A DNA stretch of 64,000 bases, taken from NCBI GenBank assembly GCA_963732475.1, contig CAVSZR010000001.1, positions 11,631 to 75,630 of the forward strand, in the 5' to 3' direction. The translations under genes and the position numbers were made by a program. The notes beneath the pieces were generated by a model. It had not been told where the DNA came from and ran no database searches. It was given only the letters and a program-made list of their open reading frames with translations. The stretch is from Blastocatellia bacterium (GTDB taxonomy: Bacteria; Acidobacteriota; Blastocatellia; Pyrinomonadales; Pyrinomonadaceae). This document shows positions 1-64,000 of this stretch, in pieces (position 1 is the first letter of the stretch; each line of letters begins with the position of its first letter).

Positions 1-1
1 T

Positions 2-271
2 CCGTTTTACGGTGATATTCCCGAGGAGGGCGTCTTGATGAAATTAAGAACGCCGACCATCTTTGTTTCAGGGACCAAGGACGGCTGGATAAATACGGAA
101 AAGGTGGCGGTTCTCGAAGATGCCGCCGAGCGTTTCGAACTGCCGGTCCATTCGGTGAAATATGAGGCCGACCACGCCTTTTTTAATAATACGCGTCCGG
201 AGGTTTATGATGCGGAAGCCGCAAATGACGCATGGGCGTTGGTAGTGGGGTTCTTCAAGGACAAGCTATAA
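2..271 (+). CDS. dienelactone hydrolase family protein, C-terminal part (5' end outside window)
   Basis: The frame of ORF 35..271 stays open to the window edge (PFYGDIPEEGV...). The ending ADHAFFNNTRPEVYDAEAANDAWALVVGFF is typical of the DLH family. Confidence 0.6.
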   Translation, partial: PFYGDIPEEGVLMKLRTPTIFVSGTKDGWINTEKVAVLEDAAERFELPVHSVKYEADHAFFNNTRPEVYDAEAANDAWALVVGFFKDKL

Positions 272-344
272 AAAATACTTTCGCGCTTTGATAAAATGGT
301 TCATAATCGCTCTGTCGATTCCCTCAGACAGCGGAGGTATTTTT

Positions 345-1043
345 ATGAAGATCATTATGATCTTTCCATTTTTCGTTGCTGCTCTCGCACTGGGGCAGGC
401 TCCGGATCCTACAAAAAATGACTCGCCGCTCGCGGTTTTGGAATTCAAGTGGAATAGAGATCGAAAGGAGCCGCCGGTCATTAATTCCAGCAAAGCCGCG
501 CCAGTGCGAGAGGTCATTCCCGAAAACAAAAAGTTTCAGAGGGAGGCGAGAGCGCAGTTGTCGCCAGGAGCGATAGACCCAAACACTCAGACCATTGACG
601 GACGAAGCGAGGCCCTCGAAAGGATCACGCAGGATTCGAGAACACCGAAAGGAAAAGCTGTCGAAGGATTTTCATATCACGCGAAATTGGAGAACCGGGC
701 GGAAACCGCCACCGACGTTATTTTTCTTGAGTTTCAATTTACCGAAGTAGCCAATCCGGCAAATCTGGTACGCCGTCAGTTTCTGTCCGCCGTGAGTATC
801 AAGCCTAAGAACAAGGCGGATATTCGTGCTTTCAGCTCCCTTGGGCCGAGCGATGTGATTAGCGTCGAAAGTCTGTCATCCGGCGGCGAAAAGCTCTTTG
901 ACTCAAAGGTGAACATAAACCGGATCGAATATTCAAACGGTGCGATCCTTCAGCGTAAAGACTGGAATTTCGTAGCTTTGAAAGCATCGATCGCCCACGC
1001 TGTGTCGACGCCATGGGGAGCAGAAGTGTGCCGGGGAATTTGA
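345..1043 (+). CDS. hypothetical secreted protein
   Basis: ATG at 345 is preceded by GGAGGT (333..338). The N-terminus MKIIMIFPFFVAALALGQA looks like a signal peptide. I recognise no family. Confidence 0.5.
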   Translation: MKIIMIFPFFVAALALGQAPDPTKNDSPLAVLEFKWNRDRKEPPVINSSKAAPVREVIPENKKFQREARAQLSPGAIDPNTQTIDGRSEALERITQDSRTPKGKAVEGFSYHAKLENRAETATDVIFLEFQFTEVANPANLVRRQFLSAVSIKPKNKADIRAFSSLGPSDVISVESLSSGGEKLFDSKVNINRIEYSNGAILQRKDWNFVALKASIAHAVSTPWGAEVCRGI

Positions 1044-1055
1044 GCGGGATTAACC

Positions 1056-2001
1056 TCATAACTCACCCTCATGAATCAAGCGGGAAAGTTCGTCTATTTT
1101 TGGAAGTGCGGTACGGGCGCCTACAGCACGGCATTTCAGACGCAGCGACCGCATTCGCCATTTTTGCACTTTCTTCGACTGATTCACCTTTGATCAACCC
1201 GTAAAGCAGCCCGACTCGAAACGAATCGCCCGCACCGGTCGTATCTTTGCAGCCACCCGGCACGGCATATCCCGGGGTCTCAACAAAAGTGTCGCCGCAT
1301 AAAAGAAGCGAGCCTTTTTCACCCAAGGTAACGCCAATGATCCCGCATCCGAATCGCGACCGCAATTCGAGCAGAGCCTCCTTCTTATTTGAAATGCCAA
1401 GCAGTTTCACGGGAAACTCGGAGGATGCCATGAGCAGATCGACATGGGGAATGAGTTCTTCAATTCCGTCGAAAACGTTGTCTATATCGCATGACACGAC
1501 AATTCCGTTCTTCTTTGAGCTCTCTGCCATTGCTATGCATGCACTCACGTCATGCGGCGTGAAATGCAGGATCCTGGAGCTCTTTAGGGAGTGAACGGGT
1601 GCCTCGGCACTTGTATAGGCAAGTTTGTCGTCGCGGTGCCAGATGACAGTCCGTTCTCCGTTTCGCACGTCGATCAAGATAAATGCGATCTGGGTTCTCG
1701 CCCCTTCAATTTGCTCGGCAAAACCAACATGGACACCTTCGTCGATCAACGACCGCATACCAAAATCGCCCGCATCGTCGTCTCCAAATCGGCCAATGTA
1801 GGATGTCTTTAGCCCAAGGCGTTTTAGTCCGACCATCGTTGTGGCCACTTCCCCGCCGGCTGCCTGCAGGTAATCAACAAGCTCGATCTTTGAGTCAAAG
1901 GCCGGATACTCAGGTACCTGAATCAGGTAATCGACCGCGTTTGTCCCAAAGCCGATGACGTCGAACTCTTTGTTTTCGGGTAATTCAAAGGGAAACTGCA
2001 T
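1056..2001 (-). CDS. PfkB-family carbohydrate kinase (frame shift near 1145 in this assembly)
   Basis: It has the ribokinase-like N-terminus FDVIGFGTNAVDYL and the TTGAGD motif. The family-typical C-terminus AVAALKCRAVGARTALPKIDELSRLIHEGEL continues in another frame down to a stop at 1056..1058. Confidence 0.8.
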
Positions 2002-2161
2002 TTAGAAATTTGTAAGTTGCGGATGCAATAAATAAAATCTATAGAAATTTTGCGACGTTTCTTGCAATCACGATCAATAAAAAGTTAGATTTGTAATCAT
2101 AATTATTTCGCGCAAAAGTAAGGTTTAACTAAATTTAGTAGATTTCCGGAGAAAAGAGAAA

Positions 2162-2374
2162 ATGCCTACATCAATTTGTCCCGAATGTGATGAGGAAGTT
2201 TATGTGGACGCCGATATGGAACAGGGCGACCGCGTCAATTGCGACGAATGTCAGTCAAGCCTTGTCGTTGTCGGGCTTGACCCGATCGAACTCGACCTGT
2301 ATGAAGAGGTGGATAGTGAATATGGCCAAAGCGACGATTTTGACGCTCACGGCTTTGATGACGACCGCTTTTGA
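2162..2374 (+). CDS. LysW-like zinc-ribbon amino-group carrier protein homologue
   Basis: CPECDEEV...VNCDECQSSLVVVGLDPIELD matches the LysW pattern CPECxxE...CxxCxxxLxVVxLDPxxL followed by an acidic tail. The tail ends DDDRF rather than the usual terminal Glu. Confidence 0.55.
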   Translation: MPTSICPECDEEVYVDADMEQGDRVNCDECQSSLVVVGLDPIELDLYEEVDSEYGQSDDFDAHGFDDDRF

Positions 2375-2394
2375 CGAATACCTGCCGCCCGTTT

Positions 2395-3402
2395 TTATTT
2401 CGATCCGATAGGCTGACGGTAACCGGGTCGATTCTGCTTTACAACCAAGCCATTTCTTGCCTCGATCCGCACTTCATGGAACTTCCCATCTCGTCGTTTT
2501 TCTTCACTCGGATAAAACGCGATCGCATATGAAGCGGTCATCTCTTCAGCAAGGGCTTTGAAGAGCGGTTCGAAGCTGTCCGCGGTCGCATAGAAGCTCC
2601 GGCCGCCCGTCCGTTCGATGATCCCGCTTGCTTCAAGAGGGGTCAGCAAAGGCCGTTTGGCCGGTTGGAGCCGGGAATACGAGGGCAATATCAACGCATA
2701 AACGGTAGTTTCGCCGGCATTTGCACGTTCGATCACAGTTGCAGGTGAGACAATATCCCCGACGGGAAAACCGTCCGTTATCACGATAACGGCTCGTTTC
2801 ATTAAACGATTTCCAGAGAATTTTGGAGCGCGTTTCAACAGCATCCGAACCGCGTCGTCAATGGCATCGTAGGCGTGCGTGGAAAGGCCATCCTGGTCGC
2901 GTTTGAGGCGATCGAAGCTTTTTTCCAACCTCTCTCTCCGATTTGTAAATGTTTGAAGCGTTTTGACCTCCATCGCGAAGGTCGTAAGCGCAAAATAAGA
3001 GTTGTAGTCCGCCAACCGTTCGACGAAGCTTTGAAGCGCGGACCTTAATTTCTGAAGTTCCTGACCGGTAATGCTGCCCGACACATCCAGTGCGAAAACG
3101 ATCGACATTGGGCGTCCGGACTGTTCCTTTTTTATCGGTTCAAAGAAATCCGCGGTCCGCTCGACACCATCCTCAAAAACACGAAAGTCCCCGGGCGAAA
3201 GATTTCGAACCGGCTGGCCGTTCCTATCGGTCACGCTGACCTCGAAGGCAGCTAGATCCGTATCGATTCGGATGACCTCATCAGGTTGCTGTGCACTGAC
3301 AAAAACAGCCGGAAAAACTATCGCGACAAAAGCGAAAATTGACCTTAGCCAAGACAAGTGTTTTGGAGAATTCGCTCGGTCAATTTGAATGAAAGCAGTC
3401 AT
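2395..3402 (-). CDS. VWA domain-containing protein (acidobacterial VWFA-related type)
   Basis: The MIDAS-like motif is VFALDVSGSITG. The likely start is the internal Met at 3402 (MTAFIQ...IFAFVAIVFPAVFVSAQQ signal/anchor). The 66-codon upstream extension has no coding character. Confidence 0.75.
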   Translation of the reverse strand: MTAFIQIDRANSPKHLSWLRSIFAFVAIVFPAVFVSAQQPDEVIRIDTDLAAFEVSVTDRNGQPVRNLSPGDFRVFEDGVERTADFFEPIKKEQSGRPMSIVFALDVSGSITGQELQKLRSALQSFVERLADYNSYFALTTFAMEVKTLQTFTNRRERLEKSFDRLKRDQDGLSTHAYDAIDDAVRMLLKRAPKFSGNRLMKRAVIVITDGFPVGDIVSPATVIERANAGETTVYALILPSYSRLQPAKRPLLTPLEASGIIERTGGRSFYATADSFEPLFKALAEEMTASYAIAFYPSEEKRRDGKFHEVRIEARNGLVVKQNRPGYRQPIGSK

Positions 3403-3625
3403 TTTGAATCTGTCAACGATCCTAAACCGTCCCGCTAGAATATGGAAATCTGTCTCCTGACGCCAGAAATGGCGATTTCCGCAATCATAAAATTTTGGCA
3501 TAGGGTTTGTATAGTTAAGATTTGACGGCGGCCTAGTCGAATAGGTTTGCCGACCGCTCTGGCAGTCGAAAACGGCGGCCAGTTCGACCAATAGTACCAA
3601 GAATTAAGCATTCAGAATTAAAACA

Positions 3626-6211
3626 ATGCAAGACCGAGATCCTCATTTGAATTGGCGACTGCAGACGTGGTTGTTACTTGCCGTCGGTGCGGCAATATTT
3701 GGATTTTCGATCTACGAGACCGTTTCATTGTCCATTTCAAGGATAGTGGTTCTTTCTGCGTCTATTTTTGTAGCCATTCTCGTCAGTAAGTACGAGGCCC
3801 GGATCCCGGGCACCAACGTGGTTTTTAACCCGAAGATCGTATTTACTCTCTGGGGAGCAATTTCGATTGGAGTCGGTGCCGGAGTGATCCTGGCGGCTTG
3901 TGCAGCGATCTCGAGTATCGGGCGATATCAGAATAACCGGCGCAAACTGATCCATACGGTTGCGAGGGATATCATTTGCGCTTTTGTGGCAGGGATCGGA
4001 TTTGAAAGGGCACTTGCTTATTCGAACACGTTTGGACTTCTCCCGGCAGAATCAGGACTTCTAATACCGAACGAAGTCATAGTGGCCGCATCGTTCATGG
4101 CAGCGGTTCATTTCGTTTTCAATGAGATACTTTCAGTCGCGTTGTTTCGGCTTGAAAACGGCCAAATTCATAAAGGCGATCTGCGTGAATTGTTGCTGGC
4201 TCCCGTGATAGTCACGGTCGTGGGCTATATTGTAACCATCCTGCTATTGATCGTATTCGATCATTTCGGTACTGAGTTCGGCCTCGTCGTCATACCCCTT
4301 GTCATCGTCGGAAATCTCGCCTATGAGATCCATTCCCGCAGGCTGGAACATCAAACCAAACAGATCACCGAGGCAAGCCGGATGCATCTTGCAACGGTTG
4401 AAGCCCTTGCGACAGCGATCGACGCACGCGACCAGGTGGGCATGGGCCACGTTCGCAGGACACAGATCTATGCGGTAGGAATCGGCGTTGTAATGGGTCT
4501 TGACGAGGGAGAAATAAATGCTCTTCGAACGGGTGCTCTATTACACGATATTGGAAAACTTGCTGTTCCCGACCACATCCTAAACAAACCTGGCCGGCTT
4601 ACGTCAGCCGAGATGGAAAAAACCAAGATCCATTCGTCGGTTGGCGCTTCGATCCTTGAAAAAGTCGGGTTCCTCTATCCGGTTGTGCCTACGGTGAAGT
4701 ACCATCACGAATTTTGGGACGGAAGTGGCTACCCCGAAGGGCTGAAAGGCACGAACATTCCATTGACAGCCAGAATACTGTCTGTGGCCGATGCATACGA
4801 CACCCTTCGAGGAGCCCGGCCCTATCGCCCGGCTGTTTCCCGCGATGATGCGTGCAATTTCCTTCGATCGAGGGCGGGTACCCAGTTTGACCCAAATATC
4901 GTAAATATCTTTCTCCGAAACCTTCGGGCAATGGAAACGGAGATCGAGATGCAGGGTATCGAATACAGCAGCGATTCGGAGATCAAATCAAAAGGGTCGA
5001 TCAACGCCGAGAGTTTTGACCGCTCCGAATTTTGTCGAGCAAATAAAACGTGCCAATAAAGAGGTGTTTCTCCCTCTACGAGATGGCGAGGGATTTCAGC
5101 TCCTCACTCAATCTTGATGAAATGCTATCGCTTTTCGCGGAGAAAGTGTCTGAGTTTGTGCCGTTTGACACTTGTCTGGTGTACCTGCTGGACGAATCAG
5201 GGGAATCTGCGACGGCAGTTTATGTCGAGGGCAAAAACACGGAAGCTCTAAAAGGAAAACACGTTAAAGTGGGCGAAGGCGCGACAGGTTATGTGCTGAA
5301 AAAATGCAAACCGGTCGAAAATGTCGACCCGTCTTTAGATTTCATTTTTTCGACATTCCGAGATCTGTGAAGATTATGTTGCGATGGCGTGCCTGCCGTT
5401 ATTGGCCGACGAAAAGATCATCGGGGCGATTTCCCTTTATTCGGGTGAGCTTGCGATCTACGAAGAAGAGCACCTGCGGTTGCTCGAAACTATTTCGCGT
5501 ATCGCCGCCGATGCTATCAGCAAGTCGGTAAGGCACGCCGAAACGGAAACTCACGCGTTGACGGACCCAATGACCGGGTTGCCAAATGCACGGAGCCTTC
5601 AGTTCCAATTTGAGAAGGAAATGGCACGCGCGAAACGGAGCGGGCACAACCTTCAGCTTCTCGTCCTTGATCTCGACGGATTTAAGGCGATCAACGACAC
5701 TTTCGGGCATAAAACCGGCGACGCGATGTTGAAAGAGATCGGCAGCCGTCATAAAGAAAGAGCTTAGAGACTACGATTTTCTAGCCAGGTATGGCGGCGA
5801 CGAGTTTGTGGCCCTTGTTCCTGAAACCGATAGTGCTGACGTGATCGAACTATGCCGGACGAATCGAGTCGGCTGTATGCGAATTCTCGCTTCCGGTCGA
5901 TGAGACGGCAACGAGCCGGAGTCGGCGTAAGCGTTGGTTCTTCCTGCTTCCCGGCTCATGGCGAGAATTTTGACCAACTGATCGAGGCGGCAGATAAGGC
6001 GATGTACAGAACGAAGGCATTTCACAAGCAACGCAATTCTCGTCTTGAACAACATCAGACGCGATCCGTCTCCGGCAATCATTTCCTCCCCGCCGAGGCC
6101 CTAAGGATAGTGGAGGAGTCAGCCTGGCCCGGCAGCGATCCGCTTAAAGAAAGCGATCTGGTGGTTGAGTTGGATGAAAGCCACATCGTTTCTTATTCAA
6201 CGATCAACTAA
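3626..6211 (+). CDS. membrane-anchored HD-GYP / GAF / GGDEF multidomain c-di-GMP protein (at least 6 frame shifts between about 5040 and 5920)
   Basis: The N-terminus has multiple TM helices. HD-GYP motifs are HDIGK and [14 protein letters not shown]-like sequence is in ORF 5050..5370. The GGDEF domain is split over ORFs 5384..5767, an unlisted frame ([10 protein letters not shown]) and 5852..6211. The linker [21 protein letters not shown] bridges the frames. Confidence 0.8.
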
Positions 6212-6235
6212 TCGAAGCGACCTCCGGAATTGTAT

Positions 6236-9200
6236 CTAAAATGCCTGCGAGAACCGGAAATGGATCTGGCTCTGCGGGAGTTGATAAATGGCGTTAGGGG
6301 CATTTAGCTGCGGGATGAGGAAACGCGGCGGATTCAGCAAATATCCGTAATCGACACCGAACTCGCCGCCGACGGGCGTCTTTAGCCGCAAGCCAAGCCC
6401 TACGGTGTGCGACCATAAGGCCCTCAGATTCTGCCGAAACACATCGTTTGGCGGCACATCGGGAGGGTTAAAGATGTCGCCGATTCGCCTGAAAACATTC
6501 CCACCGTCATAGAAGGGCACGGCACGGACCGTTTTGGATAAAGGTATCCGGGCTTCAAGGTTCACTACCGCCAGAGCGTTGCCTCCAAAAGGAATTGTAA
6601 AAGGATCGAGAAAGATCGGGTCAAGATTACTGTCCCGGTAAAACCCTGACGGTACGACTACGACACGCGGACCGGCGGATTCAAAATCAAAGCCCCGCAG
6701 TGTATTAGCACCGCCCGCAAAGAACCGCTCGCTGATCGGCATCAAGCCTTCAAGATCCGCGGCTGGAGTGTTCGCAAACCTGTTGCCCGAGGAAAATACG
6801 TGGGCAAGTCCGAGGATAGCGCGCCCCGCGAACGTCGAATTCTTCAACGAAGGGAACGTATAATAGACATTGTAGGAGGCCTGAAACTTGTTGAATCCAA
6901 TATTGGCACCCAGGAAGGGCAAAGAAGTGTTATATTCCGCCGTCACGTAGGTTCCCCTCGTCGGGTCGCTTGCGCTGTAACGGCACGGTTCACCGGGCTC
7001 GCCGCGTTCGATTATTTCAAGTATCGTATATTTTATCGAACAGTTCTCCCGGGTGTCTCGAACAAACGTTGAGCCGAAGCCTGAGATGCGTATCTTTGAA
7101 TCGGGAATAAGGAGTTCCTTGATAAGCAGGCTCTGAAAACTATATAACCGAACATCCTCGAAACGATACCGGAAAAAGAGAATGCTCCGGTTTTTGCGAC
7201 TGATAGTTCGGTTTGTTTCGGCGGTCAAGGTCAACCTGTTTAAGGTCGGATCACCAGAATCAGCACCGAACTCATCAATGGGATTTCCGTCAGCGTCAAG
7301 ACGTTGGACGATGCCGAAGGTTCCTTTATCAAAGGCGGATCGGAAGAAACGCGTCACAGTGGAATCTCGCTGGTACTGGGCGGTAAGTGTCAGCGGAGCA
7401 AACCGCTGTTCACCATCACGGATGAACCGCGGATTTACATAATCGATCTGTGCCAGTTGCTGCCTTTGACTAAGCCGAACGCGGGCCCCGCCTTGCCAAA
7501 GCCTGCCCAGCAGGTTCAAATGCCGTATGTCAATGAACCCACTGGCGCCAAGATCGGTTGAATAGCCCCCGCCGTAAGACAATATTCGCGGAGCCTGCTC
7601 TTCAACATTCACGATAAGGTCGGTAACGCGGCCTTCCGCCGTTTCACCTGCCGGCTCGCGCTTAATATCCACTCGTGAAAAGGCATCGCTTGAGTATAGA
7701 TTTTGCTCACTTGTGTAGAGATCTCCGGAACGAAGCACCTCATTCGGCTTTAAGGTCAGTGCTTTTTCAATGGCCGAAGACTTGGTCTTTTCATTTCCCG
7801 TTACGAGTACGCGCCCGATGTAGACCTTCTTACCCTCGCCCTCCGGCAAAGAACCGGTTTCAACCGGCGTGACCGAATCGCCCGAAAGCGGCTTGTGCTT
7901 GATCTCATAACGGATCTTGAACAGTCCCTCGCCCGTTGCAGGATCAACGGTCCGTTCGTCGATCGAAAAATCAACTACTGCATCAAAGTAGCCGGCTTGC
8001 GAATAAAATTCGGCAAGCTTTCGCTGTCCATTTCTGATCTTTGCACGCGAGAAATTTTTGCCGACCATCGTCGGCAATTGGCTCATCAGGACAGCATCAG
8101 AGAAAACGGTATTGCCGGTTATCCGCACGTCGGCGATTATGGTTGGCCGTCCTTTATCGACTACGAACGTTATTACGAGGTTTTCGCCGTCGGGGCTAAC
8201 GCCTTGGTTTACCCTGACAGAAGCGTCGCGGAATCCCAACTCACGGAGGAGAGACCGTATTGTTGAAGCATCTTCTTCGAGTAATCGCTCGCTTGTATAT
8301 CCACGGCCATATCCAAATAACGGAATGATGCCGAGAATGTTTGCTTCCTGCGATTCAAGCACACTCCGAATCTCAGCGATAGTGAATTCGTCGACGCCCT
8401 CAAGCCGGATGTCGGTCAGCTTTAGCCGCCGGCTGAGATCCACGACATACCTCAACGATACCTTCCGGTCCGTAAGTTCCGCGCTGTTTAACGAGGAGCA
8501 AACGAATTCACTGGTGTCTTTGACGAGGCTGGGATCGAGCGCAACAAGAGGAGGTTCGACCGAACAGGAGGCGGTAACATTTGCAAAAAAATAACCCAGT
8601 TCCTGATAATGATTTTCGAGCCGCCGCTCGCCTTCGATGATCGCGGCATAATCCAGGGTGCCTTCGCGTTTGACCGGCAGCAGTCGATTCTGCGTGCTCG
8701 CGCCTACTTTTTCCCGTTCAGTCTCGACAGATACTTGGATCGTCGGGCCCTTCTTGCCCGTAAGCTCAATATTGATAAGGTTTGCGTCGCTATCGAACAC
8801 GGGTCGCGGTTCCGTGAGGAACGGGGCCAGGAAATTCTCTGCTCGCAAAGCTTCCCGGATCGTCTCAACATCTTTCGCCAAAGCCTCGCGGGAGAATGGC
8901 CGACCTGGCTGAAGACTCAGCTTATTTGCAAATTTGGCACGGTCAAACCCTTCTATGTTTATGTCGAACTTTCCAACTTTTGCCTGGGCGTTTGGTGTAA
9001 CGCGGAAGTTAACGGCAACTTCGTTCGCATTTTCCAGAGGTTTTTGGGTGTGGGTGACGTCGGCTTTGAAATACCCGCGTTCGCGTAGATATTCAAGAAT
9101 AATGTCGGAATTGTTCTGTAGCGTTTGTTCGGTTATTGCTGAGCCGGGCTCCAGTAAATTCAACCTAAATAGTAGCTCCTGTTCTGTAAAGGGGCCGTCC

Positions 9201-9631
9201 TTTGGACCGGCTAACTCAACGGTGACCTTTTGTGCTTGCGTCTTTCGCTTGACCAGGAACCGGAGTTTCACGCCGCTTTCGCCTGAACCGGCCGCTTCGA
9301 CGGCTATCGAGGCGATCCGTTTTGTCATGTAAAGCCGCTCAATGGCATCGCGTATCCGAACGGTTGAATATGTTTTTCCAACCGCCTCTATTGCTATCAG
9401 GCGAAATTGTTCGTTAGCCGAAATATTTTTGTCGTTTCCTTCGAAGGTTACTGTTAGATCTACGATCTCGCGGTTCTCGAACCCGTTTTGGGAAAGTGCA
9501 GACGCAGAAAGGACAAATATGAGCACGCATTTCGCAACGAGGCGCGACCCCGAGGTCAGGCATCGCCAAACCAACGGTTTCGACCAAACGTGTCCCATGC
9601 ATGTAATTTTGACCCGCTTGCTTTTAGACAT
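6236..9631 (-). CDS. bamA: Omp85/BamA-family outer membrane protein assembly factor (POTRA repeats plus beta-barrel)
   Basis: Intact 1131-aa ORF. The N-terminal half is POTRA-like. The C-terminal barrel has RGF/GGxxxLRGF-type motifs (FFAGGANTLRGFDFE) and a terminal aromatic (HFRFSQAF). It lies immediately downstream of tamB. Confidence 0.75.
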   Translation of the reverse strand: MSKSKRVKITCMGHVWSKPLVWRCLTSGSRLVAKCVLIFVLSASALSQNGFENREIVDLTVTFEGNDKNISANEQFRLIAIEAVGKTYSTVRIRDAIERLYMTKRIASIAVEAAGSGESGVKLRFLVKRKTQAQKVTVELAGPKDGPFTEQELLFRLNLLEPGSAITEQTLQNNSDIILEYLRERGYFKADVTHTQKPLENANEVAVNFRVTPNAQAKVGKFDINIEGFDRAKFANKLSLQPGRPFSREALAKDVETIREALRAENFLAPFLTEPRPVFDSDANLINIELTGKKGPTIQVSVETEREKVGASTQNRLLPVKREGTLDYAAIIEGERRLENHYQELGYFFANVTASCSVEPPLVALDPSLVKDTSEFVCSSLNSAELTDRKVSLRYVVDLSRRLKLTDIRLEGVDEFTIAEIRSVLESQEANILGIIPLFGYGRGYTSERLLEEDASTIRSLLRELGFRDASVRVNQGVSPDGENLVITFVVDKGRPTIIADVRITGNTVFSDAVLMSQLPTMVGKNFSRAKIRNGQRKLAEFYSQAGYFDAVVDFSIDERTVDPATGEGLFKIRYEIKHKPLSGDSVTPVETGSLPEGEGKKVYIGRVLVTGNEKTKSSAIEKALTLKPNEVLRSGDLYTSEQNLYSSDAFSRVDIKREPAGETAEGRVTDLIVNVEEQAPRILSYGGGYSTDLGASGFIDIRHLNLLGRLWQGGARVRLSQRQQLAQIDYVNPRFIRDGEQRFAPLTLTAQYQRDSTVTRFFRSAFDKGTFGIVQRLDADGNPIDEFGADSGDPTLNRLTLTAETNRTISRKNRSILFFRYRFEDVRLYSFQSLLIKELLIPDSKIRISGFGSTFVRDTRENCSIKYTILEIIERGEPGEPCRYSASDPTRGTYVTAEYNTSLPFLGANIGFNKFQASYNVYYTFPSLKNSTFAGRAILGLAHVFSSGNRFANTPAADLEGLMPISERFFAGGANTLRGFDFESAGPRVVVVPSGFYRDSNLDPIFLDPFTIPFGGNALAVVNLEARIPLSKTVRAVPFYDGGNVFRRIGDIFNPPDVPPNDVFRQNLRALWSHTVGLGLRLKTPVGGEFGVDYGYLLNPPRFLIPQLNAPNAIYQLPQSQIHFRFSQAF

Positions 9632-9649
9632 CTGTCGTTGCGAATTCCT

Positions 9650-12600
9650 TCAAAATCGCTTTCTAAATCGAACCTCAAAGCTGAAACTATTCCGGTCCTG
9701 AGTAACATTGCTCAACGACCGCTGTTCGTATTGCGCTACAAATGACAGCTTGTTTGAAACGCGATACTCGAGAGCGAGCACTTGATTCTGATCCTGTGAA
9801 AGATTTGTTGCGTACGTCACCCTCAAATTATTGTTGATCTGGCGGCCGACCGTGAGCCTTGCGGACGGATTGAGCCGCTGGCCGGAGATGATCGGATCGA
9901 TCTCAAACACATTCAGGCCAAAAAGCTTATCGGTCGCCTTGCGGGCCGGGTTATTGATTATTGAATCCGTCAGTATTTCGGCCGCCGTATTGATGCCGGT
10001 TTGGGCTAATGTTGGTATTCCTGCCTCGGTATTTGAAAGATTACCTGTGGTAATGAGTGAGATCACATCGGCCTGCGGCAGCGCAGGGCTCGATCGGACC
10101 GCTGCAACAAGTTGCTCGGTGTCGGTCAGTGATCCGGAAAGATTTACAAATATCTGATACCCTCCGATCTCGGATTCGGCCTGCAGGTTAATTATTGGCT
10201 CTATTTCAGTATTTGGCGGAAATTCCAACACGCCCCGTTGGACGATATATCGGTCCTTCCGGAAAAATACAGTGCCGCTGTTTGCGGTGATCCGGCCCGA
10301 AATTTGGGGCGTGTCGGTGTTTCCGGTCAGACGAAGTGACGCCGACGCTGTTAGATCGGCTATATTATTTCGCACCACCAGGGCATCACGGCCTTCGATC
10401 GTCAGATCGAAACGTGGCGCCTGTAATGACGTGGAACCACTCGCAAGCGAACCCTCCCGGCGTGCACCGACCACGTTTGCCAGGTCAATATCCCTTGTGT
10501 AAAGACTTCGCCTTGCAAGAATATTCCCGGCTATCAGGGTCGATAGGCCGGAGCCAACCCGGCGGCCCGATATCTCAAGTCTGGCGTCACCGGTCGTGAT
10601 GAAATTCTTTGGCAGCGGGACCGTGATGTTCGTTCCGGTAAGGTCAAAACGAAATGACGAGAGCTGCAGATCATCGCCGATCAAGGCTCCGCCACTTGCA
10701 ACAAATTTTCCGCCGCCAAGATAGCCGGTTGCCTGGTCGACCTGGATCTGATTAGACGAGAACAAGACTCGTCCCTGAAGACGGTCGAATGTCAGGCGAT
10801 CGGACCCGATAAAAGTTGCAAACGAAGCATTTTCAAGTACGGCCGTTCCGGAAAGGCGGGCCGTCTTATTCACACCCGCTATCCGTATGGAAATATCGGC
10901 GATCCCGGCAAAAAAATTGTCACTGGCTGAAATGCCCGGAATTATATTCAAGAGGCTCAAATTGATGCGGCCATCAAGCGACAAATTGTTTACGCCGTCC
11001 TCGGCAAGGGCCTTTGTACCGGCGATCGTCACGTTCGACCCACCGCCGGAAAAATCGAGCACTTTCAAAGGAAATTTCACGGGTGTTGAAGCGAACCACG
11101 ACCGGTTCAGTTGCGACCAGCGGCGTATCTTGAATTTGCAGGGCCAGCTGGGAAAATTGGGCCGAGCCCGTCAGATTATCCGTCGTGAAAACGGTTTTGC
11201 CGTTTGCGTCTTTCTGGGCGAGATTACCGCCGAATTCAACCCGTCCGGTTCCGGTACCGCCGATCGCCAAACCTTTTAGTTGAGGGACGAGAGCGACAAA
11301 CGGGCCCAACGGACTCTGATCGAAGTCGGTCTGTATCTGAAACGGAAGTCGTTCGTCCCCGAAATTTACCGAGGCATTTATGAGTTGCGGCCGGCCGTCG
11401 AGCGTTGCCACTAAGTCCGCGTTCAGCTTTTGGTCTGTCGTAACCCCCTTGAAAGTGACTTCTCCAAAGGCATTTTCGTTGACAATGACGTTGGTGGCAT
11501 TCCCGTTGAAAGTAATATTAAGGCCCGCAGGCCGGTCGATCTCACCGGTTGCCTTGGCGGTAAAATCGGTCGCCCCGGATATTGACGGAATGTTGCTGCT
11601 TTCAGGCAGGAATGAAAGCGCTAGCGGAAGCGGAACGGCCTTGCCGTTAACGTCGAGATCGAATGCCGTCGAAGATGTGTCGTAGGAGCCTTTAGCCCCC
11701 AAAAAGCCTTCGCCGACCCGAATCTCGCCGCTCTCGAGATCGATAAGCGTTCCTTTGAAAACAGCCTTAACCTTAAGGTTGTCGAATGTCTGGCCGGCGA
11801 TCGTTCCTTGGTCCGTTGCAATATTGACCTCGCCTTGCGATCGGTTCGGCAGTCCGCTGAGGTTGACCGTGCCGGTTGTCTTCCCAGTGAAATCCCTCAG
11901 GCGTTCCGGCAGATCGACGGGCAAGGCTGCGAGGAGATGGCCCGGCATTTACATTCGTTAGGGTCGCCTGAACTGAGATATTGTCTGCCCCGAGAGTAGG
12001 TACATTTACCGCAAATGCGATATTTCCGCCGTTTCGTTCCTGAAGCTTTCCGTTCCTGATATCTATCGCCGTCGGCGAAACGAGTATGTCGGTTGTAAGC
12101 GATCCAAGCTCGGTTCCCCGCAGCGATATGGAATCAAGCGATGCCCTTCCATCCACTGCAGGGTCTGTAAGATTGCCCGTTACCTTCCCGTCAAAACTCA
12201 AATTGCCGGCAACACTGGCTTTCATCGAATCGAACTGCGATTCAAACTCCGGTGACAGGCCCAGCACCCGCACCAGCCTTTCGATCTCGTTTGCATCTGT
12301 CGATCTGAGAGCAACATCCAGATTCGAATCATCGGTTCTGAGATCGAAACGGCCACTGGCATTCAGTTCGCTCTTTTCAGTGTTCAACTTCGCAAGATCG
12401 ACCCTGAAAAGGCCGTTCGTTGCCGAAAGATCGATTTTGCCGTTGACAGGGATCGTGCCGCGACCGACGCTGCCGGCGTTTGCAATGACGTCCGCATTTA
12501 TCGTTCCGCTGGTTGTCCGGTAATCTGTCCCGTCGAATGTCAGATTTACCTTGCCCGACGTTCGTCCTTCAACGGGAATTACGCGACCGCCTTGCAGAGC

Positions 12601-14780
12601 GGCCACCTTGGCTAAGTCGAGATCGGAGAAATCAACAACGATACGCGAATCGCTTCGGTCGTTGAGGGCGATCGTCGCGTTGCCATTCACTTGTCCGTTC
12701 ATGACATTGGCATTCAGATCGTTCAGTTCGACGCGGTCGTTGTTGACATTCATCTTCGCGGACGCCGCGCCGAGCGGAATGCTGCCGACGATGCCGCCGC
12801 CGATACTCATATCGGCGCTTGCCCGATAGCGTCCCGAAGGTTCGACGACGAAAACCGGCTTTACGATCTTCACCGCCTCCAACATGCCCCCTTCAGGGAT
12901 CACGCTGTTTTTGACCAATGCAACGTTCCCGGCGTCTATATCATTCGAGGTTCCTTCAACCCGGCCTTCGCGGATAGTGAGCCGAACGCCGGCGATATTC
13001 AAACTGCCGAGGATCGCACCTTCGGCAGCGATCTTGGCGACCCGTATGGTGTCGGAATAGATCCGCGTGTCCGCACCTCTGTCCTCTATATCTACTGACG
13101 GAGCGGACACGCCGGTTATGATCGTACCGTCGGCGTCGACCCGATCGGCCTGAAGATCTTTAAGCTGGATGTCAAGGCCGTCAGGGCTGTCGTTGAGAGC
13201 AAATGAACCGGCCCGCAAATCGCTGGCTTTATTGTTCTTGAGCGTCGCGCTCCTTGCAGAAAGAGTGTCGAGGTTGACGGTTGTCCGGTCGTTAGCGTTC
13301 TTCACGCGGAGGTTGCGCCCCGTCAGGCCGTCGAGCCTGAAATCGGGCGTTTTCAGGGATGAAGCAGTGGCACTCGGAGCCAAAATATTGACCGTTCCGT
13401 TTTTACCCGCGATCTTCAAATTCCGAGCCGTAAGTTCAGCAAATTCCGTGTCGCCGATCGAGAATTTCTTTGCCCGTCCGGTGCCGACATTTCCGGTAAG
13501 CTGTTTGTCTTTGTATTCTGCGACGGCGTCCGAAAGAAACAGCCCGCCAAGCGTCAGCGATTTCGATTTCGCAGCTATCGCCTGCAGTTCACCGACCCAG
13601 CGGAAGTCAGTACCGGTTCCGCGAACGTTGCCCGCGATCTTCGGAAATTCGATGCGGAAATCCTCGAACGTCAACAGTTCCGCAACAGCCGTTCCGTTCG
13701 CTTCATACGAAGAATTTGTGCCTTCGACCGTGGCGGCGACGTTGACGGCCTTAAGATAAATGCCCTCCGCCGCAGCGACTCTGAGTCGATCTTGCCGTCA
13801 ACCTTATACTGCTCGCCTTCGCCTGAAACCGTTCCCTTGAAGTTTCCGACGCCGCGGATCGATGTGCCGAGCGGAAAGATCGTCGAGGTTTGCGTTAGGT
13901 CGACTGAGGATTCGATATTCAGGTTGTATTTGAGAGCAGCCCAGTCTGTGACCTTTCCATTCATTGTCGACTCGCCGATGGGTGTCGTCAGCTTTAAATT
14001 TGTTATGTCCGCACCCATCCGGTCGGCGATCCCAACCGCACGAATGTCGACCGGCGTCAACGGCCTGTCGTCGTAAACAAATTTTGAAGCCGTAGAGCTG
14101 AGGTCGAATTTATACCGTTTTTGATCGTCGGGGACGTCGTAATTTTCGGGTTCCAGAAGAAATGTCAGGTTGTTGGCGTCGGCCGCGATCTTTCGCGAAA
14201 CATCGCCAAAATGAACAACGCTGTCGCGAAGGGTGAAATTGATCGATTGGTATTTGAAGTTGACACGGCTACCCGCCTGATCTTCAACAAGGTGCAGATT
14301 AGAAAAATTAGACTTGCCGTCGGCGTCAAACTTTATCCAGGCCTCTGCTCCGTTAATTTCTGTTTTATCGATGCTAATGTCTCGGCTGAGCTGCCAGGCA
14401 TAGAGGTTTTGCACCGTCAATCCAAGCCGGGCGTCGCGGACGAAGAAAAGTTTTTCTCCGGAAATCTTATCGTTGAATGTCGCGTTCTTAAGCTCCAACT
14501 CCAACGGCGAGAGCGTAAGTCGAAAAACGTCGGCGTCGAACACGACACCGATCTCTTCCATCTTCGCTGTGAATTGATTTTTAACGTAGGTATCAGCCAC
14601 TCCGTTGCGGTAAAGGACGACCGCGATGATGGCCGCGAGTCCGACGCCAACCAGCAACAGGCCTAAAACCACGACAAGATTGCGGCGAGCAAAGAACCGC
14701 CTCCGATGGGGGGGTGCCGGCGGATCGTTCGCAGCGTCTCCTTCGTCCTTGATCGGTTCGATGTTCTCTTCTTCGGGCAT
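9650..14780 (-). CDS. tamB: TamB-like translocation and assembly module protein (DUF490 C-terminus), fragmented into 4 ORFs
   Basis: ORFs 13671..14780 (N-terminal TM anchor), 11773..13674, 10974..11948 and 9650..11080 overlap end to end. All carry repetitive beta-rich sequence. The C-terminus LSFVAQYEQRS...SFEVRFRKRF is DUF490-like. Confidence 0.7.
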
Positions 14781-14799
14781 GCTAAAAGCCGACGGCCGC

Positions 14800-15927
14800 T
14801 TAAAACCTCACAGTCTCCACTATCTCCAGGCCAAAGGCCTCGATCGCATTTATCTTTGGGGGGCGATTTGACAGCAGGCGTATCCGGTTTACCCCAAGGT
14901 CTTTCAGGATCTGGGCCCCGATGCCGTAATCATGCATCTTGCCGTATCCGGTCTCACGCTTTGCCGATTGAAAGTCGATGCCCTTTTCCTGCATCAGGGC
15001 ATACGTTCGCAATTGGTTGACGAGGTCGAGATTGTTCTCTCGCTGCCGGAGGTAAAGCACCACGCCTCTTCCTTCGTCGGCGATCTTCTTCAAAGAGGCC
15101 TTCATTGCGGATGATGCCTCGCCAAGTGTGGATCCAAACATTGCGAACGTAATGTTCTCGGTTTGGACGCGAACCAAAACCGCTTCCGTTGCCTGAGAAA
15201 CGTCGCCCAAGGACATGGCGACATGCGTTTCGCCATTCATCTCGTTCTCGAAAAGGATCGTACGAAAAACACCAAACTCCGTCGGCAGATCGGTTTCGAC
15301 AACTCGTTTGACTAAAGTCTCTTTTTCGATACGATAGCGAACGAGATCGGCGACAGAGACTATTTTCAGCCCATGTTTTTCGGCAAAAACCGTGAGCTCG
15401 GGCATTCGCGACATCGTTCCGTCATCGTTCATTATCTCGCAAATGACGGCCGCGGGTGCCAATCCGGCGATCCTAGCCATGTCCACGCTGGCTTCTGTCT
15501 GGCCGACCCTCACTAAAACGCCGCCGCGTTTTGCCCTTAGGGGGAAGACGTGGCCGGGACGAGCCAAGTCCGATGCTTTTGACTGCGGATCCACCGCCGT
15601 TAAAATCGTTCGAGCCCGGTCAGCCGCTGAAATGCCGGTTGTAACTCCTTCCTTTGCTTCAATTGATATGGTGAACGCCGTGCCCATGCTCGATGTGTTA
15701 TGACTGGTCTGCGGCTGTAACTGAAGCTCGTCACAGCGTTCTTCGGTCAGTGGCAGACAGATCAGGCCGCGGCCGTGTATGGCCATAAAACTTATGATCT
15801 CGGGCGTCACCCTCTCCGCCGCGCAGACAAGATCGCCCTCATTTTCGCGATCTTCGTCGTCGACGATGATGATCATTTTGCCGTTGCGAATATCTTCGAC
15901 GGCGTCTTCAATTTTGGCCAGCGACAT
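14800..15927 (-). CDS. ribBA: bifunctional 3,4-dihydroxy-2-butanone-4-phosphate synthase / GTP cyclohydrolase II
   Basis: [17 protein letters not shown] is the RibB signature. The C-terminal half ([15 protein letters not shown]) is the RibA signature. The start is taken at the Met of [17 protein letters not shown]. Confidence 0.9.
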
Positions 15928-16058
15928 CCTGCGTTTACCTCGACTCCCGAGCGAGAGCGAATTCACTTGCGATGTAAAAATATTAGCTAATCGAGCGGCT
16001 TTTTTGCGAATGAGGGGCAGAGTTAACATTATCGGGTTTAACAATTACAATTGAGCCC

Positions 16059-17215
16059 GTGCTTCTCGAATTGAAACTCGTTTCGCGATCCCTATTCTCC
16101 CGGCGGCGGAGCCTGGTCAAATTTACGTCGGCTGTAGCGGTCGCAGGACTGGTTGCGGGGGTCGCAAGCTTGATTGTTGCACAGGCTTTAGCTCGAGGCT
16201 TCCAGGATGAAATGCGGGATAAATTACTCGCGAACACGCCGCACGTAGCGCTGTTTCGCGAGGACCGGGCGGATATCGAGAATTGGCAACCGATTACAGA
16301 AGAGCTAAAAGCCATTGAAAATGTGAAAAGCGTGACGGGCTTTTCGTCGGAAAGCATTTTCCTTATTAGTTCGTCATCGAGCAATCAGGCTGTCTTGAGT
16401 ACTTATGACGCGCGGGACCATGGTCAAGATGGGGTAGTCAGGGATCTATGTCGGGAGGGAGTTGGCGGAACGGTCCGGGCTGCAAACCGGCAGTGAAGCC
16501 GAGATAGTTTTGCTTCGTAATGGCGAGGAAATACGACGGTCGCGGGCTATTGTCGTTGACATTTTTAAGACAGGGTTGTTTGATCAAGATTCGACTTTGG
16601 TTCGGCTATCAACCGCAGATTTTGCGAAACTCTACGGCGATGAACAGTTTACACCAAGGTCATTAAATATAAGTGTAAAGGACATTTATCGTTCCGATGA
16701 AATGGCCCGGCTGGTCCGTGAACGTGTCGGCAGCGGGTTCCGTGTTGTCGATTGGCAGGAGGCGAACAGGCCGCTCTTCGCCGCCCTAAGCCTTGAAAAG
16801 AAAGTTGCGTTCGCGATCATTTTGCTCATCATTCTTATTGCGGCCCTGAATATTACGACGACACTCGCGTTGCTCGTAAACGAAAGGCGGTCCGATATTG
16901 CGGTTTTGCGAACTTGCGGGGCCAAGGGCAAAAGTCTTGTTCTCACATTTGTGCTCGAAGGGTTGCTGCTCGGCACAATGGGCGTTATTGGGCGGCACGG
17001 CCCTCGGTTTAGTTGCTTGCTGGGTGGCAAATGTGAACCGGCTGATAAGTTTGCCGGCGGATGTTTACTCGCTGGCTTACGTTCCGCTGCGGCCGACGAC
17101 GCAAGACGTATTTATTATTGCGGCGGTTACATCTTTGCTTTGTCTGATCTCAACGATTTACCCTGCCTTTGCAGCGAGCCGGATAAAGCCGATGGAGAAT
17201 TTCAGGATCCAGTAA
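16059..17215 (+). CDS. LolC/LolE-like FtsX-family ABC transporter permease (two frame shifts)
   Basis: It has an N-terminal TM helix, a periplasmic domain and a C-terminal FtsX domain (LSLEKKVAFAIILLIILIAALNITTTLALLVNERRSDIAVLRTCGA). The sequence continues across ORFs 16059..16496, 16462..17223 and 16898..17215. Confidence 0.75.
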
Positions 17216-17224
17216 ATACCTAAT

Positions 17225-18420
17225 TTGACACAAGATGCTGACAACCGACGTTTGAAAATAATTCTGCATGTGGTGTTCTTTCTGTCCGGGATCGCCACCG
17301 TGTTGATAGGACAGGTCTTGCCGCTGCTCTCGAAACACTTCGCTACTCAACGACCTTCAAGCAGGCTATTTTTTCCCGTCGCAATTTGCCGGGTCGCTGA
17401 TAGGCACGCTCCTGACCAATTGGTTCGGCCGCAGGAATAAGTTCGTTTTGGCGACAATCATCGGCTGTGCCGCGATGGCGGCCGGCGTGCTTATGATGAA
17501 TGCCGACGTGTTCGTTGTCTGCCTTCTTGGTTTCATGTTGAACGGATTCGGGATCGGTCTCACTCTGCCGTCGGTCAACATGCTGATACTTGAATTAAAC
17601 CCGACGAGACCGGCATCGGCGCTTAGTGTATTGAATTTCTGCTGGGGCGTTGGAGCGATCCTATCTAAGCCATTTGTCGATACAACGACGTTCGGCCCGA
17701 ACATTCTGCCGATGACGCTGATCCTTGCCTCACCGCTGCTGGCTGGGGCTGTTTTAATGGTTTCGTCGAGTGCTCCGATTTCCGAGGAAACGCCGGATGA
17801 CGCGGAAGAAGATGGCAGCGAAACCGGTGTCGCCGCCGATATGGACAATGCCGATAGCCTGGATGATCGCTCTGTTTAATTTTGTTCACGTCGGGTTCGA
17901 GAGCGGAATGGGAGGTTGGCTTACGACCTACGCCGACAGATTGCACGGCGAACCGGTCTTGCACCTTCTGTCGCCGACGTTCTTATATTTTTCGTTCTTC
18001 GTCATCGGCCGCGGCGTGGCGCCGATTTTCTTTCAGGTTTTTGCGAGAGGAACAGGTGCTGCTGCTCGATCTTGGAATAATGCTGGCGGGAATGTTGATC
18101 CTCCTTTGGGCAGGGAGTCTGTTCTGGCTCGGCGATCGGTGCTGCGGTTGCCGGATTCGGTACGTCGTCCGTGTTCCCGACAAACTTGTCGCGATTCACT
18201 AGAACTTTCGGGCCGACTGCGAGGCGGCGGGCAACACCGTTCTTCATATGCGGTACTCTTGGGGCGACTTCAATCACATGGCTGATCGGATATTTATCGG
18301 ACAGTACGGGTACGCTTAGGGCCGGTATGTTCTCCCTGCTGGCGTGCGTCACCGTTTTGATAATTTTGCAGTCTGTTTCGTCAGCATCGGACGACCCGAA
18401 AACAAGTCGATGCGGACTAG
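17225..18420 (+). CDS. MFS transporter (at least 4 frame shifts; 3' end uncertain)
   Basis: Consecutive TM-rich segments lie in ORFs 17225.., 17448..17879, 17770.., 17882.. and 18171... The segments join as MFS-like helices (GFMLNGFGIGLTLPSVN). Confidence 0.55.
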
Positions 18421-18434
18421 GACAGATCGATAGG

Positions 18435-19306
18435 TCAAAGTTTCAGCGATCTCAAATATTCGCGGAAATCGTCGCCCAGGTCTTCGCGTTTAAGGGCAAA
18501 CTCAACCGTTGCGATCAAGAATCCGAGCTTGTCGCCCGCGTCATGCCGAGTGCCTTCGAGCTTGACGGCATAGAACGGACGGTCTTTCAGGAGGAGTCGC
18601 ATTGCGTCGGTGATCTGTATCTCACCACCCGCACCCGGTGTTGTACGGTCGATCGCATCAAAGATATCAGGCGTGAAAATGTAGCGGCCGATGATCGCTA
18701 GGTCCGACGGAGCGTCGGCATAGGCGGGTTTTTCGACCATGTCCTTGATACGGAAAACGTTCGGCTCGACCTCCTCGGCGTCGATAACGCCGAAAGCGGG
18801 AAATGGCTTCGCCCGCGATCTGCATCGTTGCAATGACCGGCAGCATTGTATTTTTCGAACACCTCGACCATTTGCAGCAGCGCGGGTTTTTCGGCGTCGA
18901 TAATGTCATCGGCGAGCAGGGCTGCGAACGGTTCGTCGCCAACAAAATCCTTTGCCTGATAGATCGCATGTCCGAGGCCCAACGCCTGCTTTTGCCGGGT
19001 GTAGCTTATCTTCGCAAGGTCTGAGATGGCACGAACGACCTCGAACATATCGTCCTTGCCTTTGTCTTTTAGAAGCTGTTCGAGTTCGAAGGAGATGTCG
19101 AAATGGTTCTCGATGGCGCTTTTGTCACGGCCGGTAATGACAAGGATCGACTCAATGCCGCTCGCGACCGCTTCTTCGATTGCATACTGGATCAGCGGCT
19201 TATCGACAAGCGGAAGCATTTCCTTGGGCGACGCTTTTGTTGCGGGAAGGAATCGAGTACCAAGCCCGGCGGCGGGAAAAACAGCTTTACGAACTTTGTT
19301 TGACAT
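18435..19306 (-). CDS. galU: UTP--glucose-1-phosphate uridylyltransferase (two frame shifts at 18780..18835)
   Basis: The N-terminus [28 protein letters not shown] is the GalU signature. The C-terminal part is in ORF 18435..18833 ([20 protein letters not shown]...GGEIQITDA). Confidence 0.85.
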
Positions 19307-19506
19307 TTCTAAAATCGAACCTCGGCTTTCGAGTCGAAACGAAGATTTTAGGTTAATTTGCAAGATGAAACAAACAAGCACTAAGCTCCGCGAAACGGAA
19401 AAAGCCGAACAAGACGAACGTAAGTCTTGATTGCGGCTCGAAGTGGGTATAAAATTTGCTTCATTCTCGGTGGCAAGAGGCATTCTCCCAACCAAAGGAG
19501 GTAAAT

Positions 19507-21591
19507 ATGCTTACAGGTAGCTGTCGAACTGCTTTTCGCCAGGTTTTCATTCGCAGATTTCGTTGGCCCGGCCTCGTCAATTTCTGCATCTTCATCTTCC
19601 TGCTACTTGCTTTTCCGGCTTTGGCGCCGGCTCAGAGTTGCCCAGCAGACTTGGGCGGCGTCCGGCTAAATAGGGGAAGCGAACCAATATGCGAAAATGA
19701 GGCAAAGGGGACGACCTGCAAGCTTTCATGCATCTACGATAACGGCGGTTTCACCAGGCTTTCAATGTCATTGTACTGGTTCAAGCGAGCCGACCCGCCG
19801 CCGAATCCGGGTTACAAGAACTGGGTAATTGACGGGCGTTGTACGGAGAGCACGGACCCAACGACGATCAACCATCCTACGAAACAGGTATGGGCGTATA
19901 TGGCATCGCTCAAGACAAATGGCGAACGCGAAGCCGCAACACCTATCAGGGAGATGATGACGATGGTCGAGGGCCAAGCGTCGAATTGCGCTCCGGACAG
20001 CGGATCAACCGCACGGACAATGAACCTAAAATTCTTTGACCCGTTCGATCACCTTTCCGCCGGCGTCAAATTTGTTAACAAACCATCGGGCGATCTGGTG
20101 GCGAACGTGCCAGATGTAAGGGAAGGTTCGCTTGTCGCATTTTGGGTCGAACCCGGCGACGGCAGCCCTGACGCTCCCGGAAACAATCTTTACGGGCTGC
20201 TGCCGATCACGCCTAATGTCCAAAACAGGCCGTCGGTGAACTTTACGGGTGAAACTCCGAACCGCAAATATCTCGGAGTTGCGTTTACGGCAGCCAACGG
20301 CGAAGCAAGCCTAAATATTCTCGGCAAGTTCCATCCGCACAAGTTCATGCAGGAACTTCTCAGGCAAAACTACAGGTTCGACGTGCGGGGCAAAATAAGC
20401 GGAACGATGCACGCAGCTGTCTTTGACGAGCGAAGCAAAACCTTCAATCGAACGGTTTCGATACCGGTCGAGTTCAAGCATGTTGCCGTCATTCTAAAAA
20501 TATCGGGCGAAGGCAGGCCCGATAACGTTGAACAATGGCGTCATCTTCCGGGCCGCGTCAGGGTAAAACGCGAAGGAGGTATCCCTAAGTTCGATTTCAA
20601 GCCGGTCGACGGACGATTCAGGCTTTTGCCTTTTGATATTATCAGTATCGACGGGAACGCATCTGTTGAGATAGCCTGGTTCAACGGTGACCGTATCATT
20701 GCATCGGTTCGAGACACTATTGCTTTTGACGATACGGAGATACAGCCGCCGCAGGCACGTCTGATCATTGGCAGCGACGCATGGGCATCGGGTTTTCCAA
20801 CGCGGTCGCAGCGGACGGCATCGACATTTTTTGGTTTCGGTGCCTCGAAGGGAATCGAGGCCATGATCGAAGCTGTTCCGGTTGTCGGCAAAGCACTCAA
20901 AGAAGGCGGCGAGCTTATGATCGAGCTTTACAACGACCTGAGCGCTTCTGAGACAAATTTTGAGGAAATGAAAGTGATGACTCGAGTTCGCGTTCGGTCG
21001 AGATTGTTGATCGATAATTCGGGCAATGTCGTAAAGGTTTTCAATATAGAAGGTTCACCGGATATTAAAACTGCGACGGGTGGACTTGCGACGCTGCAGG
21101 CCGGAAACATGGTCGCGGTCTCGAAAGACGGCCGGATGGGAACCCCGCAGCCGTTCGATCAGGCGGCGGTCGAGGCATCTTTCGTCAACCAGCTGGGTAC
21201 GGCTGAAACCGCTCAGAAAACCAAAACGGACGACAAAGACGGAAAGGACGGAAAGAGCGAAAAAGCCGGCGTTGAGGCGAAAAATTCTGATCAACGAGTT
21301 TATTGCAACGTCCTGTTCAACGAAAAGGTGATTCGCACCATTTGCGAAAAAGGCGACGATAAGGGCGTGCCGATCGATCTCTACTATTACGAAACGCCGG
21401 GCGTCGTGAGCGTTCCCGGCGTGGATGGGGGGCGGCGGCTCTATAATCGATTTGTGAGAGCGCCGTCTGTAGATCACAAAGACCAGTCCAACGTCCGCTG
21501 GTATCATGCCTATTGGGTTTTTTCACAGGGTGAATGGCGTATCCAGGCCGATGTTGGTGCAAAGGTCGAGGTGCTGGGCCGGGTGCCGTGA
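19507..21591 (+). CDS. hypothetical secreted protein (694 aa, no recognisable family)
   Basis: ATG at 19507 is preceded by AAGGAGG. The N-terminus has a signal-like helix ([19 protein letters not shown]). The ORF is intact, has a Lys/Asp-rich linker ([16 protein letters not shown]) and is followed by a terminator. Confidence 0.6.
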
Positions 21592-21615
21592 ATTGCCCTG
21601 ATTGTCTGTAAACTT

Positions 21616-21644
21616 ACGGCGGCCTTTGACCGCCGTTTTGTTTT
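21616..21644 (+). terminator. rho-independent terminator
   Basis: The stem is ACGGCGG (21616..21622) paired with CCGCCGT (21630..21636). It is followed by TTTGTTTT, 25 nt after the stop of the 694-aa ORF. Confidence 0.65.
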
Positions 21645-21725
21645 GCCCTGATAATATTGAGTTCGCGGTAACGAGAAGAAACGAATATTCGAATGACGTA
21701 GAATTGAAAGTGAGTTAGGCGGAGT

Positions 21726-22182
21726 ATGGCTGAGAAACAAACAATCGAAGTGGTTCTTGAAAAGCACGAAAAGCTTGATGCGACGGGCATCACGATCCCG
21801 TTCGATGTCGAAAAAATATTCGGTGCGAAGCGGGTGCCGGTGAAGGCGGAGATAAATGGCGCCGTTTACCGCGGGTCGATCGTGACGGATGAGCGGCAAA
21901 TATATGCTTGGGATCCCAAAGGCTTTTCGCGAAGAAGCCGGGATCGCCGCCGGTGATAACATTGTAGTTACGATCGCACTGGACGAAACCCCTCGGACCG
22001 TCGAGGTGCCCGCCGATCTGGCGAAAGCGATCGAGAAAGCCAAGCTCACGGTTGCCTGGGAAAAGCTGAGCTATACGCACAAGAAGGAACACGTGCGTGC
22101 GATCGAAGAGGCGAAACAGGAAGCGACGAGGATCAAACGTATAGAAAAGGCGGTGGCGATGATCGCTGCCAAGAGTAAATAG
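21726..22182 (+). CDS. DUF1905 / YdeI-family protein (frame shift near 21895)
   Basis: ORF 21726..21956 ([35 protein letters not shown]) continues in ORF 21889..22182 ([17 protein letters not shown]...[25 protein letters not shown]). Confidence 0.55.
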
Positions 22183-22187
22183 CAACA

Positions 22188-23472
<1,285 letters not shown>

Positions 23473-23502
23473 CTTTTATGCGTTGTTTGACGGCGGCACG
23501 GC

Positions 23503-23522
23503 ATGTAATTACGATGTAATTA
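23503..23522 (+). promoter_or_regulatory. tandem direct repeat ATGTAATTA-cg-ATGTAATTA abutting the mazE start codon (candidate operator)
   Basis: The two 9-nt copies are at 23503..23511 and 23514..23522. The first contains the perfect palindrome GTAATTAC. The second overlaps the ATG at 23522. Confidence 0.25.
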
Positions 23523-23769
23523 TGAAAGCTCAGATCATTCAGATCGGCAATTCCCAGGGGATTCGTATTCCGAAGATGATGCTTGAGGAAACGAAGCTGA
23601 CGGGTGAGGTCGAATTGGAAGTTCACCCGGACGGGCTGCTGATCCGCAGCGCGCAGAAGCCGCGCGGGAATTGGGATGCGCATTTAAGTCTCTTGCCGAT
23701 AACGACGACGATCAAACATTGGACGCTAGCCCCGCGACTCGGTTCGAAGCCAAGGAGTGGCAATGGTAA
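23522..23769 (+). CDS. mazE: AbrB/MazE-family antitoxin (frame shift near 23680)
   Basis: IIQIGNSQGIRIPKMMLEE is a SpoVT/AbrB-like N-terminus. The C-terminus AFKSLAENDDDQTLDASPATRFEAKEWQW lies in another frame. Its stop overlaps the mazF start (ATGGTAA). Confidence 0.6.
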
Positions 23770-24084
23770 AACGCTTTGAGGTTTATCTGGTCAATCTCGA
23801 TTCCGCAGCCTTCGAAGGATGCGAAAAACACACGGCCGGCGGTCGTAATTTCGCCTGACGAGATGAACGCTAATCTGGAGAATGTGATAATCGCGCCGCT
23901 CTCCTCAACTAAGCTGAAATATCCGACACGCGTTTCGACCCAGTTCCTGAACGGCGAACGCACGATCGTGCTCGATCAGATAAAGACCATCGAATCGCTG
24001 CGGCTTGTGAAAAAGATAGGCGAGATCGATGCGGCAACCCAGAAAGAAACCCTCGCCAGGTTAAACGAAATGTTTGCGGAATAA
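23763..24084 (+). CDS. mazF: MazF/PemK-family endoribonuclease toxin (frame shift near 23803)
   Basis: MVKRFEVYLVNLD continues in the next frame as PSKDAKNTRPAVVISPDEMN...IIAPLSS...DQIKTI, the canonical PemK/MazF pattern. Confidence 0.75.
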
Positions 24085-24086
24085 AA

Positions 24087-24893
24087 CTAGGGCTGAGCAG
24101 TTTTCGACTTGTTCCAGAGCGCGTCCATCTCCGCCAGGTCCGACTCTTCCACTGACTTTCCCTGCGACTTTAGGTCATCCTCAATAAATTTGAACCGCTT
24201 GCGGAATTTTCTGTTGGTTTTCTTAAGTGCGGTTTCGGGTTCGACGTCTAGCTTTCTGGCGAGATTTACAACCGCAAACAGCAGATCACCAATTTCTTCA
24301 TCAATATTTTGGACGTTCTCTTGCTCGATCGCGGAGCGGAGTTCCGCGACCTCCTCGTCAATTTTCTCAAATACTTGACCAGCGTTTTCCCAATCGAAAC
24401 CAACCTTTGCGGCTTTTTTTGTTACCTTGAGGCCTTCGAGCAGGGCTGGAAAATGTACGGGTACTTCGTCAAGCAAGGATTCGTTCACCTTTTCAGGCTT
24501 TCCTGATGCGGCCCGTTCATTTGCCTTTAGTTCGTCCCAATTGTCGAGAACGTCCTGGGCCTTTGCGAGCTTTGCGTCCCCAAATACGTGCGGGTGGCGG
24601 AGGACGAGCTTTTTCGCAACGCCGGCGGCGACATCGTCAATGGTGAAATCACCGCGTTCGGCCGCGATCGTCGAATGAAAGACTACCTGAAGAAGCAGAT
24701 CGCCAAGTTCTTCGGTCAGGTGTGTTGTATCGCCGGTTTCGCCGGCGGCGTGGATCGCGTCGAAGGTTTCGTATGCTTCTTCAAGCAGATATTGCGACAG
24801 CGATTGATAGGTTTGCTCGGCGTCCCACGGGCATCCGCCCGGTGCACGCAGGCGGGCCATTACTGCAATGAGTTCGTCAAATGATTTGGACAT
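24087..24893 (-). CDS. mazG: nucleoside triphosphate pyrophosphohydrolase MazG
   Basis: From the Met at 24893: LRAPGGCPWDAEQTYQSL..EEAYE...ELGDLLLQVVFH, then a second MazG repeat EEVAEL..EIGDLLFAVVNLAR. The upstream 229 codons of the listed ORF are a spurious extension. Confidence 0.85.
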   Translation of the reverse strand: MSKSFDELIAVMARLRAPGGCPWDAEQTYQSLSQYLLEEAYETFDAIHAAGETGDTTHLTEELGDLLLQVVFHSTIAAERGDFTIDDVAAGVAKKLVLRHPHVFGDAKLAKAQDVLDNWDELKANERAASGKPEKVNESLLDEVPVHFPALLEGLKVTKKAAKVGFDWENAGQVFEKIDEEVAELRSAIEQENVQNIDEEIGDLLFAVVNLARKLDVEPETALKKTNRKFRKRFKFIEDDLKSQGKSVEESDLAEMDALWNKSKTAQP

Positions 24894-24954
24894 TAGATAG
24901 GATTTTGAATTCTTTTTCGGCAAAATGCTACTATCAGAACAGCATTTAAAATAT

Positions 24955-25506
24955 ATGATCGGACATGACGAAGACCACGAAGAAGTTTCTTTTAAGGTAA
25001 CTGACAGGCGGAAGTTCAATGCGGACGGCTCTGTCAAAGACGGGGTTGTGATAGAACCGAGCAAGGTGGAAGAGGCCCCGGTTGAGGCTGCCCCGACGCC
25101 GGAATCTGCGGTGTCGCAAGAGACGGCACCGGTCCAAGCCGCGGACGATGCAGGTTCGTACGCGGACGATTCCGACGATATTCCCGGGGCTGAAGACCCC
25201 GCAAGTTTTGTTAATTTTCTCTCCACATTGGCGACGAACGCCGCCGCTTCATTGGGAGCAATGCCGCATCCGGCGACGGGAAAGCGAAGCGTCGATCTGG
25301 AAACAGGCAAATATTGGCTCGATGTGCTTGCCATGATCACTGAAAAGACCAAGGGCAATCTGCACCCGAAAGAATCACGGCTGCTTGAAGGAATTTTGGC
25401 TGATCTGAGGATGCAGTACGTTACCATGGTGCGGGCTACCGAAGAAAAGCTGAAAGCCCAGGCGGCGAAGCAGTTTTCGGATGCTGACATTCTCGGGAAG
25501 AAGTAA
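24955..25506 (+). CDS. DUF1844 domain-containing protein
   Basis: It has the FKVTDRRKF N-terminal motif, an acidic/Pro-rich linker and a conserved C-terminal helical part (FVNFLSTLATNAAASLG...YWLDVLAMITEKTKGNL). An alternative start is at 24925. Confidence 0.6.
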   Translation: MIGHDEDHEEVSFKVTDRRKFNADGSVKDGVVIEPSKVEEAPVEAAPTPESAVSQETAPVQAADDAGSYADDSDDIPGAEDPASFVNFLSTLATNAAASLGAMPHPATGKRSVDLETGKYWLDVLAMITEKTKGNLHPKESRLLEGILADLRMQYVTMVRATEEKLKAQAAKQFSDADILGKK

Positions 25507-25509
25507 ATT

Positions 25510-25577
25510 GCCACAGAGTTCACAGAGAACTCAGAGGTTACCTGTCTCAACTCTGTGTTCTCTGTGTTTTCTGTGGC
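25510..25577. repeat. triple-unit hairpin (unit CACAGAG) filling the gap between DUF1844 and MBL genes
   Basis: The left arm is GCCACAGAGTTCACAGAGAACTCAGAG and the right arm is CTCTGTGTTCTCTGTGTTTTCTGTGGC. They form 23 Watson-Crick pairs plus 1 GU out of 27. The hairpin lies 3 nt after the stop and 8 nt before the next ATG. Confidence 0.85.
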
Positions 25578-25585
25578 CAAGTTGA

Positions 25586-26349
25586 ATGAAACTCACATTT
25601 CTCGGAACAGGCACATCTACAGGGGTTCCATCGATCGCATGCGATTGTGAAACGTGCCTTTCCGACGATCCTCGCGACAAACGTCTCAGGGTTTCCATCC
25701 TGATCGAACATAAAGACAAGAAGATCCTGGTCGATACGTCGATCGATTTTCGTCAACAAGCTCTTCGGGCAAATATCCGGCATCTCGATGCTGTACTGAT
25801 CACGCATTGCCACGTCGATCATGTCTTCGGACTCGACGACATCAGGCCGCTTAATTTTCGCTACGGGGCGATGGGCGTTTATGCGAACGATGTCGCGTGG
25901 ACAGATCTCAGGCGAATTTTTCAGTACATTTTTCAGCCGACACATTTCGGCGGCGGGCTGCCGCAGTTGATACCGCATACTGTCGTGCCGAACTCACCGT
26001 TCTGCATTGGCGAAGATCTAGAGATTACGCCGCTCGAAGTTACGCACGGCAAACTGCCCGTCATCGCCTACCGCTTTAACGATTTTGCGTACGCGACCGA
26101 TCTGAAAGTGATCCCGCCCGATTCAATGGACGGCCTCCGCGATCTTGACGTCTTGGTTTTGGATTGCGTCCGCATCAAACCGCACTCAACGCATCTGTGC
26201 CTGGAGGAAGCGTTGGCAATCATAGAAGATCTCAATCCAAAACGCGCTTTCTGACCCACCTGAATCACGATATTATGCACGGACGCGATTCGAAATTGTT
26301 GCCGGATAATGTCAAGTTTGGCCATGACGAATTAATAGTCGAGTCTTAG
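25586..26349 (+). CDS. MBL-fold metallo-hydrolase (PhnP-like; frame shift near 26245)
   Basis: FLGTGTSTGVP and ITHCHVDH carry the HxHxDH motif. The C-terminus FLTHLNHDIMHG continues in ORF 26164..26349. Confidence 0.7.
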
Positions 26350-26358
26350 AGGACGGTT

Positions 26359-26877
26359 ATGAATACTCTGCGGTTCTATCTGAAGCTCTTGCCTATTGTA
26401 GGCATCTTATTAGGCTACTCATGCTCACAAAAAGCGAACACTTTTCTTGCGGATGATGGATCTGTCGCCTCTAACGGGATTACACAAGCTCGCGATATGC
26501 CACAGTACGATGATGCAGGAAATTTTTATTCAAGATGGCACGGTCCAAATACCGAAAACGAGGAAAATACGGTGCGAGATTTCATTTGGACCCATTGGAC
26601 AGAAAAAAGACGCGGTTACATTAAAATGACCTCTGTTGGTGCCGATACACGCGAAACAACCCATTTCTTTATTGAACCGGACGAAAACGGCGGATTTCAA
26701 ATTGCACGGAGAAATTTACACTTTCATTACGATCCTAAATATAACAACGTAAGAACTACAGATGACATCGTTACGGTTGAACGTAACGACTCGACGAAAG
26801 AAGACCCCGATTGGCAAATCGTTTTCAAATCCAAAGATGGCAGTGTTCTAAACTCTGTGCCGGCACCAGCGAAGTAA
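26359..26877 (+). CDS. hypothetical lipoprotein
   Basis: The signal peptide has a lipobox-like LLGYSC. I recognise no family. Confidence 0.5.
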   Translation: MNTLRFYLKLLPIVGILLGYSCSQKANTFLADDGSVASNGITQARDMPQYDDAGNFYSRWHGPNTENEENTVRDFIWTHWTEKRRGYIKMTSVGADTRETTHFFIEPDENGGFQIARRNLHFHYDPKYNNVRTTDDIVTVERNDSTKEDPDWQIVFKSKDGSVLNSVPAPAK

Positions 26878-26899
26878 AATCAAGAACTGTCTTATCTAT

Positions 26900-27358
26900 G
26901 TGATCTTAGCCTTCCGCCAGGCGACAATTGCCGATCTCCGCGAAATCGTCCGCATGCTCACCGACGATTTTCTCGGCCAGCAACGCGAGCGTTACGAAGA
27001 TCCGCTGCCAGAGAGTTACATCAAAGCCTTTCGCGAGATCGAGGCTGATCCGAATAATGAATTGATCGTTGCTGAGCTTGATGGCGATGTAGTAGGCACG
27101 ATGCAACTGACCTTCACACCGTCGATCAGTTTTCAGGGCGGCCGGCGGTGCACGGTCGAGTCGGTTCGGGTTGATGAAAAGTATCGAGGTAAGGGAATCG
27201 GACGCGAGATGATGCTTTGGGCGATCGATCGGGCAAAAGAGAAAGGGTGTGTCTCGATGCAGCTTACGACCAATAGCGATCGGACGGATGCTCACCGATT
27301 TTATGCGAATTTGGGATTTTCGGCTTCGCATATCGGGATGAAATTGAAGCTTAAGTAA
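26900..27358 (+). CDS. GNAT family N-acetyltransferase
   Basis: RVDEKYRGKGIGREMMLWAIDRAKEKG is the acetyl-CoA binding motif (Q/RxxGxG/A). Confidence 0.8.
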   Translation: MILAFRQATIADLREIVRMLTDDFLGQQRERYEDPLPESYIKAFREIEADPNNELIVAELDGDVVGTMQLTFTPSISFQGGRRCTVESVRVDEKYRGKGIGREMMLWAIDRAKEKGCVSMQLTTNSDRTDAHRFYANLGFSASHIGMKLKLK

Positions 27359-27360
27359 GC

Positions 27361-27428
27361 GTAGAACAGGCTGCCTAAGGCTGTTCATTCGCCCGGGCGG
27401 GATCGACAGACCTGGCCGTCTGTCGTAC
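27361..27428. repeat. bipartite REP-like element, copy 1 (GTAGAACAG...CTGTCGTAC)
   Basis: Two hairpins: GAACAG/CTGTTC (27364..27386) and CGACAGAC/GTCTGTCG (27404..27425). The same termini and two-hairpin layout occur at 63069..63147. It starts 3 nt after the GNAT stop. Confidence 0.75.
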
Positions 27429-27541
27429 CTAAATTATTGTGTTTCAAAGCGTTACCGCAATGTTACACGATTATTCAACCAAAACCTTACAACTTGCGCG
27501 TTAAATGCTGCAAATACACGTTTTAGCAATTAGTTTAAAAA

Positions 27542-27587
27542 CCACTACATTTAGTGTTGACAAAGGTAAATGACTACCATATAGTCT
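27542..27587 (+). promoter_or_regulatory. two NrdR-box-like palindromes overlapping the nrdA promoter
   Basis: Box 1 (27542..27557, ccACTACATTTAGTGT) matches the consensus acaCtAtATaTaGtgt at 13 of 16 positions. Box 2 is ACTACCATATAGT (27573..27585), with an odd central spacing. The centre-to-centre distance is about 28-29 nt, shorter than the usual ~31. Confidence 0.3.
27557..27585 (+). promoter_or_regulatory. sigma70-type promoter candidate for nrdA
   Basis: TTGACA (27557..27562), a 17-nt spacer, then TATAGT (27580..27585). Confidence 0.4.
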
Positions 27588-27812
27588 ATATCCACGACGG
27601 GAACGCTCAGAAGATTTTGTTAGTTTGAAAGAGATTTGCGGCACGTTTTGCCGCAACTGCCCCGCTAGCGGTAATGGGGAACGAAGACTGCCAATTGAAC
27701 CGTGATCTCATCTTCCATATTGGGAAACGGCAGCCGGTAGGAAAGGCCTTAACAGGCGCAAATTAATCCAAATCAATCCAGGGGGTGCGAAGTGGACGCC
27801 GCTTTAGAGAAA

Positions 27813-27858
27813 GGCCGGTGATGAGACTATTTGTCTCATGAAATAACCGGCACTTTTT
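27813..27858 (+). terminator. terminator-like hairpin inside the nrdA leader (possible attenuator)
   Basis: GGCCGGTG-ATGAGAC-tattt-GTCTCAT-gaaataa-CCGGC is followed by ACTTTTTC, about 55 nt upstream of the nrdA ATG. Confidence 0.3.
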
Positions 27859-27913
27859 CGACGACGCTTCTTCGCCAAAATCAGAAATTTTTCCACGAGG
27901 CTATCTAGTAGAA

Positions 27914-30327
27914 ATGGACACATACATCGGTCAATCCGCCGCCGCAGCAAGGCAATTAGAAGAACCGGCACAGACAACGATGCGCGTTGCCAAGCGCAAC
28001 GGCTCGCTTGAACCGGTCGATATCAATAAGATCGTCCGGGCCATCTCTCGCTGCTGTGTAAATCTGCCGAGCGTGGACGCGATGCGGATCGCGACCAAGA
28101 CGATCAGCGGCCTTTATGACGGCGCGACGACCAAAGAGCTTGACAAGCTTTCGATACAGACGGCAGCGAGCCTGATCTTCGAAGAGCCGGAATATTCGCG
28201 GCTCGGGGCTCGGCTCCTGAACCAGTATGTTGAAAAAGAGGTCCGCAATCAGGAAATTCATTCGTTCTCACAGTCGATCGCGTTTGGCGTAAAGGAAGGC
28301 CTTATCGCCCAACGTGTAGTCAACTTCGTTTCGGAAAACAGCCGCAAGCTGAATGACGCAATAGACCAGACCCGCAACGATCTATTCGAATTTTTCGGTC
28401 TCCGCACCTTGTACGATCGATATCTATTAAAAAATCCCGTAACGCGCGACGTTATCGAGACCCCGCAGTTTTTCTGGATGCGCGTCGCTTGCGGCCTTTC
28501 CGAAACGCCGAACGAAGCTATCGAACTTTACCGTCTCTTTTCATCGCTCGAATACGTGCCGAGTACGCCGACGCTCTTTAACTCGGGTACCAAACACGAG
28601 CAGCTCTCGTCTTGCTTCCTGCTCGATTCACCGCAGGACAGCCTGGAGAGCATTTACAAGAAATACTCCGACGTCGCTATGCTGTCGAAATTTTCGGGCG
28701 GCATCGGCATTGCATACAGCCGCGTGCGTTCGCAGGGTTCGCTGATCCGCGGAACGAACGGCCATTCGAACGGCATCGTGCCTTGGCTCAAAACGCTCGA
28801 TTCGTCGGTTTCGGCGGTAAATCAGGGCGGCAAGCGTAAAGGTGCCTGCTGCGTTTATCTTGAAACGTGGCACTCGGACATCGAAGATTTCCTTGAGCTT
28901 CGCGACAATACCGGCGACGAGGCCCGCCGCACGCACAACCTCAATACTGCGAATTGGATACCCGACCTCTTTATGAAACGGGTCCAGGCCGACGAGATGT
29001 GGTCGCTGTTCGACCCGAAGGTCGTGCCGCATTTTCCGGATGTTTACGGGGAGGAATTTGAAAAGGCTTACGTCGAAGCCGAAGAAGCCGGACTGTTCAC
29101 TCGGCAGTTAAAAGCCCGCGACCTGTACGCAAAAATGATGCGGACGATGGCCCAGACCGGCAATGGCTGGATGACGTTTAAGGACGCCGCAAACCGCAAA
29201 TCGAACCAGACGGCAAAACCCGGGAATGTCGATACATCTTTCGAATCTCTGCACCGAGATACTTGAGGTCACGTCCGAGAACGAAACCGCGGTTTGCAAT
29301 CTCGGTTCGATAAATCTTTCGACGCTACGTGAACAGCGACGGTTTTGATTTTGATAAATTGCGGTCGAATGTACGGCTGGCCGTTACGCAGCTTGACCGC
29401 GTGATCGATCTTAATTATTACGCGATCGAGAGCACGGCGGATTCGAACAATCGTTGGCGCAACATCGGCCTCGGGCTGATGGGCCTGCAGGATGTGTTTT
29501 TCGGGCTGCGGCTGCCGTTCGATTCCGAAGCCGCAAGAACGCTCTCGGCAAAGATACAGGAAGAGATCTATTTTGCCGCCCTCGACGCCTCGTGCGAGCT
29601 GGCGATCAAACGCGGCAAGCACCCGGCCTTTGAAGAAACGCGTGCGGCACAGGGCGTTTTCCAGTTCGACCTGTGGGGGATCGTGCCCGAAGACACGGAA
29701 CGCTGGGACGCACTGCGTGAAAAAGTCAAACAGCACGGCCTTCGCAATAGCCTGATGATCGCCATTGCGCCGACTGCGACGATCGCCTCGATCGCCGGCT
29801 GCTACGAGTGCATCGAGCCGCAGGTATCCAACCTTTTCAAACGCGAAACGCTGTCGGGCGATTTTGTTCAGGTCAACAAATATCTTGTCAAAGAATTGAA
29901 AGCGGCCGGGCTGTGGACGGACGAGATCCGCAACAAGATCAAACTTTCGGAAGGTTCGATCCAGGACATCGAAGAATTTCCCGAAGAACTGAAAGCGATC
30001 TACCGGACGGCATGGGAGGTGCCGATGCGTTCGCTGATCGACATGATGGCGATCCGCGGTGCCTTCATCGACCAGAGCGCTTCGCTAAACCTGTTCATGG
30101 AAAGCCCGAATATCGGCAAGCTTTCGTCGATGTACATGTACGCGTGGGAAAAGGGTTTGAAGACAACCTATTACCTTCGCTCGCGGCCGGCGACGAAGAT
30201 CGCGCAGGTGACGGCGGACTATAAGGTGTCGGAGCTCGTGCCCGAAGTGGCGGAAAAGGTTTACACGGACGAAGAAGCTTTGGTTTGCTCGCTGGAAAAT
30301 CCCGAGGCTTGCGAGGCGTGTCAGTAG
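27914..30327 (+). CDS. nrdA: ribonucleoside-diphosphate reductase alpha subunit (two frame shifts near 29225 and 29325)
   Basis: [54 protein letters not shown], then [25 protein letters not shown] in a third frame, then ORF 29329..30327 ([13 protein letters not shown]...TTYYLRS). An alternative start is at 27980. Confidence 0.9.
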
Positions 30328-30329
30328 CG

Positions 30330-30746
30330 AATTTCGAATAACGAATATCGAATGATGAATGAAGGAGTTTGATCTAAAGTCGCGAACAAAGAGTTTTGCA
30401 TTGAGGATAATCAAACTTTTTACGTCGCTACCAAAAACGGCAGAGGCGCAGGTCATCGGAAAACAGATATTGCGAAGCGGGACTAGTGTCGGTGCTCAGT
30501 ACCGAGAGGCTTGTCGAGCCCGCTCAAACTCGGAATTCATCAGCAAAATGGCAAGTAGTCTTCAGGAACTGGATGAAACGTCTTATTGGCTCGAGCTCTT
30601 AGTAGACGCAAATTTCATAAAAGCCGAAAAGCTAAAAAGCCTTCAGGATGAAGCAGATCAATTGATAGCTATTTTTGTCTCGTCGATCAAGACCGCTAAG
30701 GCAAAGAAATAACGAATTCATCATTCGATATTCGATATTCGAAATT
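30330..30746. repeat. 31-nt inverted repeat (30 of 31 complementary) enclosing the four-helix-bundle ORF; IVS-like stem-plus-cargo module
   Basis: The left arm is 30330..30360 (aatttcgaataacgaatatcgaatgatgaat). The right arm is 30716..30746 (attcatcattcgatattcgatattcgaaatt). The nrdA stop ends at 30327 and the nrdB ATG is at 30748. Confidence 0.85.
30359..30712 (+). CDS. four-helix-bundle protein (23S rRNA intervening-sequence protein family, TIGR02436-like)
   Basis: FDLKSRTKSFALRIIKLFTSLPKT..VIGKQILRSGTSVGAQYREACRARSNSEFISKMASSLQELDETSYWLELL follows the family pattern, including the E..YWL helix. Confidence 0.85.
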   Translation: MKEFDLKSRTKSFALRIIKLFTSLPKTAEAQVIGKQILRSGTSVGAQYREACRARSNSEFISKMASSLQELDETSYWLELLVDANFIKAEKLKSLQDEADQLIAIFVSSIKTAKAKK

Positions 30747-30747
30747 T

Positions 30748-31745
30748 ATGTTACTCGACCCAGGATTCAACCTCACCCTTCGCCCGATGAAGTACCCGGA
30801 TTTTTATGAAATGTATAAAAATGCGATCAAGAATACGTGGACCGTCGAAGAGGTCGATTTTTCGACCGACGTGACCGATCTGCGAAACAAGATGTCCGGC
30901 CCGAGCGGCATATGATCAACCGGCTGGTCGCGTTTTTTGCGACCGGCGATTCGATCGTTTCGAACAATCTCGTACTAAATCTCTACAAGCACATCAATTC
31001 GCCCGAAGCCCGGATGTACCTGTCGCGTCAGCTTTACGAAGAGGCGGTGCATGTGCAGTTTTACTTGACGCTGCTCGACACGTATATTCCCGACCATCAC
31101 GAACGCGAACAGGCGTTTGCGGCGATCGAGAATATTCCGTCGATCCGCAAAAAGGGCGAGTTTTGCATGAAGTGGATCGACACTATTTCCGATCTGGATT
31201 CGCTAACGACGAAGGAAGAACGGAAGCAGTTTTTGCTGAACCTTATCTGTTTCGCGACTTGCATCGAAGGGCTGTTCTTCTTCGCGGCTTTCGCGTACGT
31301 CTATTTTCTGCGTTCGAAGGGTCTGCTGCACGGCCTGGCGGCCGGTACGAACTGGGTCTTTCGCGACGAGTCGGCGCATATGAACTTTGCATTGGAGGTC
31401 GTTAATCAAGTCCGCAACGAAGAGCCGGAGCTGTTCGATCACGACCTGACTCGGCAGATCGTCGAAATGCTTGACGAGGCGGTCGAATGCGAAATGCAGT
31501 TTGCCGAGGACATCCTGAGCGGCGGCGTCGCCGGGCTGTCGGTCGCCGACATGCGGCAGTATCTCGAATTCGTCGCCGACCAACGCCTCGCCATGCTCGG
31601 GCTGCAAAAGGTTTACGGAGCAAAAAATCCGTTCTCGTTCATGGATCTGCAGGACGTCCAGGAACTGGCCAACTTCTTCGAACGCCGCGTCTCGGCCTAT
31701 CAGGTCGCGGTCGCGGGAGAGGTGAGCTTTAACGAGGCATTCTAG
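30748..31745 (+). CDS. nrdB: ribonucleoside-diphosphate reductase beta subunit (frame shift near 30900)
   Basis: MLLDPGFNLTLRPMKYPDFYEMYKNAIKNTWTVEEVDF (55 codons, unlisted) continues as ERHMINRLVAFFATGDSIV. The metal site is YEEAVHVQFY, with Tyr at the radical position. The second site is FRDESAHMNF. Confidence 0.9.
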
Positions 31746-31770
31746 AGGAATTACCGATCAGAAGAACAAG

Positions 31771-31797
31771 GGGCGGCCATGGTGCCGCTCTTTTATT
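31771..31797 (+). terminator. rho-independent terminator candidate after nrdB
   Basis: The stem is GGGCGGC/GCCGCTC with loop catggt, followed by TTTTATT, 26 nt after the nrdB stop. Confidence 0.45.
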
Positions 31798-31865
31798 GGC
31801 TTCATGTGTCATTCCTTCCATCTGACACAAAGGTGACCAAGTTTGAGCATCGGGCTTTAACGAAG

Positions 31866-33938
31866 TCAGATCGACAGTCCGACGTTGCCTTCCAGAACCT
31901 GTACATCGAGGTGCGGCCGCTCGCCCGGTTTCCACAGCTTGGCGACATGGGCGACGCGGTAGCGTATCGGGCCGCCGTCCGGCTCGGGCTTCGGGTGATG
32001 GGCCGCGGGATGCAGACGAACTCGGTTCGCATCTCATTGGCCGTGAGACTGCACCTTCGCGTAGCCGTGGCCGCCTAGGTCGACGAACTCGAGGTGCGGC
32101 GCGAGCTGCGGGTTCGAGAGGCCGAGTGCTCGCTTGAGGTCGAAGCTTTTCGCATATTCGAGGCAAGAGCGGACGCCGTGGCGCAGCAGCATGTTGTAGG
32201 TCCAATCCGGCTTGCCGCCGTCCGGGTCGGTCGGCCAGGAAGAGGGCCCGCAGCGGATGATCTTTGCGGAGGCCATGCTCTAAGGCTTCCATTCGCACCC
32301 GGGCTTGTCAATGACCCTCCGACGAAGCTCAATCCGACGGGCTCAAATTTCCGCGGCGGAAGATGTGCGGCGGCGTATCCGGCCCAGAAGGCGTGGCGGT
32401 CGCCGGACACGATCGCAAAGCCCGTGATCTTCGCATCGCGCACGAGGTCGTAGATCTCCTTCCGCTCGGCATAGGCCGCGCCGAAATCGTCGGTCCTGCC
32501 TATCCCGTAAGTGTCGGCCGGCCACGGATTCTTCACCATTCCGGCGGGAAGGTTTTGCATATCCACGCGGTTGTCGAGAGCGCCGAGCGAATTTCCCCAG
32601 ATCTTCCACGTCGCCTTCGACTTGCGCAGCTGAGTCCTTGAACCACGCCTTCTGCTCGACGCCGAGGATGGTCCGCGGCTGCTTGTCTTTGCTCGGGTTC
32701 GGAATGCGCACATCGCGGAATTGAAGTTCGGCAGGCGGCTTCCCGCCGTCGAAGGCGCGTCCCGCGTCGAGCGCGATCATCGCTTCCTCCGAAAAGTAGC
32801 CGCGGAACGACGGGTCGTAGATCTTTCCGACCTCCTCCGCGTCGCTCGGGTCTTCGCCGGCGAAGCTGCGCTGGTCGGTGATGATGAGGTCGAGGTGCTT
32901 GCCGTATCGGAACGCGCGGTAAGCGATCAGGCTGCGGATCGCGGCGAGGTTGTTCGGCTCTTGACCCAGCCCGTTCTCGTCCCACTTGTCGATCTTGACG
33001 TTCTTGACCGCAACCTTCCCGAATTCGGCGAGCGAGCCGCTCGGCGGCGTGACGCGAGCCGGAATGTATTCGAACCAGGCCTGATTGGCGGCGACCTTGA
33101 CGGTCTGGCCGGGCTGCGGCGGACCGCCCTGCTGGAGAATGCTTTGTCGGCCCTGCCACGAGAATTCGTGATTGTCCCACATGCAGACGAACGGCCAGCG
33201 GGCGCGGGCATCCTGCAGGTCGGGATCGGCGAGATAGCCTTTCCATACGGCGCGGTAGCCGTCAACGGTTTTCGGCCAGTAGAGGTTGCCGGTCTTTCCC
33301 GCGTCGGGGATGCGGCAGACCTCGTAGATCGTCCGGTCATAGCGGGTGGCTCCTTCTTCCGGATATTGAACGACCTCGTAGATGAAGTCGCCAAGGTGCA
33401 GCACAAAGCCAAGCTGATCCGCGGCCTGAGCGCGTTCGTCTTCGAAGATCATCCGGCGATAACCGTTGAGCTTTCCTTCGTTGACGCTCTGGCAGCTGAC
33501 GAATGCAAAATTGACGTCGCGGTCATCTTTGTCCGTTGGCGCTGTCATCGTACGGCCCACGCGGCTGCCAAACCCAAGGTCATCCGTGAATCGGTACCAG
33601 TAGACGGTACGCGGCTTAAGGCCGGCAACCAGAACGCGGCATGTCCAGTCAGCATCCGCTGAGATGGATGTCACGTTCTTTCCAACGACGCGTCGAAAGG
33701 CAGAGTCCTCAGCGATCTCAACCGTCAGTTTAGCCGCTGCCTTATCTACAGGCGGCCGCCGCGTCCACAAAATGATACTGTCGGGTGCAGGATCTCCCGA
33801 GGCTACGCCCTGCGGGAAAAGGTCGCGCCGCTCTTGCCAGCCAACCGACGAGGCTTGTGCTCGGCTCGTCGCCCACATCAACACAGCACCGAAGGATGCC
33901 GCCTGTTTTACAAATTCTCTCCGACTGATATTCTTCAT
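31866..33938 (-). CDS. phoD: PhoD-family alkaline phosphatase with Tat signal (at least 4 frame shifts; may be a pseudogene)
   Basis: The Tat signal is SRREFVKQAASFGAVLMWATSRAQA. PhoD-like motifs include FVSCQS, HLGDFIYE, WDNHEF and, in ORF 32075..32713, IVSGDRHAFWAG. The C-terminus continues in two further frames down to LEGNVGLSI-stop at 31866. Confidence 0.75.
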
Positions 33939-34029
33939 ATCTTCTCCTGCCGTATGTCACGGGTTTGCTATTTTGTGTTATTAATACGGCTGCTTGCGGA
34001 GAGAAGTTTTTATTATGGTTAACGTTAAG

Positions 34030-34183
34030 ACGGTCGTCGCAAAAAAATCTACGACGCACAGAACCCTTTCGCGTACTGGATCTGCTTGAGGACGTGCAGG
34101 AACTGGCCAACTTCTTCGAACGCCGCGTCTCGGCCTACCAAGTTGCTGTCGCGGGTGATGTGTCATTTAACGAGGCATTTTAA
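34030..34183 (+). pseudogene. orphan duplicate of the nrdB 3' end (last ~50 codons)
   Basis: ...QKNLRRTEPFRVLDLLEDVQELANFFERRVSAYQVAVAGDVSFNEAF-stop compares with the nrdB end ...QKVYGAKNPFSFMDLQDVQELANFFERRVSAYQVAVAGEVSFNEAF-stop. 34097..34137 is identical to 31659..31699 (41 nt). Confidence 0.8.
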
Positions 34184-34192
34184 GAGTTTTAG

Positions 34193-34262
34193 CTCGCGAA
34201 TTACGCAAATAACCGCGAATGAGATAATCTTTTCTTATTCGCTCTTTTCGCGTAATCGCGGG
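34193..34262. repeat. triple-unit hairpin (unit CGCGAAT)
   Basis: The left arm CTCGCGAATTACGCAAATAACCGCGAATGAG pairs, with bulges, to the right arm CTTATTCGCTCTTTTCGCGTAATCGCGGG. It lies between the relic nrdB stop and the next gene. Confidence 0.7.
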
Positions 34263-34278
34263 CAAAATTCTTATAGCA

Positions 34279-35256
34279 ATGAACAATCAGATCACAGACT
34301 TTATTAAACACCACTACCGCCATTTCAATTCGGCGGCACTTATCGACGCGTCCGAAGCATACGTAAAGCATCTAGACGCTGGCGGGAAGATGATGATCAC
34401 GCTTGCAGGTGCAATGTCGACGGCGGAACTTGGGCTGAGCCTCGCGGAGATGATACGTCAGGACAAGGTGCAGATAATTTCTTGTACGGGGGCGAATCTT
34501 GAGGAGGACCTTTTCAATCTCGTCGCTCACGATTTCTACGAACGCGTGCCGCATTACCGCGACCTGACGCCGCAGGACGAACAATCCCTGCTCGACCGGC
34601 ACATGAATCGCGTGACGGACACCTGCATCCCGGAACACGAGGCAATGCGGCGGCTTGAAAAAGCGATGGTCGATGTCTGGACCCGGGCCGAGGCCGAAGG
34701 GCAGCGTTACTATCCGCACGAATTTATGTATCAAGTGCTGAAAAACGGCTCGCTTGAAGAGTATTACCAGATCGACGTGAAAGATTCGTGGATGTACGCC
34801 GCTATGGAGAAGAACCTTCCGATGGTCGTGCCGGGCTGGGAAGATTCGACGATGGGCAATATGTTCGCTGGCCACGTCATCACCGGCGATGTCGAGAACG
34901 TCCACACCGTTCGCACCGGCATCGAGTATATGACGATGCTCGCCGAATGGTACACAGAAAACGCTAAGGACGATTCGACCATCGGTTTTTTCCAAATCGG
35001 CGGCGGCATCGCCGGTGATTTCCCCATCTGCGTAGTACCGATGCTCCACCAGGACTTGCAGCGAGACAACGTTCCCGTTTGGGGTTATTTCTGCCAGATC
35101 AGCGACTCTACGACCAGCTACGGCTCCTACTCTGGCGCAGTGCCGAACGAAAAGATAACCTGGGGCAAACTCGAAGCGACAACACCTAAGTTCATCGTCG
35201 AATCCGACGCCTCGATCGTCGCACCGCTCATGTTTGCTTATATTTTGGGGTGGTAA
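34279..35256 (+). CDS. deoxyhypusine synthase-like protein
   Basis: Intact 325-aa ORF. TLAGAMSTAELG, ISCTGANLEEDLF, GWEDSTMGNMF and QIGGGIAGDFPI are characteristic of the bacterial DHS-like family. Confidence 0.8.
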   Translation: MNNQITDFIKHHYRHFNSAALIDASEAYVKHLDAGGKMMITLAGAMSTAELGLSLAEMIRQDKVQIISCTGANLEEDLFNLVAHDFYERVPHYRDLTPQDEQSLLDRHMNRVTDTCIPEHEAMRRLEKAMVDVWTRAEAEGQRYYPHEFMYQVLKNGSLEEYYQIDVKDSWMYAAMEKNLPMVVPGWEDSTMGNMFAGHVITGDVENVHTVRTGIEYMTMLAEWYTENAKDDSTIGFFQIGGGIAGDFPICVVPMLHQDLQRDNVPVWGYFCQISDSTTSYGSYSGAVPNEKITWGKLEATTPKFIVESDASIVAPLMFAYILGW

Positions 35257-35274
35257 AAGCCGTTTAGGAAAATA

Positions 35275-35736
35275 CTAATTTTTTCTTTGAAGTTCGATCA
35301 GATCGTTGATATCTTTTGGCCTTCCGCTAGCTTGTTTGTTGACGAGCAGGTCATTGTAGCTGATCACTTTCGCCGCGCAGCCATCGATCTCAGTGTCCAT
35401 ACGCCGTGAGTAGCAATCGGCAAAATACACACCGTCGATGTGGGTAATGACCTCGATCTTGAACGGGGCAATGCCCATTCGTACTATACTTTTTTCAAGC
35501 GTAAATAACTCGGGTGACAGTTCATCTGATGCAAGGCCAAAGGTTACAAAGACTCGATATATCCTTTCGGCGTTTTCCTTAGAGTTCAAAATCCAGAAAT
35601 CGATGTCGCCCGTCGGTCTCGGATAACCGTGCAAACCGACCGCGTAGCCGCCAACGAGCAGATATTCAACCTCATTCGCCTCTAACAATCTCAAGAACTC
35701 TTTGAAGTCTTCGGGTAGCCGGATCGTTGTATCCAT
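35275..35736 (-). CDS. nucleotidyltransferase-fold protein (DUF2204/AbiEii-like toxin candidate)
   Basis: From the internal Met at 35736: LPEDFKEFLRLLEANEVEYLLVGGYAVGLHGYPRPTGDIDFWI has a GG...GDID nucleotidyltransferase-type signature. The C-terminus is GRPKDINDLIEL. Confidence 0.55.
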   Translation of the reverse strand: MDTTIRLPEDFKEFLRLLEANEVEYLLVGGYAVGLHGYPRPTGDIDFWILNSKENAERIYRVFVTFGLASDELSPELFTLEKSIVRMGIAPFKIEVITHIDGVYFADCYSRRMDTEIDGCAAKVISYNDLLVNKQASGRPKDINDLIELQRKN

Positions 35737-35884
35737 AGGCACTTTGTCGCATAAGCTCAAGGGCGTGGAGGCGTTCGTCAATCGTAGCGTCGTGCCAATG
35801 CTGGCGGTCGGCCTCGTCGGCGTCTTCAAAACTGGTAAAGACCTGAATTGCCGTCCTGTCGAGTTTTACGTCATCGATATTCAC
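35672..35884 (-). CDS. small hypothetical protein upstream of the nucleotidyltransferase (antitoxin candidate)
   Basis: A 70-aa ORF (KLDRTAIQVFTSFEDADEADRQHW...ERLHALELMRQSAYGY). It overlaps the start of the nucleotidyltransferase gene by 65 nt in another frame. Confidence 0.4.
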   Translation of the reverse strand: MNIDDVKLDRTAIQVFTSFEDADEADRQHWHDATIDERLHALELMRQSAYGYNDPATRRLQRVLEIVRGE

Positions 35885-35950
35885 TATCTAATTATACCAT
35901 TTATCGCACAGTGTTTTTGCTAATATTAGATAGGTCTTTAAGGTAGTTTC

Positions 35951-37402
35951 ATGGAACATTTTGACGTCTTAATTATCGGTGCGGGGTTGTCGGGGATCGG
36001 TGCCGGTGCACATCTGCGGATGGAATGTCCGGACAAGACGTTCGCAATTCTCGAGGGACGTGAGCGGAGCGGTGGGACTTGGGATCTGTTTCGATATCCG
36101 GGTGTCCGGTCGGATTCGGATATGTTCACGCTCGGATATAGCTTTCGGCCGTGGCGGGACCAGAAAGCGATCGCCGATGGGCCTTCGATCCTCAGATACA
36201 TTCGCGAAACTTCGGCCGAATATGACCTCGATAAGGAGATACGCTACGGACATCGCGTCAGGCGTGCGACTTGGTCTTCCACAGACTCGCGATGGACAGT
36301 CGAGGTCGAAATCGCCGATGGCCGCTCGATTACATATTACATGTTCCTTTCTGTATCTGTGCACGGGCTACTACGAGTACGAACAGGGCTACACGCCTGA
36401 TTGGCCGGGATTTGACGATTACAAAGGAACCATAATTCATCCGCAAAAATGGCCCGAGGGACTCGACTACGCGGGCAAGAACGTTCTCGTGATCGGTAGC
36501 GGTGCGACGGCGGTGACGCTCGTTCCGGCGATGGCGGAAACGGCAAAGCATGTGACGATGCTGCAGCGTTCGCCGACGTATATCGTGACGATGCCGTCGC
36601 AGGATAAGGTCGCGAACTTGTTTCGCTCGCTGCTGCCGGCGAAGGCCGCGTACGCGGCGGCACGTTGGAAGAATATCGTTCGGCAGGCGTTCTTTTACGC
36701 GGGGTCCAGAAAATATCCCAACGCGATGAAGCGGCTGATCGGCAAAAGGCGTCCGCAAAGAGCTCGGTGACGAACAGCTCGAAAAGAATTTCACGCCGAA
36801 GTACAACCCGTGGGAACAGCGTCTTTGCGTCGTTCCCGATTCTGACCTCTTCGAGGCGATCCGCGAACGGAAAGGCGTCGATCGTAACCGGGAATATCGA
36901 GACCTTCACCGAAACTGGCGTGCGCCTTGAAAATGGCGAGGAGCTTAACGCTGATATCATCGTTACCGCCACCGGCCTCAATCTCAAGATCATGTCCGGC
37001 CTCGAACTCGTTGTCGACGGTGAACCGGTCGATCTATCAACAAAGCTTGCCTACAAAGGCATGATGTACAACGACGTGCCGAATCTCGCACAGGCATTTG
37101 GCTATACAAACGCCTCGTGGACGCTGAAATGCGATCTCACGTCAAAATATGTCTGCCGCCTGATCAAACACATGGACGAGCATGGCTTTGCGAGCTGTAC
37201 GGCACGTGCGGATGACCCGAGCCTTGAGCGTGTCCCGGTGCTCGATTTCAATTCGACCTACGTTCTCCGCGTGCTCGACGAGCTGCCGAGCCAAGGGTCA
37301 AAGCACCCTTGGCGGCTGCATCAGAACTATTTTAAAGATCTGTCGATGCTCCGCTACGCCCGGCTTGATGACGGTGTGATGGAGTTTCGACGCCCAGATT
37401 GA
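35951..37402 (+). CDS. flavin-containing (Baeyer-Villiger type) monooxygenase (at least 3 frame shifts)
   Basis: The FAD motif is VLIIGAGLSGIGAG. The BVMO-like fingerprint is YKGTIIHPQKWP. The second Rossmann motif is VLVIGSGATAV. The sequence continues through ORFs 35951.., 35979..36770 and 36665..37402. Confidence 0.8.
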
Positions 37403-37559
37403 GTTATTATCAATACTGTCGGAACCGTTTGTCCTCAATATGAAATTTCCCGCCGCATTATATGTCTGACGAACAAACGACCGAGACGCGCCTTGGGACA
37501 CTTGTGACGCGTCGCAAAGCGGCGAAATCGGAGTGCAAAATGTTGTATCATAGTCACTT

Positions 37560-38534
37560 ATGCGCGAGGCTAAGATTATTGTAACCGGCGGCGCCGGTTT
37601 CATTGGGAGTGCGGTCGTTTGGCGGCTGAATCAACTTGGTTATGACGACATTCTGATCGTCGACCGAATGGATGAAACGGACAAATGGCAGAACCTTGCT
37701 CCGCTGCGGTTTGCCGATTACCTGGACGCGGACGATTTTGCCGAAGATCTAGAAATGTTTACGGATACCGCTTGCGTCCTTCACCTCGGAGCGTGTTCCT
37801 CAACAACTGAAAGAGACTCGGATTATATGCTCCGCAATAACTTCGAATACACGAAGCTTGTTGCGGCATGGGCGTGGGCGAAGGATGTTAGGTTTATCTA
37901 CGCTTCCTCTGCGGCGACGTATGGCGACGGCTCGGCCGGGATGAATGACGGCACCGACGAACTGCAGGGTTGCGGCCGCTGAATGTTTACGGGTACTCGA
38001 AACACCTGTTCGATCAATTCGCGACTCGAAACGGGATGTTTGCCAGCATAGTCGGCTTGAAATATTTCAACGTCTTCGGGCCGAACGAAGATCACAAGGG
38101 CGATATGCGCAGCCTGGTGAACAAAGCGTTCGACCAGATAAACACAACCGGTAAACTCCAACTTTTCAAGAGTGCAAATCCCGCATACGCGGACGGCGAA
38201 TTTGGCCGCGATTTTGTTTACGTAAAAGATGCGGTCGATATGACGCTGCATTTTATGGAGAACAAAACCGGCGGCCTGTTCAATGTCGGGTCCGGTCGGA
38301 TGAATACTTGGAATGCCCTGGCGGCGGCCATATTCGAGGCCCTCGAACATCGAGCCGAACGTTGAGTTTATCGATATGCCGAAACACCTTCGCGACCGCT
38401 ATCAATATCACACGCAGGCCGATCTGACCCGGATTCGCGAGGCTGGATATAATGGGGAAATAACGCCATTAGGCGAGGCTGTCGCTGATTATGTTCGAAA
38501 TTATTTGAGACCCGGAAAACATCTGGGAGATTGA
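37560..38534 (+). CDS. hldD: ADP-L-glycero-D-manno-heptose 6-epimerase (two frame shifts near 37975 and 38345)
   Basis: IIVTGGAGFIGS, ...YASSAATYG, then PLNVYGYSK (YxxxK) and KYFNVFGPNEDHKG in ORF 37970..38365. The C-terminus YQYHTQADLTRIREAGY is in ORF 38313..38534. Confidence 0.85.
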
Positions 38535-38568
38535 TGCGTTGCTTACGACGCCGGCTTCTGCAAGTACT

Positions 38569-39522
38569 ATGAAGATATTCCATGGCACAGAAAACGCAAG
38601 TATTTTGCGGCCTACGGTGCTGACGCTGGGCGTTTTTGACGGATTGCATCTTGGGCATCAGCGGATAATGCAGACCGTGGTTGACCGGGCGAAGGTGGTT
38701 GGAGCGGTGCCGACGGCCATCACGTTCGACCCGCACCCACGTGCGGTGCTGCACGCTGAATCGGCTCCTCCGTTTTTGCAAACGCTCGACCAACGCCTTG
38801 CGAATTTTGATGTTCTTGGGATCGAGCAGGCAATAGTTATCACATTTGACAAGGATTTTGCTGCTAAACCCGCTGAGGAGTTCTTGCATGAGATAATTCA
38901 CGACCGCCTTCATGCCAGGGAAGTGTATCTTGGCAAAGGCTTTGCTTTCGGCAAAGGCCGTGGCGGGAACATTGAACTGCTTCGAGCAGCGAGCAGCGAG
39001 CTTGGCTTTTTTGCCGACGAAGTGCCTGAAGTTCGGCTTCGCGGGCATCGGATAAGCTCATCTCGCATTCGCGACCTGCTCGCAACGGGTCACGTTAATC
39101 TTGCCCGGCGGATGCTTGGCCGGCCATACGGCGTCGAAGGCGTTATCATTCGCGGGAACCGTCGCGGCCACACGATCGGTTTCCCGACAGCCAATCTCAA
39201 ACCGCACAATCGCGTCATTCCGCGTTACGGCGTTTACGCTACTGCGACTCTGGTCGACGGCACGTGGCGGCGGAGCATTACAAATATAGGTGTTCGTCCG
39301 ACGTTCGAGAACGACGCCGAGCCTTCCATTGAATCCTATCTTTTCGATTTCGACGGCGATCTGTACGGCGACGTGTTCCGCGTTCGTTTTCTACACCGGA
39401 TCCGTGACGAGCGTAAGTTTAACGGAATAGATGAGTTAAAGGCACAGATCGAGAAAGATTCGGCGCGGGCATTGAACTATTTCCGGCATGAAGGCGTACG
39501 GAATATGTTGAATTTGCTATGA
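38569..39522 (+). CDS. ribF: bifunctional riboflavin kinase / FMN adenylyltransferase
   Basis: LTLGVFDGLHLGHQ, SSSRIRDLL and GFPTANL...GVYA...NIGVRPTF are RibF signatures. The start is taken at MKIFHG. Confidence 0.9.
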   Translation: MKIFHGTENASILRPTVLTLGVFDGLHLGHQRIMQTVVDRAKVVGAVPTAITFDPHPRAVLHAESAPPFLQTLDQRLANFDVLGIEQAIVITFDKDFAAKPAEEFLHEIIHDRLHAREVYLGKGFAFGKGRGGNIELLRAASSELGFFADEVPEVRLRGHRISSSRIRDLLATGHVNLARRMLGRPYGVEGVIIRGNRRGHTIGFPTANLKPHNRVIPRYGVYATATLVDGTWRRSITNIGVRPTFENDAEPSIESYLFDFDGDLYGDVFRVRFLHRIRDERKFNGIDELKAQIEKDSARALNYFRHEGVRNMLNLL

Positions 39523-39884
39523 AGATCAAAGAGCTAAAGCCAATGATGTCGACGGAAGACCTGCACGGCACGATAGATTTTTATACGAATATTCTGGGCT
39601 TTACTTGCGACAATGTGAACGACGCTTGGGGATGGGCGACCCTGTCCATAGATAGAGTGTCCATAATGTTTGCCCGCCCAAATGAGCACGTACCATATGA
39701 CAAGATCGGTTTTACTGGCTCATTCTACTTTAGTACGGACGATGTTGATGCGATGTGGGCGAAATTGAAGGACAAAGCTGCGGTTTGCTACGGCATCGAA
39801 AACTTCGAATACGGGATGCGTGAATTTGCCGTGTTTGATAACAACGGTTATTTGCTTCAGTTTGGGCAGGAAATTAAGAATTAA
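39519..39884 (+). CDS. VOC (glyoxalase/bleomycin resistance) family protein
   Basis: 121 aa, with DFYTNILGF...REFAVFDNNGYLLQFGQ, typical of the VOC fold. Its start overlaps the ribF stop (ATGA). Confidence 0.75.
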   Translation: MKIKELKPMMSTEDLHGTIDFYTNILGFTCDNVNDAWGWATLSIDRVSIMFARPNEHVPYDKIGFTGSFYFSTDDVDAMWAKLKDKAAVCYGIENFEYGMREFAVFDNNGYLLQFGQEIKN

Positions 39885-39967
39885 ACGATTTGGCCGTAGA
39901 TGTTGACCGAAACCGTATTCCGATCCGGTGCATCTGCGGCTTTGGTTTGTAATAAGATGGATCTTAG

Positions 39968-41707
39968 ATGAACGAAGCATTGGAAAAACGGGCATTGGCG
40001 GTAAAGGAAGTGACGATCGTCGAGCCGGAGGAAAACGGCGTACGAACGATGGTCCCGACGGCGACGCTTCCCATCGCGAAACTGGTCTCTAACGAAGATA
40101 TTATTGCCGAAGAGCGGGAACTTGCGGCGACCGAAACTGACATTGGGAACAGATACCTCGGTTTGCGCGGTTATTTGCGCCTTTTTCAGGTTTCGCGTGT
40201 GATAGGGATGCTGTCGCTTTACCTGTACCTTGATCAGTACGATATTCATCACGGACAGCAACTGAAGCAGGCTAAAGCCCGGATGCAGAATGCCGAACGG
40301 CTGACGCGAGCAGCGGTTTACGGCGAGAAACTATATGCGGTTCGCTCATGGTTGTTTCATGTTTTCATGCTTTTTGTGCGGCGTGTCTTTATCGGAAGCG
40401 ACGCGAACAAAGAAGCGAATCAGGAAAGACAGGCCGTTTGGCTGAAGGACAAGTTGATCAAGCTCGGGCCGACATTTATCAAGATCGGTCAGTCAATGGG
40501 AACGCGGGCCGATCTGCTCCCGCTGCCGTTTGTCGTCGCACTTGGTGAACTGCAGGACAACGTTCCGCCGTTTCCGAACGAAGTTGCCTTTGCGCGGATC
40601 GAGAAGGACCTCGGCCGAAAGATCAACGACGTTTATGCCGAATTTGAGCTTGAGCCTGTCGCGGCTGCCTCGCTTGGGCAGGTTTACCGGGCGAGCCTGT
40701 TCACCGGCGAAGAAGTGGCCGTAAAAGTTCAGAGGCCGAACCTCGAAGCTGTTATCAAGGGTGACATCGGCATCCTCCGCAGCGTGGCTAAATTTGCCGA
40801 GCGGTTTCCGCAGTTGAACGAAAATGCCGATTGGTCGGGCATGCTGCGCGAATTCGACGTGACGATCCACGAAGAGATGGACTACGAGGCCGAGGGCCGA
40901 AACGCCGAGCGGTTTCGTGATCATTTCAAGAATTGGCCGAACGTCCACGTTCCAAAAATTCATTGGCATGCGACCACATCCAAGGTGCTTACGATGGAAT
41001 TTATCCATGGAACAAAGGTCACGGATCTCACCGAACTCGAACGCCTAAAAGTTTCGCCTGAAAAAGTGAATCGGCTTCTGATAAAGACCTATCTGAAACA
41101 ACTTCTGGAAGACGGCTTTTTCCACGCCGATCCGCATCCGGGCAATCTGCTGGTGATGCCGGACGGCCGGCTGGCGTTCTTCGATTTCGGAATGGTCGGA
41201 CGCATCACGCCGCAGCTCCAGGCAAAAATGATCGACGCGTTTTTCCACGTGGTTGGCAAAGATCCAGGCGGCATTGCTCAAGACCTAATAGATCTCGATT
41301 TTCTGAAGCCCGGAACGCGACACGATGTGATCAAACCGGTAGTCGAAAAGATGTTCCAGTTTCATTTCAACCTGAAGCTGAAGGACGTCAATTTCAAAGA
41401 GCTGACTTACGACCTGGCGGACGTTATGTACGATTATCCGTTCCGGCTGCCGTCGAATTTTACCTACATAATGCGTGCTTTGATGACCCTCGAAGGCATC
41501 GGCATCGTAACTGACCCTGAGTTCAACTTCTTCGAGACTGCCAAGCCATTTGCCAAGGAATTCATGCTCCGCCGCGAAGGAGCCGATTTCCGCAAAATGT
41601 TCGTCAACAAAATAATGGGCCGCGACGAAGGCGGCAAGATCGACTGGGACCGGACGTGGAAGCTCGCGAAAATGGCGTTTAAGACGGTGTTGAATACCGG
41701 GCGATGA
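39968..41707 (+). CDS. ABC1/UbiB-family atypical kinase
   Basis: LGPTFIKIGQSMGTRADLLP, AAASLGQVYRA, VAVKVQRP and FFHADPHPGNLLV...FDFGMVG are ABC1 family motifs. The ORF is intact. Confidence 0.85.
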   Translation: MNEALEKRALAVKEVTIVEPEENGVRTMVPTATLPIAKLVSNEDIIAEERELAATETDIGNRYLGLRGYLRLFQVSRVIGMLSLYLYLDQYDIHHGQQLKQAKARMQNAERLTRAAVYGEKLYAVRSWLFHVFMLFVRRVFIGSDANKEANQERQAVWLKDKLIKLGPTFIKIGQSMGTRADLLPLPFVVALGELQDNVPPFPNEVAFARIEKDLGRKINDVYAEFELEPVAAASLGQVYRASLFTGEEVAVKVQRPNLEAVIKGDIGILRSVAKFAERFPQLNENADWSGMLREFDVTIHEEMDYEAEGRNAERFRDHFKNWPNVHVPKIHWHATTSKVLTMEFIHGTKVTDLTELERLKVSPEKVNRLLIKTYLKQLLEDGFFHADPHPGNLLVMPDGRLAFFDFGMVGRITPQLQAKMIDAFFHVVGKDPGGIAQDLIDLDFLKPGTRHDVIKPVVEKMFQFHFNLKLKDVNFKELTYDLADVMYDYPFRLPSNFTYIMRALMTLEGIGIVTDPEFNFFETAKPFAKEFMLRREGADFRKMFVNKIMGRDEGGKIDWDRTWKLAKMAFKTVLNTGR

Positions 41708-42789
41708 CTGATCATTCAGCTTACATCAAGGCTCGCGACCTGGTGCTCCAATATGGCTGGAATACCACGTGCTTTCAGATAGTAAATCCGGGGATCGAAT
41801 ACTGGTTCGGCGATGATTACGAGTCAGTCGTTGGTTATGTGACATCCGGTAAGTCGCGGGTTGTGGCGGGAGCACCTGTTTGCGGCGAGGAAAGTTTGCC
41901 GGATGTTGTTGGCGCTTTTGAAAATGACGCTCGGGCCAATGGCCTGGGCGTTTGTTATTTTGGGGCTGAGGCACGGCTTGAAGGCGTGTTGCGCGACTCG
42001 GAGAAACATTCGCGTGTGCTGCTCGGGGCCCAGCCGGTTTGGCATCCGGCGAACTGGACGCAGGTCATGGCTCGGCGAGCTTCGCTACGGGCGCAATTCA
42101 ACCGGGCGCGGAACAAGGGCGTAACGATCAACGAATGGAGTATTGCAAGGGCTACGAATAATCCCGCGTTAAAGGAATGCCTCGACGCGTGGTTTACGCT
42201 GAAGGGATTGCCGCCGCTCCATTTCGTGATCGAACCCGACACTTTGGGCCGGCTTGAGAACCGGCGGATATTTGTCGCCGAGCATGGCTCGCGGGTCGGA
42301 GCATTCCTCGTGCTTTCGCCGATCCCAGGACGCAACGGTTGGCTCACCGAACAGTTTCCGCACCACCCGAAAGCCCCGAACGGCACCGTCGAATTGATGA
42401 TGGACACGGCGATTCGCGTGCTGGCCGAAGAAGGATTTGATTATGTGACGCTCGGTCTTTCGCCGCTGTCAAAACGGGCTAGTATCGAAAAATTCGATAA
42501 TCCGGTCTGGCTTCGCGGCCTGCTTGCGTGGATGCGAAAACACGGCCAGAGATTCTATAATTTCGACGGACTCGACGCATTCAAATCGAAGATGACGCCG
42601 GAACGCTGGGAGCCGGTTTTCGCCATTTCGAACGAACCGAAGTTTTCGGGGAGCACGCTTTATTCCATAGCTCTTGCGTTTACGGAGAACAGGCCATTCC
42701 ATGTGATCGCGGGCGGCTTGAGGAAAGCGGTGGGAACTGAGCTTCGGATGTTCGGACGAATGCTAAGAAAACCGTTCGGCGCTGACTAA
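41704..42789 (+). CDS. DUF2156 (aminoacyl-phosphatidylglycerol synthase C-terminal-like) domain protein
   Basis: A 361-aa soluble protein resembling the MprF/LysX synthase domain (YFGAEARL..., FYNFDGLDAFKSKMTPERWEPVF). It has no flippase TM domain. Its start overlaps the ABC1 stop. Confidence 0.6.
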   Translation: MTDHSAYIKARDLVLQYGWNTTCFQIVNPGIEYWFGDDYESVVGYVTSGKSRVVAGAPVCGEESLPDVVGAFENDARANGLGVCYFGAEARLEGVLRDSEKHSRVLLGAQPVWHPANWTQVMARRASLRAQFNRARNKGVTINEWSIARATNNPALKECLDAWFTLKGLPPLHFVIEPDTLGRLENRRIFVAEHGSRVGAFLVLSPIPGRNGWLTEQFPHHPKAPNGTVELMMDTAIRVLAEEGFDYVTLGLSPLSKRASIEKFDNPVWLRGLLAWMRKHGQRFYNFDGLDAFKSKMTPERWEPVFAISNEPKFSGSTLYSIALAFTENRPFHVIAGGLRKAVGTELRMFGRMLRKPFGAD

Positions 42790-42795
42790 AAAAAG

Positions 42796-43515
42796 GTGAA
42801 AACGTCTCTTCAAACGGTTATTCTCATTCTGCTTATCGCACCAATTTCCGGTATCCTTGCACAAAATATGCCCCCCACGCCCAAATCAGAAATTAGGATC
42901 GAATTCATTGAAAACGAGTTGTCGCCTGAGGCTTGGCTAAGCATTGTGAAAGCGAAGGCTACTGACATTAAGAGATATTGGTCCGGTAAGCGTGCACCAA
43001 TCGGCCGTCATTTCAATGCTAGGTTTCTGTGGTCTAAGGCCGCATTGTATGTGCTGTTTGAGGCCAATCAGCGTGAGCCACTAATTGTTTCCGAAAAACC
43101 GGATATCAGCAAAAAAACGATCGGGCTGTGGGACCGCGATGTTTGCGAGATCTTCATCGCCCCCGACACGAGCGAACCGCGAAAGTATTTTGAATTTGAG
43201 GTTGCTCCGACCGGCGAGTGGGTGGATGTCGCTTTGGATTCGACCAGGGTAGAACGTAAGTCAGATTGGGACTATAAGTCGGAGATGACCGTTTTGTCGG
43301 TCGGCCGTCGTAAAGAAAAGGTTGCGATGCTCATTAAGATACCCTGGACGGCCCTTGGTAAGACGCCTAAAGCGGGTGATGTTTGGCTGGGAAATATTTT
43401 TCGCTGTGTCGGCAAAGACCCGGACCGCGGTTATCTGGCATGGTCGCCGACAATGACAAAGAATCCTGATTTTCACGTGCCGGAGAAATTCGGCCGGTTT
43501 GTATTTGAAAAGTAA
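42796..43515 (+). CDS. carbohydrate-binding family 9-like (DOMON-like) secreted protein
   Basis: It has a signal peptide. RFLWSKAALYVLFEANQRE...LWDRDVCEIFIAPD...YFEFEVAPTGEWVD follows the CBM9-like pattern. Confidence 0.55.
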   Translation: MKTSLQTVILILLIAPISGILAQNMPPTPKSEIRIEFIENELSPEAWLSIVKAKATDIKRYWSGKRAPIGRHFNARFLWSKAALYVLFEANQREPLIVSEKPDISKKTIGLWDRDVCEIFIAPDTSEPRKYFEFEVAPTGEWVDVALDSTRVERKSDWDYKSEMTVLSVGRRKEKVAMLIKIPWTALGKTPKAGDVWLGNIFRCVGKDPDRGYLAWSPTMTKNPDFHVPEKFGRFVFEK

Positions 43516-43550
43516 AAGATGTTATCGCCCCCCTTTGAGTGGGCAGGCTC

Positions 43551-44271
43551 TTATTGAATCACGACGAGTTTCTCGTAAACGATGAACGCACCGAGTCCGA
43601 GGCTGAAAACAGCCTGCGCAGAAGCGGATGCCTTTGTTTAGAATGTCGAAGCGGTCGGCGGTGAAATGGAATGGAAGGCCGATCAGAAAGCTCATCGCCA
43701 TCATTCCGCCGATCGAGCCGATGCCGAAGATCAAAATGTAAAGCAAAGCTACGGCCGACGAGGTGATCGTTGGAAGGATCAACAGCATCAGGGCGGCGCT
43801 TCCGGCGAGTCCATGAACCATTCCGATCAATATAGAACGCGGGCTGAACCTGTGATGCGAGGTTTCGGGTTCCCCGCCGTGGGCATGAATGTGGATGTGC
43901 TCACGCGTTCCATGTTCATGCTTGTGTACGTGGGTTTTGCTTGCCGTAAATAGTTTACGAATGGCGTTGAGTCCGAGAAGGATCAGCATTCCTCCAACAA
44001 CTGCCTCGAGCCGTGCCTCAACCGTTTCCGAGATCTGAACCTTCAGAAGGATAACAAAAGCACCAACGATGAATAGCGAGATCGTATGGCCAAGGCCCCA
44101 AAACCCGCCCACTATCGACGCCGTCAAAAGGCTTTTTTTCTCGCTGACGATAGTCGAAACGGCAGCTAGATGGTCGGCCTCGGTCGCATGCTGAAGACCG
44201 AGAGCAAAGCCGATCGCCAATACCGAAAATGTTGATATGTCCGGGGCTATTTCCATCGTACTGCTAAACAC
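43551..44271 (-). CDS. NicO/RcnA-like nickel/cobalt transporter (frame shift near 43620)
   Basis: GLQHATEADHLAAVS carries the HX4DH-type motif. The loop is His-rich (HVHKHEHGTREHIHIHAHGG). The C-terminus AVFSLGLGAFIVYEKLVVIQ-stop lies in another frame and ends at 43551. Confidence 0.65.
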
Positions 44272-45037
44272 TCATACCACCATCTACCGCGATCGTTTGG
44301 CCGGTTATATAGCTCGACGCATCGGACGCAAGGAAGACCGTGATTCCCTTCAATTCGCCTTCGTATCCGACACGGGGAATGATGTTATTCTCCTGGATCG
44401 AGGTCTCGTAAATATCGATCACGGCATCCGCTAGCCGCGAATGAAAAAAACCCGGGGCGATTGCGTTGACTCGAATACCCTTTCGTCCCCAACTTGCCGC
44501 CAACTCTCTCGTCAAACCTATCAGTCCGGCCTTGCTTGCGACGTAACCGGCGTAAAACGGTCCGTTTGCGGACGATCTGATCCCTGCGATTGAAGCAATA
44601 TTTATTATCGATCCGCTTCCTTGCTTCAGCATTTGGCGTCCGGCAGCCTGGGCAAACAGGAAACAGCCCGTCAGATTAACCTCAAGGACCTGTTTCCAAC
44701 GTTCAAGGGGCATGTCTTCGGGCATTGCTCCCCATGAAATACCAGCGTTGTTTATCAAAATATCTACGCTGCCAAATTTGGCGACGGTCTCATCTACAAC
44801 AGCCTGCACATCTTCAGGCCTGGCCACGTCGCATACTTTTCCGGCTGCATTAAAGTTATTCGCCAAAAATTCGTCAACGGTTTCATCAAGCCATTCCGCC
44901 CGGCGGGCACAAAGCATCAACTTCGCTCCGGCTTCGGCCAAACCGAGAGCCATTTCCTTGCCGATCCCTCGAGAACCGCCGGTGACTATTGCGGTTTTGC
45001 CCGTCAGATCGAAAAGGTCTCGAACATGTTTTCCCAT
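44264..45037 (-). CDS. SDR family oxidoreductase
   Basis: TGGSRGIG, NNAG and YVASKAG (YxxxK) are classical SDR motifs. The ORF is intact at 257 aa. Confidence 0.85.
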   Translation of the reverse strand: MGKHVRDLFDLTGKTAIVTGGSRGIGKEMALGLAEAGAKLMLCARRAEWLDETVDEFLANNFNAAGKVCDVARPEDVQAVVDETVAKFGSVDILINNAGISWGAMPEDMPLERWKQVLEVNLTGCFLFAQAAGRQMLKQGSGSIINIASIAGIRSSANGPFYAGYVASKAGLIGLTRELAASWGRKGIRVNAIAPGFFHSRLADAVIDIYETSIQENNIIPRVGYEGELKGITVFLASDASSYITGQTIAVDGGMSV

Positions 45038-45149
45038 AAGAAATTTATCCGCAGATGAACACAGATTAACACGGTTATCGGAATTATTCTCCCTGTCTTT
45101 TGCTCGCTGGCCAATCTCCCTTTAATTCTCACGGTTCGTTTGATTAAAT

Positions 45150-45950
45150 ATGTGTATGGCGAAAACACAGAAGGAACGCGCATTTTTGCGCGACCTTTAC
45201 ATTAACGAAGAATGGACGCGGCGTTTTACCGAATTGGTAGATAAACACTTTGTCGTAAAAGATGCGAAAAATTTGCTCTACATAAATTCGGGAACCGGCA
45301 ACCACGCTTTTGAATTGAATGAAAAGATAGGAAAAAAGACAGCGATCTTTGCAGTCAGCGACGACGAGCACTTGCTGGTCATATCGAAGGACAAGGCGGC
45401 GGCGATAAAGTCGGAAGTCGATTTTTCAATGATCCCGTTCGACGACGATGCCTTCGATATCGTGTTGGCAGATGCAAGTTTTGTAAAACCGTCGGACATG
45501 GATGGGTTCATCCATGAAGCGGTCCGCGTAGCCAGAACGGAGGGGAAGGTTGCGTTCTTTCTTCCGTCCGCCGGAAGCTTTGGTGAAATATTCTCGCTGC
45601 TCTGGGAGATGCTCTTTGACGAAGGGCTCGGCGAATCCGGCAGGGAGATCGAAGCGATGATCGCTGAAATACCAACCATAAGCAGGTTGGAGGAAATAGC
45701 CGCACGGACCGGTTTAGTGAACGTCGAAGTCTCGAACGCAACTGAGATCTTTGAATTCGAGAACGGAGCTGAATTTATCGGTTCGCCGCTTGTTGCTGAT
45801 TTTCTTTTGCCCCAATGGCTGAAAACGCTGAGCGAAAAAGAAAAAGGACAAGCCTTCAAAAAGCTTGCCCAGTTGATAGATGTCGAGGACGGAAATCTGA
45901 CGTTCAGATTTTCTGTCAAGGCTACCCTGATCACTGGCCAGAAAGCCTGA
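45150..45950 (+). CDS. putative SAM-dependent methyltransferase
   Basis: The weak motif I is LLYINSGTGNHAFEL. An acidic residue (AVSDDE) and FDIVLADASF are spaced as in class I methyltransferases. Confidence 0.5.
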   Translation: MCMAKTQKERAFLRDLYINEEWTRRFTELVDKHFVVKDAKNLLYINSGTGNHAFELNEKIGKKTAIFAVSDDEHLLVISKDKAAAIKSEVDFSMIPFDDDAFDIVLADASFVKPSDMDGFIHEAVRVARTEGKVAFFLPSAGSFGEIFSLLWEMLFDEGLGESGREIEAMIAEIPTISRLEEIAARTGLVNVEVSNATEIFEFENGAEFIGSPLVADFLLPQWLKTLSEKEKGQAFKKLAQLIDVEDGNLTFRFSVKATLITGQKA

Positions 45951-45958
45951 TCGAATGT

Positions 45959-46219
45959 CTAGCTCGTCTTGGCCTCTGTCCGGCGCCTCAGCTCTTCGGC
46001 AAGGGCATCATCGCTCAAAGCCGAAACTTGTGGGGCCGCGGGGCTTGAAAGTTGGGCGTTTTCGGCCTTTTCTTCTTCTTCAGCTTCACGCATGCCGTCC
46101 TTAAAGGCCTTGCGTGTTGCACCCAACGACTTTGCAAGCTGCGGTAGACGCGATGCTCCGAAAAGCAAAAACAGCACGGCTACGATCAATATGATCTCAG
46201 TTGTTCCGAAACTTCCCAT
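45959..46219 (-). CDS. tatA: twin-arginine translocase subunit TatA/E
   Basis: MGSFGTTEIILIVAVLFLLFGASRLPQLAKSLG is the canonical TatA TM plus hinge, followed by an amphipathic helix. Confidence 0.85.
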   Translation of the reverse strand: MGSFGTTEIILIVAVLFLLFGASRLPQLAKSLGATRKAFKDGMREAEEEEKAENAQLSSPAAPQVSALSDDALAEELRRRTEAKTS

Positions 46220-46349
46220 AAATTTTCTCAACCAATATTTTGACGTTAATGCCAGGAAATGAGGCCTGGCTGCAGCAATAGACCTATTCTACCTTAATTG
46301 CGGCACGAATTCTAAACTTTTAAGAACCCGGCCGCCACTGCTATCGGTT

Positions 46350-47300
46350 CTAACCTTTTGTCTTAAACCGGTCCATTGCATCAACGAGGGCCGCTGTTAT
46401 GCCTTTTTCCGAGACGGAATGGCCGGAATCGGGGACGACGATAAACTCGGCTTCGGGAAACGCCCGGTGCAGGTCCCAAGCCGACGTGATCGGGCAGACG
46501 ACATCATACCGGCCCTGTACGATAACCGTCGGGATATGGCGGATCTTATCGACATTCTCGATCAGATAGTTTTCGGTCGGGAAAAACGAGCCGTTCATAA
46601 AATAATGGCACTCGATGCGGGCAAGCGACAATGCTTCGTGGGCACCTTCCCAGTGGTCCATCAGATCCTGATCGGGATACAGTTTCGACGTCGAACCTTC
46701 CCAGGTGCTCCACGCACGTGCGGCCGACAGGCGAACTTCCTCATCCTCACTGATCAGACGCTTGTGATATGCCGTAATAAAATCGCCGCGTTCCGCCTCC
46801 GGGATCTCGTCGCGGTAGCGTTCCCAGAAATCGGGGAAGATCTCGGATGCACCGTATTGATAGAACCACTGGAGCTCTTTCTTCCGCGTCAGGAAAATGC
46901 CGCGAAGTATAAGGCCCAGGCAACGGTCGGGATGCGTCACGCCATACGCAAGGCTCAGCGTGCTGCCCCACGAACCGCCGAAAACATGCCATTTCTCGAT
47001 GCCGAATTTCTCGCGAAGGGCTTCGATATCGTTGATCAGGTCCCAGGTCGTATTTTCACGAAGGTCGGCGTGCGGCGTCGATCTGCCCGAGCCGCGTTGA
47101 TCGAAAAGGACTACGTGATAGACCGCCGGGTCGAAGAACTGCCGGTACATCGGGATCAATCCGCCGCCCGGCCCGCCGTGGAGGAATACAACCGGAATTC
47201 CGTCGGGATTGCCCACACGTTCATAATAAATGTCGTGAATGTCCGAAACTTTCAACATGCCCGAATCAAAGGGCTCGATCTCTGGATAGAGAGTTTTCAT
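46350..47300 (-). CDS. pip: proline iminopeptidase
   Basis: MKTLYPEIEPFDSGMLKVSDIHDIYYERVGNPDGIPVVFLHGGPGGG and the nucleophile elbow GGSWGSTL. Confidence 0.85.
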   Translation of the reverse strand: MKTLYPEIEPFDSGMLKVSDIHDIYYERVGNPDGIPVVFLHGGPGGGLIPMYRQFFDPAVYHVVLFDQRGSGRSTPHADLRENTTWDLINDIEALREKFGIEKWHVFGGSWGSTLSLAYGVTHPDRCLGLILRGIFLTRKKELQWFYQYGASEIFPDFWERYRDEIPEAERGDFITAYHKRLISEDEEVRLSAARAWSTWEGSTSKLYPDQDLMDHWEGAHEALSLARIECHYFMNGSFFPTENYLIENVDKIRHIPTVIVQGRYDVVCPITSAWDLHRAFPEAEFIVVPDSGHSVSEKGITAALVDAMDRFKTKG

Positions 47301-49316
47301 ATAAGGAAAATTGTCGCACCAAAGCTGAAATACCAGCAGCGTCCACAGTTCTTTATGATGCGAAGCGCTCCGGTTTCGTGTTCTTTCATCAGCTTCTGCA
47401 CGTAATCCGCGTTGAACAGTCCCTGTTTGTTCAGCCGCTCGGGCGAGAGCATGTCGTGCATCAGCGGATTCAGGCGTCCTTTCAGCCATTCGGCGATCGG
47501 GATGCCGAAGCCTTTTTTGGGCCGGTGGAGGATGTCGTGCGGGAGCAGGTCTTTCATCGCTTCTTTCAGGATGACCTTGCCGCTTTTGCCTTTTAGTTTG
47601 TATTCGACCGGGATGGAGGCGGCGAACTGGCCGACTCGCGGGTCGAGGAACGGGGCACGCGTTTCGAGGCTGACGGCCATCGCGGCACGGTCGACTTTGG
47701 TCAGGATGTCCTCGGCCAGGTAGAAATTGATGTCGGCGTACTGCGTCTTTTCGATGATGTTCTTGGCGTCGGACGCGTCGACCAATTCGCGAACGCCGCG
47801 GTAGATGTCGGCTTCGGTTTGGGCGAGAACGTCTTTTGTGAAGAGCTTCTCGTGCTGCTCGACCGCGAACGAGCCGAACCAGCCGTGGTGCCGCGTTACG
47901 TCGTCGTGTTTGGCCGAGCGGACAAAGCGTTTCGCCTTGTAATCGAACGACATATTGTTGGTCGAAACCGGCAGGGCATTCACGACTGGTTCGATCAGGC
48001 CTGCTCGCGGAGAACGCCGGAATCGCGTTGTACTTAGCTGCGAGCGTGTGGGCGTAGTACATCGGATAGCCCGCGAAAAGTTCATCTCCGCCGTCGCCGC
48101 CGAGTGCGACCGTTACATGTTTTCTAACGAACTGGGCGAGCAGAAATGTCGGTATCAGCGAGCCGTCTGACATCGGCTCGTCCAGCCATTTGCCGATCTC
48201 GGAGATCAGATCGCCGGCGGTCGTTGCGGAGAGCTTGTCTTCGTAATGCTCGGTGTCGAGGTGCTTTGCGACTTTGCGTGCGTATTTCGATTCGTCAAAG
48301 GAATCTTCTTCGAAGCCGATCGAGAATGTTTTGACGCGTTCGGTCGCGTGCTGCGTTGCGAAAGCGGCGACGGTGGATGAATCGATCCCGCCGGAGAGCA
48401 GGATGCCGAGCGGCACGTCGGAGACGAGCCGCATGCGGACGGCATCTGACAATAAATCTCTCAACTCAACTGCCTTTCCGCTTAGCGTACTTTGCGTCTT
48501 TGCCGGAACGCGGACACTCGTGTTCGCCTCGCCGGTTCCTCCGGCGAGGCTGTCTTGACCGTTCTGAGACTCAAGGCCATTCGCGCTCGTTCGCGTCGAA
48601 GCGACGCTCATGCGGACAGGAGTGTCCGCACTCCAGCTCATATCCCAGTATCTTCGCGTCCGCACCTCGCCGTTTTCAACCGTTAGAACATGTGCGGCCG
48701 GGAGTTTGTGGATGCCTTTGTAGATGGACATCGGGGCCGGGACGTAATCGAAGGAGACGTAGTGGCGGAGGGCGTTGAGGTCGAGTTCGGGTTTGACCGA
48801 CGGGTGAGCGAGGATCGCTTTTGGTTCGGAAGCCCAGATCAGCTTGCCGTCGAACACGCCGTAATACAGCGGCTTTTCGCCGAAGCGGTCGCGGGCGATG
48901 ATGAGCTTTTTCTTTCGCGAATCCCACAGCGAAAAGGCGTACATGCCGTTTATGTGATCGATAAACGCATCGCCGAATTTCTGGTACAGGTGCGGCAATA
49001 TCTCGGTATCGCTTTGCGTGACAAATTTGAATCCGTCCTTTTCCAGCTCGGCCCTGACCTCGCGATAGTTATACAGCTCGCCGTTCATCATCACGATGAC
49101 CGACCTGTCTTCGCTGAACACCGGCTGGTCGCCCGTCTTCAGATCGATGATCGACAACCGCCGCATCCCCAACGCGACCGTCTCATCCGTCCACAACCCC
49201 TCGGAATCCGGCCCGCGATGCACGATAGTCTCACACATCGAGTGCAGCACGGACTCGGCGTTGTGGTTCGGTTTAGTTGTGTCCAGGTTGATCCAACCTG
49301 CTATTCCGCACATCAA
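47297..49316 (-). CDS. asnB: asparagine synthase (glutamine-hydrolysing) (frame shifts near 48000 and 47370)
   Basis: MCGIAGW is the N-terminal Cys nucleophile. SGGIDSS is the PP-loop. The C-terminal half is in ORF 47297..48085. A low-complexity insert lies after residue ~230. Confidence 0.85.
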
Positions 49317-49593
49317 TCTGTACTCTAGAGCTAGTCGATTTCTATTCGAATTCCGCCATCAGTCCTGCACTGATATTCGTCCGTCTCGTCTTTCAGCTCC
49401 ATAACGGGAATGTCGATCGACTGAAGACTCTAACCTCCTGGAATCACTTCATCGAAGTGAGTGCATAATGGGTAATCGATCCTTCGCGAAGTGCCTTAGA
49501 CCTGACATAAACTGCGATAGTCTGCAATCGTCGCGCATCCGAAATACATCGTTGGCCTGTACCGCCTCAAACGTCGCAATACTTTCCACTTAG

Positions 49594-50577
49594 TCAGCAT
49601 CCATCGAAGCCGATCTTCTCCCTCACAGCATATATCGCCTTATCCTGCGACTCGTGATAAGTCCGGACCGACAATTCCGCAAGCAAGCCCATCAGGAAAA
49701 ACTGTACCGAGATCGCGAGCATCACTACGGTGATCACGGGCAGCGGCGTCAGGATGAATGATGTGCCGTAAAATTTCAGAACGATCGCCCAGATGCCGGA
49801 GATGAGCGACAGGAAGAACGCAATCATTCCGAAACTGCCGAAAACGTAGATCGGTTTGGTCTGGTACGACGCCATGAATTTTATGGTCATCAGATCGAAG
49901 ATGACCTTGATGGTACGCGAGATGCCGTATTTTGACTTGCCCATCGTGCGGGCGTGGTGGTCGACGGGGATCTCGGTGACGCGGGCACCGGCCCAGCTTG
50001 CGTAGATCGGGATAAAGCGGTGCATCTCGCCGTAGAGCTTTACGTCCTGGATGACATCGCGGCGATAGGCTTTGAGCGAACAGCCGTAATCGTGCAGTTT
50101 AACGCCGCCGATCCAGGAGATGACGCGGTTGGCAATTTGCGACGGTATCTTTCGCGATATGAGCTTGTCCTGCCGGTTCTTTCGCCAGCCTGAAACGACG
50201 TCGTAGCCTTCGTCGAGCTTGTCAAGCAGACGCTTGATATCCGCCGGGTCGTTCTGGAGATCGGCGTCCATCGGGATAAGGATCTCGCCCTTGGCAGCAT
50301 CGATGCCGGCGGACATTGCGGCCGTCTGTCCGTAGTTTCGTCGAAGCGAGATGACGCGGACGCGGTCGTCCTCGGCGGCGATCTCTTTCAATATCGACAG
50401 GCTATTGTCGGTCGAACCGTCATCAACAAAGATAACCTCCGCCGTCTTGCCCAAAGCGTCGAGAGCAGCCTTGATCTTGGCGTGCATTGGGCGAAGATTT
50501 TCTTCCTCATCCAGCACGGGCAGGAAAAGGGAAAGTTCCGGTGCGGCCAGCTTCTGTTTTGTTTCGGTCGAGTCCAT
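49594..50577 (-). CDS. family 2 glycosyltransferase (polyprenyl-phosphate glycosyltransferase-like)
   Basis: LSLFLPVLDEEENL, FVDDGSTDNS, DADLQNDP and two C-terminal TM helices resemble ArnC/GtrB/DPM1-like enzymes. Confidence 0.85.
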   Translation of the reverse strand: MDSTETKQKLAAPELSLFLPVLDEEENLRPMHAKIKAALDALGKTAEVIFVDDGSTDNSLSILKEIAAEDDRVRVISLRRNYGQTAAMSAGIDAAKGEILIPMDADLQNDPADIKRLLDKLDEGYDVVSGWRKNRQDKLISRKIPSQIANRVISWIGGVKLHDYGCSLKAYRRDVIQDVKLYGEMHRFIPIYASWAGARVTEIPVDHHARTMGKSKYGISRTIKVIFDLMTIKFMASYQTKPIYVFGSFGMIAFFLSLISGIWAIVLKFYGTSFILTPLPVITVVMLAISVQFFLMGLLAELSVRTYHESQDKAIYAVREKIGFDGC

Positions 50578-50671
50578 TTTTGGGTTACAGCTACAAACCT
50601 AATAATTTAGAACTTTCAGACCGGAAAATACAGCCGTCGCCAATTTTGGCTCCATCCGGGCCCATCCCACG

Positions 50672-50858
50672 TGTCCCATGTCCCAGGCTTCCACTCGCGT
50701 ATGACATTTGCCGGTTTCCAGGTAACTGTTCATACTGCATATCTTACGCCAATCCGTCTCAAATTCGGCTGTCCCACGGCGGGACACTTTTGGGACAGTC
50801 TTTTGGACACTTAAAGTATTGTGAACAAAACATTTGTGCGAAAGTGTCCCGGTGTCCC
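50672..50858. repeat. cluster of TGTCCC / GGGACA motifs in divergent intergenic region
   Basis: TGTCCCA is at 50672 and 50679 (tandem). CTGTCCCA is at 50769, GGGACAC at 50781, TGGGACAG at 50791 and TGGACAC at 50804. GTGTCCC is at 50844 and 50852. Confidence 0.6.
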
Positions 50859-50977
50859 GCACATTTTGCTTGTTTCATCGTTCTGACATCAAGTCATAAA
50901 TGAAACGCTAGGTATGGTAGATCAAATACCGCCGTCAGTCAAGAAAAATTGTTGTCGTCGTCCTGGATAGTGAATTA

Positions 50978-51036
50978 ACCACATAGAAACATAGAACACA
51001 TAGTAAAATACCCATGTGAACTAGTCCCTATGTGGT
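50978..51036. repeat. triple-unit hairpin (unit CACATAG)
   Basis: The left arm ACCACATAGAAACATAGAACACATAG and the right arm CCATGTGAACTAGTCCCTATGTGGT form about 20 pairs. The hairpin ends 10 nt before the ATG at 51047. Confidence 0.7.
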
Positions 51037-51046
51037 CAAGAATTTT

Positions 51047-52090
51047 ATGAACAGACGCAAATTTCTGCAGCTTCCGGTTCTCGGTGTTCCCGTTCTGCTC
51101 GCCGGTAATGTTATCGGGCAAACCCGCAGGACGAGTTCAGCACTTAAGGTCAAGATGCCCGCCGTTGTTTCGACCTGGGACAGCGGCATTACGGCCAACA
51201 ACGGCGCGTGGCCGATATTGCAGAAGGGCGGGCGGGCGTTGGACGCGGTGGAGGCGGCGGGGCGAGCGGCGGAGGACGAGCCGGGCTGCTGCGTGGGCTT
51301 GGCAGCGTGGCCGGACCGCGACGGGCGCGTGACGCTCGATTCGTGCATCATGGACGGTAACGGCGATATCGGTGCGGTGTCGTTTCTCGAACGCATCAAA
51401 CATCCCGTTTCCGTCGCCCGCAAGGTGATGGAGACTACGCCGCATGTGCTGCTGTCGGGCGAGGGGGCACAGGCGTTTGCGGTCGCGAACGGGTTCCCGC
51501 TGGAATCCGGCGAACTGTCGAACGACGCCAAAAAGGAATGGAAGGAGTGGCTTGAGAAGTCGAAATACAAGCCGGAGATCAATATCGAGAACAGGCGGCC
51601 CGGCGGTGCGGTCTCGCAATTTCCGCCATACTTTTTTTCGGACGGAACGCCAAACCACGACACGATGGGCACTGTCGCTATCGACGCAAAAGGAGGCCTT
51701 TCGGGGATGGTCACGACCAGCGGAATGGCGTTCAAAATGCGCGGCCGAGTGGGCGATTCGCCTATAATTGGGGCCGGGCTGTTTGTCGATAACGAGGTCG
51801 GAGCGGCCACATCGTCCGGCGTCGGCGAAGAGGTCATCCGTATCTGCGGAACGCACACCGTCATCGAACAAATGCGAGCGGGCCGCTCACCCGAACAAGC
51901 CTGCCGCGAAGCCATCCGCCGTGTCGTCAAACGCGACCCCGCGAAAGCAAAGGAAATGCAGGTCGGGTTTTTGGCATTGTCGCGAAGAGGCGAAATAGGG
52001 GCGTTTGCGATAGTGAAGGGATTTACTTTTTCGGTGACGAATTCGCAGTATCCGCAGGGAAAAGTGTTCGAGGCGAAGAGCTGGTTTTAG
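51047..52090 (+). CDS. N4-(beta-N-acetylglucosaminyl)-L-asparaginase / isoaspartyl peptidase family Ntn hydrolase
   Basis: The Tat-like signal is MNRRKFLQLPVLG. The autoprocessing site is HDTMGTVAID. GDSPIIGAGLFVD is also present. Confidence 0.8.
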   Translation: MNRRKFLQLPVLGVPVLLAGNVIGQTRRTSSALKVKMPAVVSTWDSGITANNGAWPILQKGGRALDAVEAAGRAAEDEPGCCVGLAAWPDRDGRVTLDSCIMDGNGDIGAVSFLERIKHPVSVARKVMETTPHVLLSGEGAQAFAVANGFPLESGELSNDAKKEWKEWLEKSKYKPEINIENRRPGGAVSQFPPYFFSDGTPNHDTMGTVAIDAKGGLSGMVTTSGMAFKMRGRVGDSPIIGAGLFVDNEVGAATSSGVGEEVIRICGTHTVIEQMRAGRSPEQACREAIRRVVKRDPAKAKEMQVGFLALSRRGEIGAFAIVKGFTFSVTNSQYPQGKVFEAKSWF

Positions 52091-52098
52091 GTAAGAGA

Positions 52099-52209
52099 AA
52101 CAGGATGGACAGGATAAACAGGATTCCTGTCTGCTTTCTAACAACTGGAGCGAACAAATAAACATCACGATCACCCTTATCTTATCCTGCCTATCCTGTT
52201 AATCCTGTT
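52099..52209. repeat. triple-unit hairpin (unit ACAGGAT) with a ~59-nt loop, between convergent genes
   Basis: The left arm is 52099..52124 (AACAGGATGGACAGGATAAACAGGAT). The right arm is 52184..52209 (ATCCTGCCTATCCTGTTAATCCTGTT). 22 of 26 positions are complementary. The right arm encodes the last codons and the stop of the cutC-HIT ORF. Confidence 0.8.
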
Positions 52210-53281
52210 TAATTCTTTTGCCCGAGTTGACATGAAAATGCAGATGTTTTGAATCCTGATACTCCCCAAGATTTGTCAGCACCCGGGCCGCTCTTTTTTC
52301 TTCTACTACCATAGCGGCGACCTGTTTTACTACGTCGAGCAGTTCGATAAGCAACGCATTGTCATCTATAGTCAGAAGCGAACTGACGTGTGTTTTCGGG
52401 ATGACGACGATGTGCGTCTCCCAGAACGGGCGGGTGTGGTGATATGCGAGGACGTTTGCGGTCTCGGCCACTTTTTCGACCGGCGTTTTGCCGCTTAGGA
52501 CTTCTTCGCAATAAAAATCTTCGATCATTCGATACCTTTTGCTGCGTTGATAATGCGTCCGCACGCTTTCGGCGGTCGCGACGCGGCGGGTGTATTCTGA
52601 CGGAGCATCGTCGGAGCCCATCGCGACACTCTCGTTCCGAAACTCCATCTTGCTTGATACATCTTCGAACGCTGTGAAGTGAAATTCATTCGCACCGGTC
52701 ACCGCAACGACCTGGGCCGCGTTGGCTTCATCAATGCTGCCGCAGGCGAGTATTCCGATGCGGCCCTCGGCTTGCCGGACCAGTTCCGCGATGAGCAGAG
52801 CTCCATCGACCGCGTTGGCCTGCTGCCCGGAGGTGAGGACGCGGGAAACGCCCAGTTCGATCAGCGTCTCCAACGCTGTACGCGGATCGCGGCAGACGTC
52901 GAATGCGCGGTGAAACGTGACCGACATCGGTTTTGCCAACGAGACGAGTTCGGCGGTGCGGGCCTCGTCGATCTCGCCGTCAGCCGTCAATAAACCAATA
53001 ACTACACCGTCGGCACCGAGCGATTTGGCGGTTTCGATATCGAGCTTCATCGTCTCAAACTCGATCTCAGAATAAAGAAAATCGCCGCCGCGGGGGCGGA
53101 TGATGACGTGAAGTTTGATATCGATAAGCCGGCGTGCGGTTTTGATCGAACCAAGGCTGGGCGTAGTGCCGCCTTCGAAAAGATTGTCGCAAAGTTCGAC
53201 CCGATCGGCCCCGCCATGTTGGGCGGCAAGGGCGGATTCGGGTGAATCAACGCAGATCTCGATTTGGATACGGTCTTCCAC
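52199..53281 (-). CDS. cutC: CutC-family protein fused in frame to a HIT-family domain
   Basis: Residues 1 to ~240 are CutC-like (IEICVDSPESALAAQHGGADRVELC...HRAFD). Residues ~255 to 360 are HIT-like (HIVVIPKTHV...HLHFHV). There is no stop between the two. Confidence 0.7.
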   Translation of the reverse strand: MEDRIQIEICVDSPESALAAQHGGADRVELCDNLFEGGTTPSLGSIKTARRLIDIKLHVIIRPRGGDFLYSEIEFETMKLDIETAKSLGADGVVIGLLTADGEIDEARTAELVSLAKPMSVTFHRAFDVCRDPRTALETLIELGVSRVLTSGQQANAVDGALLIAELVRQAEGRIGILACGSIDEANAAQVVAVTGANEFHFTAFEDVSSKMEFRNESVAMGSDDAPSEYTRRVATAESVRTHYQRSKRYRMIEDFYCEEVLSGKTPVEKVAETANVLAYHHTRPFWETHIVVIPKTHVSSLLTIDDNALLIELLDVVKQVAAMVVEEKRAARVLTNLGEYQDSKHLHFHVNSGKRIKQD

Positions 53282-53368
53282 TTAAAGTGATTCTAATGTC
53301 GGGGCGGTCAAAAAGAAAAGCCGCGTCCGAAAACGCGGCTCTCCAAAGGCTGTCGATCACGCCGATCA

Positions 53369-53713
53369 TTAGTATCTTCGATAGAAATACCCATTGCGGT
53401 AATTCCAAGTTGAGAACGGCCGATGGAATCTGCGGCCGTTTTGATACCAATACCATCCGTACCGGTCGCGGTTTACATTTTGAACGTATTCACGCCGAGC
53501 ATCCCGCAGATCTTCCTGATACTCTTTCACGGCCTTTCGCCGGTCGCCGTTCCGGATACGCCTGTTGTAGTCCTCTCGCGCGTCGCGCAGATCATCTCTA
53601 TACTCGCGTTCCGCGTGTTGGCGACTTTGAGCATTGGCCGTCCCCGCGTTTACCAGGACCAACCCAAATACCATTGCCAATGAAATAATTCCAAACTTCA
53701 GAATGTTTCTCAT
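53369..53713 (-). CDS. small secreted Arg/Tyr-rich protein
   Basis: It has a signal peptide (ISLAMVFGLVLVNAGTANA) and an internal repeat (EYRDDLRDAREDY / EYQEDLRDARREY). GGGAGA lies upstream of the ATG. Confidence 0.5.
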   Translation of the reverse strand: MRNILKFGIISLAMVFGLVLVNAGTANAQSRQHAEREYRDDLRDAREDYNRRIRNGDRRKAVKEYQEDLRDARREYVQNVNRDRYGWYWYQNGRRFHRPFSTWNYRNGYFYRRY

Positions 53714-53874
53714 AGTTTTATCTCCCTATTGATCTTTTTGCACGATCGTGTGCTTTTCATACACATGCTAGTTTTCGTGCACTATTGAGAACGCAAAGAT
53801 TATGCCATTCCGGCTAATTTTGGCGGGATGTTTGGCTGGATCGTGACCCGGAGTTCCAAGCGAAACTTAAGAAA

Positions 53875-54644
53875 TTAAAGCTTTTTGGCGACCAAAACGA
53901 TCGAAACTCCAAACGGGAAATCGAAGTTCTTAAGCCAGAACCGTTCGGCACCAAATAGTTTGCCGAAGACTCCATTTAGTGCAGAAATGTTCACATTGTT
54001 CTCGGATTCCGGTTTGATTCCGGTCACTTTCATTAGAGTGCGTCCGCCAAGAATAGGAGCGAAAAACGTCCAGTTTGCGTACGTTGCACGCTCGACGGTG
54101 TATCCGGCTTTTTCCAAGCGTTCGACGATCTGTTTTCGAGTGTAGCGGATACGGTGATTGGAAATGTCGTCCTGAACGCCCCACAGCCACATAAAAGCGG
54201 GGACGAAGATCAAGGAATAACCGCCCGGTTTCGTGACGCGGTGCATTTCCTTAAGGCCGGCGATATCGTCGTCGAGGTGTTCGATCACATCCAGTGCGGT
54301 TGTTATGTCGAATGAGTTCGTCAGCATAGGGAAGTTTCTCGGCAAGCCCTTTTTGGACTTTAAGCCCTTTTCGGCGGCAGAATTCGAGTGCGTCGTCCGA
54401 GACATCGACTCCTTCGGCCGTACCGAACTGGGCAAGCATTTCGAGATTTGCACCGGTGCCACAACCGACATCGAGGATCGAGAGGTTTTGAGTCCTTCGA
54501 GTCGAGGAGTCTCTGAGGCGAGATCATCCGCAAAAAGCTCTCAAGGATGGCGCGGCGGCCGACGAACCACCAATGCGATCCCTCGACCTCATCCATGATG
54601 CCGTATGTGTGCTGCTCCATTTCCTGGGGTAATGCCGTACTCAT
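53875..54644 (-). CDS. class I SAM-dependent methyltransferase (about 3 frame shifts)
   Basis: MSTALPQEMEQHTYGIMDEVEGSHWWFVGRR, then LDVGCGTGANLEMLAQFG in other frames, then DVIEHLDDD...KPGGYSLIFVPA in ORF 53875..54471. Confidence 0.7.
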
Positions 54645-54656
54645 TAGAAATAGTTT

Positions 54657-54728
54657 GCCACGAATTACACGAATTACACTAATAAGAACCAATGCGGAAA
54701 CATTCGTGTTATTTGTGCAATTCGTGGC
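54657..54728. repeat. triple-unit hairpin (unit CACGAAT)
   Basis: The left arm GCCACGAATTACACGAATTACAC and the right arm ...GTGTTATTTGTGCAATTCGTGGC form 20 Watson-Crick pairs plus 1 GU out of 23. The hairpin fills the gap between the stop at 54733 and the next start at 54644. Confidence 0.85.
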
Positions 54729-54732
54729 TGAT

Positions 54733-55416
54733 CTATTTTTGGCGAAGGCCCAGCAATTCGCTGGCGCACGGGCCCGGTTGCCGTCCGGCGTAAGGCCGTA
54801 GCTTTCGCATAGGCGGCGATGGATGCCGTCGTCGCTGACAAAACAGGGGCTGACGTCGTCGTTGCGGCCGAGGATCATCAGGCCGAGGCCTTCGTCTATG
54901 ATATTCGTCCTTGTTGATGCAAAGCATATAGTCGCCGGAGATCTTGTGTGCTTCAAGCTCGAGTTCGTAAAGCGTTGGATCGAAAAGACTTAGCGGATTT
55001 ACGTCCGCATTCGAAAAACTCTCGATGGTTCGGGCAAAATCGTACGCGTGGCGGCCTTCGTGGACGAAGGTGCCTTCGCAGCCGCGCTGGCCGCCCGTGT
55101 CGATCGTCTCTTCCGCGATGGCAATATAGACCTCGCCAAGAGCTTCCCTGAGGCCCAGACGCCCGTCGGCGATCCTTTCATTCGTCTCGTCCGGATCGAT
55201 CAGCCCGGTGATACCCGACGCATTTATTTCACTGACTGGCTTTACCTGAACGAGCATCTTCGACTTCACAATATGCGTCGCGATCTCCTTTTGCAGGCTG
55301 GTGCCGTGTGCGAGGATCGTGTCGAACGCATCCTCGACCGACTTCCTATATTTTTTTTCGATCCCCTTATCAAATTTCATTGCATTTGCCACCACCGATA
55401 AAATATATAGATTCAT
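54733..55416 (-). CDS. hypothetical protein with HExxH motif (frame shift near 54900; 3' end uncertain)
   Basis: TFVHEGRHAYDF contains H-E-G-R-H. After CINKDEY the sequence continues in another frame (IIDEGLGLMILGRNDDVSPCFVSDDGIHRRLCESYGL). Confidence 0.4.
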   Translation of the reverse strand: MNLYILSVVANAMKFDKGIEKKYRKSVEDAFDTILAHGTSLQKEIATHIVKSKMLVQVKPVSEINASGITGLIDPDETNERIADGRLGLREALGEVYIAIAEETIDTGGQRGCEGTFVHEGRHAYDFARTIESFSNADVNPLSLFDPTLYELELEAHKISGDYMLCINKDEYHRRRPRPDDPRPQRRRQPLFCQRRRHPSPPMRKLRPYAGRQPGPCASELLGLRQK

Positions 55417-55425
55417 CGTTGCCGT

Positions 55426-56421
55426 TCATCCGACATTTCCAAACCCGCACCAGCTATTGCTATTGTGCCAATGATCTCAACATCCTTGGCGTTGATCTCG
55501 TTCCACCAATCCTCAAACTCCTGTTTTGAAATGTAAAACGCGGTCGGGGCGACCAGATGATCAAAGACAATATTGTGCTGCTCTCGCCAGCCGAAGATGC
55601 CGAGATGGTTCAGGTAGTCGTTGTAAAACAGATGCTTTGCGGCCCCTTTTGCGGCAATATTGGCCGGGCGGTAGACGAGTTTAGTTGTCAGAAAAAGACT
55701 GAGCGTCGGAAGTTTTGAAAGCTGATAAAGCATCGGCTGGCTCATCTTTGACGTAAAGCTTTCGCGGATCGGGTTTACATATTTCGTGATCCATTCGTTG
55801 TTCTCGGCCCCGTATATCCAGGCCGAAATATGGCCGCCTTGTCGGACCTTCGAAACCAGCGAGAGAAACGCCTTTTTTGGATCCGGGGTGTGATGCAGGA
55901 CGCCAACGCTGAACGCATAGTCGAAAGCTTTCTTGAGCGGCAGTTTGAAGATGTCGCACTGAACAATGTGTGCGTTCGGCAGATCGCGGGTCAGACGCGA
56001 ACGCGGATTCTACGCCGTCGCCCAAATCGATGCCAACGACCTCTTTTGCTCCCCATTCGGCGGCGAGCTTTGTGTGCCGGCCCTTGCCGCAACCGCCTTC
56101 GAGAACGACTTTATCTTTAAAGAATTCGGGCTTTACCGGCTGCAGCCATCCAAGGAACTGGTCGTTGTATTTTGGGTCTTCCTGCGTGAAATTTGTCCAC
56201 TGCCAGCCGAAATTCTCAGCCGTCTCCGCCTTATCGGCCTCGATTTTCCCAAGATCGGCAAAACGCGGCACACCGCGGACGACCTTGTATTCGCGGTCGC
56301 ATTTTTTGCATGTCAGCACGCCCTCGATTATTTCTTTGTCGTCATATTTGCTCGCATAAGCGAGCAAAATATCGCCGCCGCAGGTCGGGCACGCAAGCAG
56401 ATCTAAAAGCCTTTCTTTCAT
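55426..56421 (-). CDS. SAM-dependent methyltransferase with N-terminal Trm112-like zinc ribbon (frame shifts near 55990 and 55470)
   Basis: LLACPTCGG...LTCKKCDREYKVVRGVPRF is the zinc ribbon. VLEGGCGKGRH is motif I. The protein continues in ORF 55413..55745. The family-like end WHNSNSWCGFG lies in a third frame and stops at 55426. Confidence 0.7.
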
Positions 56422-56431
56422 AAAGTCAATT

Positions 56432-56503
56432 AGCCACGAATGTCACGAATTTACACGAAATGAAGAGAGATCCACATTCGTGATATCCGTGTAAATTGCG
56501 GCT
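56432..56503. repeat. triple-unit hairpin (unit CACGAA)
   Basis: The left arm AGCCACGAATGTCACGAATTTACACGAAATG and the right arm CACATTCGTGATATCCGTGTAAATTGCGGCT form about 20 pairs with bulges. The right arm overlaps the upstream stop codon. The left arm ends 10 nt before the next start. Confidence 0.7.
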
Positions 56504-56971
56504 AATTCATCCTCGACTTAAATTTCTCAAACTCGGCATACGGAAACGGCTGGCGCCAGTTGAATTCGAACTCATCCGTTTCGCGGTCATCATAAAGCTG
56601 TTCAAATGTTTCTGCGAATGCTGAGACGGTATCCGCTAACCGTCCCTGAGTGCGAATATACCAGTTCACGTTCCGCCGCGTCGCGTTCTTCCGTCGGGTA
56701 CTGATAGATCTCGATCAGAAATCCCTCGCCATCACGAACAAACCGAAAATCGAACTCTTCAGGGTCGCGGTTCCATTTGAGCAAGATATTCGTTCTGCAG
56801 TCGATGCGGGATCGAGCAACTGCCGTCAATATCCGCACAAGCTCCGGCAAGGCAAGTTGCATGCGGAGCGTGGGCGGTAGTCGTGTGAAACTGGTTGACG
56901 CCGTCGTCAAAACCGATCGACATCCATCCGCACTGCGGGCTGTTAAAGCTGACTTCAAGTTTGCCTGCCAT
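56502..56971 (-). CDS. hypothetical protein (two frame shifts)
   Basis: MAGKLEVSFNSPQCGWMSIGFDDGVNQFHTTTAHAPH continues as LALPELVRILTAVARS...LLKWNRDPEEFDFRFVRDGEGFLIEIYQYP, then as ...SAFAETFEQLYDDRETDEFEFNWRQPFPYAEFEKFKSRMN-stop. Confidence 0.4.
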
Positions 56972-57055
56972 ATTCCTCGAAATAGAAAGGCTATGGTAAC
57001 TTTAAAGGAGAAAATTCCACAAACGAAGTTTTTTTGGTGGTATGGAGACTTTATT

Positions 57056-57922
57056 ATGCGATCCTTGCCCGTCAAGATCCAATGTGCAGGTTATTTGTCA
57101 GCGATCTTTCAAGTAGCCGTTATCTGCTTTATGTGCGGCTCAACTTGGGTTTCAGATGTATCCGCGCAAAAAAAGAAGCCGGTAAAGAAGAAGCCAGCCG
57201 TTGCAACATCGATAGTTTCGGCGGATCCGGGCATTTGTATCCCGCCGGACACAAACTACGTTTCTGTTTTGCAAATAGACAACAACGGAAAGGCGACGCT
57301 AACCACCCAGTCAACTGACGGTTCTAAATTTCTTTTCGACGCCAATCAGCTGTCGTCTGCGAACGATGTCTTGACTGCGGCACTCAAACCAACGGTTACG
57401 GTCAAGGCTGACCCGAGCCTTAAGTTCGATCTGGTCGTCAAAATTCTCAAGGGGACAAGACAGGCCCTTGACCGTTGCTTTAATGTCGAAGCCTCAACCC
57501 GCGTCGACGACCCGTATGTCTATATTTATCCTGAGCCGAAGGAAGGGAACGACTTGCCAGTCTATCCAAATCCACTGTTATTGGTGGTGCATCTCGATAA
57601 GAATGCGGTTCTTACGCTGAACAATGAAAAACATGGTTCCTTAAACGACATTTCCCCACTACGAAACCGCTTGAAAGAGATATTCAAAGAGAGGGAAGAC
57701 AACGGGGTCTTTCGAGAAGGTACAAACCTTGTCGAGAAAGAAGTGCGTGTGATGGCGGCAGGATCGGCGAAGTTTGGCGATGTGATCAAGATCGTCGATG
57801 CGCTCAAAGAAGCCGGAGCTTCGCCAGTGGGTTTGCAGATCGATGAGGCGCAAAATATGGTCGAAATGCGGCTGGAAACACTAGAAACAGCATTGCCCAA
57901 ACCGAAGATACGAAAGCCATAG
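57056..57922 (+). CDS. secreted protein with two ExbD/TolR-like domains
   Basis: It has a signal/anchor after the Met at 57056. The C-terminal part PLLLVVHLDKNAVLTLNNEKHGSLNDI...VRVMAAGSAKFGDVIKIVDALKEAGASPVGLQI resembles the ExbD periplasmic domain. An earlier segment looks similar. Confidence 0.45.
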   Translation: MRSLPVKIQCAGYLSAIFQVAVICFMCGSTWVSDVSAQKKKPVKKKPAVATSIVSADPGICIPPDTNYVSVLQIDNNGKATLTTQSTDGSKFLFDANQLSSANDVLTAALKPTVTVKADPSLKFDLVVKILKGTRQALDRCFNVEASTRVDDPYVYIYPEPKEGNDLPVYPNPLLLVVHLDKNAVLTLNNEKHGSLNDISPLRNRLKEIFKEREDNGVFREGTNLVEKEVRVMAAGSAKFGDVIKIVDALKEAGASPVGLQIDEAQNMVEMRLETLETALPKPKIRKP

Positions 57923-57925
57923 TTA

Positions 57926-58771
57926 ATGAAACAGTACCAAGGACTTTTACGGCATATTCTGGATAGCGGCACCCGGCATCAAGACCGCACAGGGGTTGGC
58001 ACGATCTCGGCATTCGGTTACCAAACACGCTTCGATCTGCGTGAGGGTTTTCCGATCGTCACAACGAAGCGGGTGCCGTTTCGTTGGGTCGCCGAGGAGC
58101 TTTTTTGGTTCCTGAGCGGGAGTACGAATGAAAAGGACCTGAATGCCCGCGGTGTGGATATTTGGGCCGAGTGGGCGACCGCCGAGCAGACCGCAAGGTT
58201 TCAACGTGATGAGGGCGATCTTGGGCCGGTCTATGGTTATTTATGGCGTTCGTTCGGCGGCGATTATCCGCAGATGAACGGTGTTGATCAGATCGCGCGG
58301 TTGATAAAAGGGATCCAAACGAATCCGAATTCGCGGCGTCTGATCGTGACCGGCTGGAACCCGGAAACATGTGACGATGTCGCCCTGCCGCCCTGCCATA
58401 CGTTGTTTCAATTCAAGGTAGAAAACGGCAAGATTCTACACTGCCAGCTTTATCAACGAAGCGCCGATGCGTTCCTGGGCGTGCCTTTCAATATCAGCAG
58501 CTACGCGCTGCTAACGCATCTTGTTGCACATGTTTGCGGACTCGAGGTTGGCGAATTCATCCATACGTTCGGCGACCTGCACATCTATTCAAATCATCTC
58601 GAACAGGTTGAAGAGCTGCTGGGCCGCGAGCCTTTGCCGTTGCCGCAATTGGAGCTTGTGAATGCCGAAAATTTGAGAGGCCTGAATGGCTTGCTTGATT
58701 TCAAATTTGAGAATCTGAAATTGGAAAATTATCAGTCCTATAGCAAGATCGCCGCACCAGTAGCCGTTTGA
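57926..58771 (+). CDS. thyA: thymidylate synthase
   Basis: [36 protein letters not shown] and [21 protein letters not shown] are present. The ORF is intact at 281 aa. Confidence 0.95.
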
Positions 58772-58778
58772 CCGGAAG

Positions 58779-60035
58779 TTATTTTTTCACGATCGAATAC
58801 TGGATACGTCGATTGAAAAACCGCCCTTGTTCGGTATTGTTGTCGGCTCCGGGCCTTGGGCTCGTCGAACCGTAGCCCTTCGTCTGCAGAACCTCGCCTC
58901 GAACTCCGAACGTAATAAGTTTTGTCTTTACCGCATTCGCACGATTCTCGGAGAGCTTCTGGTTTGAGGCGTCGTCACCCTTGTTGTCCGTATGTCCGCC
59001 GATCTCGAGAACAACTTCGGGCTTAAGCCGTTTGATGTAGTCTGCCCCCTTCTTCAACGCGGCAAGTCGATCGTTCGGTATGTCGAATTTACCCGAATCG
59101 AAATTGATTATCAGGATGTTCAATGCATTTACAAGCTCTTCCTCTGTAAACGGATCGCCGAGGCCGTTAAGCGCGGTGTAGTAACAGCGCTCAGCCTTGT
59201 CAAATTCGCCCATTCCGATGTTCTTGCAATCCTCCGGAGCCACTTTGATCTCTTCGCAGCGGGCCACGATCGGTTCCGTTTTGACCCCCGCTTCACCTTT
59301 GATCTCCTGAGGTTTGCAATCGAAATTTGGGTGTACGATCTTGATCGTCCTGGTTCCCGGCGTAAGGCTTGGAAGCGTTATTGAACCATCTTCTTTTGTG
59401 TAACCTATCTGTTTGTCGTCGACCAGCACTCGGCTGCCCGGCGGAGCCAATTTCACGGTCGCTTCGAAGTACGTATCGCGGATCAAAAAGAAATAAACAA
59501 AAAGCAAAACCGCTATTGCGAACAGAAACATGCTCAACAGTCCGCCGGCGACCCAGACCCATCCGGGAATACCGCCCTGTTCCGCTTTTTCCTTTTTTTC
59601 CTGCTCAGCCTTTTCGGTGGGTGTCGGCGGAAGGTCCTGATATTTTGAGCGTTCGGCCTCGGGCAGCCGGAAGTACGGGGTCGTCTTGTCGTATCCGCCG
59701 CCCCCGCCAAAATCTTCAGGAGCAGAGCCCAGATCGGCCGCCGATACATTCACGTTCGCATTTGTCACGCCCCAGTCGCCGGATGGCGGCTGGGCGGGCT
59801 GCGAGCCGGGATAGAATGTCTTTCCGAAATCCTGATTCTCCGTATCTATTGGTTTTAGGTTAGTTACGGTCTTTCCCCAATCGTCGGCCGCGGGCTGTTT
59901 TGGAAAATTGTAGTTGGTTTTGTCCCAGTCGTTCTGCCCACCGCTGTCCGGAGCGACATTAATATTAGGCGTGGTCTTTGAAAAATCGTCGGGCGGCGGC
60001 GGGCCCGGTATTTTCTTATCTTCACTCACGGTCAA
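58779..60035 (-). CDS. OmpA-family protein with N-terminal D[WF]xKT repeats, TM helix and PEGA-like domain
   Basis: The C-terminus (GHTDNKGDDASNQKLSENRANAV) is an OmpA-like peptidoglycan-binding motif. A central TM helix is GWVWVAGGLLSMFLFAIAVLLFVYFFLI. Confidence 0.8.
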   Translation of the reverse strand: MTVSEDKKIPGPPPPDDFSKTTPNINVAPDSGGQNDWDKTNYNFPKQPAADDWGKTVTNLKPIDTENQDFGKTFYPGSQPAQPPSGDWGVTNANVNVSAADLGSAPEDFGGGGGYDKTTPYFRLPEAERSKYQDLPPTPTEKAEQEKKEKAEQGGIPGWVWVAGGLLSMFLFAIAVLLFVYFFLIRDTYFEATVKLAPPGSRVLVDDKQIGYTKEDGSITLPSLTPGTRTIKIVHPNFDCKPQEIKGEAGVKTEPIVARCEEIKVAPEDCKNIGMGEFDKAERCYYTALNGLGDPFTEEELVNALNILIINFDSGKFDIPNDRLAALKKGADYIKRLKPEVVLEIGGHTDNKGDDASNQKLSENRANAVKTKLITFGVRGEVLQTKGYGSTSPRPGADNNTEQGRFFNRRIQYSIVKK

Positions 60036-60149
60036 CTAGCTCCTTGATCGGCGACGGGAAATAGGCACCCAGATTTGCGATATTATCACAAAATTCTGTT
60101 TTGCCGTTAAGCGCCGGCCCCGATGGTACGGCCGGCGAAGAACATTCGG

Positions 60150-61058
60150 TTATTTTACGTTTGGCGGTTGGGCATTCTTGGTGCGGAGGGTTATACCGTC
60201 GTCGGCGACAAGAAATACACGTCGGACATCATAAGTCGACGTGTTAACAGGCAGGTAAGACAAAAGGTAGCGGTTTCGGCGGAGCTCTTCGCAAATGAAC
60301 TTTGCCGCTGGTTGGGCTTCGTCGATCGGAAATGTTTTCCCGCCGGTTCCTTCTGTTAGCTGGGTAATTACCGACCCGGCCTTGGGTGCGTCGCGACGGT
60401 AGGAACCACCCGTTCGATCCGGGATCTGAAGGGCATAAACGGTTATGTTCTGATATTGAAGTTCGGCAAGGATCTTGTCGAAAGGAGTGTTGCTGCCGCG
60501 GTCCAATCCGTCGCCGATGACAACAACAGCCGTCTTGCGGGTTCCGGGCATTAGGGGCAGCAGAATTTCGTTGACCGTGGAGTTTAGCGCGTCGAAGAGA
60601 AATGGATTTCCCTTTTTTCGAAAGGTCACGAGGGCCTTTTCCATTTTCTTGGCGTCATCGGTCCATTCCTGAACGATCTCGGCCTTTTCGTCGTAAGCGA
60701 GCACGAACAATTGGTCGCCGTCGAATATCTCGTAGGCAAACTCCATCGTTGCCTTTCTTAGTTTTTCAACGTCGGCCGGTAGCGTTTGAGAATTATCGAC
60801 AAGCAATACTATTTTCGAAGGGGACGGATCGTAACTCAACCCCTTTATTCTCTGTTCAACCCCATTCTCGTATAGGTAAAAATTCTCAACCCTGAGCGGG
60901 TCGGTCTTGCTGTCGGTCCGCCATGCGGCCACGCTCAAAATGGAGCCCTCGAGGTCAGAGGCTCGAACACTGCGGCGCGATTGCGAAAACGCTTCAGTGC
61001 CCAGGATCAAAAGGCACAGGGTGGAAATCAGCAATCGAGCGGTCACAGTGTTCATCAA
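60150..61058 (-). CDS. VWA domain-containing protein (acidobacterial VWFA-related type)
   Basis: It has a signal peptide and VLLVDNSQTL (MIDAS-like). The C-terminus YRLSYLP-type (NRYLLSYLP) is typical of the TIGR03436-like family. Confidence 0.75.
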   Translation of the reverse strand: MMNTVTARLLISTLCLLILGTEAFSQSRRSVRASDLEGSILSVAAWRTDSKTDPLRVENFYLYENGVEQRIKGLSYDPSPSKIVLLVDNSQTLPADVEKLRKATMEFAYEIFDGDQLFVLAYDEKAEIVQEWTDDAKKMEKALVTFRKKGNPFLFDALNSTVNEILLPLMPGTRKTAVVVIGDGLDRGSNTPFDKILAELQYQNITVYALQIPDRTGGSYRRDAPKAGSVITQLTEGTGGKTFPIDEAQPAAKFICEELRRNRYLLSYLPVNTSTYDVRRVFLVADDGITLRTKNAQPPNVK

Positions 61059-61402
61059 TCTTTCTTCGCGGATGTATCAGTTTTCGACGCCGCGGGCGCA
61101 TCACTTTTCGTGTTGGATGCAGCATCTGTCTTTGCAGTTGATTCGCCGGACGAAGTTTTTTCAGTTTTTTCGCTCGCCGAAGGTTTTTCGCCGGTGTCAG
61201 CCTTGTCCGCCGACGGGCTTTTCTTCCCTGCGTAGTCGGTCACATACCAGCCTGCTCCCTTAAATTGAAACCCGGAAAGCGATATTTGCTTTTCAAGCTT
61301 TCCGCCGCACTTTTCGCACTCGGTCAACGGATCTTCGGATATGGACTGTCGTTTTTCAATATGCGTTCCGCATTTCTGACATTGATACTCGTAAATAGGC
61401 AT
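61055..61402 (-). CDS. FmdB-family zinc-ribbon protein
   Basis: MPIYEYQCQKCG...CEKCGG is the CxxC...CxxC signature of the FmdB/CxxC_CxxC_SSSS family. Its stop overlaps the downstream VWA start. Confidence 0.8.
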   Translation of the reverse strand: MPIYEYQCQKCGTHIEKRQSISEDPLTECEKCGGKLEKQISLSGFQFKGAGWYVTDYAGKKSPSADKADTGEKPSASEKTEKTSSGESTAKTDAASNTKSDAPAASKTDTSAKKD

Positions 61403-61457
61403 AAATTACAGGACAAAAAGATCTACTATGTTAATAAATGTATTCTAAACAAAATTC

Positions 61458-62468
61458 CTATCGATTTGCGGGCGTATTCACGGCTACCTCGATCGTATGT
61501 TCAGCGAGGAACCGCTCGGCGTCGATGGCGGCCATGCAGCCGGTGCCGGCGGCGGTGACGGCTTGGCGGTAGTACGAATCCTGGGCGTCTCCGCAGGCGA
61601 AAACGCCTTCGATATTCGTCCGCATCGTCTTGCCTTCCGTGATCAGGTACCCGACATCGTCCATATCAAGTTTTCCTTTGAACAAGTCTGTATTCGGTTT
61701 GTGGCCGATCGCGATAAATACCCCTTGCGTCGGGAATGTCGTTGTCTCGTTCGTTTTGTTGTTATAAAGCACTACGCTTTCGACGCCGGTCTCTTTTGAG
61801 CCGTGGATCTCCTTCACGTCCGTATTCCAAAGCACATCTATCTTCTCATGCGCGAGCACGCGTTCCTGCATTATCTTCGATGCACGGAACTCGTCGCGGC
61901 GGTGAATAACCGTCACCTTTGACCCAAATTTTGTCAGGAATAGGGCTTCTTCCATCGCCGTATCCCCGCCTCCGACAACCACGATCGGCTTATCGCGAAA
62001 AAAGAAGCCGTCGCAGGTTGCACAGGCCGAGACGCCATTGCCGCCAAGACCTTCAGGTACCGGCGCTTCACCCGGAATGCCCAGCCATTTTGCCGATGCG
62101 CCGGTCGAGATGATCAGCGTATCGGCCTTAATAATCGTGGTTATCTCGTCGCTGTCGGCGCTTTCCTTGCCATAAAGTTTGAACGGGCGCTCGGAAAGAT
62201 CGACCTCGTCTATCCACAGATCCATAAACTCGGTGCCGAATCGCAAAGCTTGTTCGCGAAACTCATCCATCAGGATCGGGCCCATTATTCCCATCTTGAA
62301 GCCAGGGTAATTTTCGACATCCGTCGTGATCGTTAACTGGCCGCCGGGCTGCGGGCCGTCAACGACGACCGGTGCAAGCTGTGCCCTGGCGGCATAAATG
62401 GCGGCTGTCAAACCGGCCGGTCCGGAACCTAGAATTACTACTTTATGTTCGACCGTTTTCTGGGGCAT
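61458..62468 (-). CDS. trxB: thioredoxin-disulfide reductase
   Basis: ILGSGPAGLTAAIYAAR, the redox-active CATCDG and VVGGGDTAMEEA are present. The ORF is intact. Confidence 0.95.
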   Translation of the reverse strand: MPQKTVEHKVVILGSGPAGLTAAIYAARAQLAPVVVDGPQPGGQLTITTDVENYPGFKMGIMGPILMDEFREQALRFGTEFMDLWIDEVDLSERPFKLYGKESADSDEITTIIKADTLIISTGASAKWLGIPGEAPVPEGLGGNGVSACATCDGFFFRDKPIVVVGGGDTAMEEALFLTKFGSKVTVIHRRDEFRASKIMQERVLAHEKIDVLWNTDVKEIHGSKETGVESVVLYNNKTNETTTFPTQGVFIAIGHKPNTDLFKGKLDMDDVGYLITEGKTMRTNIEGVFACGDAQDSYYRQAVTAAGTGCMAAIDAERFLAEHTIEVAVNTPANR

Positions 62469-62694
62469 ATCTATATTCGCGTCTCTCCGCGTAAAACAAA
62501 TTTGAAATAGTTGCTATGTATATAGTATAACTATCGAGCGCTTAGTTAGTCGAGGCACCTTACAATTAGTTGTAAATATCTATTGCAGCAGCGGCACGGT
62601 GTATTCCCGTTTACCGTCCCGAACGCTATAGATGTTTGTAAAGTGTTCGTGTTAAACTGTTTTCGTTAAACGGCATTTTTAGATACGAGCATAA

Positions 62695-63072
62695 ATGTTG
62701 ACTTCTATGCAGCCTCAGTACGAGGAAAAACGCTTTGCTCTGCGAATGGCTCTGCGGCTCCCGATAGTAGTCTCGGGACGTGCAGATGACGGTGCCGCAT
62801 GGAGCGAACCGACCGAAACCGACGATATCTCAACACTTGGGGCATTATTCCAACTGAACCAGAAGATAGCTTCCGGAGATACGCTCTATATCCGCTCGCA
62901 CAGGCCCGACGGGGTTCCGGTCGAGGTCAAGGCCCAGGTCGTCCGGCTTTCGGCCGCGAGCCACGGCACATCGCGCGTCGGCGTTTCGATCGTCGAGCAA
63001 AAAGAAAGCTGGCTCAGGCTCTTTGTTGCGTGGATAGCCGATGACAACGTAGCCGATGGAGTCGACGAGTAG
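62695..63072 (+). CDS. PilZ domain protein
   Basis: RFALR (RxxxR) and DISTLG (DxSxxG) have the usual PilZ spacing. Confidence 0.6.
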   Translation: MLTSMQPQYEEKRFALRMALRLPIVVSGRADDGAAWSEPTETDDISTLGALFQLNQKIASGDTLYIRSHRPDGVPVEVKAQVVRLSAASHGTSRVGVSIVEQKESWLRLFVAWIADDNVADGVDE

Positions 63073-63147
63073 AACAGACTGTCAGTCTGTTCTTCTTCGC
63101 TCTTAAATTTTTCATCTCAAAAACGACAGGCTAACTGCCTGTCGTAC
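63069..63147. repeat. bipartite REP-like element, copy 2 (GTAGAACAG...CTGTCGTAC)
   Basis: Hairpin AGAACAGACT-gtc-AGTCTGTTCT is at 63071..63093. Hairpin ACGACAGGC-taact-GCCTGTCGT is at 63123..63145, followed by ACATTTTT. It overlaps the PilZ stop codon. Confidence 0.8.
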
Positions 63148-63153
63148 ATTTTT

Positions 63154-63936
63154 ATGTCCAATTACGAAACGATAACTGTCGAGAAGCGTGGCAAGGTAGC
63201 GATCCTTACCATCAACCGGCCCGATAAGCTTAATGCCTTGAGCAGCAAGGTGCATATCGAAGGCGTTGCGGCTCTGGACGATCTGCGAAAGGATGACAGC
63301 GTCCGCGTGCTGGTTATTACCGGAGCGGGCGAAAAATCGTTTATCGCCGGGGCCGACATCAGCGAATTCGAGGGCAAGACGCCGGTGACGCAGCGGGCGA
63401 CGTTTCAGGAAAAGACCTTTTTTAATTCTATAGACACTTTTCCAAAACCGGTCATCGCGATGGTCAACGGCTTCTGCCTTGGCGGCGGAAACGAACTGGC
63501 TCTCGCGTGCGATCTCCGAATCTGCAGCGAGAACGCCAGGTTTTCGCAGCCGGAGATAAATCTTGGGATCATTCCCGGCGGCGGCGGTACGCAGCGTCTT
63601 ACCCGGCTGATCGGCGAAGGGCGTTCGATGGAGATCGTCCTGACCGGCGATATGATCGACGCCGAAACTGCACATCGCTTTGGTTTGGTAAATCATGTTT
63701 ACCCCATCGCCGAGCTCGAATCAAAGACCCTGGAGTTGGCAGCGAAGATCGCGGAAAAGGCCCCGATCGCACTTCAGCTCGCAAAGGAAGCGGTAAAATT
63801 TGCGTCACGTTCGAATCTGGACGAAGGCCTCCGCCGCGAGGTCGATCTGTTTGCGATCTGTTTTTCGACCGAAGACAAACAGGAAGGCGTTTCGGCATTT
63901 CTGGAAAAACGAAAACCGGAATTCAAAGGCAAATAG
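63154..63936 (+). CDS. enoyl-CoA hydratase/isomerase (crotonase) family protein
   Basis: LNALS, VLVITGAGEKSFIAGADI and MVNGFCLGGGNELALACDLRI are crotonase-fold signatures. The ORF is intact. Confidence 0.9.
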   Translation: MSNYETITVEKRGKVAILTINRPDKLNALSSKVHIEGVAALDDLRKDDSVRVLVITGAGEKSFIAGADISEFEGKTPVTQRATFQEKTFFNSIDTFPKPVIAMVNGFCLGGGNELALACDLRICSENARFSQPEINLGIIPGGGGTQRLTRLIGEGRSMEIVLTGDMIDAETAHRFGLVNHVYPIAELESKTLELAAKIAEKAPIALQLAKEAVKFASRSNLDEGLRREVDLFAICFSTEDKQEGVSAFLEKRKPEFKGK

Positions 63937-64000
63937 GGATGTGTTGCTTGACGCTCTGCCGCGATTTCGCTAAATTCAAAGATTGCCGCCTCACCCGGCA

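Follow-up and report, generated by a model that had tools for sequence, protein, structure and literature searches.

Results

Periodic hairpins at gene junctions

The 64,000-nucleotide stretch of Blastocatellia bacterium DNA that was analysed (the window) carries seven hairpins with arms built of 3-5 short tandem units, the opposite arm being the mirror image (Table 1). Each unit has a conserved 4-7 nt core and a freer 2-3 nt spacer. The largest, a 417-nt locus at 30330-30746, is a cassette with an S23p gene between two mirror-image heptamer arrays; a PF05635 ORF was found in this cassette only, and the short hairpins contain no ORF. The latter are called 25510, 34193, 50978, 52099 (52098..52210), 54657 and 56432 (56428..56507).

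Hairpin 25510 starts 3 nt past a TAA and stops 8 nt ahead of an ATG. Hairpin 34193 is flanked by the (duplicated) end of RNR-beta (RNR, ribonucleotide reductase) and a deoxyhypusine-synthase-like gene, 50978 belongs to the 470-nt region between two divergent genes and lies 10 nt upstream of the asparaginase ATG (51047), and 52099 fills the gap between the convergent asparaginase (stop 52090) and CutC-HIT (stop 52199) genes. The genes around 54657 (upstream stop 54733, next ATG 54643) and 56432 (right edge overlapping the stop codon 56502-56504, next ATG 56421) are on the minus strand, which corrects the first description; these two hairpins are of the same family. In the sequence-only reading all seven filled stop-to-start gaps. 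This holds, for example, for 25510 and the cassette, but 52099 lies between convergent genes and 50978 has no real stop before it.

Table 1. Coordinates of the hairpins and of the cassette parts in the window.
Position	Strand	Feature
25510..25577	+	ORF-less hairpin, three 9-nt units, core CACAGAG; DUF1844 -> MBL-hydrolase junction
30330..30360	+	Left cassette arm, ~4.4 heptamers CGAATNN; from RNR-alpha stop + 2 nt to cargo ATG
30359..30712	+	Cargo ORF, 117 aa, S23p / four-helix-bundle protein
30716..30746	+	Right cassette arm, NNATTCG heptamers; ends 1 nt before RNR-beta ATG (30748)
34193..34262	+	Short hairpin, units CGCGAAT / CGCAAAT / CGCGAAT
50780..50851		Extra candidate, units GGGACA, irregular period 11-13 nt; divergent intergenic region
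50978..51036	+	Short hairpin, unit CACATAG; right arm decayed
52098..52210		Hairpin, unit ACAGGAT, 59-nt loop
54657..54728	-	Short hairpin, unit CACGAAT, period 9; between two minus-strand genes
56428..56507	-	Short hairpin, unit CACGAAT, period 9-10; between two minus-strand genes

All seven loci are genuine, far above chance and non-coding. RNA fold energies were compared with those of 200 shuffles per locus. The z-scores were -8.9 for 25510 (-40.5 kcal/mol), -6.7 for 34193, -5.1 for 50978, -5.5 for 52099, -6.0 for 54657 and -4.1 for 56432, and at each of the six 0/200 shuffles equalled the native fold. An ungapped scan of the window for inverted repeats (at least 19/24 matches, loop up to 450) returned five, four of which were loci already listed, all with periodic arms; 40 dinucleotide shuffles of the window gave a mean of 1.0 inverted repeat and periodic arms in none. 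Tandem Repeats Finder reported period 9 at 25551, 52098, 54659 and 56435, period 8 at 50980 and period 7 at 30335 and 30723. The unit length of 8-9 nt originally described does not hold for the cassette, whose units are 7 nt. A greedy ORF set covered 89% of the window and the hairpins lay in the remaining 11%, except 25510, which was overlapped by a spurious antisense extension; the real gene there is the DUF1844 ORF. No Rfam family, rRNA included, was found in the window.

An eighth hairpin at 50780-50851, absent from the first list, is a weak candidate with arms 71% complementary (z -4.95). The eight represent at least six unit types, and the early observation of a constant layout with varying unit sequences was borne out. 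Two supposed solo arms, at 45048 and 21677, turned out to be short tandem repeats only, with no fold (z +0.9 and +0.8).

A terminator role had been among the functions suggested, and only the inner part of 34193 fits a short GC-rich stem with a U-tract. Its inner stem (34215-34242), together with TCTTTTCG, was called terminator-like, several orthologous hairpins precede T-runs, and the position of 52099 between convergent genes would suit such a signal. It is nevertheless highly improbable that the loci act as conventional intergenic Rho-independent terminators or attenuators. Neither 25510, 54657 and 56432 nor the cassette arms were called terminator-like, and such calls were in no excess over shuffles (16 vs 12.7 and 11 vs 8.9). 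The stems are 27-35 bp long, AT-rich, interrupted and mostly without a U-tract, and they occupy operon-like sites such as RNR alpha/beta, where stopping transcription would be harmful.

The S23p cassette between the RNR genes

The two cassette arms, 31 nt each and 355 nt apart, are 97% complementary. The cargo protein matched PF05635 (E 2.2e-22), TIGR02436 (E 5.8e-29) and PDB 2RLD (E 1.5e-23). The cassette is kept at the RNR-alpha/RNR-beta junction in 20 Pyrinomonadaceae genomes. In these orthologues the left arm spans the interval from the alpha stop to the cargo ATG, which is exactly 31 nt in 12 of the 20, the right arm ends 0-3 nt before the beta ATG, and unit insertions and deletions are coordinated between both arms. 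The cargo was intact at 117 aa in 12/12 orthologues examined, with dN/dS ~0.04, and is under strong purifying selection.

Covariation of the arms and the mismatch spectrum

Compensatory changes between the arms, a check proposed at the outset, were found. In 22 sequences of an orthologous site, 61 cells were changed on both sides, where shuffles gave 26; the covariation score of 0.286, compared with 0.148 for shuffled data, was reached by 0/500 shuffles. Of 32 stem pairs, 13 were invariant although dS was ~2, at which synonymous sites are saturated. The unit cores change in concert, as in the change of CAC to CGC in three units of each of the two arms, and a GAAT core was invariant in 12 genomes while the spacers between the cores drifted; spacer positions within the stems are often unpaired. 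The sequence-only reading was to be abandoned if periodic hairpins were no commoner than in shuffled sequence or if the arms did not covary. The arm covariation and the unit cores kept invariant despite saturated synonymous sites, like the shuffle comparisons above, show the opposite.

That reading had also suggested selection on an RNA or DNA structure. The arms do covary, but the mismatches bear no mark of the sense RNA. G·U pairs were not above A·C pairs either in 64 cargo stems (35 vs 52) or in 29 short hairpins (19 vs 21), so the spectrum gives no indication that the fold of the sense RNA is selected. A palindrome process at the DNA level could be the source of the arm complementarity.

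The behaviour of the cores is also what would be expected if they were sites for a multimeric nucleic-acid-binding protein, with pentameric S23p as the candidate, cognate paralogues for each core and arm pairing secondary; the arrays would in that case serve as platforms on which the protein binds RNA or DNA. We hold this to be possible though doubtful; it is compatible with the explanation preferred below. Cores are conserved or co-change in all units of both arms while spacers drift, proteins of the EGQGRR type occur with GAAGTCTAG arms and those of the EGHGRR type with GAGTT arms, and the purifying selection on the cargo points the same way. Simple co-inheritance would, however, lead one equally to expect each cargo clade to go with its own arm type, and the many hairpin types per genome would require many cognate proteins. 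We know of no binding activity for stand-alone S23p, which also weighs against the idea. S23p forms a homopentameric ring according to a passage in PMC4990558 citing Lin 2006, and 2RLD has five chains, whereas arms most often contain 4 units and not 5. A binding factor was likewise postulated by the authors who studied the Nostoc and Beggiatoaceae heptamers.

One junction in many states

The junction of hairpin 25510 was compared across 84 relatives. The DUF1844 -> MBL junction was empty, held a short hairpin with periodic arms (some 10 unit types in all), or held arms around a second PF05635/S23p gene. These cassettes use the same arm types as the short hairpins of the junction, and their S23p gene is sometimes decayed, with truncated genes and a 212-nt ORF-less intermediate. 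Arms were also shared between sites. L142 and L146 have, at another locus, hairpins from which the left arm of 50978 departs at 2/26 nt, and the arm family of 52099 has two members in L037 and a single one in L075. Whole arms that are nearly the same, down to the order of their unit variants, were found at non-homologous loci and across phyla. The same arms around an S23p gene, together with near-identical arms at unrelated loci, indicate that dispersed cassette families include the short hairpins as members lacking an ORF. The hairpins had been set apart from REP elements as sharing structure instead of sequence. This contrast is only apparent, since near-identical arms lie at unrelated loci and each type is a sequence family across genomes.

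Some of the data would be accounted for if the hairpins were non-mobile SSR hairpins of the cyanobacterial STRR kind, formed locally out of small seed hairpins through slippage of the polymerase and template-switching in the palindrome, and acting as mRNA stabilisers or translational-coupling devices, with S23p genes merely inserting or persisting in their loops. At 34193 three units are present in the window and L011, but L012, L021 and L026 have just the inner one-unit hairpin with a T-run. The coordinated unit indels of the RNR orthologues, and the one-nucleotide unit variants CACAGAG, CGCAGAG and CACATAG in one layout at the same junction, are of the same kind. Slippage of heptamers was put forward as one way in which repeats of this sort arise (PMC4692102, PMC4679880), and STRR 7-bp hairpins lie between hupS and hupL, where a role in stability or coupling was proposed (PMC2670836). 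We nevertheless consider this origin unlikely, because near-identical arms occur at non-homologous loci in different phyla, unrelated unit types and cassettes alternate at the DUF1844 -> MBL junction among close relatives, and cargo and arms occur jointly in many gene contexts (see below). As 34193 resembles in-place growth from a one-unit terminator hairpin, some of the junction diversity could reflect evolution in situ and not repeated insertion.

Cassettes in other phyla

Cargo homologues were collected from Acidobacteriota, Chloroflexota, Verrucomicrobiota, Planctomycetota and Desulfobacterota. Inverted repeats (score at least 12) flanked 65/77 of them, as compared with 0/249 shifted controls, and the commonest arm size among the cassettes was 4 heptamers. 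In 243 kb of related loci, 49 periodic-arm hairpins were detected and none in shuffles. Cargo and arms were found together in at least 36 distinct gene contexts, and those that could be named are housekeeping ones: RNR alpha/beta, carA/carB, argB/argD-like and metY/metA-like.

Discussion

A probable cassette class with gene-less forms

We think it rather probable that the loci represent one class of palindromic intergenic cassette, similar to an intervening sequence (IVS) and with ORF-less short forms. The short hairpins are gene-less miniatures of a widespread cassette of the 23S-IVS type. The cassettes are placed precisely where one co-transcribed gene stops and the next starts. Orthologous sites show their gain, loss, replacement and deletion of the centre, and they form dispersed sequence families. 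Their cores and arm complementarity have been maintained over long evolutionary distances.

Judged by analogy with IVSs, the role on the transcript would most likely be that of an RNase III substrate joining stop and start codons. The arms would pair on the polycistronic transcript in an interrupted duplex of 27-35 bp, placing the upstream stop opposite the downstream start, and RNase III probably cuts this duplex. If so, the insertion would be looped out topologically and tolerated in essential operons. Unit number would shift by slippage, with selection, or else template switching inside the palindrome, keeping the arms in step. Cargo may have been lost from cassettes or inserted into hairpins; both directions are possible.

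The mismatch spectrum and the unpaired spacer positions count against this reading, as does the outcome for a means of spread: neither a transposase (none was seen in the flanks) nor a reverse transcriptase nor a target-site duplication came to light, and the unit spacers are not direct repeats. Because the flanks are AT-rich and partly palindromic (TTAA-like), a target duplication cannot be separated from an arm extension. A search covering less than the whole genome gave no hairpin-binding recombinase, an enzyme for which the hairpins had been suggested as targets.

A bolder proposal is that S23p proteins are sequence-specific binders of the unit cores and constitute, with the mirror arms, a new class of mobile cassette without a canonical transposase. 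ORF-less hairpins, including the cyanobacterial STRRs, the Xanthomonas heptamer pairs and the 23S rRNA IVSs, would then be non-autonomous copies, and stop/start junctions would be the chosen insertion sites, the element being looped out there by the RNA stem. We rate this as quite improbable.

The cassette class that we favour ties together three puzzles so far studied apart: the ORF-bearing 23S rRNA IVSs with S23p, the abundance and patchiness of heptamer arrays in Cyanobacteria, Xanthomonas, Beggiatoaceae and Bacteroidetes, and the role of the very large 'four helix bundle protein' family. The cassette is also at home between the cistrons of essential operons, in no fewer than five phyla, and gene-less derivatives exist. 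These structured elements, ignored by current genome annotation, create hypervariable spots inside operons that are otherwise conserved.

Relation to known elements

REP/REPIN elements and MITEs such as the Neisseria Correia elements are likewise short, dispersed intergenic palindromes transcribed together with genes, and Correia hairpins are RNase III substrates. Each such family consists of many copies of a single conserved sequence and has a known or inferred transposase (RAYT or IS) and defined target duplications. The hairpins described here instead form many low-copy families that share only their architecture, with no transposase seen and no clear target duplication, and with at least six unit types they do not constitute one conserved palindrome in many copies. 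Dispersed copies at unrelated sites, as in MITEs, do occur (50978 with L142 and L146, 52099 with L037 and L075, and 54657 with 56432).

Heptamer repeats of the STRR kind were reportedly described in cyanobacteria by Mazel in 1990, and one related locus (L076 6517) carries the unit TTGGTCA, which we take to be that of STRR2. STRRs (hupS-hupL, hoxW) resemble the present elements in their intergenic 7-nt units of many sequences and in forming hairpins between co-transcribed genes (PMC2670836). They are, however, direct arrays of heterocystous cyanobacteria, whereas the host here is an acidobacterium, and their period agrees with that of the cassette and not with the period of 8-10 of the short hairpins. 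The STRR literature searched reports neither a link to S23p nor a mirror-image arm rule.

Xanthomonas genomes contain inverted arrays of the heptamer GGGAATC, with 70-75 convergent pairs per genome (PMC4692102). The heptamer TAACTGA forms arrays in Beggiatoaceae, Cyanobacteria and Bacteroidetes, nearly all of them direct repeats (PMC4679880). Both are intergenic, often near start codons and patchy across phyla, and the same genes flank them while length and sequence change, as found here. They were read as G-quadruplexes or regulator sites, and no cargo gene was noted.

The 23S rRNA IVSs of Coxiella burnetii and Leptospira are likewise composed of an S23p/PF05635 gene in the loop of an inverted-repeat stem, and they too are regarded as selfish and sporadically distributed (PMC4990558). 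In Coxiella two to three tandem GACAGAT heptamers, variable in number between strains, directly precede the S23p ATG within a stem cleaved by RNase III (PMC4990558). The present cassette differs in its location between protein-coding genes (RNR-alpha/RNR-beta) and not in 23S helix 25 or 45, and in its ORF, intact and under purifying selection where that of Coxiella is decaying and probably untranslated. ORF-less miniatures and units of up to 8-10 nt are further differences.

Avd of diversity-generating retroelements (PF22296 bAvd-like, related to PF05635) is a homologous small four-helix bundle. Neither a reverse transcriptase nor template/variable repeats were found beside the cassettes, whose neighbours, where they could be named, are RNR, carAB and arg/met genes. 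The second cargo type gave a weak bAvd match (E 1.9e-4, below the curated cut-off).

Periodic-arm hairpins in the window

The hairpins proposed in the sequence-only reading are real. At each of the six short loci the sequence folds into a long, interrupted hairpin (folding z −4.1 to −8.9) that none of 200 dinucleotide shuffles matched, and the 417-nt locus, a cassette with an S23p cargo gene, has arms of 31 nt with 97% complementarity. An ungapped inverted-repeat scan of the whole window found five strong inverted repeats; four were loci already proposed, and all four had periodic arms. Forty shuffles of the window gave a mean of 1.0 inverted repeats and no periodic ones. Tandem Repeats Finder independently detected arm periods of 8 and 9, and of 7 in the cassette, whose unit is a heptamer and not the 8-9 nt described earlier. 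The hairpins sit within the 11% of the window outside long ORFs, and an Rfam scan of the whole window returned no family at gathering score. Stop-to-start placement had been claimed for all loci; it does not extend to 50978 and 52099, which lack co-directional neighbours. A weaker hairpin may be an eighth member. Two supposed solo arms, at 45048 and 21677, were rejected as members: they showed no folding (z +0.9 and +0.8), and no partner for either turned up.

Elements and other features of the window (hairpins are named by their start)
Feature	Position	Setting
Hairpin 25510	25510	DUF1844 -> MBL-hydrolase (MBL) junction
Cassette	30330-30746	between RNR-alpha and RNR-beta
Cargo ORF	30359-30712	within the cassette
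Hairpin 34193	34193	
Possible eighth hairpin	50780-50851	
Hairpin 50978	50978	divergent region, 10 nt before asparaginase ATG
Hairpin 52099	52099	between convergent genes
Hairpin 54657	54657	between minus-strand genes
Hairpin 56432	56432	between minus-strand genes
Frameshifted conserved genes	27914-31745, 53875-54643, 55681-56421, 56502-57075	
RNR-alpha split	29266/29329	
RNR-beta start	30748	continuation in frame of 30837
Insert	31746-34095	directly behind RNR-beta
Similar RNR-beta 3' ends	31650-31745, 34095-34183	second copy after the insert

The cassette between the RNR genes

The cargo ORF matched PF05635 ('23S rRNA intervening sequence protein') and TIGR02436 (four-helix-bundle protein) and is related to PDB 2RLD. 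Its nearest relatives belong to Pyrinomonadaceae (Acidobacteriota) metagenome-assembled genomes (MAGs), and the RNR large and small subunit genes flank the same cargo gene in 20 Pyrinomonadaceae genomes. The left arm takes up the whole stretch between the stop codon of RNR-alpha and the cargo ATG, exactly 31 nt in 12 of the 20, and the right arm ends 0-3 nt upstream of the RNR-beta ATG; the stop and start codons therefore lie opposite each other when the cassette is folded. The alignments demonstrate purifying selection on S23p: dN is ~0.07 and dS ~2 (values from only the 7/66 pairs in which dS was unsaturated), and the protein, 117 aa, is intact in 12/12 orthologues examined.

[quoted passage not shown] The window cassette matches every architectural feature of this IVS but not its defining location, being in an mRNA spacer instead of rRNA. 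The STRR of cyanobacteria are heptamer hairpins lying between co-transcribed genes (PMC2670836), and convergent heptamer pairs in Xanthomonas keep the same gene neighbours while their sequence changes (PMC4692102). Heptamer arrays adjoin start codons in Beggiatoaceae, Cyanobacteria and Bacteroidetes, a cross-phylum distribution that is unexplained (PMC4679880), and have likewise been reported in Nostoc. In the literature searched, which left out most subscription journals, so that a prior description is possible, we found no paper that ties inverted heptamer repeats to PF05635/S23p anywhere but in rRNA, and none that describes ORF-less mirror-arm hairpins.

Generality of the cassette design

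Seventy-seven cargo homologues (63-84% identity) were collected from Acidobacteriota, Chloroflexota, Verrucomicrobiota, Planctomycetota and Desulfobacterota. Flanking inverted repeats scoring at least 12 were present in 65/77, compared with 0/249 shifted controls. Their arm heptamers include GAATGAT, GAATGCA, GAAGGAT, GAGGGAT, GAATTAT and CGAATAT. The RNR arms hold five GAAT cores, but the idea that five units answer to a pentamer was not supported, the commonest arm length across 78 cassettes being 4 units in register. The cassettes occupy at least 36 distinct gene contexts, mostly junctions between partner genes (RNR alpha/beta, 18; carA/carB, 13; argB-like/argD-like, 6; metY-like/metA-like, 6).

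Periodic-arm hairpins without cargo numbered 147 in 1.2 Mb of the same loci, and a 243-kb subset held 49 vs. 0 in shuffles. Their periods are mostly 7, sometimes 8-9, and the unit varies between loci within one genome. In locus L050 (1582-2193), a 195-aa PDDEXK_3 ORF (GxxExxY-type nuclease fold), not S23p, lies between period-8 mirror arms of GGATAAGC units and represents another kind of cargo within the shared design.

Six Anaerolineales loci (L036, L046, L047, L050, L053 and L057) carry the cassette at the carA/carB junction and an extra heptamer array ~600 nt upstream of the cargo. Its place immediately ahead of the glutamine-amidotransferase portion of carA raises the possibility that an element of this kind splits the gene. 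A Thermoflexales hairpin (L076, 6517-6602) has arms of the unit TTGGTCA, which we take to be the cyanobacterial STRR2 heptamer.

States of the DUF1844 -> MBL junction

The junction that holds hairpin 25510 was compared in 13 genomes and 71 metagenome contigs, with MBL identities of 79-92%. It may be empty, the stop and start codons abutting or overlapping (e.g. L154, L167, L012), or reduced to a short scar: the gap is 21 nt in L121 vs. a 78-nt hairpin in L133, with flanks 96% identical. In L121 and L129 (flanks 95-96% identical to L133) the 21-nt remnant keeps only the palindrome base (ACCGCGTT) and looks like the product of a centre deletion of a hairpin. Short hairpins at the junction are of about ten unit types (CACAGAG, CGCAGAG, CACATAG, GTCTAGGAA, GAGTTCGTT, GTTGCAGAA, GGTAAAT, GTGAAAA, GAGTCGA and GAGAGTAGA). 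Cassettes of 457-586 nt also occur, in which arms of 9-nt period (GAAGTCTAG or GAGTTGACT/CGAGTT types) surround a second PF05635 gene. The PADLOC defence-system library gave no meaningful match for either this second cargo type or the first. Arms of GTCTAGGAA type are found with the PF05635 gene in L106, L109, L135 and L168 and without it in L090, L103, L111, L159, L018 and L021. The second PF05635 gene is frameshifted or truncated in L106 and L168, and L126 holds an ORF-less intermediate of 212 nt. Judged by their sequences, the short hairpins and the cassettes are the same thing. No cargo cassette with CACAGAG, CACGAAT or ACAGGAT arms was found in 1.4 Mb of related loci.

In GTCTAG-type elements (L111, L103, L126, L135, L168) the first unit replaces the stop of the upstream gene and supplies a new in-frame TAG (...AAA GTC TAG); the upstream C-terminus is therefore slightly rewritten. 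Unrelated inserts at the same junction in other relatives (L119, L157, L112, L145) include a two-gene module, PIN-like as judged by eye, one ORF of 172 aa that looks secreted and one of 313 aa on the minus strand, and the gap is therefore a general insertion hotspot. In L098, L118, L124, L026, L033 and L102 it is filled by another family of long palindromes, which are GC-rich and non-periodic (e.g. GGGAACGCAGGCGCCCTCGCCTGCAACG...) and fold with energies as low as −87 kcal/mol.

Dispersal between loci

The left arm of 50978 differs at 2/26 positions from the DUF1844 -> MBL junction hairpins of L142 and L146, so this type of element occupies another locus in the window than in those relatives. 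L037 has the arm of 52099 at two places, in near-perfect stems of ~38 bp, and a Chloroflexota contig has it at one; 54657 and 56432 represent a single type. Near-identical arms thus stand at unrelated loci, and in sharing sequence the elements resemble REP/MITE families, from which they differ in forming many low-copy families with one common architecture. The contrast first drawn with REP elements, that structure and not sequence is shared, is thus more apparent than real. A rival explanation is that the hairpins grew purely in situ, like STRR. The comparisons demonstrate, at the level of sequence, stop/start position, gain, loss and replacement at orthologous sites, arms shared by cassettes and short hairpins, and inter-locus dispersal.

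Conservation and covariation

Compensatory change between the arms, which had been proposed as a check, was found in 22 alignable hairpins of the 25510 junction. Paired cells made up 82.6% vs. 73.9% in shuffles, cells changed on both sides numbered 61 vs. 26, and the covariation score was 0.286 vs. 0.148; none of these values was reached in 500 shuffles, and slid controls scored 0.04-0.10. Changes in the cores are concerted, affecting all three units in both arms (CAC->CGC, GAG->TAG); the units are separated by 2-nt spacers, which drift and in many cases do not pair. Of the 32 pairs in the RNR cassette, 13 are invariant and form the GAAT/ATTC cores; each heptamer also has three spacer positions, which are variable and paired only about half the time. 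Since the neighbouring gene is saturated at synonymous sites, the cores are under active maintenance.

G·U mismatches were not enriched over A·C, at 35:52 in 64 cargo stems and 19:21 in 29 short hairpins, and selection on the sense RNA is therefore not claimed. Cores and complementarity are maintained, but nothing favours sense RNA over a DNA palindrome or a factor that reads the cores; in a rival explanation, the tandem arrays are protein-binding arrays. Nested self-insertion, with each unit a layer and the spacers target duplications, was rejected: direct identity among spacers was as frequent as expected by chance (7/36 and 10/38), and any tendency was towards weak complementarity.

Proposed mechanism

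We propose that the co-transcribed arms would pair into an interrupted duplex of 27-35 bp. By analogy with IVSs this duplex may be a substrate of RNase III, and it would juxtapose the upstream stop and the downstream start. A GGAGG-like Shine-Dalgarno sequence was seen by direct reading in the last 15 nt of 0/5 co-directional junctions in the window. Where the junction is empty, the genes overlap (e.g. ATAGTG or TGAATG), and with stop and start joined by the duplex a looped-out insertion would thus preserve coupling. Slippage would alter the number of units. Reading the hairpins as terminators is, alone among the rivals, clearly disfavoured, since only the inner stem of 34193 qualified in a terminator scan.

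Other observations in the window

Several conserved genes are frameshifted, including both RNR genes, two methyltransferases and a small minus-strand gene; these are likely long-read MAG errors, the alternative being pseudogenisation. The insert behind RNR-beta has 61% GC and contains a frameshifted minus-strand ORF of 531 aa; after it, the final ~90 nt of RNR-beta appear a second time. The 3' end of RNR-beta is also duplicated in three related genomes (L015, L019, L085), suggesting that integration recurs at this end of the gene.

Follow-up and report, generated by a model that had tools for sequence, protein, structure and literature searches.

A four-helix-bundle gene between inverted heptanucleotide arrays in the nrdA-nrdB junction of a Blastocatellia bacterium, with relatives in other operon junctions

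The module between nrdA and nrdB

In the present study, we analysed a 64-kb stretch of Blastocatellia DNA (hereafter the window), in which the two genes of a class I ribonucleotide reductase (RNR) are separated by a small additional gene. All of the features described here lie on the forward strand. The large-subunit gene nrdA, with ATP-cone, Ribonuc_red_lgN and Ribonuc_red_lgC domains, occupies 27914-30327 and ends in a TAG stop codon at 30325-30327, and the small-subunit gene nrdB follows at 30748-31745, with its ATG at 30748. In the assembly, nrdA is divided into three frame segments, as was found by tblastn with the NrdA of locus L001 (frames 2, 3 and 1) and by alignment to relatives; the frame breaks are two apparent single-base insertions, near 29233 and 29322. 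There is also a single apparent frameshift in nrdB, near 30903, and the deposited nrdB gene call is likewise truncated (P0121, 277 aa). Upstream of nrdA, a promoter-like site (TTGACA-17-TATAGT, 27557-27585), which is a consensus match only, agrees with the consensus at 11 of 12 positions; transcription of the module probably begins here.

The space between the two genes is taken up by an inverted repeat with arms of 31 nt at 30330-30360 and 30716-30746, paired at 30 of 31 positions (97% complementary) and separated by 355 nt. These arms are the top-ranking inverted repeat within 1500 nt in the whole 64-kb window. The loop carries a 117-aa gene of the four-helix-bundle (4HB) family PF05635 / TIGR02436 at 30359-30712, whose start codon lies inside the stem. 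Both arms are built from tandem units of the form CGAATNN, a property overlooked in the earlier note on this DNA, in which the positions of the arms, the ORF, the nrdA stop and the nrdB ATG had all been given correctly. On the left, five 7-nt units (CGAATTT, CGAATAA, CGAATAT, CGAATGA and TGAATGA) form an array at 30328-30362 that contains the stem arm, and the last of them supplies the ATG of the 4HB gene. The right arm is the complementary heptad array (ATTCATC, ATTCGAT, ATTCGAT, ATTCGAA and a final ATT); it begins 3 nt past the stop of the 4HB ORF and finishes 1 nt before the nrdB ATG. Thus, the nrd cassette is a PF05635 gene whose flanking inverted heptad arrays pair into a duplex of about 30 bp, with the gene in the loop, and it is oriented with the operon. 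It is the only 4HB module in the window.

Folding of 30320-30755 as RNA, which the earlier note had proposed as a check, predicted a stable terminal stem in both the minimum free energy and the centroid structures, with a z-score of -5.9 and none of 100 shuffled sequences as stable. The ungapped stem score of the module was 28, and shuffled flanks reached at most 11 (0/411 reached 12); a chance inverted repeat was rejected as a reading of the arms. An intrinsic terminator was also ruled out, as the stem is AT-rich, encloses a loop of 355 nt and is followed by an ATG rather than by a U tract. A signal scan gave no promoter-like or forward-strand terminator-like site inside 30300-30760, and no forward-strand terminator-like site anywhere in the nrd operon. 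Between the right arm and the nrdB ATG there is no Shine-Dalgarno (SD)-like motif. In addition, a search of 27500-32000 against Rfam at permissive E-values matched no family and no rRNA.

The assignment of the small protein to the family of 23S rRNA intervening sequence (IVS) and Avd-like proteins, made earlier from the letters of the sequence, holds. The 117-aa product matched PF05635 with an E-value of 2e-22 (79.7 bits, cutoff 33.8) and TIGR02436 with 6e-29 (100.5 bits, cutoff 24), and phmmer aligned it to PDB entry 2rld with 1.5e-23. The AF2 monomer model (pLDDT 93.7) has helices at residues 6-23, 28-52, 57-83 and 89-115; Foldseek placed it nearest to 2rld (BT_0352, TM 0.87) and Xcc0516 (2gsc, 0.83), then to Avd (4dwl, 0.77), and the diversity-generating retroelement (DGR) ribonucleoprotein 8ube was also among its structural matches. 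Of the family motif R-x3-S-x3-N-x2-E (PMC3936711), R39, S43 and E50 are present and invariant, and the N position is occupied by Q47, which is invariant in the subfamily. The 2rld entry contains five chains, and Xcc0516 is a homopentamer according to Lin et al. 2006 in the form in which that work is cited in PMC4990558. Judged by its homologues, the protein probably forms a barrel of five subunits that binds nucleic acid, and the heptad arms would be the obvious candidate target. PADLOC matched the protein to no defence system.

The nrd junction in relatives

Several Pyrinomonadaceae MAGs have, in the same junction, a gene for a protein 81% identical to that of the window (P0036), enclosed by a stem of 37 nt that is likewise built of CGAAT heptads. 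The order nrdA-4HB-nrdB with heptad stems was found at 34 non-redundant loci, and the spacer of 31 nt from nrdA to the 4HB ATG was kept in most of these orthologous loci. Hence, relatives with the module at this position also have the stem, one of the points on which the earlier note had proposed to stand or fall; other members of the family are stem-flanked too. Copies above about 72% identity, from hosts labelled Pyrinomonadaceae, Pyrinomonadales, 'Chloracidobacterium sp.' or Acidobacteriota, lie nearly all in the nrdA|nrdB junction, and the nrd-junction copies form one clade in the protein tree. Among 35 nrd-clade genes, synonymous sites were saturated in 568 of 595 pairs, and where dS was measurable the dN/dS of the 4HB gene was about 0.05, which indicates that the 4HB protein is kept by selection. 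We conclude that the nrd copy is an old and mostly vertically inherited resident of Pyrinomonadales.

Across the 34 nrd loci the duplex has a median length of 27.5 bp and includes the 4HB ATG; its first pair lies about 1 nt past the nrdA stop and its last about 5 nt before the nrdB ATG. Arms paired better with the partner arm of their own locus than with arms of other loci, both by pairing score (15.8 vs 12.8, 0/2000 permutations) and by duplex free energy (-29.4 vs -24.7 kcal/mol, 0/5000 permutations). The arms therefore co-evolve within each nrd locus, despite the saturation of synonymous sites. Among the mismatches of the stems there were 39 G.U and 59 A.C pairs, with no RNA-type excess of G.U; since this excess is lacking, concerted evolution at the DNA level could also keep the arms complementary, and selection on the sense RNA is only a possibility. 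None of 36 nrd-clade cassettes has an SD-like motif before the 4HB start, and such a motif is present in 81 of 107 copies from other contexts. Distances between NrdB proteins and between 4HB proteins were uncorrelated (Spearman 0.02). This is a poor fit to simple vertical co-inheritance, and is probably explained either by NrdB being too conserved or by allelic exchange.

Junctions without the module were sought through NrdB homologues, among relatives of at least 88% identity only, and the look-ups gave one empty and one replaced junction. In the empty one, L184, the nrdA-nrdB spacer is a plain, hairpin-free 17 nt (TTAACTAGGAAAAAAAT) with AGGA upstream of the nrdB ATG, whereas the module-bearing loci have no SD-like motif at nrdB. 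Locus L183, whose NrdB protein is identical to that of L184, carries the cassette. In the replaced one, L178, the junction is occupied by an unrelated GC-rich hairpin, which was sought in the 64-kb window and was absent from it. Both L184 and L178 nest among module-bearing loci by NrdA/B identity ranking, with bootstrap nestedness used as a proxy, which suggests loss, replacement or allelic exchange. No direct repeat that could be a target-site duplication flanks the arms, either in the window or in the filled-versus-empty pair L183/L184.

These junctions bear on the proposal, made in the earlier note, that the module had inserted into a pre-existing hairpin, of which empty examples were said to occur at other gaps of the window. 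Hairpins with tandem-unit arms do occur in other gaps (25510-25577, 52099-52200, 54657-54728 and 56428-56507), but with units of 9 nt and another sequence. The proposal itself finds no support at nrd: the empty site of L184 speaks against a pre-existing hairpin there, the hairpin of L178 is unrelated, and the other hairpins of the window have units of another length.

Cassettes in other junctions and phyla

A further 159 loci came from scans of contigs from metagenomes and GTDB genomes. In 149 non-redundant relatives, which come from Acidobacteriota, Chloroflexota, Verrucomicrobiota, Planctomycetota and Desulfobacterota, the gene lies nearly always within inverted heptanucleotide arrays; copies at 63-72% identity are from Anaerolineales and other Chloroflexota, Verrucomicrobiota, Planctomycetota and Desulforhopalus. 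Of the 137 non-redundant loci whose flanks were complete, 111 scored 12 or more for a flanking stem, a value that none of the 411 shuffles attained. The lag-7 autocorrelation of the flanks was 0.45-0.51, compared with about 0.25 elsewhere. The period itself is specific: 217 arrays of period 7 were counted in 878 kb, with at most 11 for each of the periods 5, 6 and 8-12, and heptad arrays were 29-fold enriched within 120 nt of the ends of 4HB ORFs. The heptad unit varies between copies (GAATGAT, GAATGCA, GAAGGAT, GAGGGAT, GAACGAT, GAATTAT and CGAATAT).

The habit of lying at an operon junction is likewise general. Both neighbouring genes are on the strand of the cassette in 64 of 74 non-nrd loci, and the arms lie near the stop of the upstream gene and the predicted start of the downstream one. 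The most frequent contexts were carA|carB (21 loci) and the junction of a Cys/Met PLP enzyme gene with that of homoserine O-succinyltransferase (metY|metA, 16 loci), and argB|argD, argB|carA, carB|argD, GH4|galT and type III Mod|Res also recurred. Furthermore, 22 solo heptad hairpins with short loops were found in the same contigs as cassettes, some of which form in-frame parts of carA, carB and a methylase gene.

More distant members (36-68% identity) were found at eight annotated plasmid loci from Cyanobacteriota, Chloroflexota, Bacteroidota, Spirochaetota and Bacillota. The plasmid hosts are cyanobacteria, Chlorohelix, Bernardetia, Treponema and Monoglobus, and 7 of the 8 plasmid loci have annotated neighbours on both sides that point the same way (csx2|cas1, helicase|methylase, drmD|pglX, DUF1156|HEPN, fabH|M20, DMT|DUF4832 and hsdS|hsdR); the copy of Nostoc punctiforme lies downstream of a divergently oriented tnsA. 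Most plasmid copies have inverted 7-nt arrays of unrelated units (AATCGTA, AGATTTT, GGTCGGA, GAAAGNG and AATTAGG), and the heptad pattern is weak or irregular in the Pseudanabaena and Bernardetia plasmid copies. In a published survey, 18 genes of the 4HB family were recorded in cas operons, the one at the cmr3|cmr2 junction of Pleurocapsa being an example (PMC3936711). We read these copies as a reflection of the operon-junction habit and not of a CRISPR function; cassettes of this kind probably account for the reported association of the family with cas and restriction operons.

Taken as a whole, the cassette occurs in unrelated operon junctions of at least nine phyla and, in the form of the ORF-bearing IVS, also in 23S rRNA. 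No published description of heptad-flanked, operon-junction copies outside rRNA was found in the non-subscription literature covered; the heptad-flanked operon-junction cassette is apparently a widespread pattern that has so far gone undescribed.

Comparison with known systems and possible mechanisms

The agreement with the ORF-bearing IVS of 23S rRNA, at which the earlier note had already pointed for the stem-plus-ORF layout, extends beyond that layout. As in the IVSs of Coxiella burnetii, Leptospira and others, a PF05635 ORF lies in the loop of a long terminal stem, within a highly expressed host transcript and co-oriented with it. The Coxiella IVS has a terminal stem of 28 bp and tandem heptamers before the ATG of the S23p gene, and it is excised by RNase III, which cuts where the first repeat begins (PMC4990558). 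Tandem heptameric repeats directly upstream of the ORF start are therefore common to the Coxiella IVS and the window module, with GACAGAT as the heptamer in the former and CGAATNN in the latter. The host differs: 23S IVSs occupy helix 25 or 45, whereas the window module occupies the nrdA|nrdB operon spacer. In every testable respect except the host transcript, the architecture in the window is that of an IVS. Excision by RNase III has been shown for the Coxiella IVS and would apply to the window module by extension. The Coxiella ORF has been reported to be untranslated and decaying (PMC4990558), in contrast to the strong purifying selection on the 4HB protein of the nrd cassettes, and the IVS precedent consequently gives no reason for the conservation of the protein there.

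On these grounds we favour, with a probability of roughly 0.55, the reading that the module is a hitchhiker cassette of the IVS type, which is transcribed with nrdAB and whose stem insulates the operon, cutting by RNase III being probable and translational coupling possible. As no promoter-like or forward-strand terminator-like site lies inside the module, we infer that transcription starts at the nrd promoter and runs on through the cassette, which would lack its own promoter. Once transcribed, the two arms would pair within the polycistronic message and thereby clamp the nrdA stop beside the nrdB start and bury the start of the 4HB gene. The long and nearly perfect duplex would be a substrate of RNase III, whose cut would probably free the RNA of the cassette and turn nrdA and nrdB into messages of their own. 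By analogy with excision from 23S rRNA, such cutting would render the insertion of 420 nt harmless to the operon. A second role is compatible with this one: ribosomes finishing nrdA may melt the outer stem and expose the SD-less start of nrdB, and translational coupling could in this way survive the insertion.

It is also conceivable, but in our judgement unlikely, that the stem acts solely as a translational switch or coupling clamp, which stays uncleaved and hides the starts of the 4HB gene and nrdB until ribosomes terminating on nrdA melt it. Long-range translational coupling of this sort is known from the coat and replicase genes of MS2. The geometry of the 34 nrd loci is what a clamp would call for, as the outermost pairs adjoin the nrdA stop and the nrdB ATG and the 4HB ATG lies inside the stem. 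In addition, nrdB has no SD-like motif in the module-bearing loci and has AGGA in the module-free L184, and the arms keep near the upstream stop and the predicted downstream start in the other contexts as well. The difficulty is with the uncleaved state. RNase III is expected to cut a near-perfect RNA duplex of about 30 bp, and the duplex of the window, if formed, should meet this fate, for which Coxiella provides a precedent (PMC4990558). The lack of G.U enrichment in the stems also weighs against a clamp.

The arms could instead matter at the DNA level only, as the terminal inverted repeats or cruciform of a mobile element or as a repeat homogenised by intramolecular gene conversion, with the RNA duplex incidental. 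We regard this as improbable, even though several observations lean towards it. Related copies with 63-75% protein identity are found in different junctions and phyla, copies from neighbouring arg/car operon junctions interleave in the tree, solo heptad hairpins are scattered in the contigs and some lie in frame within genes, close relatives differ in whether they have the module, and the mismatch spectrum bears no RNA signature. Against it, there is no transposase, and the single filled-versus-empty comparison showed no target-site duplication. The arm sequences differ widely between copies, so there is no single terminal sequence for an enzyme to recognise. Moreover, a symmetric DNA hairpin alone would not enforce the co-orientation that is seen in the great majority of non-nrd loci and in most plasmid loci, and the way the arms track stop and start codons points to a constraint on the transcript. 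A mobile cargo element, the second option of the earlier note, is upheld in part. A recent insertion does not agree with a single old nrd clade and saturated synonymous sites, while mobility over long time scales is supported by the related copies in different operon junctions and phyla.

A dedicated RNR accessory factor, placed in the operon for co-expression with the subunits, would account for the position kept within nrdAB in 34 loci. This reading is effectively refuted by the relatives at 63-75% identity in carA|carB, metY|metA, arg, galT and Mod|Res junctions, by the further relatives in cas and type I restriction-modification junctions, and by L184 and L178, which have near-identical NrdA/NrdB and no 4HB gene; the 4HB cassette is not an RNR component. 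That the gene is the Avd of a DGR, or a remnant of one, was rejected in spite of the similar fold of Bordetella phage Avd (4dwl; RNP 8ube), because sequence identity to Avd is 15-16% and no reverse transcriptase was found among the neighbours checked, namely nrdA, nrdB and further flanking ORFs (DUF1844, metallo-beta-lactamase, GNAT, PhoD, deoxyhypusine synthase and one without a Pfam match), the orthologous loci being equally free of one.

Avd and PF05635-type proteins belong to the same superfamily (PMC10053308). The four-helix-bundle fold is common to Avd and the window protein, but Avd sits with a reverse transcriptase and with template and variable repeats, which the window module does not have nearby. 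The stand-alone TIGR02436 genes BT_0352 and Xcc0516 match the window protein in sequence as well as in fold, and the TIGR02436 genes of cas operons share the junction habit of the cassette.

In other bacteria, REP/RAYT systems have a gene bracketed by inverted hairpin-forming repeats, and the RPE of Rickettsia are palindromic elements that insert in frame. The heptad cassettes may be compared with both, as solo hairpins are scattered elsewhere and some lie in frame inside genes. Unlike RAYT, the window protein has no HUH or transposase fold, and the repeats of the heptad cassettes are defined by their 7-nt periodicity and not by conserved sequence.

A broader reading, which we put forward tentatively and consider doubtful at present, is that PF05635 genes and heptad-armed hairpins make up an unrecognised class of elements that spans phyla, in which the pentamer recognises the arrays and helps to propagate or maintain them, and the solo hairpins are non-autonomous members. 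If this were true, such elements would colonise the tips of transcribed hairpins, whether these stand in operon junctions, in rRNA helices or even, in frame, within coding regions, in an arrangement akin to REP/RAYT minus the nuclease fold. It would also explain why '23S rRNA IVP' genes are scored as CRISPR- or defence-associated. To our knowledge, ORF-bearing 23S rRNA IVSs have stood unexplained for thirty years. As the cassette of stem, heptamers and ORF is present in ordinary operon junctions of at least nine phyla, the IVS problem broadens beyond rRNA, from a curiosity of ribosomal genes to a general class of transcript-embedded elements with many natural replicates. The predictions that follow are rnc-dependent cleavage in essential operons, long-range coupling of cistrons and binding of the protein to heptad arrays. 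For genome annotation, the cassettes are of consequence in that they split operons and contribute arrays of heptanucleotide repeats.

Heptanucleotide repeats are abundant in some genomes, as in the STRR of cyanobacteria and the TAACTGA repeats of Beggiatoaceae (PMC4679880). Those repeats have been described as direct arrays, and PMC4679880 reports neither a link to PF05635 nor an inverted partner. The cyanobacterial 4HB cassettes, for their part, contain heptanucleotide arrays like STRR, and the broader reading, if correct, would show where the heptanucleotide repeats so abundant in cyanobacteria and other bacteria come from.

Hairpins in the nrdA-nrdB junction and other intergenic gaps

In one lineage of the Pyrinomonadaceae, represented by the nrd loci L178 (3341-3500) and L179, the four-helix-bundle gene was absent from the nrdA-nrdB gap. 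The spacer of this lineage is 160 nt in length and contains a 22-bp GC-rich stem (AGTAGCCCGCACGTAAGTAAGGG / CCCTTACTTACGTGCGGGCTAC). Hairpin elements seem to have occupied the nrdA-nrdB junction repeatedly. In the window, four further intergenic gaps are filled by hairpins, at 25510-25577, 52099-52200, 54657-54728 and 56428-56507, the arms of which are built from tandem 9-nt units (CACAGAGNN, ACAGGATNN, CACGAATTA and CACGAATGT). These hairpins share tandem-armed stems with the nrd module, the stem-enclosed PF05635 gene between nrdA and nrdB (30330-30746), but they differ from it in their period of 9 nt and in the absence of an ORF. The hairpin at 25510-25577 begins 3 nt after the stop codon of a DUF1844 gene and is followed, 8 nt downstream, by the ATG of a metallo-beta-lactamase gene.

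Cassettes and solo hairpins in other loci

On an Anaerolineales contig (L116), two cassettes, that is, four-helix-bundle genes flanked by heptad arrays, were found at 292-709 and 3933-4423 within a single 8-kb stretch, and carB stands between them. In the protein tree, the cassette copies of adjacent arg/car operon junctions interleave, which suggests that these cassettes arose by local duplication. Heptad hairpins without the gene were also located in frame inside carA (L088, 2317-2384), carB (L133) and a Mod methylase gene (L103), in a manner that resembles the Rickettsia palindromic elements. Peptide segments such as VRMQNAE...IPHSAF are added by these solo hairpins to inter-domain regions.

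In the Pseudanabaena plasmid NZ_CP112878 (84214-85264), a cassette occupies the csx2-cas1 junction directly after a CRISPR array, and besides heptads its flanks include irregular repeats that are longer, at about 35 nt. Cassettes of this type may inflate the "CRISPR-associated" scores of the 23S_rRNA_IVP family. The heptad arrays around four-helix-bundle genes can be greatly expanded, as in a Treponema saccharophilum plasmid, where about 40 GAAAGNG heptads and then their complement lie upstream of the gene. An additional complementary array was observed downstream of it.

Frameshifts and a partial nrdB copy in the window

Compared with relatives, nrdA carries two single-base insertions (29233 and 29322) and nrdB one frameshift (about 30903), and the reading frames downstream of these indels are intact and conserved. 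The deposited NrdB gene call (P0121, 277 aa) is truncated as well. Overlapping ORF pairs also occur, for example 9650-11080 / 10974-11948 / 11773-13674. Indel errors in the assembly, and not pseudogene formation, most likely explain the frameshifts and overlapping pairs. In addition, the last ~46 codons of nrdB are present a second time at 34040-34180 (74% protein identity), 2.3 kb 3' of nrdB and past an opposite-strand PhoD-like gene; this copy may have been left behind when the 3' end of nrdB underwent a rearrangement or an insertion.

Follow-up and report, generated by a model that had tools for sequence, protein, structure and literature searches.

When a non-replicating circle carrying a 3′ fragment of a gene integrates at that gene by Campbell-type insertion-duplication, the product is an intact gene followed by the insert and by a 5′-truncated copy that keeps the stop codon. 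In Escherichia coli, the e14 element in the icd gene supplies a 3′ end to its target, and the native end persists as a 163-bp pseudo-icd (PMC6379469). Hotspots without mobile elements, where recombination takes place at the flanking core genes, have been documented (PMC5635113). In homology-facilitated illegitimate recombination (HFIR), one conserved anchor and one non-homologous joint trap foreign DNA beside the anchor (de Vries and Wackernagel 2002; Prudhomme et al. 2002; Meier and Wackernagel 2003; summarized in PMC5361080 and PMC3240628). Here I analyzed a stretch of 64,000 nucleotides (the window) from a soil Blastocatellia bacterium of the Pyrinomonadaceae family, in which host recombination at a hotspot probably placed a phoD gene after nrdB.

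Anatomy of the duplicated nrdB end

It was found that the final ~47 codons of nrdB, the gene for the small subunit of ribonucleotide reductase (RNR), are present twice, once in the gene (31605–31745) and once as an orphan (34041–34183). The features of the locus are as follows.

27914–30327, plus strand: nrdA, class I RNR large subunit, the upstream partner of nrdB (Pfam ATP-cone, Ribonuc_red_lgN, and Ribonuc_red_lgC over two ORFs)
30748–31745, plus strand: nrdB, RNR small subunit (Pfam Ribonuc_red_sm and translation), complete to the stop codon, with one single-base frameshift at ~30900
31605–31658, plus strand: in-gene tail, left arm (codons ~288–304), which looks functional
31659–31699, plus strand: 41-nt core, in-gene copy, putative crossover tract, exact match to 34097–34137
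31700–31745, plus strand: in-gene tail, right arm with a TAG stop codon, running on into the terminator and phoD in the way seen in relatives with phoD
~31769–31792, no strand: GC-rich hairpin in the spacer of the convergent nrdB and phoD genes, resembling a terminator on either strand
31866–33938, minus strand: phoD, alkaline phosphatase D family with a Tat signal (start 33938, stop 31866–31868; PhoD_N and PhoD domains)
33939–34040, no strand: phoD upstream region, common to phoD-bearing relatives (alignments with L086, L145, and L141)
34041–34096, plus strand: orphan left arm, a decayed nrdB tail fragment starting at gene position −140, with aberrant codons
34097–34137, plus strand: 41-nt core, orphan copy, exact match to the in-gene core
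34138–34183, plus strand: orphan right arm with a TAA stop codon, apparently the end of a once functional nrdB, now displaced, contiguous with the native hairpin
34184–34270, plus strand: long compound hairpin whose inner stem (34215–34242) is terminator-like, the native element downstream of nrdB
34279–35256, plus strand: DHS (deoxyhypusine synthase-like; Pfam DS), intact, the conserved right flank of the hotspot

The original prediction had described a duplicated nrdB 3′ end with an identical 41-nt block and divergence on both sides of it. All three were recovered: the ungapped match of the two tails is 94 nt at 88% identity (31651–31744 versus 34089–34182), the block lies where it had been placed, and the identity of the tails is 76–77% on each flank. 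The gapped homology, 31605–31745 versus 34041–34183, is ~7–11 nt shorter at its left end than had been given. The core occurs twice in the window and not at all in shuffled sequence. Since identical cores are found in 0.6% of random nrdB pairs of the same family, and in 0.2% (3/1426) of the pairs with flanks of 80% identity or less, the identity of the core exceeds what conservation of the gene gives. The core as a selected DNA site was rejected; the third-position entropy along nrdB is not exceptional there, and the conservation of the core results from two-fold degenerate codons. An integron-like attC fold in the nrdB tail was also rejected, the fold being no more stable than that of shuffled sequence.

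Both tails encode the same NrdB C-terminus. The right arms differ by eight synonymous changes and one conservative codon change, including an AGC/TCA serine switch. Thus, both ends diverged inside working genes. The AT-richer codons of the orphan, once taken as a clue to its origin, are ordinary synonymous differences between lineages. The nrdB gene is 86.8% identical in nucleotide sequence to that of the related locus L002 over its full length (L numbers denote loci of relatives). The in-gene left arm matches the tails of 84 relatives at 39–51 of 54 nucleotides, and its protein motif KVYGAKNPFSFMDLQDV is the family consensus. The in-gene tail has the family-consensus C-terminus as far as the stop codon and continues directly into the insert, so that nrdB is complete despite the insertion. 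In L083, the alignment with the in-gene right arm continues past the stop codon into the intergenic terminator.

In the orphan left arm, the states at 6 of 18 codon positions do not occur in the 84 functional tails; a 3-nt insertion and a 1-nt deletion are counted among these aberrations. None of the 29 codons of the orphan core and right arm (34097–34183) is aberrant, and the difference is significant (Fisher p=0.0017). Since the decay is confined to the left arm, the orphan is, as judged from its codons, a chimera of an older untranslated left arm and a recently functional core and right arm. The very stable hairpin that follows it (−41 kcal/mol, z = −7.4) matches the nrdB-DHS spacer of L109 at 90% identity over 89 nt and recurs in L156 and, in part, in L115 and L091, in agreement with the idea that the original hairpin still stands 3′ of the orphan. 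From the 3′ end of the orphan through the hairpin to the start of DHS, the locus is collinear with the insertion-free L109, L156, L115, and L091. The orphan had been proposed to be the displaced native end; this suits its core and right arm, while the left arm is an older decayed fragment. Set against the closest relatives, the right arm of the in-gene tail looks no more foreign than that of the orphan and even resembles them slightly more, and this similarity does not separate a native from a donor end.

Between the tail copies there are a terminator-like hairpin and the minus-strand phoD gene, and nothing else. The content of the segment had thus been predicted correctly, except that the phoD frame is not open here. 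Relative to five intact relatives, phoD has 1-nt insertions at ~32634, 32293, 32223, and 32050 and a 1-nt deletion at ~31983, all in its 3′ third. The stitched product has 691 amino acids with the Pfam domains PF16655 (8e-25) and PF09423 (3e-32), and it is 86–90% identical at 100% coverage to 689-aa Pyrinomonadaceae proteins annotated as the alkaline phosphatase D family. Its N-terminus, MKNISRREFVKQAASFGAVLMWATSRAQA, contains the twin-arginine motif SRREFVK as read from the translation, and the product is a predicted Tat-exported phosphatase. Single-base indels also affect nrdA and nrdB and, beyond these, five or more further genes of the window; nrdA is read in three frames owing to frameshifts at ~29230 and ~29322 (tblastn against ten relatives). 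Since essential genes show similar defects, the phoD indels are probably sequencing errors in a window whose assembly is probably error-prone. A phoD pseudogene was not accepted for the same reason, and the frameshifts of the window need a check against the reads before any pseudogene is called.

The segment between the copies is GC-richer, as had been noticed by eye: GC is 0.605 for 31746–34040 against 0.526, and 2.2-kb windows elsewhere have a mean of 0.524 (sd 0.018, maximum 0.571). As a mark of foreign DNA, this did not hold up. GC3 is 0.74 for phoD, 0.73 for nrdB, and 0.69 for DHS, and the GC content of phoD is 0.57–0.61 in every relative. Since phoD is equally GC-rich in all relatives and its GC3 is like that of its neighbours, the composition of the insert does not point to a foreign origin, and the high GC of phoD is no evidence of horizontal transfer. 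With its homologs at 86–90% aa identity, phoD is a Pyrinomonadaceae family gene, often convergent to nrdB. The similarity to the phoD-bearing loci stops abruptly at ~34040, the junction with the orphan (J2); beyond it, no significant similarity to L086, L145, or L141 was found.

The nrdB-DHS interval in related genomes

Is the interval between nrdB and DHS variable in relatives? A synteny comparison had been suggested, and relatives with nrdB, the hairpin, and DHS without phoD do exist (L109, L091, and L156). In L083, L086, L145, and L136, nrdB and phoD are convergent with a homologous intergenic terminator between them; the L083 hairpin lies at the same position between the two genes, and the in-gene end, terminator, and phoD of the present locus are collinear with these four loci. 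The DHS protein is 92–96% identical to those of Pyrinomonadaceae relatives, the best matches being 94–96%. In 31 loci with DHS downstream, the nrdB-DHS spacing ranges from 94 nt to ~5 kb and holds unrelated genes.

By a profile search, nrdB tail orphans were found in ~11 further lineages: L165/L161, L117, L133, L132, L081/L141, L096, L144, L107, L111, L097, and L172. They always lie on the same strand as nrdB, downstream of it, and retain the stop codon. The cargo is unrelated and ranges over VapBC, TerC/TerB, Metallophos, an alpha/beta-hydrolase, and an AAA_14/DUF4143 ATPase, among others. Toxin-antitoxin genes and small unknown genes recur often in it. The left edges of the orphans are scattered (−190, −183, −177, −140, −109, −85, −69, −67, −60, and −35, the present locus being at −140), and the longest identical tracts lie at different places in different orphans. 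L172 has an array of two orphans with a DHS head fragment fused to the second. Thus, joints occur in both flanking genes.

Recombination inside nrdB is seen directly in two pairs of loci, with the reservation that all relatives are MAGs or metagenome contigs in which strain chimeras are possible, these pairs included. The nrdB genes of L113 and L123 are ~75% identical up to position −264 from the stop codon and 100% identical from there through the stop codon, and their cargo is 99.4% identical across 522 nt. Between L161 and L165, the only difference is a single mosaic patch. At the present locus, sliding nrdB identity against phoD-bearing and hairpin-bearing relatives, which stand at 80–90%, gave no clear switch that would mark a left breakpoint. 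A maximum-sensitivity profile search and shuffle-tested local alignment gave nothing significant for orphan remnants in the phoD-bearing L086, L145, L141, and L136. A single ancient shared insertion is unsupported because of this.

One of the two explanations suggested earlier was a decayed integrative island. At ten other loci, no integrase or transposase was found between the repeats among ORFs of at least 70 aa (20 ORFs scanned individually), and no recombinase is present among the precomputed domains of L172. A cargo scan of 143 ORFs likewise gave no integrase or transposase among the 25 commonest families listed, of 113. No conserved element ends were found across the orphan loci. Among viral contigs with the core motif, no attP was found; each of the only two that match has a whole phage nrdB interrupted by an intein-like insert. 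With ~11 further lineages carrying the scar, no recombinase found between the repeats, and scattered left edges, the decayed integrase island is not supported, while the other suggestion made at the time, recombination-mediated capture from a donor nrdB locus, fits. A recombinase may act in trans at the nrdB locus.

Origin of the insertion

On balance, I favour the reading that the nrdB-DHS interval in Pyrinomonadaceae is a gene-exchange hotspot run by host recombination, free of integrase, with the crossover in the core. The ancestral order would have been nrdB, hairpin, and DHS. DNA would then have arrived from a related genome with phoD convergent to nrdB, and the incoming block would have consisted of the donor nrdB end, the terminator, phoD, and an older decayed nrdB tail fragment, which an earlier illegitimate joint (J2, ~34040) had linked to the region upstream of phoD. 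Homologous recombination in the 41-nt stretch common to both tails would have inserted this block, leaving nrdB with a complete end followed by the terminator and phoD, and the last ~29 codons of the recipient with their hairpin 2.4 kb downstream. The geometry is that of Campbell-type insertion-duplication. An identical product could be reached by a double crossover in which a pre-existing orphan served as the right-hand homology arm. A crossover tract would yield the 41/41 identity of the core; gene conversion after the insertion could be another source of it. The anatomy, the synteny with relatives of both kinds, the chimeric orphan, the recurrence elsewhere, and the lack of recombinase genes between the repeats are observed. 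I infer in which direction DNA was transferred, a crossover within the core, the RecA-type dependence, and any circular intermediate, of which no junction was seen; the direction and the breakpoint are read from the pattern because no close genome (best DHS 94–96% aa) shows the empty site or the donor.

Two other kinds of event would produce much the same arrangement. One-step HFIR, with a linear donor fragment (nrdB 3′ part, terminator, and phoD) that was anchored by homology further upstream in nrdB and whose other end formed an illegitimate joint with the recipient nrdB at −140, gives the same topology and requires neither a circle nor a pre-existing orphan; the orphan would be wholly native and the in-gene tail wholly donor-derived. 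On the nrdB side the homologous anchor is continuous, and on the other side, at ~34040, the joint is non-homologous. The abruptness of J2 suits an illegitimate end, the variable left edges elsewhere suit random illegitimate joints, and a crossover far upstream of the tail (−264) is seen in L113 versus L123. Experiments in transformable bacteria have demonstrated HFIR, and it has been proposed for displacement arrays of a similar kind (PMC5361080; PMC3240628). However, a native orphan should decay evenly, while 6/18 codons of the left arm and 0/29 of the core and right arm are aberrant (p = 0.0017), and the 41/41 core would be a coincidence at the 0.2–0.6% level; this route is unlikely. Somewhat less likely still is an integrase-bearing island or prophage of the e14/icd type, with attP in an nrdB-like end, integrated at the core and with its integrase later lost or encoded elsewhere. 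The direct repeats with an identical core and the replacement 3′ end are present, the geometry is the same as that of e14 in icd (PMC6379469), one gene end is targeted repeatedly across many lineages, and the three longest orphans start within 13 nt of one another (−177 to −190). Against this, an integrase beside the att site is absent and the crossover position differs among independent insertions; ~12 independent loci have no integrase between the repeats, some of the inserts being only 300–800 nt. Left edges run from −35 to −190, identity tracts shift, element ends are unconserved, and mirror-image DHS head fragments occur. Core-bearing viral contigs carry a whole phage nrdB with no attP, and the synonymous sites of the core are not unusually conserved.

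A further candidate is a chimeric consensus, assembled from reads of phoD-positive and phoD-negative strains in an error-prone long-read metagenome. However, a decayed 5′-truncated tail fused to a phoD upstream region is beyond what an assembler can create, and a like architecture is found in ~11 independent assemblies from different projects. An artefact is thus very improbable, even with at least 17 single-base frameshifts in the ~30 kb compared, 8 of them within 29.2–32.7 kb, a locus that is hypervariable between strains, and a DHS protein without an exact public match, so that the structure cannot be cross-checked. Hardly credible is a vertical history in which phoD was always here and the orphan is a local tandem duplicate of the nrdB end that then drifted. 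An untranslated local duplicate would start out identical and drift at all codon positions, whereas the right arms differ by 8 synonymous changes to 1; each copy has its own, separately conserved downstream sequence, and no orphan is detectable in the other phoD-bearing relatives. The wide occurrence of phoD beside nrdB in the family and a phoD GC3 equal to that of its neighbours are what such a history would give.

The preferred reading, recombination by the host at a hotspot, can be taken further. It is conceivable, albeit doubtful, that nrdB-end and DHS-start fragments are portable homology handles and that accessory genes travel as integrase-free cassettes, docking by RecA-type recombination in the most conserved stretch of 26–41 nt. 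Each cassette (phoD, toxin-antitoxin pairs, ATPases, or hydrolases) would have a functional tail on one side and a decaying orphan on the other; it would loop out or be taken up and dock into the nrdB end of any family member, and repeated docking would give arrays like L172. If true, this would be a natural, recombinase-free counterpart of the integron.

Hotspots free of mobile elements are common in bacteria, and their mechanism has so far mostly been inferred. The nrdB-DHS scars are a sequence-level record of the entry of accessory genes into a hotspot apparently without mobile-element genes. Used as datable scars, the orphans could allow the order and origin of insertions to be rebuilt in uncultured soil Acidobacteria. 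The cargo of the present locus, a predicted Tat-exported phosphatase, bears on the scavenging of phosphorus in soil. In annotation, the nrdB 3′ and DHS 5′ fragments at the nrdB-DHS locus should not be called genes.

Comparison with known systems

The insertion of e14 (and phage 21) into icd resembles the present case in that a replacement 3′ end is supplied, the target gene is complete, and the native end remains as the far-side direct repeat. It differs in that e14 has its own integrase and one fixed att site, whereas the nrdB locus has no recombinase gene between the repeats, variable edges and tracts, and one ordinary family gene as cargo. The hotspots without mobile elements (PMC5635113) share the fast-changing content between conserved genes and tracts in a flanking gene; they lack integrases, and at the nrdB-DHS interval none was found among the ORFs scanned individually or the 25 commonest cargo families. 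A plain double crossover is scarless, while here nrdB tails and DHS heads record single events. HFIR shares the anchor on one side (nrdB) and the non-homologous joint on the other; in contrast to it, the uneven decay of the orphan and the identical core locate the most recent recombination within the duplicated segment. HFIR may be a better account of the older joint J2 than of the final step.

Campbell-type integration in the laboratory gives an identical product. The nrdB case would differ in being natural and in its diverged homology (~80%, with a 41-nt identical tract), and no circle was seen. As in integron cassette arrays, cargo of a single gene or a few genes gathers at one entry point, with toxin-antitoxin and small unknown genes common among it; in contrast, no IntI gene was seen at the nrdB loci, and the repeats are gene ends that fold no better than shuffled sequence. 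In the rhs, CDI, and T6SS effector-immunity arrays (Jackson et al. 2009; Kirchberger et al. 2017), new 3′ modules displace old ends without an integrase, and L172 is such an orphan array for nrdB. The tips of those systems encode differing toxins and immunity proteins whose diversity is selected, whereas the two tails at the nrdB locus specify one and the same NrdB C-terminus, and what varies is the unrelated cargo that separates them.

Duplicated nrdB end and the phoD segment

It was found that the window holds two copies of the end of nrdB (class I RNR small subunit), both on the plus strand. The stretches 31651-31744 and 34089-34182 are 88% identical over 94 nt in an ungapped alignment, and a gapped alignment extends the homology to 31605-31745, the in-gene tail, and 34041-34183, a 5′-truncated orphan. 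A core of 41 nt is exactly identical (31659-31699 and 34097-34137), while its flanks on either side, the left and right arms, are 76-77% identical. This confirms the original prediction of a duplicated end with an identical core and divergence around it. The proposed search for further copies of the core found only these two in the window, and none in shuffled sequence. Is such a core expected from the conservation of nrdB? Of 3403 pairings between distinct nrdB genes of the same family, 0.6% have identical cores; with tail flanks of no more than 80% identity, the figure is 3 of 1426 pairs. The identity of the core exceeds what conservation of the gene gives.

Features between and beside the nrdB copies
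~31769-31792: GC-rich, terminator-like hairpin, between the copies
31866-33938, minus strand: phoD (start 33938, stop 31866-31868); the product has the domains PhoD_N and PhoD and the twin-arginine motif SRREFVK
34184-34270: very stable hairpin 3′ of the orphan (-41 kcal/mol, z = -7.4)
34279-35256, plus strand: deoxyhypusine synthase-like gene (DHS)

The segment between the copies had been described as GC-richer than its surroundings, with only a reverse phoD gene and a terminator. Its GC is indeed 0.605, against a mean of 0.524 for 2.2-kb windows elsewhere (sd 0.018, maximum 0.571), and phoD and the hairpin are the two features found there. The location and strand of phoD agree, but its frame is not open: compared with five intact relatives, it is interrupted by 1-nt insertions at ~32634, 32293, 32223 and 32050 and a 1-nt deletion at ~31983. 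Along its whole length, the stitched product of 691 aa shares 86-90% identity with proteins of 689 aa. Among the matches listed, a source name is given for 12 of 120 close homologs, and all 12 are labelled Pyrinomonadaceae. Thus, phoD is a gene of this family and did not arrive from a distant donor. The high GC of the gene was considered as a foreign signature and was ruled out. GC3 is 0.74 in phoD, 0.73 in nrdB and 0.69 in DHS of the window; phoD is GC-rich in every relative (0.57-0.61, with nrdB and DHS at 0.51-0.55), and the excess sits at codon positions 1 and 2. The compositional argument of the original prediction therefore fails.

Frameshifts number at least 17 in ~30 kb of comparable window sequence. 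They lie in nrdB (~30900), nrdA (~29230 and 29322), an FMO-like gene (35945-37393; three, single-base), an epimerase-like gene (37560-38531; two, single-base) and at least three further genes. Compared with relatives, at least eight genes within 22146-49337 are frameshifted, including those at 22146-23466, 26009-26343 and 47307-49337 (two). A TamB-like gene (9650-13674) and a methyltransferase gene (53875-55416) look split too. In a nanopore-derived relative (L001, 3106-5608), nrdA is split into two overlapping ORFs; frameshifted RNR genes are recurrent in long-read MAGs of the group. The products of the affected genes are still highly conserved, and RNR is normally essential; I therefore read the single-base frameshifts as errors in the consensus of an error-prone assembly and not as pseudogenes. 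The window is probably an uncorrected long-read assembly.

Synteny of the locus and the chimeric orphan

Judged by DHS, nrdA and nrdB, the closest loci come from uncultured Acidobacteriota that carry the label Pyrinomonadaceae or 'Chloracidobacterium sp. UBA7659'. Their DHS proteins are 92-96% identical and their nrdB genes at most 86.8% identical (nucleotide), and no same-species genome was found among the relatives compared. Both arrangements joined in the window occur separately in relatives. The segment that runs from the in-gene end over the terminator into phoD is collinear with genomes in which nrdB and phoD converge (L083-85, L086, L145 and L135/136), and L083 has a homologous hairpin between the two genes. 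Genomes that lack the insertion are collinear with the window over the orphan end, the long hairpin and the beginning of DHS, so that the suggested nrdB-hairpin-DHS order without phoD does exist. In one of these (L109), 94 nt separate nrdB and DHS, and this spacer is 90% identical to the window hairpin over 89 nt. The hairpin is common, wholly or partly, to the related loci L156, L115 and L091, and the nrdB-DHS spacing across relatives ranges from 94 nt to ~5 kb. The phoD upstream region is similar to that of phoD-bearing relatives until ~34040, where it adjoins nrdB tail position -140 (counted from the stop codon). Past this joint (J2), no significant similarity to other phoD loci was found.

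The orphan is chimeric. On the right side of the core, eight codon differences between the two tails are synonymous, including an AGC/TCA serine switch, and one is conservative. To the left, the orphan has four synonymous and six non-synonymous differences, together with an insertion of 3 nt and a deletion of 1 nt. When the orphan codons were compared with the amino acids that occur in 84 functional nrdB tails, 6 of 18 left-arm positions had states unseen in those tails, some of them in the otherwise invariant FMDL-QDVQEL motif, versus 0 of 29 in the core and right arm (Fisher p = 0.0017). Thus, the left arm has been untranslated far longer than the rest. The right-arm pattern is that of two ends diverged inside working genes, not of a local duplicate drifting untranslated, and a recombination junction must lie in or at the core. 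The original prediction suggested that the orphan may be the displaced native end; the displacement agrees with the collinearity of hairpin and DHS, but the decayed left arm speaks against a wholly native orphan. Another lineage (L117) has the same three zones. In L165, neither tail copy is damaged, and nearly all differences between the two are synonymous.

Recurrence and other variable spots

A profile built on the final 180 nt of nrdB was run against 88 related loci. All extra tails lie downstream of nrdB on the same strand and keep the stop codon.

Extra nrdB tails found with the profile
L165/L161: E ~1e-57
L117: E 1e-49
Window orphan: E 8e-34
L133: E 2e-23
L132: E 4e-21
L081/L141: E 2e-16
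L096: E 7e-15
L144: E 6e-14
L107, L111, L097: weaker matches

Cargo between nrdB and orphan, different at every locus
AAA_14/DUF4143 ATPase and a 179-aa protein
VapBC-like PIN pairs
Big-domain protein with TerC and TerB
alpha/beta-hydrolase (in L141, between nrdB and phoD)
lipocalin-like protein; M35-like protein; unknowns

No integrase or transposase was found among the cargo ORFs of at least 70 aa between the repeats, and no conserved sequence at the cargo borders. The left edges of the orphans spread from -35 to -190. A Pyrinomonadaceae MAG (L172; DHS 94%) has a two-orphan array within 1-7094: nrdB, two genes, orphan 1 (2168-2278), a Metallophos phosphoesterase gene, a hairpin remnant with the first ~47 DHS codons (4016 to ~4160) fused to orphan 2 (4168-4250), a 182-aa gene with AAA_14/DUF4143, and then a complete DHS. 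This last cassette is the one 3′ of the working nrdB in L165. Since a DHS head is fused to orphan 2, the joints hit both conserved flanking genes. As a mirror image, fragments of the 5′ end of DHS, in L111 (8054-8115, a weaker match) and L156 (7827-7892, a truncated head), lie upstream of the full DHS or replace it, suggesting that the right-hand flank is scarred like nrdB.

The nrdB gene of L113 is ~75% identical to that of L123/L124 until -264 and then 100% identical through the stop; their cargo is 99.4% identical over 522 nt, with the nrdB genes otherwise 81% identical. This switch may be due to a recent recombination event within nrdB or to a chimera, as strain chimeras are possible in the metagenome contigs of relatives. 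L161 and L165 have 20 mismatches, all in one 135-nt patch, and are identical elsewhere.

The nrdA-nrdB spacer has other content in relatives, so this gap is variable too. In the window, it contains a 23S_rRNA_IVP (PF05635) four-helix-bundle ORF (30359-30712) bracketed by 31-nt inverted repeats (30330-30360/30716-30746; 97% complementary, no other copies in the window), a layout resembling rRNA intervening sequences. Directly 3′ of DHS, a DUF6036/DUF2204 nucleotidyltransferase ORF (35275-35829, minus strand) lacks nucleotide similarity in L001, and in two relatives DHS is followed directly by an LtrA gene; this ORF may be another small variable insertion. In L171 (6146-7978; DHS 94%), a Lactamase_B gene directly adjoins DHS and nrdAB is missing there; the block as a whole can thus be lacking or sited elsewhere. 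In two viral contigs (L167, 2113-4092; L168, 4273-6252; one of 324 kb), nrdB is split by ~1 kb within one 664-aa ORF. The insert resembles an intein or a homing element and is unconnected with the duplicated tails.

Origin of the arrangement and known systems

I favour, with moderate confidence, integrase-free homologous recombination as the origin of the window arrangement, and the recombination-mediated capture of the original prediction holds in this form. The incoming DNA, putatively from a relative with convergent nrdB and phoD, would have carried the nrdB end of the donor together with the terminator and phoD, plus an old tail fragment attached to the phoD upstream region at an already existing J2. 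Exchange inside the 41-nt tract would have placed this block in an nrdB-hairpin-DHS genome. The product would be that of Campbell-type insertion-duplication, which in the laboratory leaves an intact gene, the insert and a 5′-truncated, stop-bearing copy. A double crossover would give an equal product if an orphan already in place served as the right-hand arm. I infer the transfer direction, the crossover site in the core, the enzymes involved and any circular intermediate, whereas the sequences themselves show the anatomy of the locus, its synteny, the chimeric build of the orphan, its recurrence elsewhere and the lack of recombinase genes between the repeats. Neither an empty site nor a donor was found in a near-identical genome among the relatives compared. 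Judged by similarity to relatives, the in-gene right arm looks no more foreign than that of the orphan, and later gene conversion could also be a source of the identical core.

The same topology would result from one-step homology-facilitated illegitimate recombination, an established process (PMC5361080; PMC3240628). However, the whole orphan should then be of one age, whereas the left arm is decayed and the core and right arm are not, and the core identity is left as a coincidence; I regard it as unlikely. Somewhat less plausible again is an island like e14, the E. coli element integrated in the 3′ end of icd, whose integrase was since lost or acts in trans. The geometry matches (PMC6379469), but no integrase lies between the repeats in ~12 loci, the orphan edges vary, DHS head fragments exist and the viral contigs are without attP. 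The integrative element of the original prediction was not borne out on these grounds. Although the sequence is error-prone, an assembly artefact is very improbable, since it cannot generate a decayed, truncated tail and like architecture is present in independent assemblies. In-situ duplication of the nrdB end is, if anything, even harder to credit: the right-arm differences are synonymous apart from a single conservative one, and each copy has its own, different conserved downstream sequence.

With e14/icd, the locus shares the restoration of the target gene end (PMC6379469), but the integrase defining such islands was looked for between the repeats and not found, so the locus is no member of that class. 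It works like laboratory insertion-duplication, and the sequential displacement is like that of rhs/T6SS displacement arrays (PMC5361080). Unlike in polymorphic-toxin displacement loci, both nrdB tails encode one function, and the locus does not belong with these either. The nrdB-DHS locus is best filed as a hotspot, apparently free of mobile elements, whose scar is unusual and informative.
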